Source of the DNA: Candidatus Aminicenantes bacterium
GTDB lineage: Bacteria; Acidobacteriota; Aminicenantia; Aminicenantales; Saccharicenantaceae
Direction of reading: 5' to 3'
NCBI GenBank assembly: GCA_963743205.1
Contig: CAVUOW010000010.1
Location: forward strand, 11,379-75,378
DNA length: 64,000 bases
Below, in pieces: positions 1-64,000 of the stretch; within the stretch, counting starts at the first letter, position 1; each line of letters opens with the position of its first letter. The notes under the pieces were generated by a model, which was not told where the DNA came from, ran no database searches, and was given only the letters and a program-made list of their open reading frames with translations. Position numbers and translations under genes: made by a program.

Positions 1-197
1 TTGGTGCGACCTCCTTTCGCCCTCCTTAAGTGCAACCGCCGTGCCAGCCGCTCGCTTCACTTTTTCCTATTGTTTTGTATCGCTTACAGAAAAGCCGCCG
101 GCCCTTTCGTCAAGCTAAGTGGACGAATCGGCTCGAGGTGGGAAACTTGGGTTACCGGGACGGAGGCCGAGGGGACTACGACGAGGTGGCATGTCCC

Positions 198-1082
198 CTA
201 TGACCGCGGGTGGCTTTTCTTGTAAACCGTGAGCAGCTGCTTCAGGTCGACGTGGGTGTACTTCTGGGTCGTGGCCAGGCTGGCGTGTCCGAGAAGCTCC
301 TGGATGACGCGCAGGTCGGCGCCGCGGCCGAGGAGGTGCGAAGCGAAGGAATGGCGGAGCGAATGGGGGCTGATCTTGCGGGCCACGGCGGTGCGGCGGA
401 TGTACTTGTGGACCATCCGCTGGACGGACCTCGTCGTCAGCCGGCCGCCGCGGTAATTGAGAAAGAAGGCCTCGCCGCCGTCCCCGCCTCCGGCGAGCGC
501 TTCCCTCGCCCGGCGATAATCCTCCAGGGCCTCGCGGGCCTTGCCGCCGAACGGGACGATGCGCTCTTTCTTGCCCTTGCCGCGGACGCGGACGAGGCGC
601 TCGCCGAAATGGATGTCGGCCGTTTCGATGCCGACGAGCTCGCTGACCCGGATGCCCGAGGCGTAAAGAAGCTCCAGGACGGCCTTGTCGCGGAGGTCGA
701 GCGGTTCCGAGGAACGGGGCAGATCGAGGAGCTGCGTCGTCTCGTCCTCCGAAAGGAAGGAGGGGACGTGCTTCTCCTGCCGGGGCCTGGACAGGATCTT
801 GGCCGGGTTCCCGGCGATCCATTTTTTGCGCAGGCAGAAATCATAGAAGGAGCGGATGGCGGCGAGCTTGCGCCCGATCGTCGTCTTCTTGCGCTTCTTT
901 TCGTGGAGCTCGGCCAGGAAGCCGCGAAGGACGACATTGCCGGCCTTGTCCCAGCGGACCTCGCGCTCCTTCAGGTAGGCCGCGACCTGCCGAAGGTCGC
1001 GCTCATAAGCGGCCAGGGTGTGGGGAGAGGCGTTCTTCTCGTGCTTGAGAAAGGCCAGGAACTCAGCGATTTCCTTGTTCAT
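198..1082 (-). CDS. xerC: Site-specific tyrosine recombinase, XerC/XerD family
   Basis: 294-aa ORF. N-terminal core-binding domain (FLAFLKHEKNASPHTLAAYERDLRQ). Catalytic domain has ASGIRVSEL, HSLRHSFASHLL and LLGHASLATTQKYTHV (Arg/His-x-x-Arg/His/Tyr signature). XerC versus XerD cannot be separated by eye. Confidence 0.88.
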   Translation of the reverse strand: MNKEIAEFLAFLKHEKNASPHTLAAYERDLRQVAAYLKEREVRWDKAGNVVLRGFLAELHEKKRKKTTIGRKLAAIRSFYDFCLRKKWIAGNPAKILSRPRQEKHVPSFLSEDETTQLLDLPRSSEPLDLRDKAVLELLYASGIRVSELVGIETADIHFGERLVRVRGKGKKERIVPFGGKAREALEDYRRAREALAGGGDGGEAFFLNYRGGRLTTRSVQRMVHKYIRRTAVARKISPHSLRHSFASHLLGRGADLRVIQELLGHASLATTQKYTHVDLKQLLTVYKKSHPRS

Positions 1083-3402
1083 CGGTGCCGTCGGGCTCCG
1101 CCGCCTCCGGTCCGCCTTCCGCCGACGGCGCGGGCGACCCGGACGGCTCCGGCGCGCCGGCCTTTTCGGCCTCGGCGCCCTGCTCCCAGATCTTCTCCCG
1201 GGGCGCGGCTTCCTTGAAGGCGCACTTCTCGGTCTTGCAGTAGATGTACGGCTCGCCGCGGAGGGCGTTCTTCTTATACAGGACCTTGGCCCCGCATTGC
1301 GGGCAGGTCCGGTCGAGGATCTCGTCCCAGGACGCGAAGGTGCACTTCGGATAGCGGCTGCAGCCGAAGAAGAACTTGCCCCGGCGCGTCTTGCGCTTCA
1401 GGATCTTGCCGCCGCAGCCGAGCGGGCAGTCGAGGCCCGTCTCGACGGGCTTGTCCTTCTTGATGTACTTGCACTTGGGGTAATCCGAGCAGGCGATGAA
1501 GGGGCCGAAGCGGCCGAACTTCTGCTCCAGCGGAGAGCCGCACTGCGGACATTTTTCGTCGAGGGGCTTGGATTCCTTCTTGTCCAGGCTATCGCGGAAC
1601 TTGCAGGCCGGATAGGTGGAACAGGCCTTGAACTGACCGAAGCGGCCGCTTTTGACGACCAGCGGCGCGCCGCACGTTGGGCACTTCTCGTCGAGCGGGA
1701 TGCCCGTCTGCTTGACGCCCTCGATCTCGCCGGCCGCCTTGAGATAGCCCTCGAGCAGGGCATAGAACTCCTTGAGGCTGTCGGCGCCTGTCCGGGCGCC
1801 TTCGGCGATCTGGTCGAGCTCTTCCTCCATATGGGCGGTGAACTTGTATTCCAGGAGCTTGGCGAAGTTCTTGACCAGGAATTCCGTGACGTACATGCCC
1901 AGCTCGGTGGGCCTGAACTTGCCCTCCTCTTTGACGACGTAGGTCCGGGTCTGGATGGTGGCGATCGTCGGCGCGTAGGTGCTCGGCCGGCCGATGCCGC
2001 GGGCCTCGAGCTCCTTGACCAGCGTCCCCTCCGTGTAGCGGGGCGGCGGCTCGGTGAATTTCTGCTTGGTTTCAAGCTCCAGGAGCTTGAGCGTTTCGCC
2101 GGCCTCGGCCTTGGGCAGAACCTCTTTATCGCTGCTGCCGTTCGGCCAGACGGCCAGGAAGCCGTCGAACTTGACGACCTCGCCCTTGGCCTGAAAGAGG
2201 TAGCGGCCGACCGTGATATCGAAGGCCGTCTCCTCGATCTTGGCCGCGGCCATCTGCGAGGCGATGAACTTCCTCCAGATGAGCTTGTAGACGTCGTATT
2301 CCTCTTTCTTGAGAAAGGGCTTGACCTTCTCCGGCGTGAGCTCGATGTGCGCGGGCCGGATGGCCTCGTGGGCGTCCTGGGTCTTCTTCTTGCTCCTGTA
2401 TTCGTTCGGCTTGGCCGGGACGTGGGCGACCGAGTAGGCCTGACCGATGTAGGCCCGGGCCGCGGCTTGGGCCCCCTCGGAGATCCGGAAGGAGTCCGTG
2501 CGCATGTAGGTGATGAGCCCGGTCTGGCCGGCCTCGCCGATGGCCATGCCTTCGTAGAGCTTTTGGGCGACGAACATGGTCTTCTTCACCGGGAAGCGCA
2601 GGAGCCGGAAACCGTCCTGCTGGAGGGTGCTCGTGATGTAGGGCGGCCCGGGGTGCTTGAGCTTGGGCTTGACCTGGACCTTATCCAGGAGGAACGGCGC
2701 CCTCCCGCATTCTTCGCGGACGATCTTGGCCTCTTCTTCGTTGTGGACCTTGGCCTTTTTCCCTTCGATCTTGGCCAGAACGGCCTTGAAGGCCGGAGGG
2801 TTCTTCGCCTCGAGCCGGGCCGTGAACGGCCAGTACTCCTCGGCCACGAAGGCCTTGATCTCCTTCTCCCGGTCGACGATCAGCCGCAGGGCCACGGACT
2901 GGACCCGGCCGGCCGACAGGCCTCGGGCGATCTTCTTCCACAGCAGGGGACTGATGAGATACCCGGCCAGCCGGTCGAGGATACGCCGCGTTTGCTGGGC
3001 GTCAAAGAGATTCAGGTCGATCTGGCAGAGGTTCTTAAAAGCCGCCTGCACGCCCTCTTCGGTGATCTCATTGAAGGACACCCGGAAGATGTTCCGGTTG
3101 ACGTCGGCCAGAAGCTGGCTGAGGTGCCAGGAGATGGCCTCGCCTTCCCGGTCGGGGTCGGCCGCGAGAATGACCCGCTCGCTCTCTTTGGCCGCTTTCT
3201 TGAGGTCGGCGACGGTCTTTCCCTTTTCGGGGATGACTTCGTAGGTCGGCTGGAAGCCGGCCGCGATGTCGATACCCATCTTCTTTTTGGGCAGGTCCCG
3301 GACGTGGCCCATCGAGGCCTTGACGATAAAGTCGGGGCCGAGATAGTGGTTGATCGTCTTGGCCTTGGCCGGCGATTCGACGATCACGAGTGATTTCGAC
3401 AC
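1063..3402 (-). CDS. topA: DNA topoisomerase I
   Basis: 779-aa ORF. Toprim start MSKSLVIVESPAKAKTI and active-site region GLITYMRTDS. Four C-terminal Cys4 zinc ribbons (CPTCGAPL.., CPQCGSPL.., CPLGCGGK.., CPQCGAKV..). Overlaps the xerC start by 20 nt. Confidence 0.97.
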   Translation of the reverse strand: MSKSLVIVESPAKAKTINHYLGPDFIVKASMGHVRDLPKKKMGIDIAAGFQPTYEVIPEKGKTVADLKKAAKESERVILAADPDREGEAISWHLSQLLADVNRNIFRVSFNEITEEGVQAAFKNLCQIDLNLFDAQQTRRILDRLAGYLISPLLWKKIARGLSAGRVQSVALRLIVDREKEIKAFVAEEYWPFTARLEAKNPPAFKAVLAKIEGKKAKVHNEEEAKIVREECGRAPFLLDKVQVKPKLKHPGPPYITSTLQQDGFRLLRFPVKKTMFVAQKLYEGMAIGEAGQTGLITYMRTDSFRISEGAQAAARAYIGQAYSVAHVPAKPNEYRSKKKTQDAHEAIRPAHIELTPEKVKPFLKKEEYDVYKLIWRKFIASQMAAAKIEETAFDITVGRYLFQAKGEVVKFDGFLAVWPNGSSDKEVLPKAEAGETLKLLELETKQKFTEPPPRYTEGTLVKELEARGIGRPSTYAPTIATIQTRTYVVKEEGKFRPTELGMYVTEFLVKNFAKLLEYKFTAHMEEELDQIAEGARTGADSLKEFYALLEGYLKAAGEIEGVKQTGIPLDEKCPTCGAPLVVKSGRFGQFKACSTYPACKFRDSLDKKESKPLDEKCPQCGSPLEQKFGRFGPFIACSDYPKCKYIKKDKPVETGLDCPLGCGGKILKRKTRRGKFFFGCSRYPKCTFASWDEILDRTCPQCGAKVLYKKNALRGEPYIYCKTEKCAFKEAAPREKIWEQGAEAEKAGAPEPSGSPAPSAEGGPEAAEPDGTDEQGNR

Positions 3403-4506
3403 TTACATTCTCCTCTGAAATTCTTTCCCGGGATGCTGGATGACGGCCCCCTTCAATTCGAGGCCGAGCAGGAGCGCCAGCAGGCTGGAGACCGAAAGGC
3501 CCGTCCGTTCGGCCAGCTCGTCGATGGGCAGGGCCGCGTCGACGGGCAGCTCGTCCAGCAGGCGGCACTCGTCCTGGCTCAGAGAAGCGCCGCTATTTTG
3601 CTCTTTCTCGTCCCGCCGCGCAAGGAGATTCTCCCGCCACGGCGAGGGCAGGGCCTCGGCCACATCCTCCCAGGAGGCGACGGGCCTGGCGCCGTCCCGG
3701 ATGAGGCCGTTCGGGCCTTCGCTCAGCTCCGAGGTCACGTTGCCGGGGACGGCCATGACCTCCCGGTCCTGCGAGAGGGCCAGCTTGGCCGTGATGAGCG
3801 AGCCGCTCTTCCGCGCGGCCTCGACGACGACCAGACCGACCGAGAGGCCGCTGATGATCCGGTTGCGGACCGGAAAATTCTCCGCGAGCGGCGGCGTTCC
3901 CAAGGCGTATTCCGTCACCACCGCCCCTCGCGCCGCGATGTCGCGGTGAAGGCCGCGGTTCTCCCACGGATACGGAACGTCCAAACCCGAACCGAGCACG
4001 GCCACCGTCCTTCCCTTCCTGAGAGCCCCCCGATGAGCACAGGCGTCGATGCCCGCGGCCAGGCCGCTGGCGATGACGCAGCCGCGGTCCGCCAGGTCGC
4101 CGGCGAGCTTTTCCGCCACGGCCCGCCCGTAGGGGGTGGGCCGCCTGGCGCCGACGATGGCCACCGCGGGATTTCGAAGAGTCTCCGGATCGCCCTCGCA
4201 ATAGAGGACGAACGGAGGATCGAAGATCTCTCGCAAGTATCCCGGATATGCCGGGTCGTCTAAGGTCAAGAGAGTATACGCCTTCCGGTCGATATTTTCC
4301 AATTCCCGCCTGGCCCGGTCGACGGCTCGCCCGGAAGCGATGGCCTCGACGGCGTCGGCAGGCAGGCGAAGCCCTTCGAAGTCGGCCGGGGCCGCCCGAA
4401 AGACGTCCGTGACCGCCGGGAAGCGGCCGGTGAGGCGCCGGGCGGCGGCACTCGGCCCATAAAAGAGGAGGTGCAGGGCCAGCCAGCATAGATCGCGTTC
4501 GTCCAT
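3403..4506 (-). CDS. dprA: DNA-processing protein DprA (Smf)
   Basis: 367-aa ORF with the DprA core (VAIVGARRPTPYGRAVAEKLAGDLA, GLAAGIDACAHRGAL, GSLITAKLALSQDREVMAVPG). Its stop abuts the topA ATG. dprA-topA synteny is common. Confidence 0.93.
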   Translation of the reverse strand: MDERDLCWLALHLLFYGPSAAARRLTGRFPAVTDVFRAAPADFEGLRLPADAVEAIASGRAVDRARRELENIDRKAYTLLTLDDPAYPGYLREIFDPPFVLYCEGDPETLRNPAVAIVGARRPTPYGRAVAEKLAGDLADRGCVIASGLAAGIDACAHRGALRKGRTVAVLGSGLDVPYPWENRGLHRDIAARGAVVTEYALGTPPLAENFPVRNRIISGLSVGLVVVEAARKSGSLITAKLALSQDREVMAVPGNVTSELSEGPNGLIRDGARPVASWEDVAEALPSPWRENLLARRDEKEQNSGASLSQDECRLLDELPVDAALPIDELAERTGLSVSSLLALLLGLELKGAVIQHPGKEFQRRM

Positions 4507-4572
4507 GGGGCGTTCTCCGTCTAAGAAGGACGATCGGAGCCGCCAGTTCGTCCCAGTTCGCCCGGGGATTCT

Positions 4573-5883
4573 TCAGCGGCCGAAAAGGACGGAGGAGCCG
4601 GTGTAAAAGGTTCCGGCCACGGCCCCGGTCATCAGGCAGGCCAGCGTCGCGGCAAGGAGAGCCCGGAAGCCGATCCGGGAGATGTCCTTGACCCGGGTCG
4701 GGACAAGCGCGCCCGTCCCGCCGATGAAGATGGCCAGGGAGGCGACGTGGGCGAAGCCGCAGAGGGCGTAGGAGGCGATGATGGCCGACCGCGGGTCGTG
4801 CAGGGCCCCTCCGGCCATGAGATCGGCCAGCCGGCCGTAGGAAAAGACCTCGGTCAGGATGGTCCGGTCGCCGAGGATCTTGGCGATCGGCAGGGCGTCT
4901 GACGGGGGGACCCCCATGGCCAGTGTCAGAGGGTAGAACAGATAGCCGAGGAAGGCCTCGAGGGACCATTGGACATGCCAGCCGAAGAGCCCGTTGACGA
5001 GCCCGCCGGCCCAGCCGAGTCCCAGGTTGACGAGGGCGAGGAGGCCCAGGAAGGCGATGAGCAGGGTGACGATGCCGCCGAGGAGCTTCAGCCCTTCCCC
5101 CGCCCCGTTGATGATGGCCATGATCAGGTTGTCTTCGCGCTCGTAGTGGGGCTTGACGTCCAGGCCCAGCGTCAGGGGCTTCCCGGTCTCGGGCATGATC
5201 AGCTTGGCCATGACGATGCAGGCGGGCGCCGAGATGAACGACGCCGAGACGAGGTGGCCGGCGATCGTCGGGATCTCTTTCTGGAGCATCATGACGTACA
5301 TCGCCAGCACCGTCGAGGCGATGGTCCCCATGCCGGCCGTGATGATCGTCCCCAGCTCCGAGACGGTCATGTCCTTGAGGTGGGGCCGGACGACGAGGGC
5401 CGATTCGACGCCGACGAAGATGTTGGCCGAAACGGACAGCGCCTCGGCCCCGCTGATCCTCATCGACCGGGAGAAGATCCTGGCGAATAGACGGACGAAG
5501 AACGGCATGATGCCCAGATAGTAGAGAGCCCCGAGCAGGGCGGCGAAGAAGATGATCGTCGGCAGACCCTGGAAAGCCAGGAAATAGCCGAGGGAGGTCT
5601 CGCCGGACGCGTTCACTGTCCCCGGCGGCAGGGCCAGACGCCCGAACACGAACTGGACCCCGGCCAGGGCCGTCCCGAGGACGGCGGTGACGGCGTCGTT
5701 CACCCAGAGGAAGACCATGGTCCCGGCCGGGACGACAAAGATGAAGCAGGCCACGAGGAGCTGGAGCCCGATGCCCCAGATGAGGACGCGCGCGTTGACG
5801 ACCTTGCGGTTCGAGGAGAAGAGCCAGGCCACCGCGGCCAGGACGAAGATCCCGGCGAAGCTGACAAGGTTGTAGGCGGTCAT
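4573..5883 (-). CDS. NupC/CNT-family nucleoside transporter
   Basis: 436-aa polytopic membrane ORF. Overall layout and C-terminal region (ASYALCGFAHVASLAIFIGG) resemble concentrative nucleoside transporters. Confidence 0.75.
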   Translation of the reverse strand: MTAYNLVSFAGIFVLAAVAWLFSSNRKVVNARVLIWGIGLQLLVACFIFVVPAGTMVFLWVNDAVTAVLGTALAGVQFVFGRLALPPGTVNASGETSLGYFLAFQGLPTIIFFAALLGALYYLGIMPFFVRLFARIFSRSMRISGAEALSVSANIFVGVESALVVRPHLKDMTVSELGTIITAGMGTIASTVLAMYVMMLQKEIPTIAGHLVSASFISAPACIVMAKLIMPETGKPLTLGLDVKPHYEREDNLIMAIINGAGEGLKLLGGIVTLLIAFLGLLALVNLGLGWAGGLVNGLFGWHVQWSLEAFLGYLFYPLTLAMGVPPSDALPIAKILGDRTILTEVFSYGRLADLMAGGALHDPRSAIIASYALCGFAHVASLAIFIGGTGALVPTRVKDISRIGFRALLAATLACLMTGAVAGTFYTGSSVLFGR

Positions 5884-5886
5884 CTT

Positions 5887-6114
5887 CTACTCCTCAAGCC
5901 GGAAGAGCTTGTGGGAAGAGGCGGCGCCCCGAAAGAGCGTCAGCCGCGAGGGCGGGACTCCGAGGTGGGCCGCCAACCGTTCGGTGACCTCCGCGTTGGC
6001 CCGGCCCTTGTCCGGCGCCGCCCGGACGCGCACCCGGAAGCTGTCCGGGCCGAGGTCCTCGACGCCCGGCGCCTTCGAGCGCGGCTGGGCCTTGACCGTG
6101 AGGATGCGGGCCAT
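5887..6114 (-). CDS. DUF167 (YggU-like) family protein
   Basis: 75-aa ORF (LTVKAQPRSKAPGVE...VRVRAAPDKGRANAEV...LFRGAASSHKLFRL) matches the small DUF167 pattern. Lies 3 nt upstream of the nupC-like start. Confidence 0.7.
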   Translation of the reverse strand: MARILTVKAQPRSKAPGVEDLGPDSFRVRVRAAPDKGRANAEVTERLAAHLGVPPSRLTLFRGAASSHKLFRLEE

Positions 6115-6154
6115 GTTCCCGCACCGGTCGTTCGGCCGACCGGTGCCGTCCCTC

Positions 6155-6937
6155 CTAGTTATCCTTGAGGACCGTCTTATACTTGTCGAACAGGTCCTTC
6201 AGCTCTTTCCTGGAGACGACGTAGCGGCTGACGTAGATGGAGAGCGTCGAGCGAACGGGATCGTTCGACTTGACGAGGATGTAGTCGCGCAGGACGCCGG
6301 TCTTCGCCTGGGGCGGGAAGCGGAGCTCGACCTCTCGCGATTCGCCCGTGGGCAGGAAGAACGGCGAAACGAGGGGCTTGCCGCCGGAGAAGAACTGGAC
6401 GTTCTCGTGGGCCATCTCGACCTTGAGCTCGCGCTCCCCCGCGCTCTTGATGAGCACCCGGGCCGACGGCGATTCGCCCTCGAGGACGAGGCCCATGTCG
6501 ACGTTGTAGCGGTCGACGTCGATGCGGGCCGAGGGCGGGACCTGGATGTCCGCGACGAGGCTGAGCTCGCGGCGGGTGTTTTCGCCGTCGTTCGAGATGA
6601 GATAGATGTAGCGGGACAGGCGCCCGGAATAGCCCCGGGTGTCGAAGGTCGTCTTGATCTTGCCTTCCTTGCCCGGCCCGACTTTCTTCTCGGACACGAG
6701 CGCGGCCGTGCAGCCGCAGGTCGTCTCGACCTTTTCGACCAGGAGCGGGGCCCCGCCTTCGTTCTTGAAGACGAACTCGTGGCTGACGACGTCGCCCTGC
6801 TTGACCTTGCCGAAGTCGTGGGACGTTTCCTTGAACACGGCCCGTGGCTTGGGGGCCTGGGCCCAGGCGGCGGCGGCCAGAAGGACGGCCGCGGCGGCGA
6901 TGACGGCGCCGGAACGCCAGGGGGTACGATGTCTCAT
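6155..6937 (-). CDS. Secreted DUF1573 domain protein
   Basis: Start moved to the internal ATG at 6937. This gives a signal peptide (MRHRTPWRSGAVIAAAAVLLAAAAWAQA) and avoids overlap with glmS. DUF1573 hallmark HDFGKVKQGDVVSHEFVFKNEGGAPLLVEKVETTCGCT. Confidence 0.75.
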   Translation of the reverse strand: MRHRTPWRSGAVIAAAAVLLAAAAWAQAPKPRAVFKETSHDFGKVKQGDVVSHEFVFKNEGGAPLLVEKVETTCGCTAALVSEKKVGPGKEGKIKTTFDTRGYSGRLSRYIYLISNDGENTRRELSLVADIQVPPSARIDVDRYNVDMGLVLEGESPSARVLIKSAGERELKVEMAHENVQFFSGGKPLVSPFFLPTGESREVELRFPPQAKTGVLRDYILVKSNDPVRSTLSIYVSRYVVSRKELKDLFDKYKTVLKDN

Positions 6938-6989
6938 CGGGTTCTCCTCCGCTCTCCAGAATACCTCATCAGCGCCGGCCCCGGCAAGA

Positions 6990-8819
6990 TCATTCGACGG
7001 TGACGCTCTTGGCCAGGTTGCGCGGCTGATCGACGTCGAGGCCCTTCGCGGAAGCGGCATAGTAGGCGAAGAGCTGGAGCGGCAGCACGGTCAGGAACGG
7101 GGTGAAGAGCTGGTGCGTCTCGGGAATGGGGAAGACCTCTTCGGCCGCGGCCCGGGCCCTCTCATCGCCCTCGAAGGCGACGGCCAGGATGCGGCCGTTC
7201 CGCGCTTTGACCTCGGCGATGTTGGACAGCATCTTCTCGTAGACGCGGTCGTGCGGCACGATGGCCAAAGTCGTCATGCCCTCGTCGATGAGGGCGATGG
7301 GGCCGTGCTTCATCTCTCCGCCGGCGTAGCCCTCGGCGTGGGTGTAGGAGATCTCCTTGAGCTTCAAGGCCCCTTCCAGGGCGATGGGGAAGTTGATCCA
7401 GCGGCCGAGGAAGAGGTAATGCTCGCAGTCGAGGAAGCGGCGGGCGGCCCGCTCGATCGCGGCGGCCCCGCCGAGGACCCGATCCATCTTGTGGGGCACG
7501 CGCTGGAGCTCCTGGACGAGCGTCCGGCTCGCCTCCTCGCCGAGGGCGCCGCGGGCCTGGGCGAAGGCCAGGGCGAAGAGGGCCAGGGCGGCCATCTGGC
7601 CGACGAAGGTCTTCGTCGCGGCCACGCCGATCTCCGGCCCGGCATGGAGATCGAGGACGCCGTCCGCCTCCCGGGCCATCGAGGATCTTGTATTGTTGGT
7701 GACGGCCAGGACGGCCCGGGCCTTCTCCCGGGCGAGGCGAAGGGCGGCCAGCGTGTCGGCGGTCTCGCCCGACTGGGAGATGCCGAGGACGAGCGTCTCG
7801 CGATCCATGGCGAAGTCCCGCGACCGGAGCTCGGAGGCGTACTCGACATCGACGGGGACGTGGCCCAGCGTTTCGAGGAGGTACTTGCCGACAAGGCCGG
7901 CGTGGTAGGAGGTGCCGCAGGCGATGAGGACGACGCGCGAAACCTCGCGGAAGACGTCGGGCGCGATCCCGAGGTCGTCGAGGAAGACCTGCCCCGAGTC
8001 GAGGGACACCCGGCTCTTCAGCGTGTCGCGGACGACGTCGGCCTGCTCGAAGATCTCCTTGGCCATGAAGTGCTCGAAGCCGCGCTTTTCGATCATGGCC
8101 GGCTCCCAGTCGATGGTCTCCGCGGTCTTTTCGACCGGGGCGCCGGCGAAGGTGGCGAAGCGGACCCCTGACGGCTCCAGCACGGCGATCTCGCCGTCGC
8201 CCAAATAGGCCACGCGCCGGGTATGGGCGAGGAGCGGCGTGATGTCCGACGAAAGGAAGGACTCCCCTGAGCCGAACCCGACAACGACCGGCGGGCCGTT
8301 GCGTGCGGCGACGATCTTGCCCGGGTCGCGCGACGAGATGCAGGCCACGGCGAAGGCGCCTTCAAGCTCTTTGACGGCGGCGCGGAGGGCCTCTTCGAGG
8401 GAGCCGTGGAAGTGCTTTTCGACGAGGTGGACGATGACCTCGGTGTCCGTCTCGGTCTTGAAGACGTGGCCCTCGGCGAGCAGCTTCTCCTTGAGGGACC
8501 AGTAGTTCTCGACGATGCCGTTGTGAAGGAGGGCGATCGTTCCGCTGCAGTCGGTGTGCGGATGGGCGTTGTCCTCGCTCGGGCGGCCGTGGGTCGCCCA
8601 CCGGGTATGCCCGATGCCGCAGGCGCCGGTGATCGGGTGCCGGCGGATCTCCTCGGCCAGGTCGCGGACCTTGCCCTTGACCCGCCGCCTCTCGAGCCCG
8701 TCGCCGTTGAGGACGGCGATCCCGGCCGAATCGTAGCCCCTGTATTCGAGACGCCGCAGGCCCTCGATGAGGCCGGGGACGGTGTCCCGGACGCCGGCGC
8801 AACCGATGATGCCGCACAT
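6990..8819 (-). CDS. glmS: Glutamine--fructose-6-phosphate aminotransferase
   Basis: 609-aa ORF. MCGIIG N-terminal Cys nucleophile, two SIS domains, C-terminal NLAKSVTVE. Confidence 0.98.
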   Translation of the reverse strand: MCGIIGCAGVRDTVPGLIEGLRRLEYRGYDSAGIAVLNGDGLERRRVKGKVRDLAEEIRRHPITGACGIGHTRWATHGRPSEDNAHPHTDCSGTIALLHNGIVENYWSLKEKLLAEGHVFKTETDTEVIVHLVEKHFHGSLEEALRAAVKELEGAFAVACISSRDPGKIVAARNGPPVVVGFGSGESFLSSDITPLLAHTRRVAYLGDGEIAVLEPSGVRFATFAGAPVEKTAETIDWEPAMIEKRGFEHFMAKEIFEQADVVRDTLKSRVSLDSGQVFLDDLGIAPDVFREVSRVVLIACGTSYHAGLVGKYLLETLGHVPVDVEYASELRSRDFAMDRETLVLGISQSGETADTLAALRLAREKARAVLAVTNNTRSSMAREADGVLDLHAGPEIGVAATKTFVGQMAALALFALAFAQARGALGEEASRTLVQELQRVPHKMDRVLGGAAAIERAARRFLDCEHYLFLGRWINFPIALEGALKLKEISYTHAEGYAGGEMKHGPIALIDEGMTTLAIVPHDRVYEKMLSNIAEVKARNGRILAVAFEGDERARAAAEEVFPIPETHQLFTPFLTVLPLQLFAYYAASAKGLDVDQPRNLAKSVTVE

Positions 8820-8830
8820 GGGTAACTCCT

Positions 8831-10228
8831 TTACTCGAGGTCCGCTTCCTCGTCCTCCGCCTCCCCCGGTTCGGGGGCGGGCGGCTCCGGCAGGCCGATG
8901 AGCGGCAGGTACCTGGCCCCATCGCCCTGGGGATTCAGGGATTCGAGGATGCGGACGTCCGGCCGCAGGGCCAGGTCGACGACCTCCCCGGCGTTCTCCG
9001 GGGCCAGGATCTGGACGGACGGCCGGTCGATATCGAGGTCGTTGACGGCCCGGACGACGCCGACCCGCCCGTCGCTCATCCCCACGAGCGTCCCGATCGG
9101 CCAGACGCCCATGAACTGGAAGAACTTGTCCAGGAGCTGGGGATCGAAGATCTTGCCCCTCTCGAGCATCATCAGCTCGTGGATCTTCTCGGGGGGATAA
9201 TCCTTCTTATAGGAGCGCTTGAGGGCCAGGGCGTCGTAGACGTCGCAGATCGAGACCATCATCGAGGCCGGATGGGGCCTGCGGGCGTAGGGCGACTTGG
9301 GGTAGCCGGTCATGTCGTGGCGCAGGTGGTGCTCGTAGCAGACGACGATCGGCAGGATGCCCAGGGCGTCCTTGTAGCCTTCGAGGATCCGGGCGCCGAG
9401 GAGGGGATGGTTGCGGACCTGCAGGAACTCGCCCTCGGACAGCTTGCTCTCCTTCTGAATGACCTTGAGCGAGATGTAGAGCTTGCCGACGTCGTGGTAG
9501 AGGGCGGCGATGCCCAGGTCGAGGACGTCGTCCTTGGCGAACTGCAGCTTCGAGGCGAAGAACATCGCCAGCAGGGTGACGTTGAGAAGGTGGACGAAGG
9601 TCACCAGGTCGCGCCTCTTGACCGAGACGAGGTTGAGGAGCTCCTGGTGGCGGCCGACGAAATCCTCCATGATGCCGAGGATGTTGAAGCGCAGGTCGAG
9701 GTAGTCGACCTCTTCCTTTTCCAGGACGACGTTGAGGGCGCTGGAGACCGTCCGGACGGAGCTCTCGTAGCGCGTCCGCGTCTCCAGGGCCTCGGACACG
9801 GCCTCCTCCCCCTTGACCATGGTCCGGAGCTTGCCGGCGCGGATGTTCTGGATGCCGTGGAGGGTGAAGTACTCCTGCTCGCTGATCTTCTCCTGGCGCT
9901 TGACCCGGGTCAGGAAGATGATGAACTCGCGCAGCTCCTCGAAGCGCAGGCCCTGCTGGAAGATGATCCGCTCGACGCCGTTCTTCTCGAGGAAGTCGAT
10001 GAGCAGGCCGAGCTTGCCGCGCAGGTTGAAGAAGATCTCGTCCTCCCAGGCCGCCTCGCCGCCGATGATGCCGAGCACGAGCTCCTTGCGGTCCTCGAGG
10101 ATCTCCTGGACGACGACGAAGAGCCGGTTGAGATATTCCTTGAACTTCGGATGATCGCCGGTGTAGATCTTTCCCGCCTGGATGGCGTTCATCAGGTAGA
10201 TGAAGCAGATCTTGATCTTATCCCTCAC
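8831..10228 (-). CDS. HD-GYP-type phosphohydrolase with N-terminal sensor-like domain
   Basis: 465-aa ORF with a GTG start, overlapping the upstream gene stop by 11 nt. HD motif AALYHDVGKL and HHLRHDMTGYPK. This deviates from the canonical HHExxDGxGYP at the Glu and the first Gly. Confidence 0.8.
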   Translation of the reverse strand: MRDKIKICFIYLMNAIQAGKIYTGDHPKFKEYLNRLFVVVQEILEDRKELVLGIIGGEAAWEDEIFFNLRGKLGLLIDFLEKNGVERIIFQQGLRFEELREFIIFLTRVKRQEKISEQEYFTLHGIQNIRAGKLRTMVKGEEAVSEALETRTRYESSVRTVSSALNVVLEKEEVDYLDLRFNILGIMEDFVGRHQELLNLVSVKRRDLVTFVHLLNVTLLAMFFASKLQFAKDDVLDLGIAALYHDVGKLYISLKVIQKESKLSEGEFLQVRNHPLLGARILEGYKDALGILPIVVCYEHHLRHDMTGYPKSPYARRPHPASMMVSICDVYDALALKRSYKKDYPPEKIHELMMLERGKIFDPQLLDKFFQFMGVWPIGTLVGMSDGRVGVVRAVNDLDIDRPSVQILAPENAGEVVDLALRPDVRILESLNPQGDGARYLPLIGLPEPPAPEPGEAEDEEADLE

Positions 10229-12222
10229 GCCATGTCTCCAGGAGGCGGGTCGCCTCTTGCCGGACCTTGCGGTTCCAGAAATCCTTCCGCTCGGCCAGCG
10301 ATTCGATGTACGGGGCGGCTTCGCGCAGGCCGTAGCGCCCGACGATGCCGAGGTTGCGCAGGAGCGCCTTGTTCCGGATGCCGTAGGGTGAGGGCAGTCC
10401 GAAGAGCTTGGTGAAGGCGACGTGCTTCGTCCGCTCGTGGCGCATGAGCAGGACCAGGGCCTCGGCCTGAATGAGCTCGTTCTTCTTCTCCAGCAAGGGG
10501 AAAAGGAAGGCCTCGTCGTACTCCTTGAGGTTCTGCATGGCCTGGAGGGCCTTGACCTTGACGCCCGCGTCGCCGGCGTCGTAGACCTTCTTCAGCGTCT
10601 CGAGGGAGAGCGGCGTATCGATGAGCCGCAGGGCGTCGGCGATCCGGCCGAGGAGCTCGCTGTCGGACGACTTCTTCTTGATCCAGGCGTAAGAACGCCT
10701 CGGTCTCGTCGGGGAAGAAGCGGAAACAGGCCCGGAGGAGGGAGGGCGAGACGATCCGGTCCTTGAATACGGTGGCCGAATAGGCCTCCCAATCGTGGAG
10801 GCTACGGCCGAGCTTTTCGACGAAGGTGTCGAGCTCGGGCCGGGTCTCGCCGCGCAGGAGACAGCCTTCGACGTGCTCGGCGATGGACCGCCGGGCCTCC
10901 TCGAAGGCCGGCTCGGCGGCGAGATCCGCGGACTTGGCGTCGAGGACCTCGTGGTAGGCGAGCAGGAACTCGAAATCGCCCTCGTCGACGATCCTCGGCC
11001 ACTCCTCGGCGATCCGCCCCAGCTCGGCGAGGGCCGGCTCCTTCTGCGCCCCCTGGGACAGCAGGACGAGCAGGAGAAAGCGGTAGTTCCGCTGCAGGGC
11101 CGTGTGATCGAGGGTCAGCTTCTGGTCGAAGGCGATCTCGTTGAGGACGTTGGACAGCGTCTGGCGGTACATCTCGGAGTGGAGCTGGGAGGAGACGCCC
11201 GAGAGCAGGATGCGGATCTTCGACTCGGTCTCGGAGCGCCGGTTCTGGGGATTGTCGCTGTGGAAGAGCGCGTGCAGCGACGTCGAGATCTTCTTGTGCC
11301 GCTCCTTGTCGATGAGCCGGGAGAAGATGCTGAAGCTCAGCGAGTCGAACTTGTCGTTGCCGAGGATCTCCTCCCAGAGGGTCGAGGCCAGGTCCTCCTC
11401 GCTCAGGTCGGAGATGAGCAGCTTGAGGTTCTCGAATTTCGATTCCGTCGGCGTCTTGCGGGCCGAGACAATGGACTTCAGGAGCTGCTTCGAGGCGACC
11501 CGGTGCTTCTCCTCGGAGGTCGTCTTGAGATAGTGAAAGAATTTGGCGAAGTTCTTGTGCATCTCCTCGTTCTGGATGAGGTCCTCGGTGTTGAACTTGC
11601 CGACGACCTTGCCGAACGAGCCGGCCAGCTCCTCGAGCTTCTCGGGATCGTCCTCTTCGACCGCTTCCATGAGGAGGTAGGGCCAGATGTCCTTGATCTC
11701 CTCGCCCTCGCCCTGGAGCAGGATGGAATAATCGAGGGTATCGACGGAGATGTGGATGATGGTCTCCCGCTTGATGATGGCCTGGGCCCCGCCCTCCTTG
11801 ATGAACAGCTTCACGGGCAGCATGATCTTGGAGGCGAAGCGCATGAACTCGGCGTGGGGCAGCCCCGGGCGGATCTCGAGGCGCTTGATCTTGCGGAAGT
11901 GGAACAGCTGGGCCAGGTCCATGTACGTGCGTTCGCCTTCCCAGAAGCGGCCGTCGATGAGCAGGGCGTGGGGCGAGAAGCCGATCGACAGGGGATTGAT
12001 GAAAACGAACAGGGCCTCGAGCCTGGCCATGAGGTCGTTGACGCTGCTCTTGAAGGCCGGGTGGTCCGCGTTGTACATCGAGGCCATCTTGAAGGCCACG
12101 CGCATGGCCCGGGCCATGGAGCGGATGAGCTCGTCCTTGTCGGCCGGGATGGGGACGGACGGGCCCGCCGGCGCGCCGGGGTCCGAGGGACCGGGCGTCG
12201 CGAGATCGTCACCGGAAGACAT
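10218..12222 (-). pseudogene. Large uncharacterized protein (about 668 aa) with HEAT-like C-terminus; one frame disruption near 10690
   Basis: ORFs 10225..12222 and 10218..10538 belong to one gene. After ..FRFFPDETEAF the long frame turns Arg/Pro-rich. The other frame continues sensibly (YAWIKKKSSDSELLGRIADALRLIDTPLSLETLKKVYDAGDAGVKVKALQAMQNLKEY..). Length is 3n+1. The shift lies in gcgttcTTacgcc. SD GAGGTGA precedes the ATG at 12222. Confidence 0.7.
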
Positions 12223-12350
12223 GGCTCACCTCACCGTCAAAAACGCCCTGGCACCATTCTCCTCTCCCCCGATGAAAGTACCATGCTCAGGCCCGGTGAT
12301 TCAAGGGGTGAGATCGCCTCCTCGCGGCCTCTTGAGCCCCGCGGTCCCCT

Positions 12351-13469
12351 GTGCTATACTGCCCCGAAAATGGAAGGGAGACCGACCTCATTCGCAGAGC
12401 AGCTCTGGCCCTGGCGGACGGGACCGTCCTCGAGGGCGTAGGCTTCGGCGCGGTCGCCAAGACCGGGGGGGAAGTCGTTTTCAATACCGGGATCGTCGGC
12501 TACCCGGAGAGCATCACCGACCCGTCCTATCGCGGCCAGATCCTCTGCCAGACCTATCCGCTCATCGGCAACTACGGCGTCGACCCGTCCCGCTTCGAGT
12601 CGGACAGGCCGCAGATCGCCGGCTATGTCGTATCGGAGCTCTGCGAGCATCCCTCCCACGCCACGTCGCGGAAGACGCTCGACGACTGGCTCCGCGAGAG
12701 CGGCGTCCCGGCCATCGCCGGCATCGACACGCGGGCCCTGACGAAGAAGCTTCGCGTCCACGGCGTCATGACCGGGCTCCTCGCCGCCGGCGACGGCCCG
12801 CAGAGCCCGGCCCGGTTACGGCGCGAGGCCCGCGAAGTCCCCGATCCCAACGCCCGCGACCTCGTCGCCGAAGTCACGACACCGGAGATCCGCATCTACA
12901 ACCCCAAGGCCCGGAGGACGATCGTCCTCATCGACTGCGGGGTCAAGATGGGGATCATCCGGGCCCTCGTCCGGCGCGGCGTCGCCGTCGTGCGTGTCCC
13001 GGCGGATTCAGATGCGGAGCGCATCCTGTCCTTCGCTCCGAAAGGCGTCGTCATCTCCAACGGCCCGGGCGACCCTGAGCGGGCGGCCTCCACGGTGGCC
13101 GCGGTCCGCCGCCTCCTCGGCGCCGGCATCCCGCTCTTCGGCATCTGCCTCGGCAACCAGGTCCTCGCGCTGGCCGCAGGCGGCTCGACCTACAAGCTCA
13201 AGTTCGGACATCGGAGCCAGAACCAGCCCTGCCTCGAAGAAGGCACCCGGCGCTGCTACATCACCAGCCAGAACCACGGGTTCGCCGTCGACCCGGCCAG
13301 CCTGCCCCGCGGCTGGACCTCCTGGTTCAGGAACGCGAACGACGGCACGAACGAAGGCATCCGCCACAGCCGCAAGCCCGTGTTCGGCGTCCAGTTCCAC
13401 CCCGAGGCCTGCCCCGGCCCGACCGATACCGAATTCCTGTTCGACGAGTTCCTCGAGGCTGCCGGATGA
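12351..13469 (+). CDS. carA: Carbamoyl-phosphate synthase small (glutaminase) subunit
   Basis: 372-aa ORF. LALADGTVLEGVGFGA N-terminus, GATase Cys in PLFGICLGNQVLALA, and VQFHPEA. The GTG at 12351 has no clear SD and gives about 14 extra residues, so the true start is uncertain. Confidence 0.93.
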   Translation: MLYCPENGRETDLIRRAALALADGTVLEGVGFGAVAKTGGEVVFNTGIVGYPESITDPSYRGQILCQTYPLIGNYGVDPSRFESDRPQIAGYVVSELCEHPSHATSRKTLDDWLRESGVPAIAGIDTRALTKKLRVHGVMTGLLAAGDGPQSPARLRREAREVPDPNARDLVAEVTTPEIRIYNPKARRTIVLIDCGVKMGIIRALVRRGVAVVRVPADSDAERILSFAPKGVVISNGPGDPERAASTVAAVRRLLGAGIPLFGICLGNQVLALAAGGSTYKLKFGHRSQNQPCLEEGTRRCYITSQNHGFAVDPASLPRGWTSWFRNANDGTNEGIRHSRKPVFGVQFHPEACPGPTDTEFLFDEFLEAAG

Positions 13470-16400
13470 AAAAACCCCGGAAGGTCCTCATCCTGGGAAG
13501 CGGCGCCCTCAAGATCGGCGAGGCCGGCGAGTTCGACTACTCCGGCAGCCAGGCCATCAAGGCCCTCAAGGAGGAGGGCCTCGAAGTCGTCCTGGTCAAT
13601 CCCAACATTGCCACGATCCAGACCTCCGAAGGGATGGCCGACCGGGTCTATTTCCTGCCGGTCACCCCGTTCTTCGTCAAGAAGGTCATCGAGCGGGAGA
13701 AGCCGGACGGGCTGCTCCTCTCTTTCGGCGGCCAGACGGCCCTCAATTGCGGCGTCGCGCTGTGGAAGAGCGGCGTCCTGGCCGAGGCCGGGCTGCCCGT
13801 CCTCGGGACGCCGATGGAGGCGGTCGAGAAGACGGAAGACCGCAAGCTCTTCAACCGGGCCCTGGCCCAGGCCGGTCTGAAAGCTCCCCGGGGCCTCGCC
13901 GTCCGGACGGTCGAAGCGGGGCTGCGCGCGGCCGAAGCGATCGGCTATCCGGTCATGGCCCGCGTCGCCTACGCCCTCGGCGGCAAGGGCAGCGGCGTCG
14001 CCTATTCGCCGCGCGAGCTGCGCGAGGCGCTGCGGCGGGCCTTCACGGCCGCGCCGCAGATCCTCATCGAAGAGTACCTCGAGGGCTGGAAGGAGATCGA
14101 GTACGAGGTCGTCCGCGACCGGGCCGACAACTGCGTGACCGTCTGCAACATGGAGAATTTCGATCCCATGGGCATCCACACCGGGGAGAGCATCGTCATC
14201 GCCCCGTCGCAGACGCTGACGAACGAGGAGTACCATCGCCTGCGGGCGATCGCCGTCAAGGCCATCCGGCACCTCGGCATCGTCGGCGAATGCAACATCC
14301 AGTACGCCCTCAACCCCCGCGACGGCGACTATCGCATCATCGAGGTCAACGCCCGGCTGTCGCGGAGCTCGGCCCTGGCCAGCAAGGCCACCGGCTATCC
14401 CCTGGCTTTCGTCGCCGCCAAGCTCGCCCTCGGGCACACGCTGCCGGACCTGCCGAACTCGATCACCAAGGTCACTTCGGCCTGCTTCGAGCCGGCCCTG
14501 GACTACCTCGTGGTCAAGATCCCGCGCTGGGACCTCAAGAAATTCGGCCGCGTCTCGAAGAAGATCGGCTCGGAGATGAAATCGGTCGGCGAGGTCATGG
14601 CCATCGGCCGGTCCTTCGAGGAGGCCATCCAGAAGGCGGCCCGGATGCTCCAGGTCGGCGTCTACGGCCTCGTCGCCAACGAAAACTACTCTTTCCGGAG
14701 CCTGGAGAAGGAGCTCCGCCACCCGACCGACGAGCGGCTGTTCGGCATCGCCGAGGCCCTCAAGAAAGGCATCACCGTCGACCGCATCCACGAGCTGACC
14801 CGCATCGACCGCTGGTTCCTCCACAAGATCAAGTCGGTCGTCGACTGCGAGGCGCGGCTCCGCGGCCGCCGCCTCGGCGCCGTCGCGCCCGACCTTCTCC
14901 TCGAGTCCAAGCGCAAGGGCTTCTCGGACAAGCAGATCTCGCTCCTCACCGGATCGTCCGAGCTCCGCGTCCGGGCCCGGCGGAAGGAGCTCGGCCTCGT
15001 TCCGGCCGTGAAGCAGATCGACACGCTGGCCGCCGAGTACCCGGCCCAGACGAACTACCTCTACGTGACCTACAACGGCCGCGAGGACGACGTGCCGTTC
15101 CGCAACGGCCGCGGCAAGCCCGGCAAGGTCATGGTCCTCGGCTCGGGCTCGTACTCCATCGGCTCCTCGGTCGAGTTCGACTGGTGCTGCGTCAACGCCG
15201 CCCTGGCCCTGAAGAAGCTCGGCTACGCCACGATCATGGTCAACTACAACCCGGAGACGGTGTCGACCGACTACGACATCTGCGACCGGCTCTACTTCGA
15301 CGAGCTCAGCTTCGAGCGCGTCCTCGACATCTACGAGAAGGAGAAGCCGCTCGGCGTCCTGCTGTCGATGGGCGGCCAGATCCCCAACAATATCGCCCTG
15401 CGCTGCCACAAGGCGGGCGTCCGCGTCCTGGGGACGCCGCCGCCGAGCATCGACCGGGCCGAGGACCGCTTCAAGTTCTCCAAGCTCCTCGACGAGCTCG
15501 GCGTCGATCAGCCGGAGTGGCGCGAGCTCCGGAGCGTCGCCGAGGCCAAGCGCTTCGCCCGGACGATCGGCTACCCGGTGCTCATCCGGCCGTCCTACGT
15601 CCTGAGCGGGGCGGCCATGAGCGTCGTCTTCAACGAGGACTACCTCGACCGCTATCTTCTGAAGGCCTCCCGCGTTTCGCCCGAATATCCGGTCGTCATC
15701 TCCAAGTTCATCCTGAACGCCAAGGAGATCGAGCTCGACGCCGTGGCCGACCGCGGCGAGGTCATCGCCTCGGCCATCGTCGAGCATGTCGAGAACGCCG
15801 GCGTCCATTCGGGCGACGCGACCATGGTCCTGCCTCCCCAGAAGCTCTACATCGAGACGATCCGCCGCATCCGCGAGATCGGCCGCGAGATCGCCCTGGC
15901 CCTCGAGATCACCGGCCCGTTCAACATCCAGTTCATCGCCAAGGACAACGCCATCAAGGTCATCGAGTGCAACCTCCGGGCCTCGCGCTCGTTCCCGTTC
16001 GTCAGCAAGGTGGCCCGGACGAACTTCGTCGAGCTGGCCGTCGCCGCCATGATGGGCCGGCCCGTCCGCAACGGCAAGACGACGCTCGATCTGAACTATG
16101 TCGGCGTCAAGGCGCCCCAGTTCTCGTTCTCCCGGCTCAAGGGCGCCGATCCGGTCACCGGGGTCGAGATGGCTTCGACCGGAGAGGTCGCCTGCCTCGG
16201 CGAGGACGTCCACGAGGCCTACCTCAAGGCGATCCTGGCGACGGGATTCAGCCTGCCGAAAAAGAACGTCCTCCTGACCCTCGGCGGCGAGGAATCCAAG
16301 AGCCGCTTCATCGGCGCCGCCCAGACCCTGGCCGGGCTCGGCTACCGGATCTTCGCGACCGAGAAGACCTCGGCCTTTCTCAAAGAAAACGGCGTGCGGA

Positions 16401-16663
16401 ACACGCGCCTGTTCAAGGTCCACGAGCGCCGCGGACCGAACATCCGCGATTACATCGCCGGTGGCCGGCTCGATCTCGTCATCTCCATCCCCAACCCGGG
16501 AAAGAGGGTCGAGTTCGACTCGGCCTACAGGCTCCGGCGCCTGGCCGTCGACTACTCGATCCCCATCCTGACCAACCTGCAGGCCGCCGATCTTTTCGTC
16601 CAGGCCCTGGCCGCCAAGAAGCCGGCCGACCTCGCCATCAAGCACTGGGCCGAGTACCAATAG
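13466..16663 (+). CDS. carB: Carbamoyl-phosphate synthase large subunit
   Basis: 1065-aa ORF with duplicated ATP-grasp halves and a C-terminal MGS-like domain. ATGA overlap with carA. Confidence 0.98.
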   Translation: MKKPRKVLILGSGALKIGEAGEFDYSGSQAIKALKEEGLEVVLVNPNIATIQTSEGMADRVYFLPVTPFFVKKVIEREKPDGLLLSFGGQTALNCGVALWKSGVLAEAGLPVLGTPMEAVEKTEDRKLFNRALAQAGLKAPRGLAVRTVEAGLRAAEAIGYPVMARVAYALGGKGSGVAYSPRELREALRRAFTAAPQILIEEYLEGWKEIEYEVVRDRADNCVTVCNMENFDPMGIHTGESIVIAPSQTLTNEEYHRLRAIAVKAIRHLGIVGECNIQYALNPRDGDYRIIEVNARLSRSSALASKATGYPLAFVAAKLALGHTLPDLPNSITKVTSACFEPALDYLVVKIPRWDLKKFGRVSKKIGSEMKSVGEVMAIGRSFEEAIQKAARMLQVGVYGLVANENYSFRSLEKELRHPTDERLFGIAEALKKGITVDRIHELTRIDRWFLHKIKSVVDCEARLRGRRLGAVAPDLLLESKRKGFSDKQISLLTGSSELRVRARRKELGLVPAVKQIDTLAAEYPAQTNYLYVTYNGREDDVPFRNGRGKPGKVMVLGSGSYSIGSSVEFDWCCVNAALALKKLGYATIMVNYNPETVSTDYDICDRLYFDELSFERVLDIYEKEKPLGVLLSMGGQIPNNIALRCHKAGVRVLGTPPPSIDRAEDRFKFSKLLDELGVDQPEWRELRSVAEAKRFARTIGYPVLIRPSYVLSGAAMSVVFNEDYLDRYLLKASRVSPEYPVVISKFILNAKEIELDAVADRGEVIASAIVEHVENAGVHSGDATMVLPPQKLYIETIRRIREIGREIALALEITGPFNIQFIAKDNAIKVIECNLRASRSFPFVSKVARTNFVELAVAAMMGRPVRNGKTTLDLNYVGVKAPQFSFSRLKGADPVTGVEMASTGEVACLGEDVHEAYLKAILATGFSLPKKNVLLTLGGEESKSRFIGAAQTLAGLGYRIFATEKTSAFLKENGVRNTRLFKVHERRGPNIRDYIAGGRLDLVISIPNPGKRVEFDSAYRLRRLAVDYSIPILTNLQAADLFVQALAAKKPADLAIKHWAEYQ

Positions 16664-16735
16664 GCCCGGACGGCCGCCGGCCGCCCTTGTTCCGCGCCCG
16701 CGAGTCGTTTATAATCCGGGCAGGGTGAACCCGCC

Positions 16736-17914
16736 ATGCGCATGAAACGGACCGTCCTCTCGTTCGTCGTGATCTTGGCCGCCGGGGCGACGCTCGCCGC
16801 CGCGGCCCAGAAAGCCCCCGCACGGGCGACCAAGGTCAAGATCTCGGCCGAGCAGGCCAACCTGCGGGAGAAGCCCGACATCGGCAGCTCCATCGTCCAG
16901 CAGATCCCCGAAGGCACCGTCCTCGAAGCGGACAGGAAAGAGGGCGAGTGGTACTTCGTCCGCTACACCCTGGAGGACGGCGGGGTCATCGGCGGCTGGA
17001 TCCACGAAAGCCTGGTCCAGGTCGTCGAGCAGGGCGCGCCGGCCCCGGAACCGGCGAAGAAACCGGCCGAAGAGACGCCGCCGCGCGAGCGCGCCCCGCG
17101 GCCGATCCGGATCGGCCGGATCGAGACGCCCGAATTCAGGACCGGAACGATCCCGCTCGAGATCTCCGTCTCCGCCGGAATCGCCTCGCTCGCGCCGCGG
17201 GACCTCAACGACGGAACGCGGGGGTACGTCGATTGGTTCGGCGCGTCGACCGGCCTTCCGGTGCCCCGGCCCGCCGACGCGCTGCACCTCGCCGGCCTCA
17301 TCGGCTTCGAGCTCTCCTACCGCTACTCTCCCAGGCTGACGTTCGGCGTCGGCGCCGACTACCTCCGCGGCGCCAACGGGGACAGCATCGAGCTCACCGA
17401 CCCGCTGCTCTCGGAGGCGGTATCGACCAAGCCTTCGCTCCGGGGCGTCCCGGTCAAGGTCATGGTCCGCTACTATCCCGGCGGCGGCTTCTTTATCCGC
17501 GGCGCCCTCGGGCTCTATGCGGTCAAGGCCGGATACCTTTTCCGCCATGAGGGGGCCGCCACCTGGGAACAATGGAAGGGCTCGGCGACGACCAGCGGGC
17601 TCGGCGGCGAAGCCGCCTTCGGCGGAGAATGGGAGATCGCGCCGCGGACGATCTTCTTCGCGGAGGCAGGCTTCCGGCTGGCCAGCTTCGGCGGGCTGAC
17701 CGGGCAGAACGTCTATACGAACTCGGCCGGCGAGAGGGTCGTCGAGCCGGGGACCCTGTTCTTCTTCCACAAGACGGCCGGGGACACGACCTCGTACCCT
17801 CTCATCTTCGTCCGGGGGAGCGCTCCGGCCGAAGAGGGTGTCGTCGATGCCCGCCGGGCCAGGGCCAACGTTTCGGGAACGGCCGTGAGGGTGGGTGTCA
17901 GGTACAGGTTTTAG
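16736..17914 (+). CDS. Exported SH3b-domain protein with beta-barrel-like C-terminal half
   Basis: Signal peptide (MRMKRTVLSFVVILAAGATLAAAAQ). SH3_3-like segment (ANLREKPDIGSSIVQQIPEGTVLEADRKEGEWYFVRY..GWIHESL). C-terminus VRVGVRYRF ends in Phe, as in outer-membrane barrels. Confidence 0.6.
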   Translation: MRMKRTVLSFVVILAAGATLAAAAQKAPARATKVKISAEQANLREKPDIGSSIVQQIPEGTVLEADRKEGEWYFVRYTLEDGGVIGGWIHESLVQVVEQGAPAPEPAKKPAEETPPRERAPRPIRIGRIETPEFRTGTIPLEISVSAGIASLAPRDLNDGTRGYVDWFGASTGLPVPRPADALHLAGLIGFELSYRYSPRLTFGVGADYLRGANGDSIELTDPLLSEAVSTKPSLRGVPVKVMVRYYPGGGFFIRGALGLYAVKAGYLFRHEGAATWEQWKGSATTSGLGGEAAFGGEWEIAPRTIFFAEAGFRLASFGGLTGQNVYTNSAGERVVEPGTLFFFHKTAGDTTSYPLIFVRGSAPAEEGVVDARRARANVSGTAVRVGVRYRF

Positions 17915-17916
17915 CT

Positions 17917-18354
17917 TCAGAGCCGGATGACGCGAAGGGCCTTGTCGATGTACTCTTCCGGCAGGCCGCATTCCTTGGCCCCGTCGATCACGATCCTCTC
18001 GTAATCGGGGTGCGGCTTCCCGAGGGCCCGGCCGGTCCGGAGATAGGTCATGGCCTGGTCGATGTTCCCCTCCCGGTCCTTGACCTCGACGTCCCTGTGC
18101 TCATAGCTCCGCGGATAACCCTCGAAGGCGTCCAGGGTCAGCCGGTCGCGCTCGGTGATCTTGTAGAGGGCGCCCCAGACACGTTCGGCTTCGGACGGGA
18201 CGATATTCCCGACGGCCCCGTCCCAGGTCACGGAAAAACCGTCGTAAACGAACCGGAACCCCTCCAGGAAGACGGTCTTGAGGAAACGGCTCGCCGGGCA
18301 CCACCTCGTCATTTGCGCCTGGTTCATGTTCGACGCGAAGGCGAAATATTGCAC
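17917..18354 (-). CDS. Gamma-glutamylcyclotransferase (AIG2/GGCT-like) family protein
   Basis: 145-aa ORF. YFAFASNMNQAQM start and VWGALYKITERDRLTLDAFEGYP core are typical of GGCT-like proteins. Confidence 0.8.
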   Translation of the reverse strand: MQYFAFASNMNQAQMTRWCPASRFLKTVFLEGFRFVYDGFSVTWDGAVGNIVPSEAERVWGALYKITERDRLTLDAFEGYPRSYEHRDVEVKDREGNIDQAMTYLRTGRALGKPHPDYERIVIDGAKECGLPEEYIDKALRVIRL

Positions 18355-18447
18355 GGGCTGCCTCCTCGGGTGGGCGGTTCGGCCCCTTGGGTCCGATTAT
18401 AAACCTCGCGGCTCGCGGGGGCAACACCCGGGAATAATCGCGGGAGA

Positions 18448-19132
18448 TCAGCGGTTCAGGACGGCGATATCCATGACCGGGTTGACTTCGTGCCAGCCCC
18501 GGCCGGGCTGAGCGTCGAAGCGGGCCATGCCGTAGACCCGGACACGGCTGCCCTGCTGGGGAATGGTCAGGCCGCGGACATCCCGGATCTCGCAGATGAC
18601 AAACGGTTCCGGATCTTGGAGACCCTCAACAAGCTTGATGTGCAGGGTCCGCTCCTGCTCATCGTAGTAGACATTGTGAACGAAGCCCTCCGTGACGATT
18701 CGGTTGCGGGAGTTCATTGCGAACTCGCGGATGGCGAGCGGCGTGAACCCGCGACCGGCCTGAATATCGTGAGAGGCGACAAGGCCTTCGCGTGAATGGG
18801 AGGCCATCGTCCGGCTGGAGACGACCAAGATCATGACCAATCCCGCCGCAACGGCCAGGAGGGCCGGCACCACGAGTGGCCGGCGAAAGGCGTGAGGAGG
18901 AGGGGCGCCGGGCCCATATCTCCTCGAACTCCGGAAGGCGGGGGGGAGCGTCCGGCGAGAGGCGACCGAACCGGCGGGCCGCCTCATGGCCGGAGCGCAT
19001 GCGCGCGATGAGATCCTCGCACGGCCGGCATCCGGCCAGGTGTTTTTCGAGTCTCCCGGCCTGGTCTGGCCGGAGGCCGCCGTCAAGATAGGGCACGAAT
19101 TTGCGGCGGAGGAAAAAGCAAAGGATGTTCAT
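18448..19132 (-). pseudogene. Anti-sigma factor (zf-HC2), frame-disrupted
   Basis: The N-terminus with zf-HC2 motif HLAGCRPCEDLIARM is in ORF 18659..19132. The TM helix and extracytoplasmic domain (PLVVPALLAVAAGLVMILVV...DIAVLNR) are in ORF 18448..19086, a different frame. Length is 3n+1. The shift lies between about 18890 and 18946. ATGA overlap with the sigma gene. Confidence 0.75.
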
Positions 19133-19726
19133 CGGGTCCCCTCGGACGGCCGCATCAGGGTTTCAAGCTCCGTCAGGGCCCGGTTGAGCCGCGAAGCCAC
19201 CGTCCCGGACGGACAGCCCAGGATCCGGCTCATCTCGTCATAGGACAGGTCCTCCTGATACTTGAGGACGACGACCTCCCGCATCTTGAAGGGAAGCTGC
19301 ATGACGGCGCCCGTCAGGGCGTCCGTGCGGTTCCGAGATCCATCATCGGCAACACTCGCGGTGTCAGCCTCGTAGCGGCTGCCGAGAATATCTTCCAACG
19401 GCACGACGGAGGGTCCGTGTTTCCTCAGAGTGGTTCCGGCATTCGTTCCGCGCGATCCGATAGATCCAGGTGAACAAGGCGGAACGAAATCGGAACCTGG
19501 GGAGGCCCCGGAAAGCTTTGAAGAAGACGTTCTGGAGAATGTCCTGGGCCTGGAGGGGGTCTCCGACAAGGGATATGACGACACTCCAGACGGGCTCGCG
19601 ATAGGTCCGGTAGATCTCGCGAAAGGCCTCTTCCTCGCCACGCTGGGCGGCCTGGACGAGGTCCTTCTCCCGATAGTCCGGGACGGCCCTCGCCATCGTC
19701 TCGTCGGGAGAAAACTCTGGGGCCAC
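19129..19726 (-). pseudogene. ECF-type RNA polymerase sigma factor, frame-disrupted
   Basis: Region 2 (DLVQAAQRGEEEAFREIYRTYREPVWSVV..FTWIYRIARNECRNH) is in ORF 19364..19726. Region 4 (LPFKMREVVVLKYQEDLSYDEMSRILGCPSGTVASRLNRA) is in the frame of ORF 19129..19788. The join is near 19430 (aaccacTctgagg). An alternative ATG start is at 19696. Confidence 0.8.
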
Positions 19727-19838
19727 CGCGCCACTGTAGCCCCGCGTGGGAGTGGTGTCAAGCGGTGCCGAGGGCGGCCCGGGCGCACGGAAGAATCGGT
19801 CTCCGGCGTGTGTCTAATTAAGATATAGAGGTGCCGCC

Positions 19839-22002
19839 ATGTCCAAATTCACTGCAGGTTTCTTAGCGCCAGCGTTGACGATTTTCCTGGTCACGGCCGT
19901 ACTGACGGGACCGTCTTTCGCTTCATCTGCCCAGTCCGAGAACAAGGACCTCGCCAAAGCCACGGCTCAGGCCAAGGAAGAAGCCGCGTCCCAGACGGGG
20001 CCGAAGGTCGAGATCACCGTCACGGCGCCGCGGGTCGAGATCCCGCTCAAGAAGAACCCGGCCGCGACCACGGTCGTGGAGACGGCCATCTTGCGGACGA
20101 TGCCGCGGACGATCGCCATCGACGAGGTCCTGAAGCTCGTCCCCGGGGTCAAGGTCGACAACCAGGCCGACGGCGAGCGCGTCCATCTCTCCATCCGCGG
20201 CGAAGGCATCCTGACCGAGCGCGGCACCCGCGGCATCAAGACCCTCGTCGACGGCATTCCCCTCAATGATCCGTCCGGCTACGTCTCCGACTTCTATGAC
20301 GTCGACTGGATCGCCGTCCGGCGGATCGAGGTCCTGCGCGGGCCGGCCGCGGCATTCTACGGCAGCGGCTCGTCCGGCGGCATCATCAACATCCTGACCC
20401 GTGACGGCGGTCCCGATCCCGTCTCGGCGGGCGCCGGCCTCGTCCGGGGCGCCTTCGGCCTCAAGAAGGGCTTTGCGGAGGTCGGCGGCACGGCCGGCCT
20501 CATGAACTATAGCCTGACGGGTTCCATGCTCTCCGGGGACGGCTACAGAGACTGGTCCGCGTACAAGGGCGATAATGCCAGGGGCAAGTTCGCCTTCACG
20601 CTCAGCCCGAAGATCAAGGTCACGGCCATCCTCGGATGGACGGACTTCTATAATCAGAACCCCGAAGGGCCTCAACCTGGACTGGTTCAGCTCCAACCCG
20701 AAAGTCCTCCGCCGGCAGGCCAACCCCGATTCCGCCAGCAAGAACGAGTTCCAGAAGAACAGCGCGGCACGGGCGGCGTGACGACATCGATCAGCCTGTC
20801 CGAAGAACCTGGACCTGACCGCGACCGCCTATTACCGGAACACCCGGTACACGGAGGCCGTCCCTTCGACGGTCATCCATCGCGATCTAACACGCCGGGC
20901 CTGATGACCCAGCTCAACTCACCGGGCGGCCTGGGACCGGTTCACGAACCATTTGAGCGTCGGCCTCGATTACGCCTGGCAGGCCATCGATGAGACGAAA
21001 TATCCCCAACCTCGGCGGCGCCGTCGAGGGCCCGGACCGGGTCGCCGATCAGACCCTGTCCCAGACCGGCGCCGGCGTCTTCGTCCTCGACCGGCTCGAG
21101 ATCGGCCCCCACTGGGGCGTCTCCGCGAGCGCCCGCTACGAACGGGTCACCAACAAGCTCGCCGACCACCTCCAGGCCGGCGGAACAGACCTCTCCGGCA
21201 ACGTCGCTTACAATCGGGCGACGGGCGGCTCGGCGTCACCTGGAATCCTGTCGCCGACTTCGGACTCTACGCCAGCTGGGGCACGGGCTTTCTCCCCCCG
21301 GGGACCGAGGAGCTCGTCAATAACCCCTTTGCCCTCGGCGGCTACAACACTCAGCTCGTCGCCGCGACCTCGAGCGGCGAGGAGGTCGGCGCGCGCGGAT
21401 CGATCGGTCGGTCCCTGAGCTATGACGCTCGCGTCTCTTCTATCTGGACACGCAAGAACGATTTCGGCCGGTACCGGATCACGACGCGGCCACTCGAGAC
21501 ATTCTACGGCAACGTCGGTTCGACCCATCGGTACGGCATCGAAACGTCCCTGGCCTGGTTCCCGATCGAGTCGCTGACCCTGAGAGCGGCCTACACCTAT
21601 TCCCACTTCAGGTACGTGAGCGTGTCGAGACGCTCGCCGGAGAGACCTTCTCCGGGACCTGGCTTCCCAATTCGCCGCAGCACCAGCTCTTACGCGGACG
21701 CCGAATACCGCATGACGCCGGCCCTGACGGCCGGAGCCGCGCTCGAATACGTCTCCGCCTGGTATGTCGACGCGACCAACCGGATCGCCCCCAACGGCTA
21801 CGGCCAGACCGACCCCTACGCCCTGGTCCACGTCCGGCTTGGCTACGCCTTCGATTGGAACGGGGTGCCGCTCGAGCTCTTCCTCGCCGGCCGCAATATC
21901 TTCAACGTCCTTTATTACGGCTTCACCGAGCCCGACCCGGACGGGAACTCCTACCAGCCCGCCCCGACGGCCGAGTGGAGCCTCAACCTGAGGATCGGTT
22001 GA
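19839..22002 (+). pseudogene. TonB-dependent receptor, multiply frame-disrupted
   Basis: Signal peptide, then plug domain (IDEVLKLVPGVKVD.., RGIKTLVDGIPLND, IEVLRGPAAAFYGSGSSGGIINILTR), then barrel. Sensible translation hops between all three frames at 9 or more points. Approximate positions: 20668, 20765, 20800, 20885, 20920, 21005, 21230, 21626, 21689. Confidence 0.8.
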
Positions 22003-22059
22003 AATAGGTCCGCCTTGACGCCGGGCCGCGGGGCGGTTATTCTGGAGGCGGAGAATGAC

Positions 22060-22248
22060 ATGCCGATCAGCCCCGCTCTCCTGGCTATTCTGGCCTGCCC
22101 CCTGTGCAAGGCCGACGTCAGGCTCACGGCCGACGAAAAGGGCCTGAAGTGCGTCTGCTGCCACCGCGTCTACCCCATCAAGGACGACATCCCGGTTATG
22201 ATCATCGACGAGGCCGTCGTCGAACCCGACCGGGCCATCAAGGCCTGA
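22060..22248 (+). CDS. Trm112-family small zinc-ribbon protein
   Basis: Start set at MPISPALLAILACPLCK. CPxC...CxxC arrangement and PIKDDIPVMIIDEA are typical of Trm112/YcaR. Confidence 0.8.
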   Translation: MPISPALLAILACPLCKADVRLTADEKGLKCVCCHRVYPIKDDIPVMIIDEAVVEPDRAIKA

Positions 22249-22250
22249 CC

Positions 22251-23720
22251 ATGTGCGGCATCCTCGGCATCTGGGGCAACGGCCCCGTGATACGCGACCT
22301 CTATCAAGGGCTCCTGGCCATGCAACACCGCGGCCAGGACTCGGCCGGGGTCATCACCTTCGACGGCCGCTTCCATACGAAGAAGGGCAACGGCCTCGTC
22401 CACGACATCTTCACTCCGGAGGCCGTCGAGCACCTCCGCGGCGCGATCGGCATCGGTCACACGCGCTACCCGACGATCGGGGGCGGCGGCGACGAGGACG
22501 CCCAGCCCTTCCAGCTCAACTCGCCCTTCGGCATCGTCATGGCCCACAACGGCAATGTGGCCAACTACCGCGAGCTCCGCGACGAGCTCTACCGGGACCA
22601 GCACCGGCTCCTCAATTCCGATTGCGACGTCGAGATCATCCTCAACCTGTTCGCCGAATCCCTGGCCCACGAGCGGACGAAAACCCTCGAGCCCGAGCAT
22701 GTCTACCGGGCCGTCGAGGCTGTCTTCAAAAAGGTTCGGGGCGGTTACTCCGTCGTGGCCTACATCGCCGACCAGGGGCTCGTCGCCTTCCGCGATCCCT
22801 ACGGCATCAAGCCGCTTGTCTACGGCGTCCGCCGGGACGGCCTCCTGCCCTCTTATGCCTTCGCCTCGGAATCGGTGAGCCTGAACATCATGAGCTTCGG
22901 CGAGATCGAGGACGTCGAGGCCGGCGAGGTCATCTTCATCGACAAGACGCGGACGCTCCACAGGAAGCACGTCCGCAAAGGCTGCCTGTCGCCGTGTCTC
23001 TTCGAGTGGGTCTACTTCGCCCGCCCCGACACGTTCATCGACAAGGTCAACGTCTACAAGTGCCGGGTCAACCTGGGCCGGTCCCTGGCCACGGAGATCC
23101 GGCGGCGCAAGCTGGCCATCGACGTCGTCGTGCCCGTCCCCGATTCGGCCCGCGACGCGGCCATCGAAATTGCGCGCAAGCTCGACCTGAAGTACAGCGA
23201 AGCCCTGGTCAAGAACCGCTACATCGGCCGGACGTTCATCATGCCGGCCGACGAGAAGCGCAAGAGCTCCGTCCGACAGAAGCTCAATCCCATCGCCTCG
23301 GAGATCCGGGGCAAGAACGTCCTTCTCGTCGACGACAGCATCGTCCGCGGCAACACCTCCAGGGCCATCGTCGAGATGCTCCGGGAGGCCGGGGCCAAGA
23401 AGGTCTATTTCGCCTCGTACTCGCCGCCGCTGCGCCACCCCTGCGTCTACGGCATCGACATGCAGACGAAGACGGAGTTCGTCGCCCAGGACGCCGACGA
23501 GGCCGCCGTGGCCCGTAAGATCGGGGCCGACAAGGTCATCTACCAGTCGCTGGCGTCCCTGAAGAAGGCGGTCCAGCTAGAGAACCCTAAGATTAATAAT
23601 TTCTGCGCCGCCTGTTTCGACGGGATCTACCCGACGGGCGACATCACGCCGGACCTGCTCGAGGACATCGAGGCCGACCGCAAAGAAGCCCAGGACGCCC
23701 AGCTCGAGCTCGACATCTGA
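22251..23720 (+). CDS. purF: Amidophosphoribosyltransferase
   Basis: Start at MCGILGIWG (N-terminal Cys nucleophile), 3 nt after the Trm112 stop. PRTase motif NVLLVDDSIVRGNTS. Confidence 0.96.
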   Translation: MCGILGIWGNGPVIRDLYQGLLAMQHRGQDSAGVITFDGRFHTKKGNGLVHDIFTPEAVEHLRGAIGIGHTRYPTIGGGGDEDAQPFQLNSPFGIVMAHNGNVANYRELRDELYRDQHRLLNSDCDVEIILNLFAESLAHERTKTLEPEHVYRAVEAVFKKVRGGYSVVAYIADQGLVAFRDPYGIKPLVYGVRRDGLLPSYAFASESVSLNIMSFGEIEDVEAGEVIFIDKTRTLHRKHVRKGCLSPCLFEWVYFARPDTFIDKVNVYKCRVNLGRSLATEIRRRKLAIDVVVPVPDSARDAAIEIARKLDLKYSEALVKNRYIGRTFIMPADEKRKSSVRQKLNPIASEIRGKNVLLVDDSIVRGNTSRAIVEMLREAGAKKVYFASYSPPLRHPCVYGIDMQTKTEFVAQDADEAAVARKIGADKVIYQSLASLKKAVQLENPKINNFCAACFDGIYPTGDITPDLLEDIEADRKEAQDAQLELDI

Positions 23721-23738
23721 GCCGGCCCGCCAGCGCGC

Positions 23739-24731
23739 TCAGCGCGAGGGCGTTCGCTTCCGCCACCAGCTTTTATTCGCCGCGTACCAGTGCGCGGTCC
23801 GCTTGAGCCCTTCGGCGAACAGGACCGCCGGCTCCCAGCCGAGGGCCCGGATGGGGCTCGAGTCCATGGCATAGCGACGGTCGTGGCCGGGGCGGTCCGG
23901 AACGAACTGGATGAGACCGGGAGGCGCGTCGACCGCGGCCAGGATGCGCCGGGCGACGTCAATGTTGGCGAGCTCGCACCCGCCGGCAACGTTATAGACG
24001 CTGCCGCCGCGAGCCCGCAGGAGCGCCGCCTCGACAGCCCGGCAATGGTCTTCGACATAGAGCCAATCCCGAACGTTCAGGCCGTCGCCGAAGATCGGCA
24101 CAGGCTTCCCCTCGAGCGCGTTCGTCAGGAAGAGCGGGATGAGCTTCTCGGGAAACTGGCCGGGGCCGTAGGTGTTCGAAGGACGCAGGACGACCGTCGG
24201 CAGGCCGTAGGTCACATGGTAGGCCCGGGCGAGGTGGTCGCCGCCCGCCTTGCTCGCCGCATAAGGCGAAGAGGGCGCCAGAGGGTCGGTCTCGCGGGCG
24301 GCCCGCCCCGTCCGGCTGCCGTAGACCTCGTCGGTCGAGATGTGGACGAAGACCTCGACCTCCGTGAAGGCGCGCAAGGCGTCGAGGAGCGTGTAGGTGC
24401 CATGGACGTTGGTCAGGACGAACTCGCCGGCGTCATAGATCGACCGGTCGACGTGCGTTTCCGCGGCAAAGTGGACGACCGCCTGGGCGCGGCCCATGAG
24501 GCGCCGGACGAGCTCCCGGTCGCGGATGTCGCCGAGGGCGAACTCGTAGCGGGGGTCCTCATGGACGTCTTTGAGGTTGTCGAGATTCCCGGCGTAGGTC
24601 AGCTTGTCCAGGTTGATGATCTTCGTTCGCTTGTGCCGGCGGAGGGTCATGCGGATGAAGTGGCTGCCGATGAACCCCGCCCCTCCCGTGACGAGGATCG
24701 TCTTGCCGTCGAGGGTCCGTTCGGTGCTCAT
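23739..24731 (-). CDS. rfbB: dTDP-glucose 4,6-dehydratase
   Basis: Start set at MSTERTLDGKTILVTGGAGFIGSHF (Rossmann GxxGxxG). Catalytic SSPYAASKAGGDHL (YxxxK). Confidence 0.9.
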   Translation of the reverse strand: MSTERTLDGKTILVTGGAGFIGSHFIRMTLRRHKRTKIINLDKLTYAGNLDNLKDVHEDPRYEFALGDIRDRELVRRLMGRAQAVVHFAAETHVDRSIYDAGEFVLTNVHGTYTLLDALRAFTEVEVFVHISTDEVYGSRTGRAARETDPLAPSSPYAASKAGGDHLARAYHVTYGLPTVVLRPSNTYGPGQFPEKLIPLFLTNALEGKPVPIFGDGLNVRDWLYVEDHCRAVEAALLRARGGSVYNVAGGCELANIDVARRILAAVDAPPGLIQFVPDRPGHDRRYAMDSSPIRALGWEPAVLFAEGLKRTAHWYAANKSWWRKRTPSR

Positions 24732-24747
24732 GACGCCGCTCCTGTCC

Positions 24748-26982
24748 TTAAAAGCCGAACCCGCCGAGGAAATCGAGCGTCTTGCCGATCGACCCGAGGC
24801 CCAGGGAGACCCGGACCTGCGTGTCGGATCGGGCCCGGAAATAGAACGCCCGGACATCGACGAGGATGTCGATGCACTGGTAGTGGTAGGTCAGCTGCGC
24901 GCCCGTATAAAGGAGCTTCCGGTCCTTGATGTTGTAATCGGCCTCGAGCTGGAGGTCGATGTCGAGGGCGGGCAGCCTCAGCCCGGCGAAGGCGCCGATC
25001 TGGTCGCGGTTATAGAGGGCGATGAGCTGCGGGTCGACCCCCGTGATCCAGGAGTTGCGGCTCGTGAACCACGACACGGTCAGGAAATCGCCGGCCGGCT
25101 TGTCGCCGGCCGTGGCGCTCAGACGCAGGCTCGACAGGTTCTTGTAGTACGGGTTATAGGCCGCCGAGGCGTCCAGGCTGAACTTGGCCTGGGGGTAGAA
25201 ACGGAGCGTCCCGGTCACCTCGGAGAAGCGGGGCGGCTTGCCGTCGACCGGGAAGAGCGACAGCGGGCCGTCCGCGGGCGAGAAGTAATACGTCTGTCCG
25301 AGGGCCAGGGAAAAGACCTCGACCGACCGGTCGCCCTCTCCGCTGAAGAGGAAGCGCCCGGTGACGCCGTAGCTCATCTGGTGATAGCGGAAGAACCCGA
25401 AGTTGGTCACGATCCGGCTGGCCGCGTTAGTCGGGCTGTCGTACGAGTAATTGACATAGGGCTCGATGATGTTCTTGAGCCGGGCCCGGCCGTCCCGGCC
25501 GTAGAAGACGCGAAAGAACACGGGACCGACGATCTCGACGGCGGCGACGAAGTTGCGGGTGTAGATCGGCTCGTCGACGATCCCGCCGGTGTCCGGATCG
25601 AGGCTCTGGCCGTAGTAATTGAGGTTGGCGGTGACCGTCGTCGTCGCCGTCAGCCAGGGGATCGAGGAAAACGGCAGGCTCAGGGACGGACTGACGCCCA
25701 GGCGCGACGAGCGCCGCTCCGTCCCGGCCGCGTACTCGGATTTCCAGCCGTATTGCGTCCGGGAGATGGTCGTGGCCAGGGAGAAGTAGACCGGGGCGAA
25801 AAGCCGGGTCTTGAAAACGTTGAAGCTGATCTGGGGCAGCGAGGTCGAGACGTTCGAGTCGTCGAGCTGCGAGAAGTAGGTCTCGAAGCGCGAGGCCCGG
25901 GCGCTGAGGTTGAAGTGCTGCCAGGACCGGGACAGGAAGACCTGCGAGGTCCGGGTGTAGGACAGGGCCCGCTGGAAGTTGTTGTCGAATTCCCGCAGGA
26001 AGGTGAACGAAGTCTGATAATCGACGTTGGCGGCCAGGGTGAAGCCGAGGGGCAGGGCTTGAGTGTGGTTGAGGCGGATGATGGAGGAGCTGCCGGGCTT
26101 GGTCCCGTCGGCTTGTCTTTTATAGATGAAGTAATAGAGGTTGAGGTCGCCTTTCGTGCCGCCGGGAAAAAGATAGCGGTATTCGAGGCCGGCGCCCGTG
26201 CCGCGGGCCGGGTAAAAATCGACGCCGACCGTGGCGTCCATGTTCGAGGCCATGGCCCAGTAGAAGCTCTGGGAGATCGCGAACCCCTTCTCGCCGGCAT
26301 AGCCGATCTGAGGCATGAGAAAGCCCGTGGCCCGCTCTTTCAGGGGATAGCGGAGGTAGGGCAGGTAGAGCACAGGCACGCTCTTGATCCGGAGAACGGC
26401 GTCCCACATCTCGATGGAATCGCCCGTCTTGAGATTGGCCTTCGAGAGGCTGAAGCTCCAGCGCGGGTTCGGCTGGGTGCAGGCTGTGAGCCGCGCTTTT
26501 TTCAGGGCATAGAGGTCGTCCTGCTTGCGCTCGAGCGATGCGGCTTCGAAGAGGACGGACGGCGGGAGAAGGCCGGAGGCCCGGTCGATCGTCGCGCGGC
26601 CGGACTCGAGGTTGTAGAGGACGCGCTCGGCGCGGATGACCTCGGCGCCCGATTGGGCCACGACGTTGCCTTCGGCCATGACGTCCTTGGTTTCGAGGTC
26701 GTACTCGACCCGGTCGGCAAAGAGCAGGAACTCCCCGTAACGGATCTCGACGTCGCCCGCGGCATAGACCCTCTCCCCGACACGCTCCTGACTCCGGGCC
26801 AGGATCTTGACCTCCGGCGAGGGGGCCGGGGCCTCTTCGGCGGCAGGCTTTGCGTTCGGCTTGGCCTGCGGCTTGGCCGACACCGGTTCCTGGGAAAGGA
26901 GACCGCCGGCGAGAAGCGTCGCCGCCACGCAGAACGCGGCAAGGACCCGCGGCACGACCGTCAAAAAACGGCAAGACTCCAT
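24748..26982 (-). CDS. lptD: LPS-assembly outer-membrane protein LptD (OstA family)
   Basis: Start set at MESCRFLTVVPRVLAAF.. (signal-like). OstA N-terminal beta-jellyroll region (YAAGDVEIRYGEFLLFADRVEYDLETKDVMAEGNV). Large barrel ending ..DFLGGFGF. Confidence 0.85.
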   Translation of the reverse strand: MESCRFLTVVPRVLAAFCVAATLLAGGLLSQEPVSAKPQAKPNAKPAAEEAPAPSPEVKILARSQERVGERVYAAGDVEIRYGEFLLFADRVEYDLETKDVMAEGNVVAQSGAEVIRAERVLYNLESGRATIDRASGLLPPSVLFEAASLERKQDDLYALKKARLTACTQPNPRWSFSLSKANLKTGDSIEMWDAVLRIKSVPVLYLPYLRYPLKERATGFLMPQIGYAGEKGFAISQSFYWAMASNMDATVGVDFYPARGTGAGLEYRYLFPGGTKGDLNLYYFIYKRQADGTKPGSSSIIRLNHTQALPLGFTLAANVDYQTSFTFLREFDNNFQRALSYTRTSQVFLSRSWQHFNLSARASRFETYFSQLDDSNVSTSLPQISFNVFKTRLFAPVYFSLATTISRTQYGWKSEYAAGTERRSSRLGVSPSLSLPFSSIPWLTATTTVTANLNYYGQSLDPDTGGIVDEPIYTRNFVAAVEIVGPVFFRVFYGRDGRARLKNIIEPYVNYSYDSPTNAASRIVTNFGFFRYHQMSYGVTGRFLFSGEGDRSVEVFSLALGQTYYFSPADGPLSLFPVDGKPPRFSEVTGTLRFYPQAKFSLDASAAYNPYYKNLSSLRLSATAGDKPAGDFLTVSWFTSRNSWITGVDPQLIALYNRDQIGAFAGLRLPALDIDLQLEADYNIKDRKLLYTGAQLTYHYQCIDILVDVRAFYFRARSDTQVRVSLGLGSIGKTLDFLGGFGF

Positions 26983-27275
26983 CGGCTGATATGTAGCACA
27001 GCGGCCGGGGGGAAGCAAACGGCGCACGGGCCCGTCAGGGACTCAGGCGGCTCGTCCTTCATCTCTTTCTTGATCGCCCGGAAAAAGCTCAGAAGCCCGG
27101 AGACGATGCCGAGGACGGTGAAAGTGAGGAGAAGCCAGGGGGCCGTGCCGAGCCAGCGGTCGAGCAGGTAGCCGAAGAACAGTCCGACGGCGATCGAGGC
27201 TGGCAGGATCAGGGCGATCGAGCTCAGCTCGGCCAGCCGCCGCATGTCCGGACGACGCGGTTTCTCGTCCGTCAT
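26961..27275 (-). CDS. AtpZ/AtpI-family small membrane protein (ATPase_gene1-like)
   Basis: 104-aa ORF. Two TM helices with GLFFGYLLDRWLGTAPWLLLTFTVLGIVSG, the pattern of ATP-synthase-associated AtpZ proteins. The 3' end overlaps the lptD start. Confidence 0.6.
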   Translation of the reverse strand: MTDEKPRRPDMRRLAELSSIALILPASIAVGLFFGYLLDRWLGTAPWLLLTFTVLGIVSGLLSFFRAIKKEMKDEPPESLTGPCAVCFPPAAVLHISRWSLAVF

Positions 27276-27625
27276 GAAGACCTCGAGCCCCTCGCGGCAG
27301 GCGGCTCATCCGCGCCGTCGGGTTTGGACGCCCAAGCCCCGCCCTCATTGATGAGGGCGTTCCAGCCGAAACCGAAACCGAAGGCCAGACAGAAGAGCTT
27401 GAACAGGGCCTCGAACGTCTCTCCGTCCGCGCCGGCTTCGAACTTGGGAAAGATGGTCAGCGTCAGGATGAGGCCTATGGCCAACGACGCCAGAGCGGAA
27501 TAGATATAGCGGCGGCTGAAACCGCGGACCTCTCCGTCCTTCACCTTCCGCAGCCAGGGCAGGACCGTCCGGGCCAGGATGCCGAAGAGCAGGCCGAGGA
27601 GCTTGATCAGGAATTCCGGCGACAT
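27272..27625 (-). CDS. Small integral membrane protein, unknown function
   Basis: 117-aa ORF with about 3 hydrophobic helices. ATGA overlap with the AtpZ-like gene. No recognisable motif. Confidence 0.5.
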   Translation of the reverse strand: MSPEFLIKLLGLLFGILARTVLPWLRKVKDGEVRGFSRRYIYSALASLAIGLILTLTIFPKFEAGADGETFEALFKLFCLAFGFGFGWNALINEGGAWASKPDGADEPPAARGSRSS

Positions 27626-27791
27626 CGCGCTTTCCCTCCCGTCGCGCGGCGCGTTCCGGGCCTATTCTCAAAGAAGGCGGATAAGATGTCAAGGAGCCCG
27701 GCGCCCCGGCGAACTCACAGAATATAATACGGATGGCACGGATTTCGTTCAGGCCCCGAAACCCGCCCGAACATGCTATAATCAGCCCCTT

Positions 27792-28193
27792 ATGCCGCCC
27801 GAAAGGACCGATGCCGTCGAGGAACGCATTCTGAAGCGGATCCCTGTCGAGATCGTCGTCCTTGCGGCCGCGCTGGGCCTCGCAACCGGCCTCATTCTCG
27901 ACCCGATGACCGGCCTGTTCTTTTTCGCCGGCGGCGTCTTTTCGGCCCTCGGCTTCGTCTGGCTCAAGCAATCCCTGACTCGTTTTCTCTCGAGGGAAAA
28001 AAAGGGCGCACTCCGTTCGGGGATCCTGATCTATGTCCTCCGCCTCGTGTTGATTTGCGCCGTCTTTTTCCTTATAATCCTCGTCTATCCGAAGAAGATC
28101 ATCGCCTTCGTCGCGGGCTTTTCGACGGTCGTTCCGATAGCCCTCCTCGAGGGCATCCGGGGTCTTCTTCTCATGAGAACATGGAAGGATTAG
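27792..28193 (+). CDS. atpI: ATP synthase protein I-like membrane protein
   Basis: Start set at the ATG at 27792 (MPPERTDAVEERIL..). Four hydrophobic helices, immediately upstream of and overlapping atpB. A TGcTATAAT-like -10 lies about 15 nt upstream. Confidence 0.6.
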   Translation: MPPERTDAVEERILKRIPVEIVVLAAALGLATGLILDPMTGLFFFAGGVFSALGFVWLKQSLTRFLSREKKGALRSGILIYVLRLVLICAVFFLIILVYPKKIIAFVAGFSTVVPIALLEGIRGLLLMRTWKD

Positions 28194-28924
28194 AGCACAG
28201 CCTCTGGATCGTCGACGCCTTCAACCGCGTCTTCGGCCCGCCCCTGGCCCTCGTTCTCGGCTTCGTCGGCATCAAGGTCCCCGACCCGCTCCATGCGGTC
28301 CCCGATTACCTGGTCATGGTCATCATCGTGGCCGTCCTGATCGTCGTTCTCCTCGGCCTGGCCTCGCGGAAGCCCGCCCTGGTCCCCCGCCGCCGGCAGA
28401 ACGTCGCCGAGATGATCGTCCAGATGTTCGAGGGCATCATCGTCGACATCGTCGGCCCCGAGGGCCGCAAGTACCTGCCGGTCATCGGCACGGTCGGGAT
28501 CTTCGTCTTCTCCTGCAACATGATCGGCCTCATCCCCGGCTTCATGTCGCCGACGAGCAAGCTCAACGTCACCGTCGGCTGCGCCCTGGTCGTTTTCTTC
28601 TACTACCACGCCCAGGGCGTCAAGGCCCAGGGGCTGAAGTATTTCAAGCACTTCATGGGTCCCATCCCGGTCCTGGCCCCGCTCATGATCCCGATCGAGA
28701 TCATCAGCCACTTCTCGCGGCCGGTCTCCCTGTCGATGCGGCTTTTCTGCAACATCTTCGCCGAGGAGCTGCTCATCCTGATCATGGCCTCGATCATCCC
28801 CTTTTTCCTGCCCCTGCCGTTCATGGCCGTGGCCATCTTCACGTCCGCCATCCAGTCCTTCGTCTTCGTCCTTCTATCCTGCATCTATCTATCCGGGGCC
28901 ATCGCCCACGAAGAAGAGCATTAA
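28181..28924 (+). CDS. atpB: F0F1 ATP synthase subunit a
   Basis: Start at MEGLEHSLWIVD. Conserved subunit-a C-terminal region with the essential Arg (SRPVSLSMRLFCNIFAEELL). Confidence 0.93.
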   Translation: MEGLEHSLWIVDAFNRVFGPPLALVLGFVGIKVPDPLHAVPDYLVMVIIVAVLIVVLLGLASRKPALVPRRRQNVAEMIVQMFEGIIVDIVGPEGRKYLPVIGTVGIFVFSCNMIGLIPGFMSPTSKLNVTVGCALVVFFYYHAQGVKAQGLKYFKHFMGPIPVLAPLMIPIEIISHFSRPVSLSMRLFCNIFAEELLILIMASIIPFFLPLPFMAVAIFTSAIQSFVFVLLSCIYLSGAIAHEEEH

Positions 28925-28942
28925 ATGAAAAGGAGTCCCGTC

Positions 28943-29308
28943 ATGTCCAAGAAACTCAAAGCCCTGAGCCTCCTTCTGTTCGCCGTCGCCCTGATGACCC
29001 TGCCGGTGCTGGCCCAGGATTCGGTCCCGGCCAACGCGCCCGCCAAGGATCACGCGGATCTGTTCAGGCTGTCGCTCATCGTCGGCGGGGCCATCATCAC
29101 CCTGGCCGTGATCGCCGGGGCTTTCTGCCAGGCCAAGGCCATTAGCGCCGGGTGCGAAGGGATCTCCCGGAATCCGGCCGGCGCGCCGCACATCCGCTTC
29201 CTGCTCCTGCTCGGCCTGGTCCTCATCGAGACCCTGGTCATCTACGCGTTGCTCATCACCATCATCATTCTGATGGTCCAGTGGGGGAACTACATCCCCA
29301 AGGTCTAG
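28943..29308 (+). CDS. atpE: F0F1 ATP synthase subunit c with N-terminal signal-peptide-like extension
   Basis: ATG at 28943 follows SD AAAGGAG by 7 nt. Hairpin core LIVGGAIITLAVIAGAFCQAKAISAGCEGISRNP...LLLGLVLIETLVIYALL (ion-binding Glu). It is preceded by MSKKLKALSLLLFAVALMTLPVLAQD. Confidence 0.88.
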   Translation: MSKKLKALSLLLFAVALMTLPVLAQDSVPANAPAKDHADLFRLSLIVGGAIITLAVIAGAFCQAKAISAGCEGISRNPAGAPHIRFLLLLGLVLIETLVIYALLITIIILMVQWGNYIPKV

Positions 29309-29338
29309 CGGCCTAGGCCTAGCCGGAACCCGGAGCGG

Positions 29339-30250
29339 ATGACACTTCCGACGCTTTCGCTCGTCACCGCGTCTTTCAAGCGGTTCAACGGGGACAAGTG
29401 TTGGACTTCGGCCATCGTCATCTCTTATTTTGCTTTGCTCTGCAGCGTCCCCCTCATCGCCCTGTTCTTCACCATCGCCGGGCGTTTTCTGGGCAACACG
29501 GAGATGGCCCTGCGAAGCCTCAATATCTTCACCGACGAGTTCTTTGCCAAGCTCGACCCGAGCTTCTTCAAGGGTCTCGGGGACCTGTCGAGCCCGGGCC
29601 TTCAGCTGGGGCTGTTCGGCGTTATCGGCTCGCTCGTCTCGGCCAGCTTCCTCTTCTCGAGCCTGATCTCGACGATCAACCAGATCTTCCGGACGAAGTA
29701 CCACCGGTCCTTCTTCTACAACCGGCTGATCGAGTTCCTGATGATGGCCGTCGTCGGCATCTTCATGCTCTTCTCACTGGCCATGACGGCCGTCTGGACC
29801 GCCTTCGGGCAGAGCCTCCAGAAGAGCGAGCTCGTCCGGGCCACTCTGAATCCCGAGGCCTTGGCGGTCATCAACAACGTCTTTTTGATATATCTCATCC
29901 CGTACGCCTTGACCTTCCTGATGTTCTTCATCCTTTACAAGTTCATTCCGGAGGTCAAGGTCCACACCCGAGCGGGGATCATCCCGGCCGCCGTCGCCGC
30001 CCTGCTTTTCGAGGTCTTCAAGCGGGCCTTTGCCTTCTACGTCGTCCACTTCTCGGCGATCGGCATCGTCCTGAGCAAGATCCTGCAGGGCACGCTGACC
30101 TCGGTCCTCTTCTTTCTGCTTTGGATCTCGTCGTCGATGATCATCCTGCTCTGGGGGGCGGAGCTCGCCGCCGTGCTCAACGAGAAATATGATGCCGCGG
30201 CGGCGGCGAAGGCGCAGAAAACTCCCTTGCCGGCCGCTAAGCCTGTTTGA
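29339..30250 (+). CDS. YihY/BrkB-family membrane protein
   Basis: 303-aa polytopic ORF. N-terminal FKRFNGDKCWTSAIVISYFALLCSVPLI and overall 6-TM layout are typical of the YihY family. Confidence 0.8.
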   Translation: MTLPTLSLVTASFKRFNGDKCWTSAIVISYFALLCSVPLIALFFTIAGRFLGNTEMALRSLNIFTDEFFAKLDPSFFKGLGDLSSPGLQLGLFGVIGSLVSASFLFSSLISTINQIFRTKYHRSFFYNRLIEFLMMAVVGIFMLFSLAMTAVWTAFGQSLQKSELVRATLNPEALAVINNVFLIYLIPYALTFLMFFILYKFIPEVKVHTRAGIIPAAVAALLFEVFKRAFAFYVVHFSAIGIVLSKILQGTLTSVLFFLLWISSSMIILLWGAELAAVLNEKYDAAAAAKAQKTPLPAAKPV

Positions 30251-30281
30251 TTTCAGATGTGCTTGGCGATGCGCTCGAGAA

Positions 30282-30392
30282 GCTTGGCCTTGGATTCCAC
30301 GCCCGACCGGCGGGAAGCGGAGTCCCCGAAGCGACCATCAGAAGCGCGACGAAGCGGCTCGGAGGAGCGCTTCTGGGAAGATATCTTAGAAG
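30282..30392 (+). repeat. Structured intergenic repeat, copy A
   Basis: Shares ccggcgggaagcggaGTCnncgaagcgacc - hairpin - ggaaRatatct with copies at 51.6 kb and 60.6-60.8 kb. Hairpin is CAGAAGCGC (30339-30347) / GCGCTTCTG (30367-30375). Confidence 0.85.
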
Positions 30393-30405
30393 GGCCGTCG
30401 GCCCG

Positions 30406-30732
30406 TCAGATATATTTGCTGATCAGTTCGGTCAGTTTGGCCTTGGGCAGAACTCCAACGACTTTTTCTGCTAATTGGCCGCCCTTGAACAGGATCAGGG
30501 TCGGGATGGCCATGACCCCGTAGGTCTGGGAAGACTGGCCATTCTCGTCGACGTTCATCTTGACCACCTTGAGCTTGCCCTTGTGGGATTCGGCGATCTC
30601 GTCGACGACGGGTCCGATGATCCTGCAAGGACCGCACCAGGGGGCCCAAAAATCAACCAGGACGGGAAGGTCGGACTTGAGGACCTCGGCGTCGAAGGTG
30701 GCGTCAGTTCCGGTGATTATGGCGTCGGACAT
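30406..30732 (-). CDS. trxA: Thioredoxin
   Basis: 108-aa ORF with [10 protein letters not shown] active site. Confidence 0.97.
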
Positions 30733-30779
30733 AGGGTATCTCCAATCCTTAGTATTTCTGTAGTATATCGGAAGAACCC

Positions 30780-30808
30780 ATGATAGCGACGGGCCCGAAG
30801 GTTGTCAA
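30780..30808 (-). promoter_or_regulatory. Putative sigma70-type promoter of trxA
   Basis: Minus strand reads TTGACA-N17-TATCAT, followed about 40 nt later by SD GGAG and the trxA ATG. Confidence 0.5.
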
Positions 30809-30822
30809 ATCAAGGGGTTGGA

Positions 30823-31671
30823 CTATCCGGCCCAGCCCAATTTTTCCTTGACCAGGTCGTAATAAGAACGCTTGGGCGAGGTGATGAGCTGAAGCTCGAA
30901 CGGGGCCTTGCGGATCTCGACGACGTCGTTGCGGACCATGACGCCGCCGCGCTGGCCGTCGAAGGTCACATGGACCTCCTCCCCTCCCGTCAGCAGCCGG
31001 ACGCCGATCGTCGACGTCGCCGGAACGGCCATGGGCCGGAAGGACAGCGTGTGGGGGCAGATCGGCGTCAGGACGATGGCCGGGACTTGCGGGTGGAGGA
31101 TAGGGCCTCCAGCCGAGAGCGAATAGGCCGTCGAGCCCGTCGGCGTCGAGACGATGAGGCCGTCCGCCTTGAGCGTCGCCACGTCCCGGCCGTCGACAGA
31201 GATGGCCAGCTCGATCATCCGGGCCACGGCTCCCTTGGTGATGACCACGTCGTTCAGGCAGAACGACGTAGCGCCCTCCGTCCGGGCCTCGAGGAGTGCG
31301 CGGAAGTTGATGAGAGACGCATCGCCAGCCAGGAATCTGTCGAGGGTCTGGACGGCCTCGCTCACCGGGATCTCGGTCAGAAAGCCCAAGCGCCCGAGGT
31401 TGATGCCCATGACGGGAACCCCGGCTTGGGCCGCGTGATGCGCGACGCTGAGGAGCGTTCCGTCGCCGCCGAGCACGACGACAAGGTCCGAAGCGGCGGC
31501 GATCCCCGCCCGCTCCAGCCCGTCGGCACGGCCGAGCTTCCGCGCCGCGACGTCCTCGAGGACGCAGACGATGCCGCGGCCCTCGAAGTATTCGACCACG
31601 ATCTTGAGGATGCCCTCGACCGAGGGCGCGTGGGGCTTGATGACGATGCCGGCCTTGCGCACATTATTCAT
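30823..31671 (-). CDS. nadK: NAD kinase
   Basis: 282-aa ORF with the GGDGTLL motif and NLGRLGFLTE. Confidence 0.95.
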   Translation of the reverse strand: MNNVRKAGIVIKPHAPSVEGILKIVVEYFEGRGIVCVLEDVAARKLGRADGLERAGIAAASDLVVVLGGDGTLLSVAHHAAQAGVPVMGINLGRLGFLTEIPVSEAVQTLDRFLAGDASLINFRALLEARTEGATSFCLNDVVITKGAVARMIELAISVDGRDVATLKADGLIVSTPTGSTAYSLSAGGPILHPQVPAIVLTPICPHTLSFRPMAVPATSTIGVRLLTGGEEVHVTFDGQRGGVMVRNDVVEIRKAPFELQLITSPKRSYYDLVKEKLGWAG

Positions 31672-32455
31672 GGCTGACCGCCTCCTTGATCCAGGCTGGG
31701 ATGAGGTCCGCGTTTTGGTCCGGATCCCCCTTGACCCACCAGGCGAAGAATTCGACGTTTCCCTTCTGGCCGTGCGTCGAGCAGCGGATGAGGCCTTTGA
31801 GCCCGAAGCCGACGGTCCTGGCCCCGGCGACGACGCGGGCCAGGACCTCGGCGTGGACCGCCGGGTCGCGGACGACGCCCTTCTTGCCGACGTCTCTGGC
31901 CCCGGCCTCGAACTGCGGTTTGATGAGCGACACGAGGTTCCAGTCCCCGGGGATCGTTTTGAGCGCGGGCAGGATCTTGAGCACGGAGATGAACGAGACG
32001 TCCATGGTGATGATCCCCGGCGCTCCCGGGATGTCGGCCGGATCGAGCTCCCGGGCGTTCTTCTCGATGGTCACGACCCTCGGGTCCTTGGTCAGGTTCC
32101 AATCGAGCTGCTTCGTGTCCACATCGACGGCGTAAACTGTTGACGCGCCTCGTTTTAGCAGGCAGTCGACGAATCCCCCCGTCGACGCGCCGACGTCGAG
32201 CCCGATCAGGCCGCGGACGTCGATGCCGAAGCGGTCGAGGGCCTCTTCGAGCTTGAGCCCGCCGCGGCCGACGAAAGGAAGGGGTTTCTCGATCTCGATC
32301 GGCGCCTCCGCGTCGAGCAGGTCGCCCGGTTTGCGGACGGGACGGCCGGCGCTCGTCACCGACCCGGCCATGATCAGGGCTTGGGCCCGTTCGAGGCTCG
32401 GAGCGAGGCCCCGCCCGGTGAGGAGCTTATCCGCGCGTTCTTTCATCGGCGCCAC
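31664..32455 (-). CDS. tlyA: TlyA-family rRNA 2'-O-methyltransferase
   Basis: S4-like N-terminus (RADKLLTGRGLAPSLERAQALIMAGSV) plus FtsJ-type SAM fold (LDVGASTGGFVDCLL). Confidence 0.9.
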   Translation of the reverse strand: MAPMKERADKLLTGRGLAPSLERAQALIMAGSVTSAGRPVRKPGDLLDAEAPIEIEKPLPFVGRGGLKLEEALDRFGIDVRGLIGLDVGASTGGFVDCLLKRGASTVYAVDVDTKQLDWNLTKDPRVVTIEKNARELDPADIPGAPGIITMDVSFISVLKILPALKTIPGDWNLVSLIKPQFEAGARDVGKKGVVRDPAVHAEVLARVVAGARTVGFGLKGLIRCSTHGQKGNVEFFAWWVKGDPDQNADLIPAWIKEAVSHE

Positions 32456-34335
32456 AGCGGCAGGGGCATCTGATAAAAGTCCCGGATCTTCCGGACGATG
32501 CCCGGGACGTCGAGGCCGACCATGGCCCTGATCTCGTCCGACTTGCCGACCGGATAGGCGCCGATCGGCACGCCGATCGACAGGAACCGGATGTCGAACC
32601 GGCCTTCCCGGTCGAGGAACTCGCGCACGGCGCTGCCGGCGCCGCCTTCGACAATGCCCTCCTCGAGGGTGACGACCGTCCGGCCCGGCCCGGCGAAGCG
32701 GAGGATCAGGTCCCGGTCGAGCGGCTTGACGAAACGGGCGTTGACGACGGCGAGCGAAACGCCCGCCTTCTCGAGCTCACGGGCCGCCTCGAGGGCCGGC
32801 GCGACCATGTTGCCGACGGCGAAGAGGAGATCCTGCCCCTCCTTGACGATCTCGCTCCGTCCGAGCGGCAGGACCCTGAGGGTCTCGTCCATCGGGACCC
32901 CCAGGCCCTTGGCCTTGGGGAATCGCACCGAGCACGGGTGGCCGTAGGAGATGGCCGACCAGAGCATTTGCTGGAGCTCATTCTCGTCCTTGGGGGCCAT
33001 GACGATCATATTGGGCATATGCCGCATGTAGGCGATATCGTTGACGCCCTGGTGCGTGGGCCCGTCGTCGGGGACGATGCCGGCCCGGTCGAGGACGAAG
33101 AGGACGGGCAGGTCCATCAGGCAAACGTCGTGGTAGACCTGGTCGTAGGCCCGCTGGAGGAAGGTCGAGTAGATGGCCACGACGGGCTTGAAGCCCGCCA
33201 GGGCCAGGCCCGAGGCGAAGGTCACGGCATGCTGCTCGGCAATGCCGACGTCGAAAAAGCGGTCGGGGAGCTTCTCGGAGAATTCCTTGAGGCCGGTGCC
33301 CTCGCCCATGGCCGCGGTGATGGCCAGCACCTTCTCGTCCTTCTTGGCGATCTTGATCATCGAGTCGCCGAAGGCGCTCGAGAACGACGGGCCCCACTCG
33401 CGCTGCAGCGGCTCGCCGGTCGCGACCTTGAACGGCGCGGACCCGTGGAATTTCTCCGGGTGCAGCTTCGCCGGCTGGTAGCCTTTGCCTTTCTGGGTCA
33501 CGCACTGGATGAGGACGGGACCTTCATAGGTCTTGGCCGTTTCGAAGGCCTCGACGAGCGACTGGATGTTGTGCCCGTGGACCGGGCCGATGTAGCGGAT
33601 GCCGAGCTCCGTGAAAACCATTCCCGGGAAGAGAATCTTTTTGGCCAGCTCCTCGAGGGCATGGCCGGCCTTGATCACGGGGCGGCCGAGCTGGGGCACC
33701 TTCCTGAGGAGCGATTTGGCCTGGTCTTTGATGACGATATAGCGGTGCCCCGAAACGAGATAGGAGAAATACTTCGACCAGGCCCCGACGTTGATCGAGA
33801 TGGACATCTCGTTGAAGTTGAGGACGATGATCAGCCGCTCGCGGAGATGGCCGATCTGGTTCAGCGCCTCGAGGGCGACGCCGCCGGTCAGGCTGCCGTC
33901 CCCGACGACGGCGACGACGTGGTGATGCTGGCCGGCCTTGTCCCTGGCGACGGCCATGCCCAACGCGGTCGACAACGCGGTGGAGGCGTGGCCGGTGTTG
34001 GCGATGTCGTGCTCGCTCTCTTCCCGGCAGGGAAAACCGAGGATGCCGTCCTTGCGGCGCAGGCCGCCGAAGCGGTCCTTCCGGCCGGTCAGGAGCTTGT
34101 GGGTGTAGCACTGGTGGCCGACGTCCCAGACGATCTTGTCGCGGGGCGAGTCGAAGGCCAGGTGCAGGGCCAGCGTCAGCTCGACGGCCCCCAGGTTCGA
34201 GGCCAGGTGGCCGCCGTTCTTGGCGACCGTCTCGAGGATGCGGGTCCGGATCTCCATGGCCAGGGTCGAAAGCTCGTCCGGGGTGAGCTTGCGGATGTCC
34301 GCCGGCTCGTGAATGGCATCGAGGATCATGGCCAT
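32443..34335 (-). CDS. dxs: 1-deoxy-D-xylulose-5-phosphate synthase
   Basis: 630-aa ORF. GGHLASNLGAVELTLALH and VWDVGHQCYTHKLLTGR, TPP-binding GDGSLTGG. Confidence 0.97.
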   Translation of the reverse strand: MAMILDAIHEPADIRKLTPDELSTLAMEIRTRILETVAKNGGHLASNLGAVELTLALHLAFDSPRDKIVWDVGHQCYTHKLLTGRKDRFGGLRRKDGILGFPCREESEHDIANTGHASTALSTALGMAVARDKAGQHHHVVAVVGDGSLTGGVALEALNQIGHLRERLIIVLNFNEMSISINVGAWSKYFSYLVSGHRYIVIKDQAKSLLRKVPQLGRPVIKAGHALEELAKKILFPGMVFTELGIRYIGPVHGHNIQSLVEAFETAKTYEGPVLIQCVTQKGKGYQPAKLHPEKFHGSAPFKVATGEPLQREWGPSFSSAFGDSMIKIAKKDEKVLAITAAMGEGTGLKEFSEKLPDRFFDVGIAEQHAVTFASGLALAGFKPVVAIYSTFLQRAYDQVYHDVCLMDLPVLFVLDRAGIVPDDGPTHQGVNDIAYMRHMPNMIVMAPKDENELQQMLWSAISYGHPCSVRFPKAKGLGVPMDETLRVLPLGRSEIVKEGQDLLFAVGNMVAPALEAARELEKAGVSLAVVNARFVKPLDRDLILRFAGPGRTVVTLEEGIVEGGAGSAVREFLDREGRFDIRFLSIGVPIGAYPVGKSDEIRAMVGLDVPGIVRKIRDFYQMPLPLWRR

Positions 34336-34351
34336 GGTCTCTCCGGAAAAG

Positions 34352-34618
34352 TCAGGCTTTGCCGCCGTCCTCGCCCGTCTCCTCCCCGTCGTCCGTCTCG
34401 GTCTCGAAGTCCTCGGCCTTGAGCTTGCCCTTCTCGTCCTTGAGCAGGATCTCGACTTTGCGCTCGGCTTTATCGAGCTCGCCGCGGAGGAAGCGGGACA
34501 TCTTGACGCCTTTCTCGAAGAGCGCCAGCGATTCGTTGAGCGAGATGCCGCCCTTTTCGAGCTTGGCCACGATCTCTTCGAGGTCGGCCAGGGCCTTCTC
34601 GAACGTCAGGTTGGTCAT
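34352..34618 (-). CDS. xseB: Exodeoxyribonuclease VII small subunit
   Basis: Start set at MTNLTFEKALADLEEIVAKLEKGGISLNESLALFEKG (classic XseB). ATGA overlap with xseA. Confidence 0.92.
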   Translation of the reverse strand: MTNLTFEKALADLEEIVAKLEKGGISLNESLALFEKGVKMSRFLRGELDKAERKVEILLKDEKGKLKAEDFETETDDGEETGEDGGKA

Positions 34619-35955
34619 GACCCCTCCTTCAGGAACCGGGATTCCAGGAGCTTCTTGCGGTCGACGGATTCGACGCGGGCGCTGAACTCGCCTTTGAAGA
34701 ACGTCACCTCGACGGTCTCGCCGGGGACGACCTCCTCGATCCGGCGGGCCAGGCGCAGGCCGCCTTCCTTCCAAACGAGGGTGTAGCCCTTCTTGAGGAC
34801 GTCGAGAGGGCTGAGGGCATTGAGGGAGGCCGAAAGCCGCTCCCAGGTCCCCCGGTGGCCCCTCACCGTCCGGCGCAGGATGTTGGCCAGCCGTTCGGCC
34901 GCAAGAAGCGCCGCGCCTTTGTGCTCGGCGATGGCCTGCCGCTCGGCCCGGAGAACGTTCCGTCCCCGCGTCTCGAGGTCGTCCACCCGGCGGGCCAGGT
35001 TGGCCAGCCGGACCTCGAAATTCTGGAAGATGCGGTGGCGGGCGAGCTCGTCGACGTCCCCCCGCAGGTGCTGGATGCCGAAGCGGAGGGTCTCGCCGAG
35101 CCGGCGCGTCTGCGTTTCGATCCGCTCGGCGAAGGCCTCCTCCGTCGCGATGACCATCTCCGCGGCCGCCGAGGGCGTCGAGGCCCGGACGTCGGCGACG
35201 AAGTCGGCGATGGTAAAATCGACCTCATGGCCGACGGCCGAGATGACCGGGACGGGCGAGCGGGCGATGGCCCGGGCCACAGGCTCTTCGTTGAAGGCCC
35301 AGAGGTCCTCGATCGAGCCGCCGCCGCGGCCGACGATGAGAACGTCGATCCCCGGCCAGGCCCCGAGCACGTCGATGCCCTCGACGATCTCGGCCGCCGC
35401 GCCCTCGCCCTGGACCCGGGCGGGATAGATGACGACGTGGAGCTTGGCATAGCGGCGCTCGAGGACGCGGAGGACGTCGCGGATGGCCGCGCCGGTCGGC
35501 GAGGTGACGACGCCGATCGTCTTGGGCCGGAGCGGCAGCTTGCGCTTGCGCGCCTCGTCGAACAGGCCCTCGGCCTTGAGCTTGGCCTTGAGCTGCTCGA
35601 AGGCCAGCTGCAGGGCGCCCTTGCCCTTGGGCTCGACGAGGTCGACGTAGAGCTGGTAATCGCCGCGAGGCTCGTAGACGCTGATCTTGCCCCGGCAGAC
35701 GACCTTGAGCCCGTCCTTGAGTTCGAAGAGGATCTTGCGGGCCGTCGATTGCCACATGACGGCCTTGATGACGCTCTTGTCGTCCTTGAGGTTGAAGAAG
35801 ACGTGGCCGGAGGCGGCTTTCTTGTAGCCCGAGACCTCGCCCTCGACCCAGACCTGGGGGAAGGCGACCTCGAGGGCGGTCTTGACGATCTCCGTGACCT
35901 GCGAGACCGTGTAGATCTGGTCCTTGATCACCAGGCCGTCAATCTTCGTGGCCAT
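34615..35955 (-). CDS. xseA: Exodeoxyribonuclease VII large subunit
   Basis: 446-aa ORF. OB-fold N-terminus (VWVEGEVSGYKKAASGHVFFNLKD) and catalytic core (GRGGGSIEDLWAFNEE). Confidence 0.95.
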   Translation of the reverse strand: MATKIDGLVIKDQIYTVSQVTEIVKTALEVAFPQVWVEGEVSGYKKAASGHVFFNLKDDKSVIKAVMWQSTARKILFELKDGLKVVCRGKISVYEPRGDYQLYVDLVEPKGKGALQLAFEQLKAKLKAEGLFDEARKRKLPLRPKTIGVVTSPTGAAIRDVLRVLERRYAKLHVVIYPARVQGEGAAAEIVEGIDVLGAWPGIDVLIVGRGGGSIEDLWAFNEEPVARAIARSPVPVISAVGHEVDFTIADFVADVRASTPSAAAEMVIATEEAFAERIETQTRRLGETLRFGIQHLRGDVDELARHRIFQNFEVRLANLARRVDDLETRGRNVLRAERQAIAEHKGAALLAAERLANILRRTVRGHRGTWERLSASLNALSPLDVLKKGYTLVWKEGGLRLARRIEEVVPGETVEVTFFKGEFSARVESVDRKKLLESRFLKEGS

Positions 35956-36742
35956 CCTCCGCCAAAACCTCTCGTGTGATCGACAGCGCCTTGCCCGACG
36001 CCGCGTCGATCTTGACGAACACGCCGGATAAGAACAGGCCGTCGCGGGACGGCTCGAAGCGTTGCGGCCGCGAGGTCAGGAAGCGCTGCAGGGCCTGCTC
36101 GCGGGAGATGCCGATAACGGCGTTGCGGCCGCCGGCCATGCCGGCGTCGGAGATGTAAGCCGTGCCCTGAGGCAGGACCCGTTCGTCCGACGTCGGGACG
36201 TGGGTGTGGGTGCCGATGACGGCCGAGACCCGGCCGTCAAGGTGCCAGCCGAGGGCCTGTTTCTCGGAGGTCGCCTCGGCGTGGAAATCGACGATGATGA
36301 TCGGGGTCACGGCGCGGAGCGCGGCGACCTCCTCATCGGCCCGCTTGAACGGGCAGTCGAGAGGCTCCATGAAAACCCGTCCCTGGAGGTTGAGAACGGC
36401 CGCCTTGGTGCCGTCGGCCGCCTGGAAGACGTAGGAGAAACGGCCGGGGTTGACCGGCGGATAATTGGCCGGCCGCAGGAGCCGCGGCTCGCGCTCGAGG
36501 TAGGGCAAGGCCTCCTTCTTGTCCCAGATGTGGTTGCCCGAGGTCAGGACGTCGACGTGCATGAACAGGTCCTTGCCGATCTCCTCGGTGATGCCGCTGC
36601 CGCCGGCCGAATTCTCGCCGTTGGCGATGATCATCGACGGCGCGTACTTCTTGACCAGGCCGGGCAGGAACTTTTCCAGGGCCCGCCGGCCCGGCCGGCC
36701 GATGACGTCGCCGAGGAAGAGGACCCCGAACTCACCGGGCAT
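35939..36742 (-). CDS. YmdB-like metallophosphoesterase (TIGR00282 family)
   Basis: 267-aa [43 protein letters not shown]. The conserved rny-ymdB neighbourhood is present. Confidence 0.88.
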
Positions 36743-38292
36743 ATTCGACCGCCCTCATTTCCCTGATGACCGTGACCTTGATCTGGCCGGGGTAAGTGAG
36801 ATCGGCCTTGATCTTGGCGGCCATTTCCTTGGCCAGGAGGGCTCGCCCTGTCGTCGGAGACCTTGAGGGCCTCGACGATGACGCGGATCTCGCGGCCGGC
36901 CTGCAGGGCGAAGGCCTTGGAAACGCCCTCGAACGAGCTGGCGATCTCCTCGAGCTTCTCCAGCCGCTGAATGTAGGTTTCGAGGAGCTCGCGCCGGGCC
37001 CCGGGCCGGGCGGCCGAGAGCGTGTCGGCGGCCTGGACGAGGACGGCCTCGATCGACGGGAAGTCGACGTCGCGATGGTGCGAGGCGATGGCCTGGACGA
37101 CCCGTTCGGACTCGCCGTACTTCCTGGCCAGCTCGACGCCGAGCTCGGTGTGCGTGCCCTCGACGTCCCGGTCGACGGCCTTGCCGATGTCGTGGAGCAG
37201 GCCGGCCCGCAGGGCGACGTTGGTGTCGAGACCGATCTCGCGGGCCATCATGGCCGCGAGCATGGCCACTTCCTTGGTGTGCTGGAGGACGTTCTGGCCG
37301 TAGCTCGTCCGGTACTTGAGCTTGCCCAGGAGCTTGATCAGCTCGGGATGGATGTCGCGGACCTTGAGCTCCAGGACGGCCGACTCGCCCTCCTGCTTGA
37401 TCTTCTGCTCGAGGTCGGCCTTGACCGACTCGACGATGTCCTCGATGCGGGCCGGGTGGATGCGCCCGTCGGTGACGAGCTTCTGGATGGACAGGCGGGC
37501 CAGCTCGCGGCGGATCGGGTCGAAGCTCGACAGGATGACCGCCTCGGGCGTGTCGTCGACGATGATGTCGACGCCGGTGGCCATCTCCAGGGCCCGGATG
37601 TTGCGACCCTCGCGGCCGATGATCCGCCCCTTCATGTCCTCCGACGGCAGGTCGACGACGGAGACCGTGGTCTCGGTGACGTGCTCGGCGGCCGAGCGCT
37701 GGATGGCGTTGGTGATGATCTCCCGGGCCGAGACGGCGGCCTTTTCGCGGGCCTCATCCTCGATCCTGCGGACGGAGGCGATGGCCTCGAGCTTGGCCTC
37801 GTCCTCGATCTTCTTGATCAGCATGGCCTTGGCCTCTTCCTGGGTCATGCCGGAGATCTTCTCCAGCTCGGCCAGGCCCTTCTGAACGGCCTCGACGATC
37901 TTGGCTTCCTCGACCTCGAGGTCCTTTTCCTTCTGGGTGAGCTTGCGCTCCTTTTGGGACAGGTCGCGTTCCTTGCGCTCGATCGACTGGAACCGCCGCT
38001 CCAGGTTCTCCTCTTTGCTGAGAAGCCGGCGCTCGGTCTCGTTGATCTTGCGCTGTTTCTCCCGGTTCTGACCCTCGAACTCGTTCAGGCGGGCGAGGTC
38101 TTTCTCGCGGGCCTCGATGGCCGCTTCCCGCTTGATCTTCTCTCCGTCCTCCCGGGCCCTGTCGAGGATGACGCGGGCCTGCTCTTCGGCTTCGGCGGCC
38201 TTGCGCGAGCCCGCCTGCCTCTTGAGCAGGAGGACGACGACGGCTGCCGCCAGCCCGATGATGACGACGATTGCGGCGATGGTGAACGCCAT
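36732..38292 (-). pseudogene. rny: Ribonuclease Y, one frame disruption near its 3' end (probable assembly indel)
   Basis: TM anchor, coiled coil, KH ([15 protein letters not shown]) and HD (LLHDIGKA) domains in ORF 36631..38292. After ..KVSDDRA the frame degenerates. The alternate frame gives the canonical end [35 protein letters not shown] with a stop at 36732. The shift lies at the GGG run 36839-36841. Length is 3n+1. Confidence 0.9.
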
Positions 38293-38301
38293 TGGGATAA
38301 C

Positions 38302-38325
38302 CTCCTCATCTATTCAAATGAGGAG
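38302..38325 (-). promoter_or_regulatory. SD-sequestering hairpin in the rny leader
   Basis: mRNA sense: CUCCUCAU-UUGAAUAG-AUGAGGAG. This is an 8-bp stem whose 3' arm contains the SD GAGGAGG, 9 nt before the rny AUG at 38292. Confidence 0.45.
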
Positions 38326-38406
38326 ACGCGAGAGAAAGAGCGGAGGCGTCAGATGCCCGCGCCGGGACCGGCCCGGCCGTCGAGCCGGCCGCGCGGAACG
38401 TGCCGG

Positions 38407-38736
38407 TCAGAGCGGGGATTTATCGGTGTCCGTGTATGTATTCTCATCTGCGAAGAGATGAACCTCCAAACTTTCGATCTCCGTCTCCATGTGGCCCAAG
38501 GCCTCATTCAGCTGATCCAGCTTCTTCTGGCTCAGGAACAGCTCGTCCGCGATGTTCAAGGCCGCCAGCACGGCGATCTTGGTCGTATCCGCGGACTTCG
38601 ACTTCACAGCCACTTCGTGCATCTTCTGGTCCACGAGCGACGTCAGGTGGCCGATATATTTCTCGTCCTCTTCACCCTTGACGCGGATCTTGTACCGCTG
38701 TCCGAAGATCTCGATCTCGAGGATTCGTTCGGTCAT
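38407..38736 (-). CDS. zapA: Cell division protein ZapA
   Basis: 109-aa ORF. IEIFGQRYKIRVKGEEDEKYIGHLTSLVDQKM...KIAVLAALNIADEL is the ZapA pattern. Confidence 0.85.
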   Translation of the reverse strand: MTERILEIEIFGQRYKIRVKGEEDEKYIGHLTSLVDQKMHEVAVKSKSADTTKIAVLAALNIADELFLSQKKLDQLNEALGHMETEIESLEVHLFADENTYTDTDKSPL

Positions 38737-38976
38737 AACCCGAGTTTGTCGATCTCGCCGATGATGGCTTCGATCTTCCCCTTCAGGAGCTCCCGCTCGC
38801 CGTCGTACTTCTTCATCTCCTCGTCCATGCGGGCGATCTTGCGGGTGCTTTCCTCGAAGTCCTTCTTTTCCGTCCGGAACTCCTTGATCTGCTGGCGGAG
38901 CTTCTCATTCTCGGTCGTCAGCTTGTGGATGTGATCGACGACCTGTCCGATCTTGCCTTCGAGTATTTTAATTCGC

Positions 38977-38993
<17 letters not shown>
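38733..38993 (-). CDS. ZapB-like coiled-coil protein
   Basis: Heptad-rich sequence (ELERIKILEGKIGQVVDHIHKLTTENEKLRQQIKEF...). TTG start proposed at 38993, overlapping the pheT stop. The longer ATG-started ORF to 39095 would overlap pheT out of frame. ATGA overlap with zapA. Confidence 0.55.
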
Positions 38994-42487
<3,494 letters not shown>

Positions 42488-42511
42488 GGTGATCTCCTAA
42501 TGGGGTCGCGC

Positions 42512-42712
42512 TTACAATTCGTACGGGAGCATCGTCCTGAGGGCCTTGCGGTCGGCGTGACTGGCCTCGACCGACTTGGCCAGGTGGCGCTTGCGCTTGG
42601 ACGCCTTCTTCGTCAGGATGTGGCTCTTATTCGCCTGGGCGTGCAGGAACTTTTTCTTGCCCGTGACTTTGAACCTCTTTTGGGCTCCCTTGTGGGTTTT
42701 TAGCTTTGGCAT
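42512..42712 (-). CDS. rpmI: 50S ribosomal protein L35
   Basis: 66-aa ORF. MPKLKTHKGAQKRFKVTGKKKF. Confidence 0.97.
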   Translation of the reverse strand: MPKLKTHKGAQKRFKVTGKKKFLHAQANKSHILTKKASKRKRHLAKSVEASHADRKALRTMLPYEL

Positions 42713-43268
42713 CTTTTCCTCCTGATTTCGTGGGGACCAACAGGGCGGACACGGCCCAATCCTGTCTCCGCGCCGATCCGTCCTGGGTCGCCATGTCCTT
42801 GACCTCGAGCAGGACCCGGTCCAGGATCTGCAGGCCGAGCTCCGGCTTCTGCTTCTCGCGGCCGCGCAACATGACCGTGATCTTGACCTTGTTGCCTTCC
42901 CCGAGAAAGCGTTTGACGTGCTTCATCTTGAAGTCGTAGTCATGGACGCTGATCTTCGGCCGGAACTTGATCTCCTTGATCTGGATCTGCTTCTGGTGCT
43001 TCTTGGCCTCGTGGTCCTTCTTGTGCTCCTCGTACAGGAACTTGCCGTAGTCCGTGATCTTGGCGACCGGCGGGTCGGCAGAGGCCGCGATCTCGACCAG
43101 GTCGAGGCCCTTGTCCCGGGCCAGCTGGATGGCCTGGACGGTGGGCATCACACCGAGGGCTTTCCGCTCCTCGTCGATGACCCGGACCTCGCGCGCCGTG
43201 ATCATCTCGTTGATCCGGTGGGGCTTGGCTTTGGCGACCGCAGGATAGAAACCGTGTCTCTTGAAAAT
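42627..43268 (-). CDS. infC: Translation initiation factor IF-3 (ATT start; 3' end uncertain)
   Basis: The IF-3 core RINEMITAREVRVIDEE... is open upstream of the listed ATG. SD GGAGGA plus 6 nt leads to ATT at 43268, and a non-AUG start is classic for infC. The frame has no stop until 42627, which is 86 nt inside rpmI. Confidence 0.85.
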   Translation of the reverse strand: MFKRHGFYPAVAKAKPHRINEMITAREVRVIDEERKALGVMPTVQAIQLARDKGLDLVEIAASADPPVAKITDYGKFLYEEHKKDHEAKKHQKQIQIKEIKFRPKISVHDYDFKMKHVKRFLGEGNKVKITVMLRGREKQKPELGLQILDRVLLEVKDMATQDGSARRQDWAVSALLVPTKSGGKDAKAKNPQGSPKEVQSHGQEKVPARPGE

Positions 43269-43281
43269 GTTGAGTCCTCCT

Positions 43282-45060
43282 CTAGAAATTCACAATGAGA
43301 CTTTTTTGGCTGTTGAACGCGAGGGCCTGCTCGAGGAACCGGGCGATAGCGATCTCGCCCTTGTCCCCCTGGCCGTGGACGCGGAGAGAGGCCGAGCCGC
43401 GCTCGACCTCCTTGTCGCCGACGACCAGGATGAGCGGGATCTTCTCGACCTCCGCCTGGCGGATCTTCTTGCCGACTTTTTCGCGGCTGAGGTCGACGGT
43501 CGAGCGCAGGCCGCCGGCGCGGAGCCGGTCGTCGAGGGATTTGGCGTAGGCCTCGTGGCGCTCGGCGATCGGCAGGATGACGGTCTGGACGGGGGCCAGC
43601 CACAGGGGGAAGCTCCCGTTGTAGTGCTCGATGAGGACGCCGAAGAAGCGTTCGAGAGAGCCGAGCAGGGCCCGGTGGACCATGTAAGGCCGGTGTTCCT
43701 GGCCGTCCTCGCCGACGTAAGTCATGCCGAAGCGCTCGGACATGTTGAAATCGAACTGGATGGTCGTGCACTGCCAGAGCCGACCGATGGCGTCCTTGAT
43801 CTTGATGTCGATCTTGGGACCGTAGAAGACCGCTTCGCCCTCCATCCGCTCATAGGGATAACCGCGGGTCTCCAGGGCCTTGATGAGCGACGCTTCGGCC
43901 TGGCGCCAGAGGGCGTCCGAGCCGGCATACTTGCCGAGGTTCTTCGGGTCGCGGACCGACAGCTCGATCTTGTTGTCGGTGAAGCCGAAGTCGGCCAGGA
44001 TGGAGACCGAGAAATCGAGGACCCGCAGGATCTCGTCCTCGATCTGCCCGGGCGTGCAGATGATGTGGGCGTCGTCCTGGGTGAAGCCGCGGACGCGCAG
44101 CAGGCCGTGGAGGGTGCCGCTGCGCTCGTAGCGGTAGACGGTGCCGAGCTCGGCCCAGCGCAGGGGCAGGTCCCGGTACGAGCGCATCCGGGACTTGTAG
44201 ATCTGGATGTGGAAGGGGCAGTTCATCGGCTTCAGGTAGTACGGCTGGTCGTCGATGTCCATGGGCGAGTACATGCTGTCCTTGTAGAAGCCGAGGTGGC
44301 CCGAGGTCTCCCACAGGGTCGCCCGCCCGATGTGCGGGGTATAGAGGACGTCGTAGCCGCCGGCCCAGTGGCGCTCGCGCCAGTGCTGTTCGATGACGGC
44401 CCGGATGCGCGCGCCCTTGGGGTGCCAGAGGATGAGCCCGGCGCCGAGGACATCGCTGGTGCTGAAGAGATCAAGCTCCGCACCGAGCCGGCGGTGGTCG
44501 CGCTTCTTGGCCTCTTCGAGCAGGCGCAGGTGGTCCTCGAGCTCCTTCCGGGTGGCGAAGACCGCGCCGTAGATCCTCTGCATCTGCGGGCCGTGCTCAT
44601 CGCCTTTCCAGTAGGCGCCCGAGACCGAGAGGAGCTTGACGTTCTCGAGAACGCCGGTCGAGGCCACGTGGGGACCGAGACAGAAGTCGGCGAACGGGCC
44701 CTGGCGATAGACGGTCACGGTCGCGTCGCCCTTTTCGCGGATGAGCTCGACCTTGAGCGGCTGCTTCCGCTCCTCGAACATGCGGATGGCCTCGTCCTTG
44801 GGCAGGACGAGCCGCTCGACGGGGATGTTCGACCGGGCGATCTCCTTCATCCGGGCCTCGATCCGCTCGAGGTCTTCGGGAGTGAACGGCGTGTCCCTGA
44901 GAAAGTCGTAGTAGAAGCCGGTCTCGACGGCCGGGCCGATGCCGGTCTTGGTCTCCGGGTAGAGGTCGAGGACGGCCTGGGCCAGGAGGTGGGCGGCGCT
45001 ATGGCGCAGGACATCGACCGAAAGATTAATTTCTTCGCTCATTCTCGTGTGCAGTCCCAC
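43282..45060 (-). CDS. thrS: Threonine--tRNA ligase (no TGS domain)
   Basis: 592-aa ORF with a GTG at 45060 and an alternative ATG at 45042. It starts directly in the editing domain (VLRHSAAHLLAQAV). Class II core and anticodon-binding domain follow. Confidence 0.95.
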   Translation of the reverse strand: MGLHTRMSEEINLSVDVLRHSAAHLLAQAVLDLYPETKTGIGPAVETGFYYDFLRDTPFTPEDLERIEARMKEIARSNIPVERLVLPKDEAIRMFEERKQPLKVELIREKGDATVTVYRQGPFADFCLGPHVASTGVLENVKLLSVSGAYWKGDEHGPQMQRIYGAVFATRKELEDHLRLLEEAKKRDHRRLGAELDLFSTSDVLGAGLILWHPKGARIRAVIEQHWRERHWAGGYDVLYTPHIGRATLWETSGHLGFYKDSMYSPMDIDDQPYYLKPMNCPFHIQIYKSRMRSYRDLPLRWAELGTVYRYERSGTLHGLLRVRGFTQDDAHIICTPGQIEDEILRVLDFSVSILADFGFTDNKIELSVRDPKNLGKYAGSDALWRQAEASLIKALETRGYPYERMEGEAVFYGPKIDIKIKDAIGRLWQCTTIQFDFNMSERFGMTYVGEDGQEHRPYMVHRALLGSLERFFGVLIEHYNGSFPLWLAPVQTVILPIAERHEAYAKSLDDRLRAGGLRSTVDLSREKVGKKIRQAEVEKIPLILVVGDKEVERGSASLRVHGQGDKGEIAIARFLEQALAFNSQKSLIVNF

Positions 45061-45124
45061 TCGGGCGGGCGATTCAAGTCCGGCCGTTCCGGCGGCTCGT
45101 TGAATTCTGACCGCTTGATACTCG

Positions 45125-45199
45125 TGGTAGGCGCGGAGGGGATTGAACCCACGGCCTCTTCCGTGTCAGGGAAGCGCTCTCCCACTGAGCTACGCGCCT
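45125..45199 (-). tRNA. tRNA-Val (anticodon GAC)
   Basis: The reverse complement folds as AGGCGCG-TA-GCTC-AGTGGGA-GAGC-G-CTTCC-CTGACAC-GGAAG-AGGCC-GTGGG-TTCAATC-CCCTC-CGCGCCT-A-CCA. Total 75 nt with encoded CCA. One U.U mismatch in the T stem. Confidence 0.88.
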
Positions 45200-45261
45200 A
45201 TCTAAAGCCTTCTAAAAGCCGTTCTATATTAAGCAAATCGGGGGTAACTGTCAATATGGCG

Positions 45262-45316
45262 GGAAATCGGGGACATGACCCTTTTCTCCGGAAAAGGGAT
45301 CGTGTCCCCGATTTCC
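45262..45316. repeat. 55-nt near-perfect hairpin / inverted repeat
   Basis: GGAAATCGGGGACA tga CCCTTTTC tccg GAAAAGGG atcg TGTCCCCGATTTCC. Outer arms pair over 14 bp and inner arms over 8 bp. No flanking T-tract on either strand. Confidence 0.8.
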
Positions 45317-45359
45317 TCAAAAAGCCTTCGTTTGTTCTATAATAAGGGGGAAATTGTCC

Positions 45360-45842
45360 ATGATCGGCATCCTCTCCGACACTCACGACAACCTGACCCG
45401 GGTCCGCGAGGCGGTCCGCCTGTTCAACGACGCCGGCTGCGACCTTGTCATCCACGCCGGGGACTTCGTCGCCCCCTTTACGGTCGACGAGCTCCGGAAC
45501 CTCCGCGCCCCGGTCCAGGGGGTCTACGGGAACTGCGACGGCGAGAGGGCCGGCCTGGCCAAGGCCTTTCAGGGGGTGGGCGAGATCCGGGAGGCTCCGC
45601 GGGCCTTTCTCCACGGCGGCCGCCGCTTCTGCGTCTGCCACTTCGACGCCCCGGTCCCGGGATATGCCGCCTCGAAAAGCTATGACGTCGTTGTCTACGG
45701 CCACACCCACCGCCCCCTCATCGAGTCCCGGAACGGCGTCCTCCTCATCAACCCCGGCGAAGCCGGCGGCTGGCTGGGCGGGAAGAGCACGGTCGCCCTG
45801 CTCGACCCGGTCGCCCTGACCGCCGATATCATCACCCTTTAG
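45360..45842 (+). CDS. YfcE/MJ0936-family metallophosphoesterase
   Basis: Start at MIGILSDTHDN, with SD AAGGGGG 9 nt upstream. Motifs DLVIHAGDF, GNCD, YGHTHRP. Confidence 0.88.
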   Translation: MIGILSDTHDNLTRVREAVRLFNDAGCDLVIHAGDFVAPFTVDELRNLRAPVQGVYGNCDGERAGLAKAFQGVGEIREAPRAFLHGGRRFCVCHFDAPVPGYAASKSYDVVVYGHTHRPLIESRNGVLLINPGEAGGWLGGKSTVALLDPVALTADIITL

Positions 45843-46071
45843 AGGTCTATCATGCCCCACCCCGTCAACCGCCGCCAAAAGCCCGCCTGGAAGCAGGTGC
45901 GCCGCCCGCCGGCCCCTCTCCGCCAGCCGAACATGCCGAAACGGGCCCCCATCCGCAAAATCTCGCCTTCTTCGAAGCCCAGATAAGGCGCGGGCACAGT
46001 TCACTCGCCGGGAATACCCCGAGCGAAAAAACGTGATCGACCGCCCTGCCTGAACTCGACCCTCCTTATTA

Positions 46072-46100
46072 TTGATTTATAGCCTTTTATGGGCTATATT
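46072..46100 (+). promoter_or_regulatory. Near-consensus sigma70 promoter with embedded palindrome
   Basis: TTGATT (46072-46077) - N17 - TATATT (46095-46100) in an AT-rich island. TATAGCC-N7-GGCTATA (46078-46098) spans the spacer and the -10 element. Confidence 0.6.
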
Positions 46101-46179
46101 AATCATTCTTTTCGGACAATTGAAGATTTCGGAATTCTTGTACGGTGAAGTTTTTGCTTAAGAGGAAAGGAGAACGCGG

Positions 46180-47484
46180 ATGAAAAAGGTCCTGATCATG
46201 GGCGCCGCCGGGCGCGACTTCCACAATTTCAACACGTATTTCCGGGACAACCCGGACTACCGGGTGGTCGCCTTCACGGCGACGCAGATCCCGGACATCG
46301 AAGGCCGCAAGTACCCCGCGGCCCTGGCCGGGAAGCTCTATCCCAAGGGCATCCCCATTTTCGCCGAGGCCGACCTCGACAAGCTCATCGCCGCGCACAA
46401 AGTGGACGACGTCCACTTGGCCTACAGCGACCTGCCTCATGCGTACGTCATGGACAAGGCCTCCCAGGTCCTGGCCGCCGGCGCCAATTTCGTCCTCCTC
46501 GGCCCTTGCGACACGATGATCAAGAGCAAGAAGCCCGTCGTCTCCGTTTGCGCCGTCCGGACCGGCTCGGGCAAGAGCCAGACCAGCCGCAGGGTGGCCA
46601 CGATCCTCAAGGAGAAGGGCCGCCGCGTCGTCGCGATCCGGCACCCGATGCCCTACGGCGACCTGGTCAAGCAGAAGGTCCAGCGCTTCGCCACCTACGC
46701 CGACCTCGACAAGCACGAGTGCACGATCGAAGAGCGCGAGGAGTACGAACCCCACATCGACAAGGGCATCATCGTCTACGCCGGCGTCGATTACGGGGCC
46801 ATCCTCCGCCAGGCCGAGAAAGAGGCCGACGTCATCCTCTGGGACGGCGGCAACAACGACTTCTCCTTCTACAAGTCGGACCTCGAGATCGTCGTCGCCG
46901 ACCCCCACCGGCCCGGTCACGAGCTCTCCTTTTACCCCGGGGCGGTCAATTTCCGCCGGGCCGACGTCATCGTCATCAACAAGATGGACACGGCCACGCC
47001 GGAAGGCATCGAAACGGTCCTGGCCAACGCCAAGAAGTTCAACCCCAAGGCCAAGATCATCCGGGCCAACTCCCCGACCATCGTCAAGGACGGCGGCCGC
47101 ATCACCGGCAAGCGCGTCCTGGTCATCGAGGACGGACCGACCTTGACCCACGGCGGCATGAAGTACGGCGCCGGCATCGTCGCGGCCAAGAAGTACGGCG
47201 CGGCCGCGATCATCGACCCCCGGCCCTTCGCCGTCGGCTCCATCAAGAAGACCTTCGAGAAGTACAACCACCTCGACAACGTCCTGCCGGCCATGGGCTA
47301 CGGCGCCAAGCAGACCCGCGAGCTGGCCCAGACGATCGAGGCCATCGACTGCGACCTCGTCGTCAGCGCGACGCCCATCGACATCACCCGGGTCATCAAG
47401 GTCTCCAAGCCCATCCTCCGCGTCGGCTACGAGCTCGAGGAGATCGGCACGCCCACGCTCAAGGACGTCCTGAAGAAGTTCTAG
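46180..47484 (+). CDS. COG2403-like P-loop protein (family annotated as predicted GTPase / cyclic 2,3-diphosphoglycerate synthetase-like)
   Basis: 434-aa ORF with a strong SD (AGGAAAGGAG). Rossmann-like N-terminus (KKVLIMGAAGRDFHNF) and P-loop-like RTGSGKSQTS. The family assignment is from memory of similar proteins. Confidence 0.55.
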   Translation: MKKVLIMGAAGRDFHNFNTYFRDNPDYRVVAFTATQIPDIEGRKYPAALAGKLYPKGIPIFAEADLDKLIAAHKVDDVHLAYSDLPHAYVMDKASQVLAAGANFVLLGPCDTMIKSKKPVVSVCAVRTGSGKSQTSRRVATILKEKGRRVVAIRHPMPYGDLVKQKVQRFATYADLDKHECTIEEREEYEPHIDKGIIVYAGVDYGAILRQAEKEADVILWDGGNNDFSFYKSDLEIVVADPHRPGHELSFYPGAVNFRRADVIVINKMDTATPEGIETVLANAKKFNPKAKIIRANSPTIVKDGGRITGKRVLVIEDGPTLTHGGMKYGAGIVAAKKYGAAAIIDPRPFAVGSIKKTFEKYNHLDNVLPAMGYGAKQTRELAQTIEAIDCDLVVSATPIDITRVIKVSKPILRVGYELEEIGTPTLKDVLKKF

Positions 47485-47491
47485 GGGCCCG

Positions 47492-48442
47492 ATGAGACCG
47501 AAGATCGCCCTCGTCGCGTTCGGCGGCAACGCCATGCTGCCCGAAGACCAGAAAGGTCTGCAAGGCGAGCAGATGCGCAACGCCCAGAGGGCGGCCGAGC
47601 TCATGGTCCACATCGTCCGCAAGGGCTACGAGCTGATCATCGTCCACGGCAACGGGCCCCAGGTCGGGAACCTCCTCATCCAGATGGAGGAGGCGGCCAA
47701 CAAGATCCCGCCCTACTCGCTCGACGTCTGCGACGCGATGACCGAGGGCAGCATGGGCTTCATGCTGGAGCGGGCGCTCGTCAACGAGCTGCGGCGCCGC
47801 TCGATCGACAAGGAGGTCGCCTCCCTCATCACCCAGGTCGTCGTCGACAAGGACGACCCCGCGTTCGCCAAGCCGACCAAGCCGGTCGGCCCGTTCTATT
47901 CGAAGTTCCGGGGGGAGCAGCTGGCCCGGGAGAAGTCCTGGACGATGATCGAGGACGCCGGCCGGGGCTACCGCAAGGTCGTCCCGTCGCCCAGGCCGAT
48001 CGACGTCGTCCCCAAGGGCATCATCCGCGAGCTCGTCGAGGCCGGCCGCGTCGTCATCGCCGCCGGCGGCGGGGGCATCCCGGTCATCATCAACGGCAAC
48101 GGCCTCTTCGAGGGCGTCGAGGCCGTCATCGACAAGGACTATGCCGCGAGCCTGATCGCGCGCGAGGTCAAGGTCGACCTGTTCATCATCCTGACCGCCA
48201 TCGAGCGCGTCTTCATCAATTTCGGAAAGCCCGACCAGGCCGAGGTCCCGGTCCTGACCGTGGACGAGGCCCGGCGGCACCTGGCGGACGGCCAGTTTCC
48301 CCCGGGGTCCATGGGGCCCAAGATCCGGGCGGCCGTCGAATATATCGAAGCCGGCGGCCGGGAGGTCCTCATCACCAAGGACTCCCATCTCAAGGCCGCC
48401 CTGATCAACCGGTCGGGGACGCGGATCGTCGCGTCGGCTTAG
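47492..48442 (+). CDS. arcC: Carbamate kinase
   Basis: 316-aa ORF. IALVAFGGNAM, IIVHGNGPQVGNLL, IAAGGGGIPV. Confidence 0.93.
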   Translation: MRPKIALVAFGGNAMLPEDQKGLQGEQMRNAQRAAELMVHIVRKGYELIIVHGNGPQVGNLLIQMEEAANKIPPYSLDVCDAMTEGSMGFMLERALVNELRRRSIDKEVASLITQVVVDKDDPAFAKPTKPVGPFYSKFRGEQLAREKSWTMIEDAGRGYRKVVPSPRPIDVVPKGIIRELVEAGRVVIAAGGGGIPVIINGNGLFEGVEAVIDKDYAASLIAREVKVDLFIILTAIERVFINFGKPDQAEVPVLTVDEARRHLADGQFPPGSMGPKIRAAVEYIEAGGREVLITKDSHLKAALINRSGTRIVASA

Positions 48443-48453
48443 GAGGAACCGCG

Positions 48454-49377
48454 ATGCAAAAAGATTTCCTGTCCATTCGCGACCTGAGCGTCTATGAATT
48501 CGGCCAGATGCTCGACAAGGCCACAGAGGTCAAAAAGAACCCGGCCAAGTATCGCAAGGCGCTCAAAGACAAGATCTTGGCCATGATCTTCCAGAAACCG
48601 TCCCTGCGCACGCGGATGACCTTCGAAGCGGGCATGATCCGCCTCGGCGGCGAGGCCATCTACCTCGCCCCCTCCGACATCCAGATGGGCAGCCGCGAAG
48701 GCGCCTACGACATCGGCAAGAACCTCGAGCGCTGGGTCGACGGGATCATGATCCGGACCTTCGGCCACCAGATCGCGGTCGACCTCGCCGCAAGCTGCAA
48801 GATCCCGGTCATCAACGCCCTGACCGACCTGTCCCACCCGTGCCAGGCCATGGCCGACTTCCTGACCCTGCGCGAGCACAAGGGCGCGCTCTCGACCCTC
48901 AAGCTGGCCTACGTCGGCGACGGGAACAACGTCTGCCACAGCCTCATGCTGGCCGCAGCCAGGGGCGGGACGAAGATGGCCGTGGCGACGCCGCCCGGCT
49001 ACGAGCCGAAGCCGGAGGTCGTCAAGTGGGCCAGGGAAGACGGCCGGGAGACGGGCTTCGCCCTGACCTTGACGACTTCCGCGGCGGAGGCTGTGAGCGG
49101 GGCCGACGCCGTCTACACCGACGTCTGGGCCTCCATGGGCCAGGAAGCGGAGAAGGAGGCCCGGGCCCGCATCTTCGCGCCCTACCAGGTCAACGGCCGG
49201 CTCATGGCCCAGGCCAAGAAGGGCGCCCTATTCATGCACTGCCTCCCCGCTCACCGCGGCGACGAGGTGACCGACGAGGTCATCGACGCGCCCTATTCCG
49301 TCGTCTACGATGAGGCCGAGAACCGCCTCCACGCCCAGAAGGCCATCCTGATCGCGCTCTTGGGGGATAAGGACTGA
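48454..49377 (+). CDS. argF: Ornithine carbamoyltransferase
   Basis: 307-aa ORF. SLRTR, HPCQAMAD, DVWASMGQE, HCLPAHRGDEV. Confidence 0.93.
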   Translation: MQKDFLSIRDLSVYEFGQMLDKATEVKKNPAKYRKALKDKILAMIFQKPSLRTRMTFEAGMIRLGGEAIYLAPSDIQMGSREGAYDIGKNLERWVDGIMIRTFGHQIAVDLAASCKIPVINALTDLSHPCQAMADFLTLREHKGALSTLKLAYVGDGNNVCHSLMLAAARGGTKMAVATPPGYEPKPEVVKWAREDGRETGFALTLTTSAAEAVSGADAVYTDVWASMGQEAEKEARARIFAPYQVNGRLMAQAKKGALFMHCLPAHRGDEVTDEVIDAPYSVVYDEAENRLHAQKAILIALLGDKD

Positions 49378-49378
49378 T

Positions 49379-51514
49379 ATGAACGCCGAACCGACCAATC
49401 TGACCACGGTGTCCGACGCGGACCTCACCCTGGTCGAGCGCGAGCTCGAGCGGACGCCCCAGCCCCGATCGACGCACGACCTCACCGGCAAGCTGGCCTT
49501 CGAGAAGACGGCCACCGAACGGACCCAGGACGTCAAGAAATACGACTCCTACGCCCGCTATGACGTGGGCGACCTCATCGAGAAGGAATACAGCGAGCCC
49601 CTGACCGTCGGCAGCAAGTCGGTCGAGCACTTCGAGGGCCGGGTCATCCTCAAGGTCGTCGCCAAGACCTTCTCGCCGCATTTTCATTGCGACATGCTCG
49701 AGGTCGACTACCCCGGAGGCGGCGTCTTCCGGAAATATATCGATTACATGAAGAAGACGCGGACCCAGGTCCTCCTGCCCGCGAACTGCGACGGCCGCGA
49801 TTCGACCACCGTGATCATGGCCAAGGGCGACGATCCCCGGCTGACCGATCTGCCCATGACCGAGCGCGATCTCCGGACGCTCGAAAAGAACCTGCGCCTC
49901 CGGCTGGCCAAGGACACGAAAGTCTTCAGCTGGAACGATTTCTGGCAGCTCGCCGCGAAGCGCGTCGACATCCCGGCGGAAAAGGTCCAGGAGATCGAGG
50001 CCGATTTCGCCGCCACCCGCCATTCGGCCACGACCGAGGACCTGGTCCGGAAGTTCTTCGGCCTCGAGGCCTCGAACGACCTCTTCGACCTGACCTGCCT
50101 GAGCCTGAGCGCCCTGCTCGAGAAGAAGCACAAGAAGGACTTCATCCTCTTGGCCGATAGCGGCTGGGGCAAGTGGCATCTCAAATCGATCCTCAACGCC
50201 CTGCCCGAGGGCCTGGCCCTGTCCGCCCCGATGTCCGACGTGCCCGAGCTCGACGAGCTCGAGAAGCCGGAGATGAGCATCGTCCAGGACTTCCCGATCA
50301 AGATCTACCTGACCTGGCGCGAGATCGTGTCGGGCGGGATCAAGATCCCGCGCAGCCTGGGCAAAGAGCTCTCGCATGCCCGCGAGTACACGTTCACGGA
50401 TTCCGAGGCGGGCCAGCCGTACACCCTCTACTACTATCCGGTCCAGAACTTCTTTCTGGGCCTCCAGGATTTTTACACCCAGTACAACATCCCCCAGGGC
50501 GCCAGCCTGACCCTCGAGAGGACCGGCCCCACGGCCTTCAAGTTCTGGTTCAAGAAATCGAAGAAAAAGATGTCCGTCATCCGCCTCGGCTACGACGCCG
50601 AACGGGACGAGTTCACGGACAACGGCGAGGAGGCCTACACCTTCTCCGAGCCGAACAAGATCATCTACATCGAGCGCGAGACGCTCGGCCATCTCCTGCC
50701 TCTCACGGCGACGCGGGAGGGTTTCGATCTCCGGGACTTCGTCGTCACCATTTTCCGCGACCCCGTCCTGTCCACCTCGGCCCACTCCCTGCACTTCCTG
50801 CGGGCCTATCATCTCATCGACCTCGTCCGCCAGACGACCCAGGAGGACGTCGAGTACGTCCTGCTGAACTCGCCGGAATTCACCAAATCCGACAAGAAAA
50901 AAGGCGTCTTCACCTACCGCGAACCGTTCGTCGAGGAGGAGGAGACCGGCGAGGCTGTCTACCCCGAGGGCTACGAGGAGCCCGGGGCGGAGGCGTTCAC
51001 CCCCGAAGAGGCGGCCCTCGAAGCCGTGGCCGACGAGCTCCGGGGCGTCGGGCCCGGGGCCGGCTTCGAAGAGACCGAAGAAATGCCGATCGCTCCCCCG
51101 ACTCCCCCGGAGCCCGAAGCCGCGAAAAAGGTCAAGGAATTCAACAAGAAGAGGAAGCCCAAGACCGAGGGCGACAAGGGACCGCGCCCGAAGAAGAGCG
51201 AACGCCGGGTCATCGAGGAGAAGCTCGTCGAGGAAGAGTCGGTCCAGGAAGCCCTGGCCGCCGTCAAGGAAAAGCAGGACGAAGGCCTCGAACAGCGGGC
51301 CCGGGAGAAGAAGGAAGAATTCAAGCCGGCGCCGAAGAAGGAAGCGAAGAAAGAAGAGCCCAAGTTCGGCATCTTCGCCGACCTGCTCAAGTCGGCCCTG
51401 AAGAAGAAGCCCGAGGACGAGAAGGCCGGCGAGGCTCCTGAAGAAGCGACGCCCGAAGAACAGGCCGAAGAGAAGCCGTCGGAAGAGAAGCCCGAGGGCG
51501 AGGAATCCAAGTAG
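49379..51514 (+). CDS. Uncharacterized 711-aa protein with Lys/Glu/Pro-rich low-complexity tail
   Basis: The ATG lies 1 nt after the argF stop (tgatATG). The first roughly 520 aa have globular-looking composition with no motif I recognise. The last roughly 190 aa are E/K/P/A-rich (..KKRKPKTEGDKGPRPKKSERR..EEKPSEEKPEGEESK). Confidence 0.6.
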   Translation: MNAEPTNLTTVSDADLTLVERELERTPQPRSTHDLTGKLAFEKTATERTQDVKKYDSYARYDVGDLIEKEYSEPLTVGSKSVEHFEGRVILKVVAKTFSPHFHCDMLEVDYPGGGVFRKYIDYMKKTRTQVLLPANCDGRDSTTVIMAKGDDPRLTDLPMTERDLRTLEKNLRLRLAKDTKVFSWNDFWQLAAKRVDIPAEKVQEIEADFAATRHSATTEDLVRKFFGLEASNDLFDLTCLSLSALLEKKHKKDFILLADSGWGKWHLKSILNALPEGLALSAPMSDVPELDELEKPEMSIVQDFPIKIYLTWREIVSGGIKIPRSLGKELSHAREYTFTDSEAGQPYTLYYYPVQNFFLGLQDFYTQYNIPQGASLTLERTGPTAFKFWFKKSKKKMSVIRLGYDAERDEFTDNGEEAYTFSEPNKIIYIERETLGHLLPLTATREGFDLRDFVVTIFRDPVLSTSAHSLHFLRAYHLIDLVRQTTQEDVEYVLLNSPEFTKSDKKKGVFTYREPFVEEEETGEAVYPEGYEEPGAEAFTPEEAALEAVADELRGVGPGAGFEETEEMPIAPPTPPEPEAAKKVKEFNKKRKPKTEGDKGPRPKKSERRVIEEKLVEEESVQEALAAVKEKQDEGLEQRAREKKEEFKPAPKKEAKKEEPKFGIFADLLKSALKKKPEDEKAGEAPEEATPEEQAEEKPSEEKPEGEESK

Positions 51515-51528
51515 TTAGTTTCCTGCAG

Positions 51529-51729
51529 GTGAAGCCCTTCTGTCGGCTTTGCTCGGGTGTCGCCCCTCGCTTCCCCGCACCCCCGGCGGCGGGTAGCGGA
51601 CTCTGGGAAGCGACCCGGCAGAAGTGCGGCGGAGCGACTCGGAGCCGGACTTTGCGAAATATCTGGAGCGAATCTTGGGGTACGGGGACTTCGGGGCGAC
51701 AACCCTCGCCGCCTCCCGAAGGGCTTCAC
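51529..51729 (+). repeat. Structured intergenic repeat, copy B (201-nt imperfect palindrome)
   Basis: Perfect 12-bp termini GTGAAGCCCTTC (51529-51540) / GAAGGGCTTCAC (51718-51729). Inner arms GGTGTCGCCCC.. / ..GGGGCGACAAC. Core hairpin CAGAAGTGCGG-cggagcgactcggag-CCGGACTTTGC (51619-51655). Confidence 0.85.
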
Positions 51730-51746
51730 ACTAAGAAAAAAACCAT

Positions 51747-52823
51747 TTAGAGGATATCTCGGACAGATCCCTTCCGCTTCGTTATCCCCATGCTGTCCAG
51801 CAGCTCGAGCAGGGGGATGCTGTACTTGCGGGATAATCCCGTCATCACCTTGAAGTCGGCGACCGTCAGCTCCCGTTTTCCCGAGCCGCGGACCTTAGCG
51901 ATGATCTCGTCGAGCCAACGCGAGTGGAGGATGAACCCGTCGATCCCCTCGACGATCTTTTTGCGCTCGGCCAGGACGGCGAGCAGGGTCTGAAGCTTCA
52001 ACGGCGTGAGCTTGAGCTTCTCCCGGATGTCGTCCAGGGTGACGCTGCCGAGCTCGCCGCTGAGCACCATGGCTTCGAGCGCGGCCAGCGTCCCTTCGTC
52101 GGCGGTGGACAGCGGAATGCGGAAGTCCGGCAGCCGGACGATGCCCGACTCTTCGACGACCCGGCCTTCCTTGGCCAGGAGGCGGAGGGCCAGGACGAGG
52201 ACCGTGCGCGGCGCCTCGAACCGGGTCTCGAGGTTCTCGAGAGGCGCGCCTCTCTGGGCCGGATGTTTTTTGTGATATTGGACGAGAAAGGAGACGATCC
52301 GGCCGCGGAGAAGATCGAGGCTGGCCTGGGAGATGAGCCGGACGGGTGAGAAGCCGAGGATGCGGACCTTGCCTTCCTCCTCGAGGGCCCGGGCCAGGGT
52401 CTCGACCCGGGAGCGGGACAGCCGGCAGAAGTCGTCCAGGCTCTCGCCCTGCAGGCCCTTGAGCCCGCCGAACTCCGCCAGGGCCAGGATCATGTCTTTT
52501 TCCCCGACGTCGAGCCGGGCCAGGAGGGCCTTGCGCCGCGCGAGCCTGAGCTCCTGCGAGGACGGCGCGCCGGGGAAGAGGCACTTGCCGCGGCCGAGGA
52601 CGTCGCCCCGGACCGTGCGGACCTCGAAGGGATCGGCCCATTTGACGTCCACCGGGCGGTCCGTGAGGACACGGACGAACGGGGCCCTTTTCCGCCCCGG
52701 GGCCGCGTAATCCAGGAACCGGGCTGAGACGCCGCCGCCGAGGAACACGGCCTCGGCCCGGAGCTCGACGCCGGCGGCTCCCAACGGGAAATCGAGGACG
52801 GCGTCGAACATGGGCGCTTTCAT
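51747..52823 (-). CDS. SelB C-terminal-domain protein (domain III plus winged helices), no GTPase domain
   Basis: 358-aa ORF. The C-terminus ELTVADFKVMTGLSRKYSIPLLELLDSMGITKRKGSVRDIL matches the SelB WH4 SECIS-binding module. The N-terminus (..ADPFEVRTVRGDVLGRGKCLFPG) resembles EF-Tu-like domain III. No G1-G4 motifs. ATGA overlap with the rnr stop. Confidence 0.8.
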   Translation of the reverse strand: MKAPMFDAVLDFPLGAAGVELRAEAVFLGGGVSARFLDYAAPGRKRAPFVRVLTDRPVDVKWADPFEVRTVRGDVLGRGKCLFPGAPSSQELRLARRKALLARLDVGEKDMILALAEFGGLKGLQGESLDDFCRLSRSRVETLARALEEEGKVRILGFSPVRLISQASLDLLRGRIVSFLVQYHKKHPAQRGAPLENLETRFEAPRTVLVLALRLLAKEGRVVEESGIVRLPDFRIPLSTADEGTLAALEAMVLSGELGSVTLDDIREKLKLTPLKLQTLLAVLAERKKIVEGIDGFILHSRWLDEIIAKVRGSGKRELTVADFKVMTGLSRKYSIPLLELLDSMGITKRKGSVRDIL

Positions 52824-54905
52824 GGCCGGCGCTCTTCCGGGTCCGCCGCCGGAACGAAGCTCATGCGGCGCAGGGCCAGGTCACAGGACACCAGGACGAC
52901 CCGGACGGAGTCCCCCAGCTCGAACGTCCTCCGGCGCCGTTTGGGCCGGAGCCGCCGGCCCGCGGGCCTGGGCTCATAGTCGCCGCCGAGCGAGGAGAAC
53001 GGCAGGAGGCCGGCCACGAAATAGTCGTCGAGCTCGACCAGGAGCCCGGCCTTAACGATGTCGACGACGATGCCGCCGAACTCGTCGCCGAGGCGGTTTT
53101 TGAGGAAGCGCAGGATGCGCCATTCGACGAGGGACTGTTCCGCGTCGGCGGCGTTGCGCTCCCGCCCGGAGGCCGCGACCGCGGTCGGCTCGAGATCGAC
53201 TCCGTCCGGGGCGGCGCGCCGCAAGAACGCCTTGAGCAGCCGGTGGACCACGAGGTCGGGATAGCGGCGGATGGGCGAAGTGAAGTGGGTGTAGTCGGTC
53301 TTGGCCAGTCCGTAGTGGCCGACGTTCTTGGTCGAGTACACGGCCAGCTTCATCGCCCGCAAGACCTGGCGGCCGATGAACTTCTCCCCGGGAAGCCCCT
53401 TCGCCCGTTCGAGGACGCGCTGGAGGTCCTTGGACCGGACCTTGGCCGGGTCCGGCAGGGTCAGGCCGAAATTGACCAGGATATCGCGCAGCTTCCCGAG
53501 ATCCCCGACGTCGGGGGCGGGATGGACGCGGTAGATCGCCGGGATCTTCTTCGCCGTGAAGGCCGAGGCCACGGCGACGTTGGCGGCGACCATGAATTCC
53601 TCGATGAGACGGTGGGCCTCGTTCCTCTCGGCGGCGGCGACGGCCAGGAGCTTGCCGTTCTCGGAGATGAGCTCGGGCTCGACGAGATCGAAGTCGAGGC
53701 TCCCCTCGGCCAAGCGGCGGGCCCGCAGGACCGCGGCCAGCTCCCGCATGACGAGAAGGCCGGGGACGACGTCGGCATGCCGGGTTCTCTCTTCGGCGTC
53801 CCCTTCGAAGATCCTGAAGACCGAGGTGTAGGTCATGCGATGGGCCGTGCGGATGATCGAGGGCGTGAATTCCGACTTGCGGACGCGGCCCTCCTTGTCG
53901 ATATCGAGGATCGCGGAGACCGTCAGCCGGGGCTCGCGGGGGCGCAGGCTGCAGAGCCCGTTCGAGAGTCGCTCGGGAAGCATCGGCAGGGTCAAGTCGG
54001 GAAAATAGACGCTCGTCCCCCGCTCGAAGGCTTCGCGGTCGAGGGGGCTCCCGGGCTTGACGTAGTGGGAGACATCGGCGATGTGGACGCCGAGAAGCCA
54101 GCCGCCGTCGTCAAGCTGCCGGATGCTCACGGCGTCGTCGAAAGTCCTGGGCCTTTTCCCCGTCGATCGTCACCGTCGGCCAGCCGCGGAAATCGCGCCG
54201 GCCTTCGAGGACCGCGGCGGCATCGAGGTCGGGGATCTCCTCGGCTTCGCGGCGGACGTCCTCGGGGAACTCGGACCTGAGGCCATAGCGCTGGATGACG
54301 ACCCGGGCATCGACCCCGGGATCGTCGGGCCGCCCGAAGACGCGGGTCAGGGCGAGCGTCGCCCGGTCGGCTTCGACGATCATGCCCGGCTCGGGCTTGA
54401 GCTTGGAGCGCGACTTCAGGGGGATGTCGTCCACGGAGGGCGAGTCGAAGGGTTGGAGATAGGGCGCGCCGCCCCGTTCGATATAGACGCCGAGGAGCCC
54501 CTGCCGCTGCTTCTTGAGGATGCGCTCGATGCGTCCCTCGGGCTTGCCGAACTTGCCTTCCTCGCGGACGACGACCATCACCTCGTCTCCCGGCAGGGCG
54601 CCGCGGGTGTCCCGGGCCGGAACGAAGATGTCTCCTCCCCCGCCTTCGGGAGTGACGAAGCCGAATCCGGGACGGGCCGTGACGAACCGCCCCCGGACGA
54701 GGCCGGTCTTTTCGGCCAGCCGGAAGCGGCCGCGAAGCGAACGGACCTCGCCCCGGGCCACGAGCCGGCGCATCTCCTCCTGGAGCTTGGCCCTGTCGCG
54801 GCGTTTGAGGCCGAGCTCGGACAGGATCTTCTCCAGGTCGAGACCTTCCTTGTGTTTTTTGAGGAGGGCGAGCACTCGGAAAGCGGGCATGATGTTGTCT
54901 TTCAA
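52820..54905 (-). pseudogene. rnr: Ribonuclease R, one frame disruption (probable assembly indel)
   Basis: The N-terminal ORF 54111..54905 (HTH/cold-shock-like) ends ..TIDGEKAQDF, then shifts. ORF 52820..54130 continues with ..IRQLDDGGWLLGVHIADVSHYV (RNB) through the S1 domain. Removing one T from the TTT (plus-strand AAA 54141-54143) restores DFDDAVSIRQL. Length is 3n+1. Confidence 0.9.
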
Positions 54906-55540
54906 TAATAATGAAGGGAGACGTGCGGGACGCGGCGCCGGAGCCGGGCCGTCATGACGACACGCCGGCGGACCTCATCGTCGAGGTCGCCGGGTCTCTG
55001 GCCTCCGGCCGTTTTCACGGCTTCGGCCCGGGCCTCGGCTCTTTCGGCGGCCGTCGTCCCGGTCCAGAGAGCGTCTTCGATCTCCGTCTCGATCCGCTCG
55101 AGCACGGCCGCGTCCGGCCGGGCCGCGGACAAGGCCTCGAGGGCCGCATGGAGCAGGCGCGCCATCTCCGGATCCGCGGCGGAAAGCGCTTCGGCGGCCT
55201 TGGCGATCTCCCGGCCGGCCTTGCCCTTCTTGTCGGCCCGAGGGGCGGCCTCCGCGGTCTTTCTCCGGCCGGCGATGCGGTCCCGATGCTGGGCGAAGGC
55301 CGCTTCGACCTCGCGGTCGCAGAAAGCGAGGGAGATCGATCGCGTGGCCCGTCCCCGGGCCTTGAGCCCTTCGAAGGTCCGGCCGATGCCCTCGAGAACG
55401 ACGCTCAGGGGGATCCTCTTCTCTTCCCAGACGGCGATGGCGGCCTGATCTTTCGGCGAGAGGACGAGCGCGCCGCGGCGGCGCTCGAGAAAAGCGCGGG
55501 CGATCTCCTGATAGTAGCCGCTCTGTCCGCTGTCGTCCAT
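54902..55540 (-). CDS. Hypothetical protein (Ala/Arg-rich, helical)
   Basis: 212-aa ORF whose stop overlaps the rnr start. N-terminal YYQEIARAFLERRRGALVLSPKDQAAIAVWEEKRIPLSVVLEGI is reminiscent of DnaD-like helical repeats. That resemblance is not established. Confidence 0.5.
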   Translation of the reverse strand: MDDSGQSGYYQEIARAFLERRRGALVLSPKDQAAIAVWEEKRIPLSVVLEGIGRTFEGLKARGRATRSISLAFCDREVEAAFAQHRDRIAGRRKTAEAAPRADKKGKAGREIAKAAEALSAADPEMARLLHAALEALSAARPDAAVLERIETEIEDALWTGTTAAERAEARAEAVKTAGGQRPGDLDDEVRRRVVMTARLRRRVPHVSLHYY

Positions 55541-55561
55541 GGTGGTGCCCGGCGCCCCCGG

Positions 55562-56338
55562 TCAATCCCGGTCGTCGCGGTTCCTGTCGTGGATGATCCT
55601 CAGGCCTTCGAGGACGAGATCGGGCTCGTAGGCGTCGATCTCGGCAAGCTCCGAAGTGATCTGACCGCCGTAGCCGCCCGTGGCGACGACCCGGGCCTTC
55701 GGGCCGAGCTCTTTGCGGATCTCCTCGATCGTCTTCGTGACCAGGCCGATGTAGCCGAAATAGAGCCCGGATTGCATGCTGGACACGGTCGTTCGGCCGA
55801 TGGCCCGCTTGGGCTTGCGGATCTCGATGCGCGGCAGCTTGGCCGTCTTGAGATAGAGGGCCTCGGCCGAGATCTGGATGCCCGGGGCGATGGCCCCGCC
55901 CAGGTACTCGCCCTTGGCCGAAACGGCGTCGAACGTCGTCGCCGTGCCGAAATCGAGGATGATGACGGGTCCGCCATACTTCTCGAAGGCGGCGACCGCG
56001 GCGGTGATGCGGTCGGCCCCGACCTCGAGCGGGGTCTCGTAAAGGATGGGCATGCCCGTCTTGAGGCCAGGGCCGACGACGCTGGCCGTCGTCGTGAAAT
56101 AGGTCCGGCAGACCTCTTCGATGACAGGTGTCAGAGGAGGGACGACGCTCGAGATGATGGCCGCCGTGATCTTGCTGGCGGCGAGGCCGGAGACTTGCAT
56201 CAGGTTGAGGAAGGTGACGCCGTATTCGTCGCTCGTCTTGCCGCTGTCGGTCTTGATCTTCCAGCTTTTGACGAGCTTGCGGCCGCGGAACAGACCGATG
56301 GCGATCGTCGTGTTCCCGATATCGAATGCCAAGAGCAT
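55562..56338 (-). CDS. coaX: Type III pantothenate kinase
   Basis: 258-aa ORF. MLLAFDIGNTTIAIGLF, ILDFGTATTFD, ATGGYG. Confidence 0.93.
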   Translation of the reverse strand: MLLAFDIGNTTIAIGLFRGRKLVKSWKIKTDSGKTSDEYGVTFLNLMQVSGLAASKITAAIISSVVPPLTPVIEEVCRTYFTTTASVVGPGLKTGMPILYETPLEVGADRITAAVAAFEKYGGPVIILDFGTATTFDAVSAKGEYLGGAIAPGIQISAEALYLKTAKLPRIEIRKPKRAIGRTTVSSMQSGLYFGYIGLVTKTIEEIRKELGPKARVVATGGYGGQITSELAEIDAYEPDLVLEGLRIIHDRNRDDRD

Positions 56339-56349
56339 CTCGCGCCTCC

Positions 56350-57108
56350 TCAGGAGATCCGTTCGAGCTTCAGGACGGCATCAAGGGCAACTGTCCCGGC
56401 CCCGGCCCGCGCGACGACGAGACGGCCTTCCGCGTCGAGCCCGAGGTATTCCGCGTCAAAGGCTCCCTCGGCCGTCTCGACCCTCACGGCCGAGCCCCGG
56501 GGAAACGCCGGCCTCGATTCGAACGTCCTGATGACCTTCTCCTTGTCTCCCCGGGTAAGGACATTATACCAGCGGTCGAGGGCCCCGCAAAGGGCGGACG
56601 AGAGGGCGTCGACCGTCACGGCGCGCCCGCCGGCGATCCGGATGGACGTCGAGGCCGCGCGGATCGCTTCGGGGAAATCGTCCGGCTCGTGGCCGACGTT
56701 GAGGCCGATGCCAACGACGGCGAAGTCTCCGCCGGCTCCCCCGCTGACCCCTTCGGACAGGATGCCGCCGAGCTTCTTCCCGCCGTGGACGATGTCGTTC
56801 GGCCACTTGAGCCCGCACTCGACCCCGCTCGTTTCGAGGACCGCGTCCGAGGCGGCCAGCCCGGCGGCGAGAGGAATGAGATGCGGAGACGGCAGGGCCC
56901 CGCCGCCCGGGCCGCGGAGGATGAACGAGGCATAAAGCCCCAGGCCTGCGGGCGAATGCCAGGCGCGCCCTTTCGTGCCGCGTCCACGGGTTTGTTCTTT
57001 GGCCAGGACCGCCGTCCCGTGGGCCGCCCCCTGAAGGGCGAGTGCGCGGGCGGAGTCGTTCGTCGAGGGAACCGTCTCGAACCGATGGACGATGGCGCCG
57101 ACGGGCAT
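56350..57108 (-). CDS. birA: Biotin--[acetyl-CoA-carboxylase] ligase
   Basis: This is the last 252 codons of ORF 56350..59703, from the ATG at 57108. Motifs TVPSTNDSA, EQTRGRGTKGRAWHSP, GLKWPNDI. No N-terminal HTH, so a group I ligase. Confidence 0.9.
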   Translation of the reverse strand: MPVGAIVHRFETVPSTNDSARALALQGAAHGTAVLAKEQTRGRGTKGRAWHSPAGLGLYASFILRGPGGGALPSPHLIPLAAGLAASDAVLETSGVECGLKWPNDIVHGGKKLGGILSEGVSGGAGGDFAVVGIGLNVGHEPDDFPEAIRAASTSIRIAGGRAVTVDALSSALCGALDRWYNVLTRGDKEKVIRTFESRPAFPRGSAVRVETAEGAFDAEYLGLDAEGRLVVARAGAGTVALDAVLKLERIS

Positions 57109-57125
57109 GGCTTCGGCTTCGGGGC

Positions 57126-59759
57126 TCAAGCCCCGGCCAGCCCGGCCAGGTTCTGGCCGAGCTTGTCCCGGCGGGCCTGCAGCTCGTCGAGCCGGGCCCG
57201 CGTCTCGGCCACGACGGCGGCCGGCGCCTTGGCGACGAAGTCGGCGTTCGCGAGCTTGCGCTCGATCTTCTCGGCTTCCGCCGCGATCTTGGCCAGCTCC
57301 CGTTGGAGCCGGTCCCGTTCCTGGCCGATGTCCGCCGGCTTTCCCGGAACGAGGCCGATCTCGAAGGGGCCGGCGACGCCCTTGAGCAGCCCCTCGCCTT
57401 CCGGGAGCCCAGTCGCGAATTCGAGGCTGGCCAGACCCGCCAGCGTGCTCACGGACGCGGCCTGGGCCTCGAGGGCGGCCGTCTCTTCGGCGCCGGCGGA
57501 CTTGACGATGAGCCGGAGCTTGTCCTTGGGCGCGATCTTGTTCCCGGCCCGGATCGTCCGGGTCTCGACGATGACCGCCTGGACGAGGGCCATGGCCTTC
57601 TCGGCGGCCTCGTCCTTCCAGCCCTGTTCGGGAACGGGGAAGGCCGCGACGGCGATCGACTTCCCGGCGCCCGGAAGATGCTGCCAGATCTCCTCGGTGA
57701 TGAAGGGCATGAAGGGGTGGAGGAGCTTCAGGATGCGGTCGAGGGCGTCGGCCAGGACGGCCTCGGTCGTCGCCCGGCCCTCGCGCAGGCCGACCTTGGC
57801 GAACTCGATGTACCAGTCGCAGAACTCGTGCCAGACGAAATGATAGATGAGGTCGGCCGCCTCGTAGAACTTGTATTCGCCGAGGCTCGCGTCGAGCGCG
57901 GCTGTGATCGCGCTCAGCCGGCTGCGGATCCAGCGGTCGGCGAGAGTCAGCTCCGATTCCCGGACCTCGGGCCGTTCGGTCTTGAGGTTCATGAGGACGA
58001 AGCGCGAGGCGTTCCAGATCTTGTTGGCGAAGGCTTGGTAGCCGGCCATGCGCTCCTCGGACAAGGCCAGGTCCATGCCCGGCACGGCCAAGGCCGCCAG
58101 GGTGAAGCGCAGCGCGTCCGTGCCGTACTTGTCGATCATCTCCAGGGGGTCGATGATATTGCCTTCCGACTTGCTCATCTTGCGCCTGTTGAGGTCGCGG
58201 ACGAGGCCGTTGATGAAAACCTGGCGGAAGGGGATCTGTCCCCGGAACTTGAGGCCCATCATGATCATACGGGCGACCCAGAAAAAGATGATATCGAACC
58301 CGGTCGACATCAGGTCGGTCGGATAAAAGGCCCGCAGGTCCTCCGTATCGTCGGGCCAGCCGAGCGTCCCGAACGGCCACAGGGCCGAGGAGAACCACGT
58401 ATCGAGAACGTCCTCGTCCTGGTCGACCGGCCCGCCGCACTTGTCGCACTTCTCGGGAGGCTCCATGGCCACGATAATCCGGCCGCAATCGCGGCAGTAC
58501 CAGGCCGGGATGCGGTGGCCCCACCAGAGCTGGCGCGATATGCACCAGTCGTGGATGTTGTACATCCATTCGAAATAGGTCTTGGCCCAGTTCCCCGGGA
58601 TGAATTCGATCGAGCCGTCCTCGACGACGCGGATGGCCTCGTCGGCGAGCGGCTTGATGCGGACGAACCACTGCCACGACAGGTGGGGCTCGATGATGTT
58701 CTGACAGCGGTAGCAGTGGCCGACGGCATGGTCGTGGTCCTCGATCTTGACGAGGAGCCCCAGCTCCTTGAGCTTTTCGACGACCTTGGCCCGGGCGGCG
58801 AAGCGATCGAGGCCGGCGAAGTCCGGACCGGCCTCTTCGGTCATTTTGCCCGAACCGTCGATGACGATGATCTGCGCCAGGCCGTGCTTCTTGCCGAGCT
58901 CGAAGTCGACCGGGTCGTGGGCCGGAGTGACCTTGACCGCCCCGGTGCCGAAATCGCGCTCGACCCGCTCGTCGGTGATGACCGGGATGGACCGGTTCTG
59001 GATAGGCAGGATGATCCGCTTGCCGTGAAGGTGCCGGTAGCGCTCGTCGTCCGGGTGGACGGCGACGGCGGTGTCGCCGAGCATCGTCTCGGGCCGCGTC
59101 GTGGCCACGGTGACGGACTCGTCCGATCCTTCGACGGTATAGCGGACGTACCAGAGCTTGCCGCGCACGTCCTTGTGCTCGATCTCGATGTCCGAGAGCA
59201 CCGTCCGGCAGTGCGGGCAGCGGTTGACGAGGAAGTAATCGCGGTAGATCAGCCCCTCGTTGTAGAGCGAGACGAAGACCTGGATGACGGCCCGGCTGAA
59301 GCCCTCGTCCATGGTGAAGCGCTCGCGCGACCAGTCGAGCGAGGCGCCGAGCTTCTTGAGCTGTCCGGTGATCACGCCGGCATACTTGTCTTTCCAGTCC
59401 CAGGCGATGCGGAGGAATTCCTCGCGGCCGATCTTCTCCCGGGTCAGGCCCTTTTCGGCCAGCCGCTTCTCGATGACGTTGTGGACGGCGATCGAGGCGT
59501 GGTCGGTCCCGGGCAGCCACATGCAGTTGTAGCCCTGCATCCGCTTCCAACGGGTGATGATGTCCGGCAGGGTGAAGCACAGGGCGTGGCCCATATGGAG
59601 GATGCCGGTGACGTTCGCCGGCGGCAGGACCATCGAGAACTTGGGCTTCGAGGACTTGGGGTCGCCGACGAAGAGTCCCTCGTCGAGCCAGAATTGCCCC
59701 CATTTATCTTCGACCGGCTTGGGGTCGTAGGCTTTGGCCAGTTCGTCTTTCGTGTTCAT
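57126..59759 (-). CDS. valS: Valine--tRNA ligase
   Basis: Start at MNTKDELAKAYDPKPVEDKW (ATG 59759; an alternative ATG is at 59774). HMGHAL (HIGH) and KMSKS motifs, C-terminal coiled coil. Confidence 0.96.
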   Translation of the reverse strand: MNTKDELAKAYDPKPVEDKWGQFWLDEGLFVGDPKSSKPKFSMVLPPANVTGILHMGHALCFTLPDIITRWKRMQGYNCMWLPGTDHASIAVHNVIEKRLAEKGLTREKIGREEFLRIAWDWKDKYAGVITGQLKKLGASLDWSRERFTMDEGFSRAVIQVFVSLYNEGLIYRDYFLVNRCPHCRTVLSDIEIEHKDVRGKLWYVRYTVEGSDESVTVATTRPETMLGDTAVAVHPDDERYRHLHGKRIILPIQNRSIPVITDERVERDFGTGAVKVTPAHDPVDFELGKKHGLAQIIVIDGSGKMTEEAGPDFAGLDRFAARAKVVEKLKELGLLVKIEDHDHAVGHCYRCQNIIEPHLSWQWFVRIKPLADEAIRVVEDGSIEFIPGNWAKTYFEWMYNIHDWCISRQLWWGHRIPAWYCRDCGRIIVAMEPPEKCDKCGGPVDQDEDVLDTWFSSALWPFGTLGWPDDTEDLRAFYPTDLMSTGFDIIFFWVARMIMMGLKFRGQIPFRQVFINGLVRDLNRRKMSKSEGNIIDPLEMIDKYGTDALRFTLAALAVPGMDLALSEERMAGYQAFANKIWNASRFVLMNLKTERPEVRESELTLADRWIRSRLSAITAALDASLGEYKFYEAADLIYHFVWHEFCDWYIEFAKVGLREGRATTEAVLADALDRILKLLHPFMPFITEEIWQHLPGAGKSIAVAAFPVPEQGWKDEAAEKAMALVQAVIVETRTIRAGNKIAPKDKLRLIVKSAGAEETAALEAQAASVSTLAGLASLEFATGLPEGEGLLKGVAGPFEIGLVPGKPADIGQERDRLQRELAKIAAEAEKIERKLANADFVAKAPAAVVAETRARLDELQARRDKLGQNLAGLAGA

Positions 59760-60347
59760 GATTTCGACATCCATTCCTTGAGGTCGGCCAGGACGCGGGC
59801 CCGGACGCGCTTCTCGATCTCCCGCTCCATGTCGACGATCTCCTCGCGGACGATCTCCCGGACGCGTGGCCCCTCGCCGGCCTGTGAGGACGGGGCTGAC
59901 GCCCCATGCGGGGCTGCTCCGGGACCGCGGGATTCGCCGGACCAGACGGGCTCCTCGGGCAGGGACGACGGTCCCGGTCTTGCGGGCGATGAGCTCGCGG
60001 ACGACGGCCGTCAGGCGCTCCGAATCGAACGGCTTGGCCACGACGTCGTCGTAATCCGGGGGAACGGTCCTGTCGCCGTCGATGCACTCGAAGGCGCCGC
60101 GCAGGCCGATGAGCGGCACCGCCGCCAGATCCTTGCGGCTCCTCAGGGTGTGCGCGACCTCGTAGCCGTCCCGGCCCGGGAGCGTCAGGCTGACGAGGAG
60201 CGCATCCGGACCGACGCCGGCCACGGATTCGAGGAGCGAGGCCCCGTCGTCGAAGACGAAGACCCGGAATTCAGGCTCCGCGAAGGCCAGCTGGGCCGCC
60301 TTCTGGACCGAAGGGCTGGGGTCGGCCACGATGATCTTGTAAGGCAC
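59756..60347 (-). pseudogene. Stand-alone receiver-domain protein with helical tail; one frame disruption; atypical acceptor site
   Basis: GTG start with SD GAGGA. The receiver fold (KIIVADPSPS.., DALLVSLTLPGRDGYEV, VVAKPF) is in the frame that runs on into valS. The sensible C-terminus (..PRVREIVREEIVDMEREIEKRVRARVLADLKEWMSKS) is in another frame and stops in an ATGA overlap with the valS ATG. The shift lies somewhere in 59880-59985. Length is 3n+1. Confidence 0.7.
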
Positions 60348-60382
60348 GGTAATCCTCAGAAAAGCAAGAAAATAGTCAGTTT

Positions 60383-60411
60383 ACTGTACCCGTTTTGAGC
60401 AGGGGTGTCAA
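60383..60411 (-). promoter_or_regulatory. Putative sigma70-type promoter for the receiver-valS transcription unit
   Basis: Minus strand reads TTGACA-N17-TACAGT, about 30 nt upstream of SD GAGGA and the GTG at 60347. Confidence 0.45.
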
Positions 60412-60509
60412 TCTGAAGGAAACCGGACGACCACGGTTCCCGGGCTGCCGTGCCCTCTTCCCTCTCCGGAGCTGTCAGTTGACATCCCTTTTTTGGTTCT
60501 TCTCCCGAT

Positions 60510-60655
60510 TCCGGGAGGTCCCTCTCTCCGGCTTGGCTCAGGGTATCGCCTCTACCCCCCCGGCCCCCCGGCGGCGGGAAGCGGACTCTTGGGAGCGACC
60601 CGGCAGAATCGGGGCTGAGCACTCGAAGCCGCGATTCTGCGAAATATCCTAGAAG
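60510..60655 (+). repeat. Structured intergenic repeat, copy C1
   Basis: tccgggaggtccctctc..gggtatcgcc..ccggcggcgggaagcggactcttgggagcgaccc, then hairpin CAGAATCG(G)GG-ctgagcactcgaag-CC(G)CGATTCTG (60604-60639), then cgaaatatcctagaag. Confidence 0.85.
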
Positions 60656-60664
60656 AGCATTTCA

Positions 60665-60810
60665 CGAAGATATTTCCCAGAAGTATGGCTCCGAGTCGCT
60701 CCGCCATACTTCTGATGGTCGCTTCGACGACTCCGCTCCCTGCCGGTCCCCCCTCCACCACGGGGATCTGCGAGGCGACACCCATCGCCGCCGCGAGAGG
60801 GAAACCCGGA
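60665..60810 (-). repeat. Structured intergenic repeat, copy C2 (inverted, tail-to-tail with C1)
   Basis: The reverse complement aligns with copy A and copy B: ..gggtgtcgcc..ccggcagggagcggagtcgtcgaagcgaccat. Hairpin is CAGAAGTATGG-cggagcgactcggag-CCATACTTCTG (60678-60714), followed by ggaaatatcttcg. Confidence 0.85.
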
Positions 60811-60876
60811 GATGGGAAGAAGAGCCTTTTTATTGTATAATTTTCTAAAGGGATTATTGGACCGGTAAAGGGATCC

Positions 60877-62119
60877 ATGAAACACGTTCTGAGGAGGACT
60901 ATTCCTGCCTTGGCCTGTCTGGGCCTCTTCTGCGGGGCGTTTGGCGTCCTCTTATCCCAGCAGCAACTTCAGGAAAAGACCCGTGCGGTCAACGTCGAGG
61001 TCCCCGTCCGTGTTTTCGAACGCGGAGAATTCGTCCCGGGGCTCACGGCGGGGGATTTCGAGGTCCTGGAGAACGGCGTCGCTCAAGAGGTGCTGGCCTG
61101 TTATTTCATCGAGGCCGGAAAGAAGGAAACGCCAGCCGGACCCATTCCGGAGGACCGATCCGCACCGACCCCGGTCCTTGCCAAGAACATTTATCCTGAT
61201 CTTCGAGATGAACTCCTTCGGAAAGGGCCCGCGGGATGCCTTGGATTACGTCGTCGGCCAGGCGCTCCAGAAAGACGATACTCTCCTTGTGGCCTCGCCG
61301 ATCCGGACCTATCGCATCGGCCCCGAATCGCCGTCTCGGCGGGACCCCGCGGCTTTAATGAAAGCCCTCAAGAACAGGCTTGCGGACGATATCGATGAAG
61401 CTTCGAGCGAGCTTCGGTTCTTGATCGCAGACTACCTGGCCGTCGCCGTAGGGGAGGAGGACGAGATCGCGGTCGGCCGCTTCGATACGTTAAAAGACCT
61501 CCTGCGTCGAATCAGTCAGTTCAAGACCGTCGACGAGAAACGGCTGACAGAAATGGCCAAGGCGTACGCCATGATCCCCGGCCAAAAGCACGTGCTCCTG
61601 TTCTTAGAAAAAGAAGACGCTCTGACGAGGCGCGTCCGCAGCGCCGGTCTGGACGCGGCCGATTGGGAGCTCTTCAAGATGGAGCTGGTGCGGGACGTCC
61701 GGTTCGATATCGATCGTCTGTCCCGGCTCTTCGGTCAGAACCAGTTGGACTTCAATTTCATCTTCATCACGAGCAGCGAAGCGCTCGAAACGAGCCTCCT
61801 CGAGGTCCATCCGAGCAACTGGGGAGATCTCGAGAAGGCCGATATCACCGGAGAATTCTTCTCGGTCTTCAGGAAGATCGCCCAGATGACCGGCGGGCTC
61901 ACGATCAGCTCAAAGAACCCGCTCGCGTCGACGAAAAAAACTATCGAGGTCGCCGACCGATACTATCTCCTGTATTATCAGCCGAAGAACGCGATGATGG
62001 ACGGGAGCTTCCGCGAGATCGAGGTGCGGGTGAAGGACCGGGACTATTCGATCTTTCACCGCAAGGGCTGGCTCGCCATCGATGCGGACCGGTCGAAGGC
62101 GCCCGGCCTCGCGCCCTAA
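60877..62119 (+). pseudogene. VWA-related exported protein (TIGR03436-like), one frame disruption
   Basis: Signal peptide and N-terminal module (AVNVEVPVRVFERGEFVPGLTAGDFEVLENGVAQEV) are in ORF 60877... The remainder (RTFILIFEMNSFGKGPRDALDYV...YYLLYYQPKN..FREIEVRVKDRDYSIFHRKGW) is in ORF 60941..62119. The shift lies near 61183 (gccAAgaac). Length is 3n+1. Confidence 0.75.
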
Positions 62120-62134
62120 CGGCGGCCGGCCGGC

Positions 62135-64000
62135 TCAATATTCTACTGAAACCGAATTCTCCCCCAGGGCGGCCTCGATCTTGGCGATGAGCTCCTCCGA
62201 GGGCGTCACCTTCTGGACCTCGGCACTCTGGGCCGTGAGACGGTAGGAGTGGGGCGTCTCGAGCTCGAACACGACCGGGCAGCGGCCCTCGTAGCCGTCG
62301 AGGATCGTCTTGAGCTCGGCCAGCGTCGCCTCTTCGAGGCCGGGGAGGAAGATGCGCACGACCAGCCTCTTCGCCTGCTTCTCGAAGGCCTCGATCAGCG
62401 GCATGGCCTGGCTCAGGCTGATGCGGCGGTTTTCCTCCTCGCCCATATACTTGCCCTTGATCCAGACGAGCTGTCCTTCCCGCAGGTACTGGCCGCACTT
62501 GCTGAAAGCCTCGGGGAAGGCCACGACCTCGATCTTGCCGGTCAGGTCCTCGAGGGCGAAGGTGGCCATCCGCTCGTCTTTCTTCGTCTTGAGCGGCTTG
62601 AGCGAGCCGATGATGCCGGCCAGGCGAACATCCTTGTCGAAGTCCCGCTCCGCGTCGAGCTCGGCGATGAGGTGGGAGACGAGCTTGCGCAGCCGGTCTT
62701 TGTGCCGGGCCAGGGGATGGCCGGTGATATAGAGCCCGAGGGCGTCCAGCTCGTAGGACAGGACGTGGGACTCGTCCCATTCCCGCATCTCGAGGACCTC
62801 CTGCGGGATGGGCGGCGGCTCGACGGCGCCCGAGCCGAAGAGGGAGCTCTGGCGGGCGACGTGCGCCCTCTGGACCTCGTGGCCGAAGTCGATCATCCGG
62901 TCGAGCATGTGATAGCTCTGCGACCGCTTCCAGCCGAGTGAGTCGAAGGCCCCGGCCTTGATCAGGCTCTCGACGGCCTTGCGGTTGACGACCTTGGTGT
63001 CGTGCTCGAGGAAAAGGTCGAAGGGCGACCGGAACCCGCCGGCCCTCTTGCGGGCCGCGACGAGCTCCTCGACGGCCGCCTGCCCGATCCCCTTGACGGC
63101 GGCCAGGCCGAAGCGGATGTTGCCGTCCTCGACCGTGAAGCGGAACTCGCTCTTGTTGATGTCGGGCGGCAGGACTTGGATGCCCATCTCGTGGCACTCG
63201 CCGATGTACTTGACGACCTGCGGCGTCGCGCCGCGCTCCGCTTCCGAGGTCAGCAGGGCGGCGAGATAGTGGATCGGGTAGTGGGCCTTGAGCCAGGCCG
63301 TCTGGTAGGCCAGGAGAGCATAAGCGGCGCTGTGGGACTTGTTAAATCCGTACTCGGCGAACTCCTTGATCTGCTCGAAGATCTTGTCGGCCTTGGCTGT
63401 GGCGACACCCTTCTTTTTGGCCCCCTGCATGAACTTCTGCTTCTGGGCCTTCATCGTCTCTTTGTCTTTTTTGCCCATGGCCTTGCGCAGGAGGTCGGCC
63501 CCGGCCAGGGTGAACCCGGCCAGGTCGGTGGCGATGCGCATGACCTGTTCCTGGTAGATGATGATGCCCCGCGTCTCCCGGAGGATGGGCTCGAGCTCGG
63601 CGAGCTCGTAGGCGATCCGGTCGGGGTGGTTCCGGCGGTGGATGGACTCGTCGGTCATGCCGCTCTTGAGCGGGCCGGGCCGGTAGAGGGCGTTGAGGGC
63701 GATGAGGTCGCGGAACTCGGTGGGCCGGAAGCGGCGCAGGAGGTCCTTCATGCCCGGGCTCTCGAACTGGAAGATACCGTCCGTGCTCCCTGACCGGAAG
63801 ACCTCGAAGGTCGCCTCGTCGTCGAGCGGCAGGTTGTTGATATCGATGACGATCCCGGTTTCAGCCCGGATGAGGGCCAGGGCGTCGTCGATGACCGTCA
63901 GGTTGCGAAGGCCCAGCAGGTCCATCTTCAGCAGGCCCAGGGCCTCGACGTCGCCCATGGGGAACTGGGTCGTGACCTCGCCCTTGACCGATTGGTAGAG
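62135..64000 (-). CDS. dnaE: DNA polymerase III alpha subunit, C-terminal part (5' end beyond window)
   Basis: The frame is open to the window edge (..LYQSVKGEVTTQFPMGDVEALGLLKMDLLGLRNLTVI..). HhH and OB-fold regions follow. Confidence 0.95.
   Translation of the reverse strand, partial: LYQSVKGEVTTQFPMGDVEALGLLKMDLLGLRNLTVIDDALALIRAETGIVIDINNLPLDDEATFEVFRSGSTDGIFQFESPGMKDLLRRFRPTEFRDLIALNALYRPGPLKSGMTDESIHRRNHPDRIAYELAELEPILRETRGIIIYQEQVMRIATDLAGFTLAGADLLRKAMGKKDKETMKAQKQKFMQGAKKKGVATAKADKIFEQIKEFAEYGFNKSHSAAYALLAYQTAWLKAHYPIHYLAALLTSEAERGATPQVVKYIGECHEMGIQVLPPDINKSEFRFTVEDGNIRFGLAAVKGIGQAAVEELVAARKRAGGFRSPFDLFLEHDTKVVNRKAVESLIKAGAFDSLGWKRSQSYHMLDRMIDFGHEVQRAHVARQSSLFGSGAVEPPPIPQEVLEMREWDESHVLSYELDALGLYITGHPLARHKDRLRKLVSHLIAELDAERDFDKDVRLAGIIGSLKPLKTKKDERMATFALEDLTGKIEVVAFPEAFSKCGQYLREGQLVWIKGKYMGEEENRRISLSQAMPLIEAFEKQAKRLVVRIFLPGLEEATLAELKTILDGYEGRCPVVFELETPHSYRLTAQSAEVQKVTPSEELIAKIEAALGENSVSVEY

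Follow-up and report, generated by a model that had tools for sequence, protein, structure and literature searches.

A well-preserved two-hairpin module carried in small non-autonomous transposons of Aminicenantes

The intergenic repeats in the window (the whole 64-kb stretch of DNA analysed here) form a family that has not been described but is of a familiar bacterial 'junk' type, a structured module carried in small non-autonomous transposons, and the hairpins of the module are unusually well preserved. We consider it very likely that the elements are MITEs bearing this module and that an ISL3 transposase mobilises them. With them, Aminicenantes (candidate division OP8) gain a well-defined repeat family that can be annotated. 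This uncultivated lineage is widespread and is known only through metagenome bins; the elements break its assemblies, and they occupy intergenic DNA that might otherwise pass for regulatory RNA.

Cores in the window and in related genomes

An nhmmer profile built from the window copies recovers a core of ~90 nt exactly four times in the 64 kb, with E-values of 1e-23 to 1e-25 against 0.06 for the next-best match, and a covariance model, with filtering disabled, gives the same four cores 80–103 bits and everything else 16 bits or less. Core A lies at 30300–30390 on the plus strand (84.6 bits; nhmmer E=4e-24), core B at 51579–51668, also plus (79.6 bits; E=2e-23), core C1 at 60564–60653, plus (87.6 bits), and core C2 at 60664–60753 on the minus strand (102.9 bits). 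These are the four copies of a preliminary description of this DNA, whose shared blocks (CGGCnGGnAGCGGAnTC...GnAGCGACC, CAGAA...TTCTG and GAAATATC) recur across the copies, and whose observations that the loops of B and C2 are identical and that a G-C pair of the stem is replaced by T-A in C1 both stand on sequence comparison; a further possible fragment at 60438–60478 is missed by the core HMM, the flank HMM and the covariance model alike. Gene orientations agree with the earlier placement of A and B between convergent genes and of C between divergent genes. It had also been proposed that the copies fill the three largest non-coding gaps, which by our rough gene calls is true of the C gap (about 530–590 nt, the largest) but not of the B and A gaps (232 and 155 nt), both of which are equalled or exceeded by several others in the window.

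The expectation of more copies elsewhere was amply borne out, with at least 163 core matches at no fewer than 114 loci in at least 31 genome assemblies, nearly all of them labelled Aminicenantes, and 75 further cores in 120 metagenome loci; each of two scans returned more than 100 loci. By these matches the repeats are a genuine and widespread family.

MITE ends, target duplications and an ISL3 partner

Cores C1 and C2 are, judged by homology, the two arms of a single 332-bp MITE with ISL3-type inverted ends (element C, 60495–60826). Similarity to copies elsewhere starts abruptly at 60495 and stops abruptly at 60826, and between these points the element is 87–92% identical to elements of other genomes. 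Its left TIR (60495–60518, GGTTCTTCTCCCGATTCCGGGAGG) begins a left flank on the plus strand (60495–60563; flank HMM E=7e-16), C1 follows, the ATATC ends of C1 and C2 face each other across a central spacer (60654–60663), and C2 is succeeded by the right flank and right TIR on the minus strand (60754–60826; E=3e-13), which end in ...GGGAAGAAGAGCC at 60826. The putative target-site duplications, CCTTTTTT at 60487–60494 and TTTTTATT at 60827–60834, agree at only six of eight positions with a shift of up to one base allowed, and lie within T-runs; the site as a whole is AT-rich and upstream of valS. The entire element is predicted to fold as a long foldback (-188 kcal/mol, z=-11.7). The copies had been regarded as independent units, perhaps of a new RNA family, whereas they are an internal module of MITEs; a match to a described REP or MITE, which the preliminary description took to count against itself, is thus found as to kind, although the family itself has no description in the literature searched.

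Element B is evidently an older copy of the same MITE, with decayed ends and a deleted second core. Its left arm (51529–51578, plus strand) is MITE flank in a decayed state, pairing with the right arm; it gives a weak flank-HMM match (51534–51578, E=5.4) and aligns with the left flank of an orthologous full element at locus L096 as well as with other MITE flanks; the right arm (51673–51729, minus strand) is likewise MITE flank (match 51722–51682, minus strand, E=0.012). The layout is flank-core-flank, the second core expected between 51668 and 51673 having been deleted, and in the L096 ortholog (7482–7662) both cores are still present. Decay is seen there too, as P1 (the first hairpin of the module, described below) is broken in the first L096 core, and this, together with the loss of a core from window B, indicates that not every copy is under constraint.

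Nineteen elements have both ends GGYTCTTCTCCC...GGGAGAAGARCC, including that with ends at 60495 and 60826 in the window, and these TIRs are of the ISL3 type (GGCTCTTC...). The 8-bp target duplication is perfect at loci L027 (TTACTTAA) and L066 (TATTATAA) and matches at seven of eight positions in six other elements; across 17 elements the mean match is 5.88 of 8, compared with 3.96 +/- 0.32 in permutations, none of 20,000 of which scored as high. Insertion flanks are 87% A+T. The elements are small (187–341 bp, clustering at about 190, 270 and 330 bp), multi-copy and non-coding, with no conserved frame, and members of the 270-bp subfamily inside one genome are 87–93% identical. Forms with one core or none align as internal deletions, and because core-less MITEs are common and have the same ends and duplications, the core is evidently dispensable for transposition. 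The presence of identical elements in unrelated flanks argues for movement. At an ffh-linked site the elements are in opposite orientations in different genomes, and locus L072 has a core pair where the window (about 4556) has none, although downstream synteny differs there too. Several contigs end inside these elements.

ISL3 insertion sequences are reported to have ends GGCTCTTCG... and 8-bp repeats and to give rise to MITEs (PMC6305408; PMC11448079); ISArsp7 is an example among the ISL3-family sequences and their MITE derivatives (PMC6305408), and a Microcystis aeruginosa MITE has GGCTCTTCG ends with 8-nt direct repeats (PMC11448079). The Aminicenantes elements resemble these in their ends, which begin GG(C/T)TCTTC, in the 8-bp duplication, in being small, ORF-less and multi-copy, and in the existence of an autonomous insertion sequence with the same ends. 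This is a 1,342-bp sequence at 3614–4955 of OGCK01001362.1 (locus L223), an unbinned metagenome contig and not the window's own genome, with a 424-aa ORF that matches DDE_Tnp_ISL3 (E=9.5e-64), HTH_Tnp_ISL3 and Zn_ribbon_ISL3. Its ends are those of the MITEs across ~24 nt, the first ~24 nt of the left end of element C included, and the same contig bears a 190-bp MITE, so that the MITE is tied to its ISL3 partner through sequence. Since an autonomous ISL3 element shares the terminal ~24 nt, mobilisation in trans by its DDE transposase, acting on the common ends, would be the natural mechanism. The MITEs depart from the described ones in that their interior did not arise from the insertion sequence by deletion: it consists of ~165-nt arms, ~70% similar, each with a conserved two-hairpin core, and MITE and insertion sequence have only the ~24 nt in common. 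On this comparison the core does not derive from the interior of the insertion sequence.

The two hairpins and their conservation

The module comprises ~85–90 nt and two hairpins, P1 and P2. P1 has the form GC-[GGA]-N / N'-[GRA]-GC and closes a TCNN loop; P2 is a 12-bp stem (CAGAAGnnnGGC/GCCnnnCTTCTG) with the same GGA/GGA purine internal loop as P1 on top. In an alignment of 150 copies, standard pairs are formed in 95.3% of pair cells, as compared with 84.1% when shuffled and 31–39% in slid registers, and changes on both sides are seen at 14 of 18 pairs, although the copies are related by descent and independent compensatory events are therefore fewer than the cell counts suggest. For example, pair 23–28 is GC in 69 copies, CG in 40 and UA in 28, pair 47–73 is GC in 76 and UA in 60, and pair 48–72 is CG in 60, UA in 54 and AU in 14; the pairs with the highest mutual information are helix pairs, and at site B the G-C of pair 52–68 in the window corresponds to A-T in L096. 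The two arms of one element differ in the variable part of P2, so that only pairing within the core explains the P2 covariation. The earlier suggestion that the hairpin is kept by compensatory substitutions is thus upheld, and on the alignment we conclude that such substitutions maintain both hairpins.

The stems contain about 40 G-U pairs and about 17 A-C mismatches by our tally from the pair tables, folding of the forward strand is favoured over that of the reverse by 1–8 kcal/mol in each of the four window cores, and the minimum-free-energy fold of C1 consists of the proposed P1 and P2 hairpins; fold z-scores of single sequences are modest (-0.4 to -2.9).

The core is better conserved than the MITE flanks, and the comparison is a clear example of a structured module conserved more strongly than the transposon ends that bear it. 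Many solo cores, core A among them, lack recognisable ISL3-type ends, and the core is found inside a second TIR family (GGGGTCAAACC...) as well, so that carriage by a single MITE family accounts for its spread incompletely. The two hairpins of core A stand alone in the gap between two stop codons, those of a BrkB-like gene (30250) and a thioredoxin gene (30406); this core is also present at the orthologous site in loci L033 (96% identity) and L048, where 74 of 81 positions are equal to the window (91.4%) as compared with 74.6% of third codon positions in the flanking genes. By synteny, related species have kept this solo core in one position, although high similarity at orthologous sites could reflect gene conversion among copies instead of purifying selection. 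Single cores have no preferred orientation with respect to the genes beside them (11 same, 17 opposite), and neither promoter-like nor terminator-like sites were found in the elements, so that by strand consistency and by such sites they do not form a defined transcription unit; a selfish element therefore fits better than a cis-acting RNA signal.

Possible roles of the core and comparison with known systems

Selection would see the folded single strand, most likely the G-rich forward strand in read-through transcripts, and the hairpins may act in the manner of REP, BOX or Correia hairpins, as a signal for RNA stability or processing or as a protein-binding hairpin; alternatively, the core may simply aid persistence of the element. 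We rate a role of the core at the RNA level as possible but less likely than not. The pneumococcal BOX, Neisseria Correia, enterobacterial ERIC/IRU and Bacillus cereus bcr1 repeats are, as here, modular intergenic elements of 100–350 bp with predicted stable RNA hairpins and, in some, compensatory changes; where their effects are known, these are on mRNA stability, processing or transcription. We know of no sequence relationship between any of them and the Aminicenantes module, and other ends and duplications are found there (TA for Correia, TTTAT for bcr1); they also differ from the Aminicenantes module in that the latter has invariant purine-rich internal loops common to two TIR families.

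These loops are among the arguments for a further interpretation, that the core is itself a functional structured RNA (an sRNA module that binds protein, say, or a ribozyme yet to be discovered), selected at the level of host or element and using MITEs as a vehicle. Loops, internal loops and junctions (AGCGGA, GAGCGACC, GGAGCGACTCGGAG, GAAATATC) are near-invariant while the stems covary, which is the usual signature of functional RNAs; the 5'-CGGAN/N'GRAG purine loop is present in P1 and P2 alike, pair 54–66 alternates among G.A, U-A and C-G, and pair 41–80 between U.G and G.U. The excess of G-U pairs on the forward strand, the conservation of the core above both MITE flanks and synonymous sites at an orthologous locus, and its occurrence on its own as well as within two unrelated TIR families point in the same direction. 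Against this, no Rfam family matches at gathering score, as the preliminary description had anticipated: nothing other than tRNAs reaches threshold in the window or in 10 related loci, and relaxed searches of B and C return chance-level miRNA and lncRNA matches. Orientation bias, promoter and terminator are all absent, cores are decayed or deleted at orthologous sites, hundreds of copies per genome would be atypical for a trans-acting RNA gene, and the fold z-scores are only modest. We thus regard this interpretation as unlikely, and likewise doubt its extended form, in which the core would represent a novel class of structured functional RNAs or of single-strand elements: its GGA/GRA loops might bind protein or be catalytic, at least two unrelated MITE families would have captured and amplified it, and selection, not recent copying, would keep it intact in place. 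If the core does have its own RNA or protein-binding function, mobile elements would be distributing a functional structured module genome-wide.

It is less probable still that the hairpins act as DNA, in single-stranded or cruciform forms that host factors would recognise, or else a second mobilising enzyme able to insert the core into palindromic sites. Such an activity would explain why cores occupy the middle of other inverted-repeat elements, as they do in two different TIR families, where they lie at the point of symmetry; it would also suit the long foldback of the entire element and the strong preference for convergent pairs, of which there are 39 in related loci ('+-', separated by -4 to 22 nt and nearly always by 0–22) and only one of the '-+' orientation. 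Tandem G.A mismatches are stable in DNA also. However, 'empty' MITEs still contain the first ~16 nt of a core, as expected of internal deletions and not of unoccupied insertion sites, and solo cores have neither a defined target duplication nor a fixed junction. No HUH/Y1 transposase or RAYT is present in the window, and none recurs among 744 predicted proteins around the elements, in which ECF sigma factors and ABC ATPases are the only recurrent families.

The MITE reading also fares far better than identification with REP or REPIN sequences mobilised by a RAYT (an IS200/IS605-like tyrosine transposase), which we consider very improbable and which the target duplications and ISL3-type ends already contradict. 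The family is high-copy, extragenic and palindromic, with abundant hairpins in inverted doublets, as in REPINs, and in singlets, stems kept by compensatory change, and long persistence at orthologous sites. Yet the unit of ~90 nt is three to four times longer than the tagged 20–40-nt palindrome of REPs, neither end (CCGGC... and ...ATATCT) has a GTAG or CGTC tag, and 8-bp duplications with DDE-type inverted ends are found where a RAYT system leaves no target duplication. In agreement with the preliminary description, a Pfam scan of ~55 window ORFs contains neither transposase nor RAYT, no RAYT is seen among the neighbouring proteins, and an ISL3 partner was found instead. The sole recombinase-type match in that scan, a XerC-like protein at 198–1082, adjoins topA and dprA.

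Finally, that the repeats encode a short conserved peptide can be dismissed, as had been argued before, because although long minus-strand ORFs overlap B (50971–51729) and C (60552–60878), these have no Pfam match, any frame is broken by single-base indels among the copies (alignment columns 34, 40, 59 and 84), and substitutions are paired across the stem instead of concentrated at third codon positions.

Repeat cores in the window and their distribution

Reading and aligning the three repeat-bearing regions confirms the four related stretches of the preliminary description, whose conserved unit is a core of some 85-90 nt, and a profile built from the copies has exactly four matches in the 64-kb window (E-values 1e-23 to 1e-25): core A at 30300-30390, core B at 51579-51668 and core C1 at 60564-60653, all on the plus strand, and core C2 at 60664-60753 on the minus strand. 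A covariance model used without filters recovers the same four in the window at 80-103 bits, with nothing else above 16 bits; a 'fragment' proposed at 60438-60478 is undetected by any model tried. The motif had not been recognised as a known RNA family, and Rfam at both gathering and relaxed thresholds returns only tRNA and nothing matching the core. The window is 65% G+C and carries housekeeping genes, with functions in replication and recombination (a xerC-like recombinase, topA, dprA, xseA and a dnaE fragment), metabolism (carAB, atpBE, thioredoxin, dxs, argB/F and coaX), and RNA and translation (rny, pheST, thrS, infC, rplT, an RNase R-like gene and valS); as stated previously, no transposase or RAYT is found among them. 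Scanning revealed no promoter-like or terminator-like sites inside elements A, B and C, and the sole promoter match around them is the likely valS promoter at 60411-60383 on the minus strand.

The observation of a repeat family is correct for relatives as well as for the window. An exact-pattern scan with one genome per species shows that at least 114 stretches from at least 31 assemblies, almost all labelled Candidatus Aminicenantes, carry the core pattern, with at least 163 core hits within 867 kb of listed stretches; the same scan of viral contigs gave no hits. Among the matches listed, the Chersky.35_14 bin is closest to the window (95% identity across 3.7 kb). In the same set 39 core pairs are convergent, their ATATC ends pointing towards each other across gaps that are nearly always 0-22 nt; a single pair is divergent, and 75 cores are single. 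The elements are somewhat enriched in gaps between convergent genes (32 of 98 classified clusters among the matches listed, against 20% of all gaps), and single cores in this set show no preferred orientation relative to genes (11 same, 17 opposite). Of the 744 proteins predicted in the neighbourhood, only ECF sigma factors and ABC ATPases form recurrent families beside the elements.

Secondary structure of the core

Alignment of 150 cores reveals two hairpins, P1 and P2, which share a purine internal loop (5'-CGGAN/N'GRAG). P2 is a 12-bp stem, CAGAAGnnnGGC/GCCnnnCTTCTG, whose inner half is freely variable and still paired, while in P1 the pair at alignment columns 23-28, closing a TCNN loop, covaries strongly (GC 69, CG 40, UA 28); position 54-66 switches among G.A, U-A and C-G. 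Changes on both sides are present in 14 of the 18 pairs, although because the copies are related by descent such covariation counts exceed, and thus overstate, the number of independent events. Standard pairs fill 95.3% of cells on the named structure, compared with 84.1% after shuffling and 31-39% in slid registers; RNAalifold independently yields the same helices, and the pairs with the highest mutual information are helix pairs. For long-range or pseudoknot pairing between the conserved 5' CCGGC and the 3' GGGAAATATC, mutual information offers only a possible 41-80 wobble pair. Peptide coding is ruled out by one-base, frame-breaking indels among the copies and the absence of Pfam matches, and together with the paired changes in the 150 cores these indels support the original proposal of selection on structure rather than on a peptide.

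There is a modest hint as to which strand may fold: in each of the four window cores the fold of the forward strand is 1-8 kcal/mol more stable than that of the reverse, and our tally from the RNAalifold results gives about 40 G-U pairs versus about 17 A-C mismatches, which together point to the G-rich strand. GANTC and CsrA-like GGA motifs within the core are presumed coincidences.

ISL3-type MITEs as carriers of the core

Elements in other genomes share 87-92% identity with the region at about 60495-60826, and the similarity stops sharply at each end. These sharp common ends at 60495 and 60826 indicate that C1 and C2 are the two arms of a single 332-bp element, whose ends are inverted repeats, GGTTCTTCTCCC.../...GGGAAGAAGAGCC. 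In a collection of 19 elements with both ends, the flanking DNA is AT-rich and carries 8-bp direct repeats, which are perfect in two of the related loci, L027 (TTACTTAA) and L066 (TATTATAA), and match at 7 of 8 positions in six others; the mean flank match is 5.88 of 8, compared with 3.96 +/- 0.32 for random re-pairings of left and right flanks, and none of 20,000 permutations reached as high a value. Published insertion sequences of the ISL3 family have ends that begin GGCTCTTCG, generate 8-bp repeats, and have MITEs (small non-autonomous transposons) derived from them (PMC6305408, PMC11448079). A RAYT/REPIN identity is rejected, as the core is about 90 nt long, 8-bp duplications are present, and RAYT is absent from the window.

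Scanning metagenomes with the MITE end sequence identified 120 further loci, in which element sizes cluster at about 190, 270 and 330 bp. One contig, L223 (OGCK01001362.1), contains a complete ISL3-family insertion sequence of 1,342 bp at 3614-4955, together with a 190-bp MITE of the family. Its 424-aa ORF has DDE_Tnp_ISL3 (E=9.5e-64), HTH_Tnp_ISL3 and Zn_ribbon_ISL3 domains and a stop codon within the left inverted repeat, and there is A-rich DNA on both sides (AAAAAAAT / AAAGAAAA). The ends of this insertion sequence are those of the MITEs across about 24 nt, with complete divergence beyond, and the comparison indicates that the cores are not leftovers of its interior. With its matching ends and transposase, it makes mobilisation of the MITEs in trans by an ISL3 transposase well supported. 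An earlier autonomous candidate (L022, 2007-3438) was a false lead, its ORF translation being sulfatase-like by eye, and nine more ORFs beside matches resembling terminal inverted repeats are ordinary genes (OEP, ATP-grasp ligase, epimerase, metallo-beta-lactamase and a weak ceramidase-like match) or, in four cases, have no Pfam match.

In alignments, MITEs with one core or none correspond to the two-core form with part of its interior deleted, and the existence of core-less MITEs indicates that the core is dispensable for transposition. It is also found in a second inverted-repeat family, (AAGAn)GGGGTCAAACCTA...TAGGTTTGACCCC(nTCTT), whose variable 10-100-nt interiors usually have other contents (L001 3111-3151, L044 4649-4689, L052 3792-3832, L105 324-407 and L112 5429-5522) and sometimes the core, joined directly after GGGGTCAAACCTAC (L015 1376-1504, L046 5570-5698, L088 2485-2609 and L112 2505-2627). 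Many solo cores adjoin yet other small palindromes, and the intergenic DNA of core-bearing genomes looks like a patchwork of several families of hairpin repeats. Short palindromic repeats recurring beside cores include GGGGACACGTACC-nnnn-GGTACATGTCCCC and GAGGGACTGTCCC-nnnn-GGGACTGTCCCTC (L063 at about 5420-5450, L035 at about 3640-3670, L014, L049, L025, L055, L070 and others). We also note a conserved sequence of about 90 nt (...GTGATTTAGCCGG..GGAG.CGGA.GAGGG.AGTTTCCCTGGAAACCGCCAA.AACGTGTTTGAGCGAGG...) upstream of the core at four loci in three assemblies (L059 at about 6640-6730, L042 at about 2725-2815, L055 and L070), which matches no Rfam family at gathering score; two of these loci, L059 and L070, have a tRNA gene no more than about 300 nt from the core.

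Conservation in place and neighbouring genes

Element B has an orthologous site in L096 (genome identity 88%), where a full two-core element is present; relative to it, the window copy is marked by loss of the second core and decay of the ends. In L096, P1 of the first core is broken. At this site the window has G-C at pair 52-68, where L096 has A-T. Core A has no recognisable ends and the same site is occupied in L033 and L048; it matches L048 at 74 of 81 positions (91.4%), compared with 74.6% at third codon positions of the surrounding genes. These comparisons point to either constraint in place or gene conversion, which are not separable here. At an ffh-linked orthologous site the element is inverted in one genome and is thus unusable for rate estimates, and in an empty-site comparison with L072 synteny breaks at about 4556 of the window.

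The repeats are a MITE-borne structured module within the known class of MITE, REP or BOX-like repeats; we found no description of the MITE-borne core in Rfam or the searchable literature. Conservation is higher in the core than in the MITE flanks, and a role at the RNA level or as a single-strand hairpin would most likely explain the good preservation of the core. We regard it as unlikely that the core is an independent functional RNA module.

Just upstream of core A there is a decayed direct duplicate of the thioredoxin 3' end (30253-30296 versus 30406-30449, about 70% identical across 41 nt by eye), such that core A is bracketed by direct repeats of about 45 nt in the window and L033, but not in L048; the minus-strand translation of the duplicate, ...AKLLERIAKHI*, resembles the real C-terminus in L048 (...AKLTEAIAKHI*). 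A 711-aa ORF at 49379-51514 (+), with a strong coding signal (GC3 0.89), no Pfam match and an E/K/P-rich C-terminus, stops just short of element B. A TonB-dependent receptor at 19839-22002 (+) is apparently split into overlapping Plug (19839-20993) and beta-barrel (20953-22002) ORFs, which could reflect a frameshift or sequencing error. Within 51747-54905 (-) an RNase R/II-like gene is apparently split into two overlapping ORFs, with OB and cold-shock domains (54111-54905) and RNB and S1 domains (52820-54130), and the ORF that comes next, overlapping by 4 nt and 358 aa long, has the winged-helix domains of SelB as its only domains, without the GTPase part. The valyl-tRNA synthetase ORF (57126-60347, minus strand; 1,073 aa) has a response-regulator receiver domain at its N-terminus (residues 5-116, E=3e-11), with the synthetase core starting near residue 216; provided that the upstream start codon is genuine, such a fusion is unusual.
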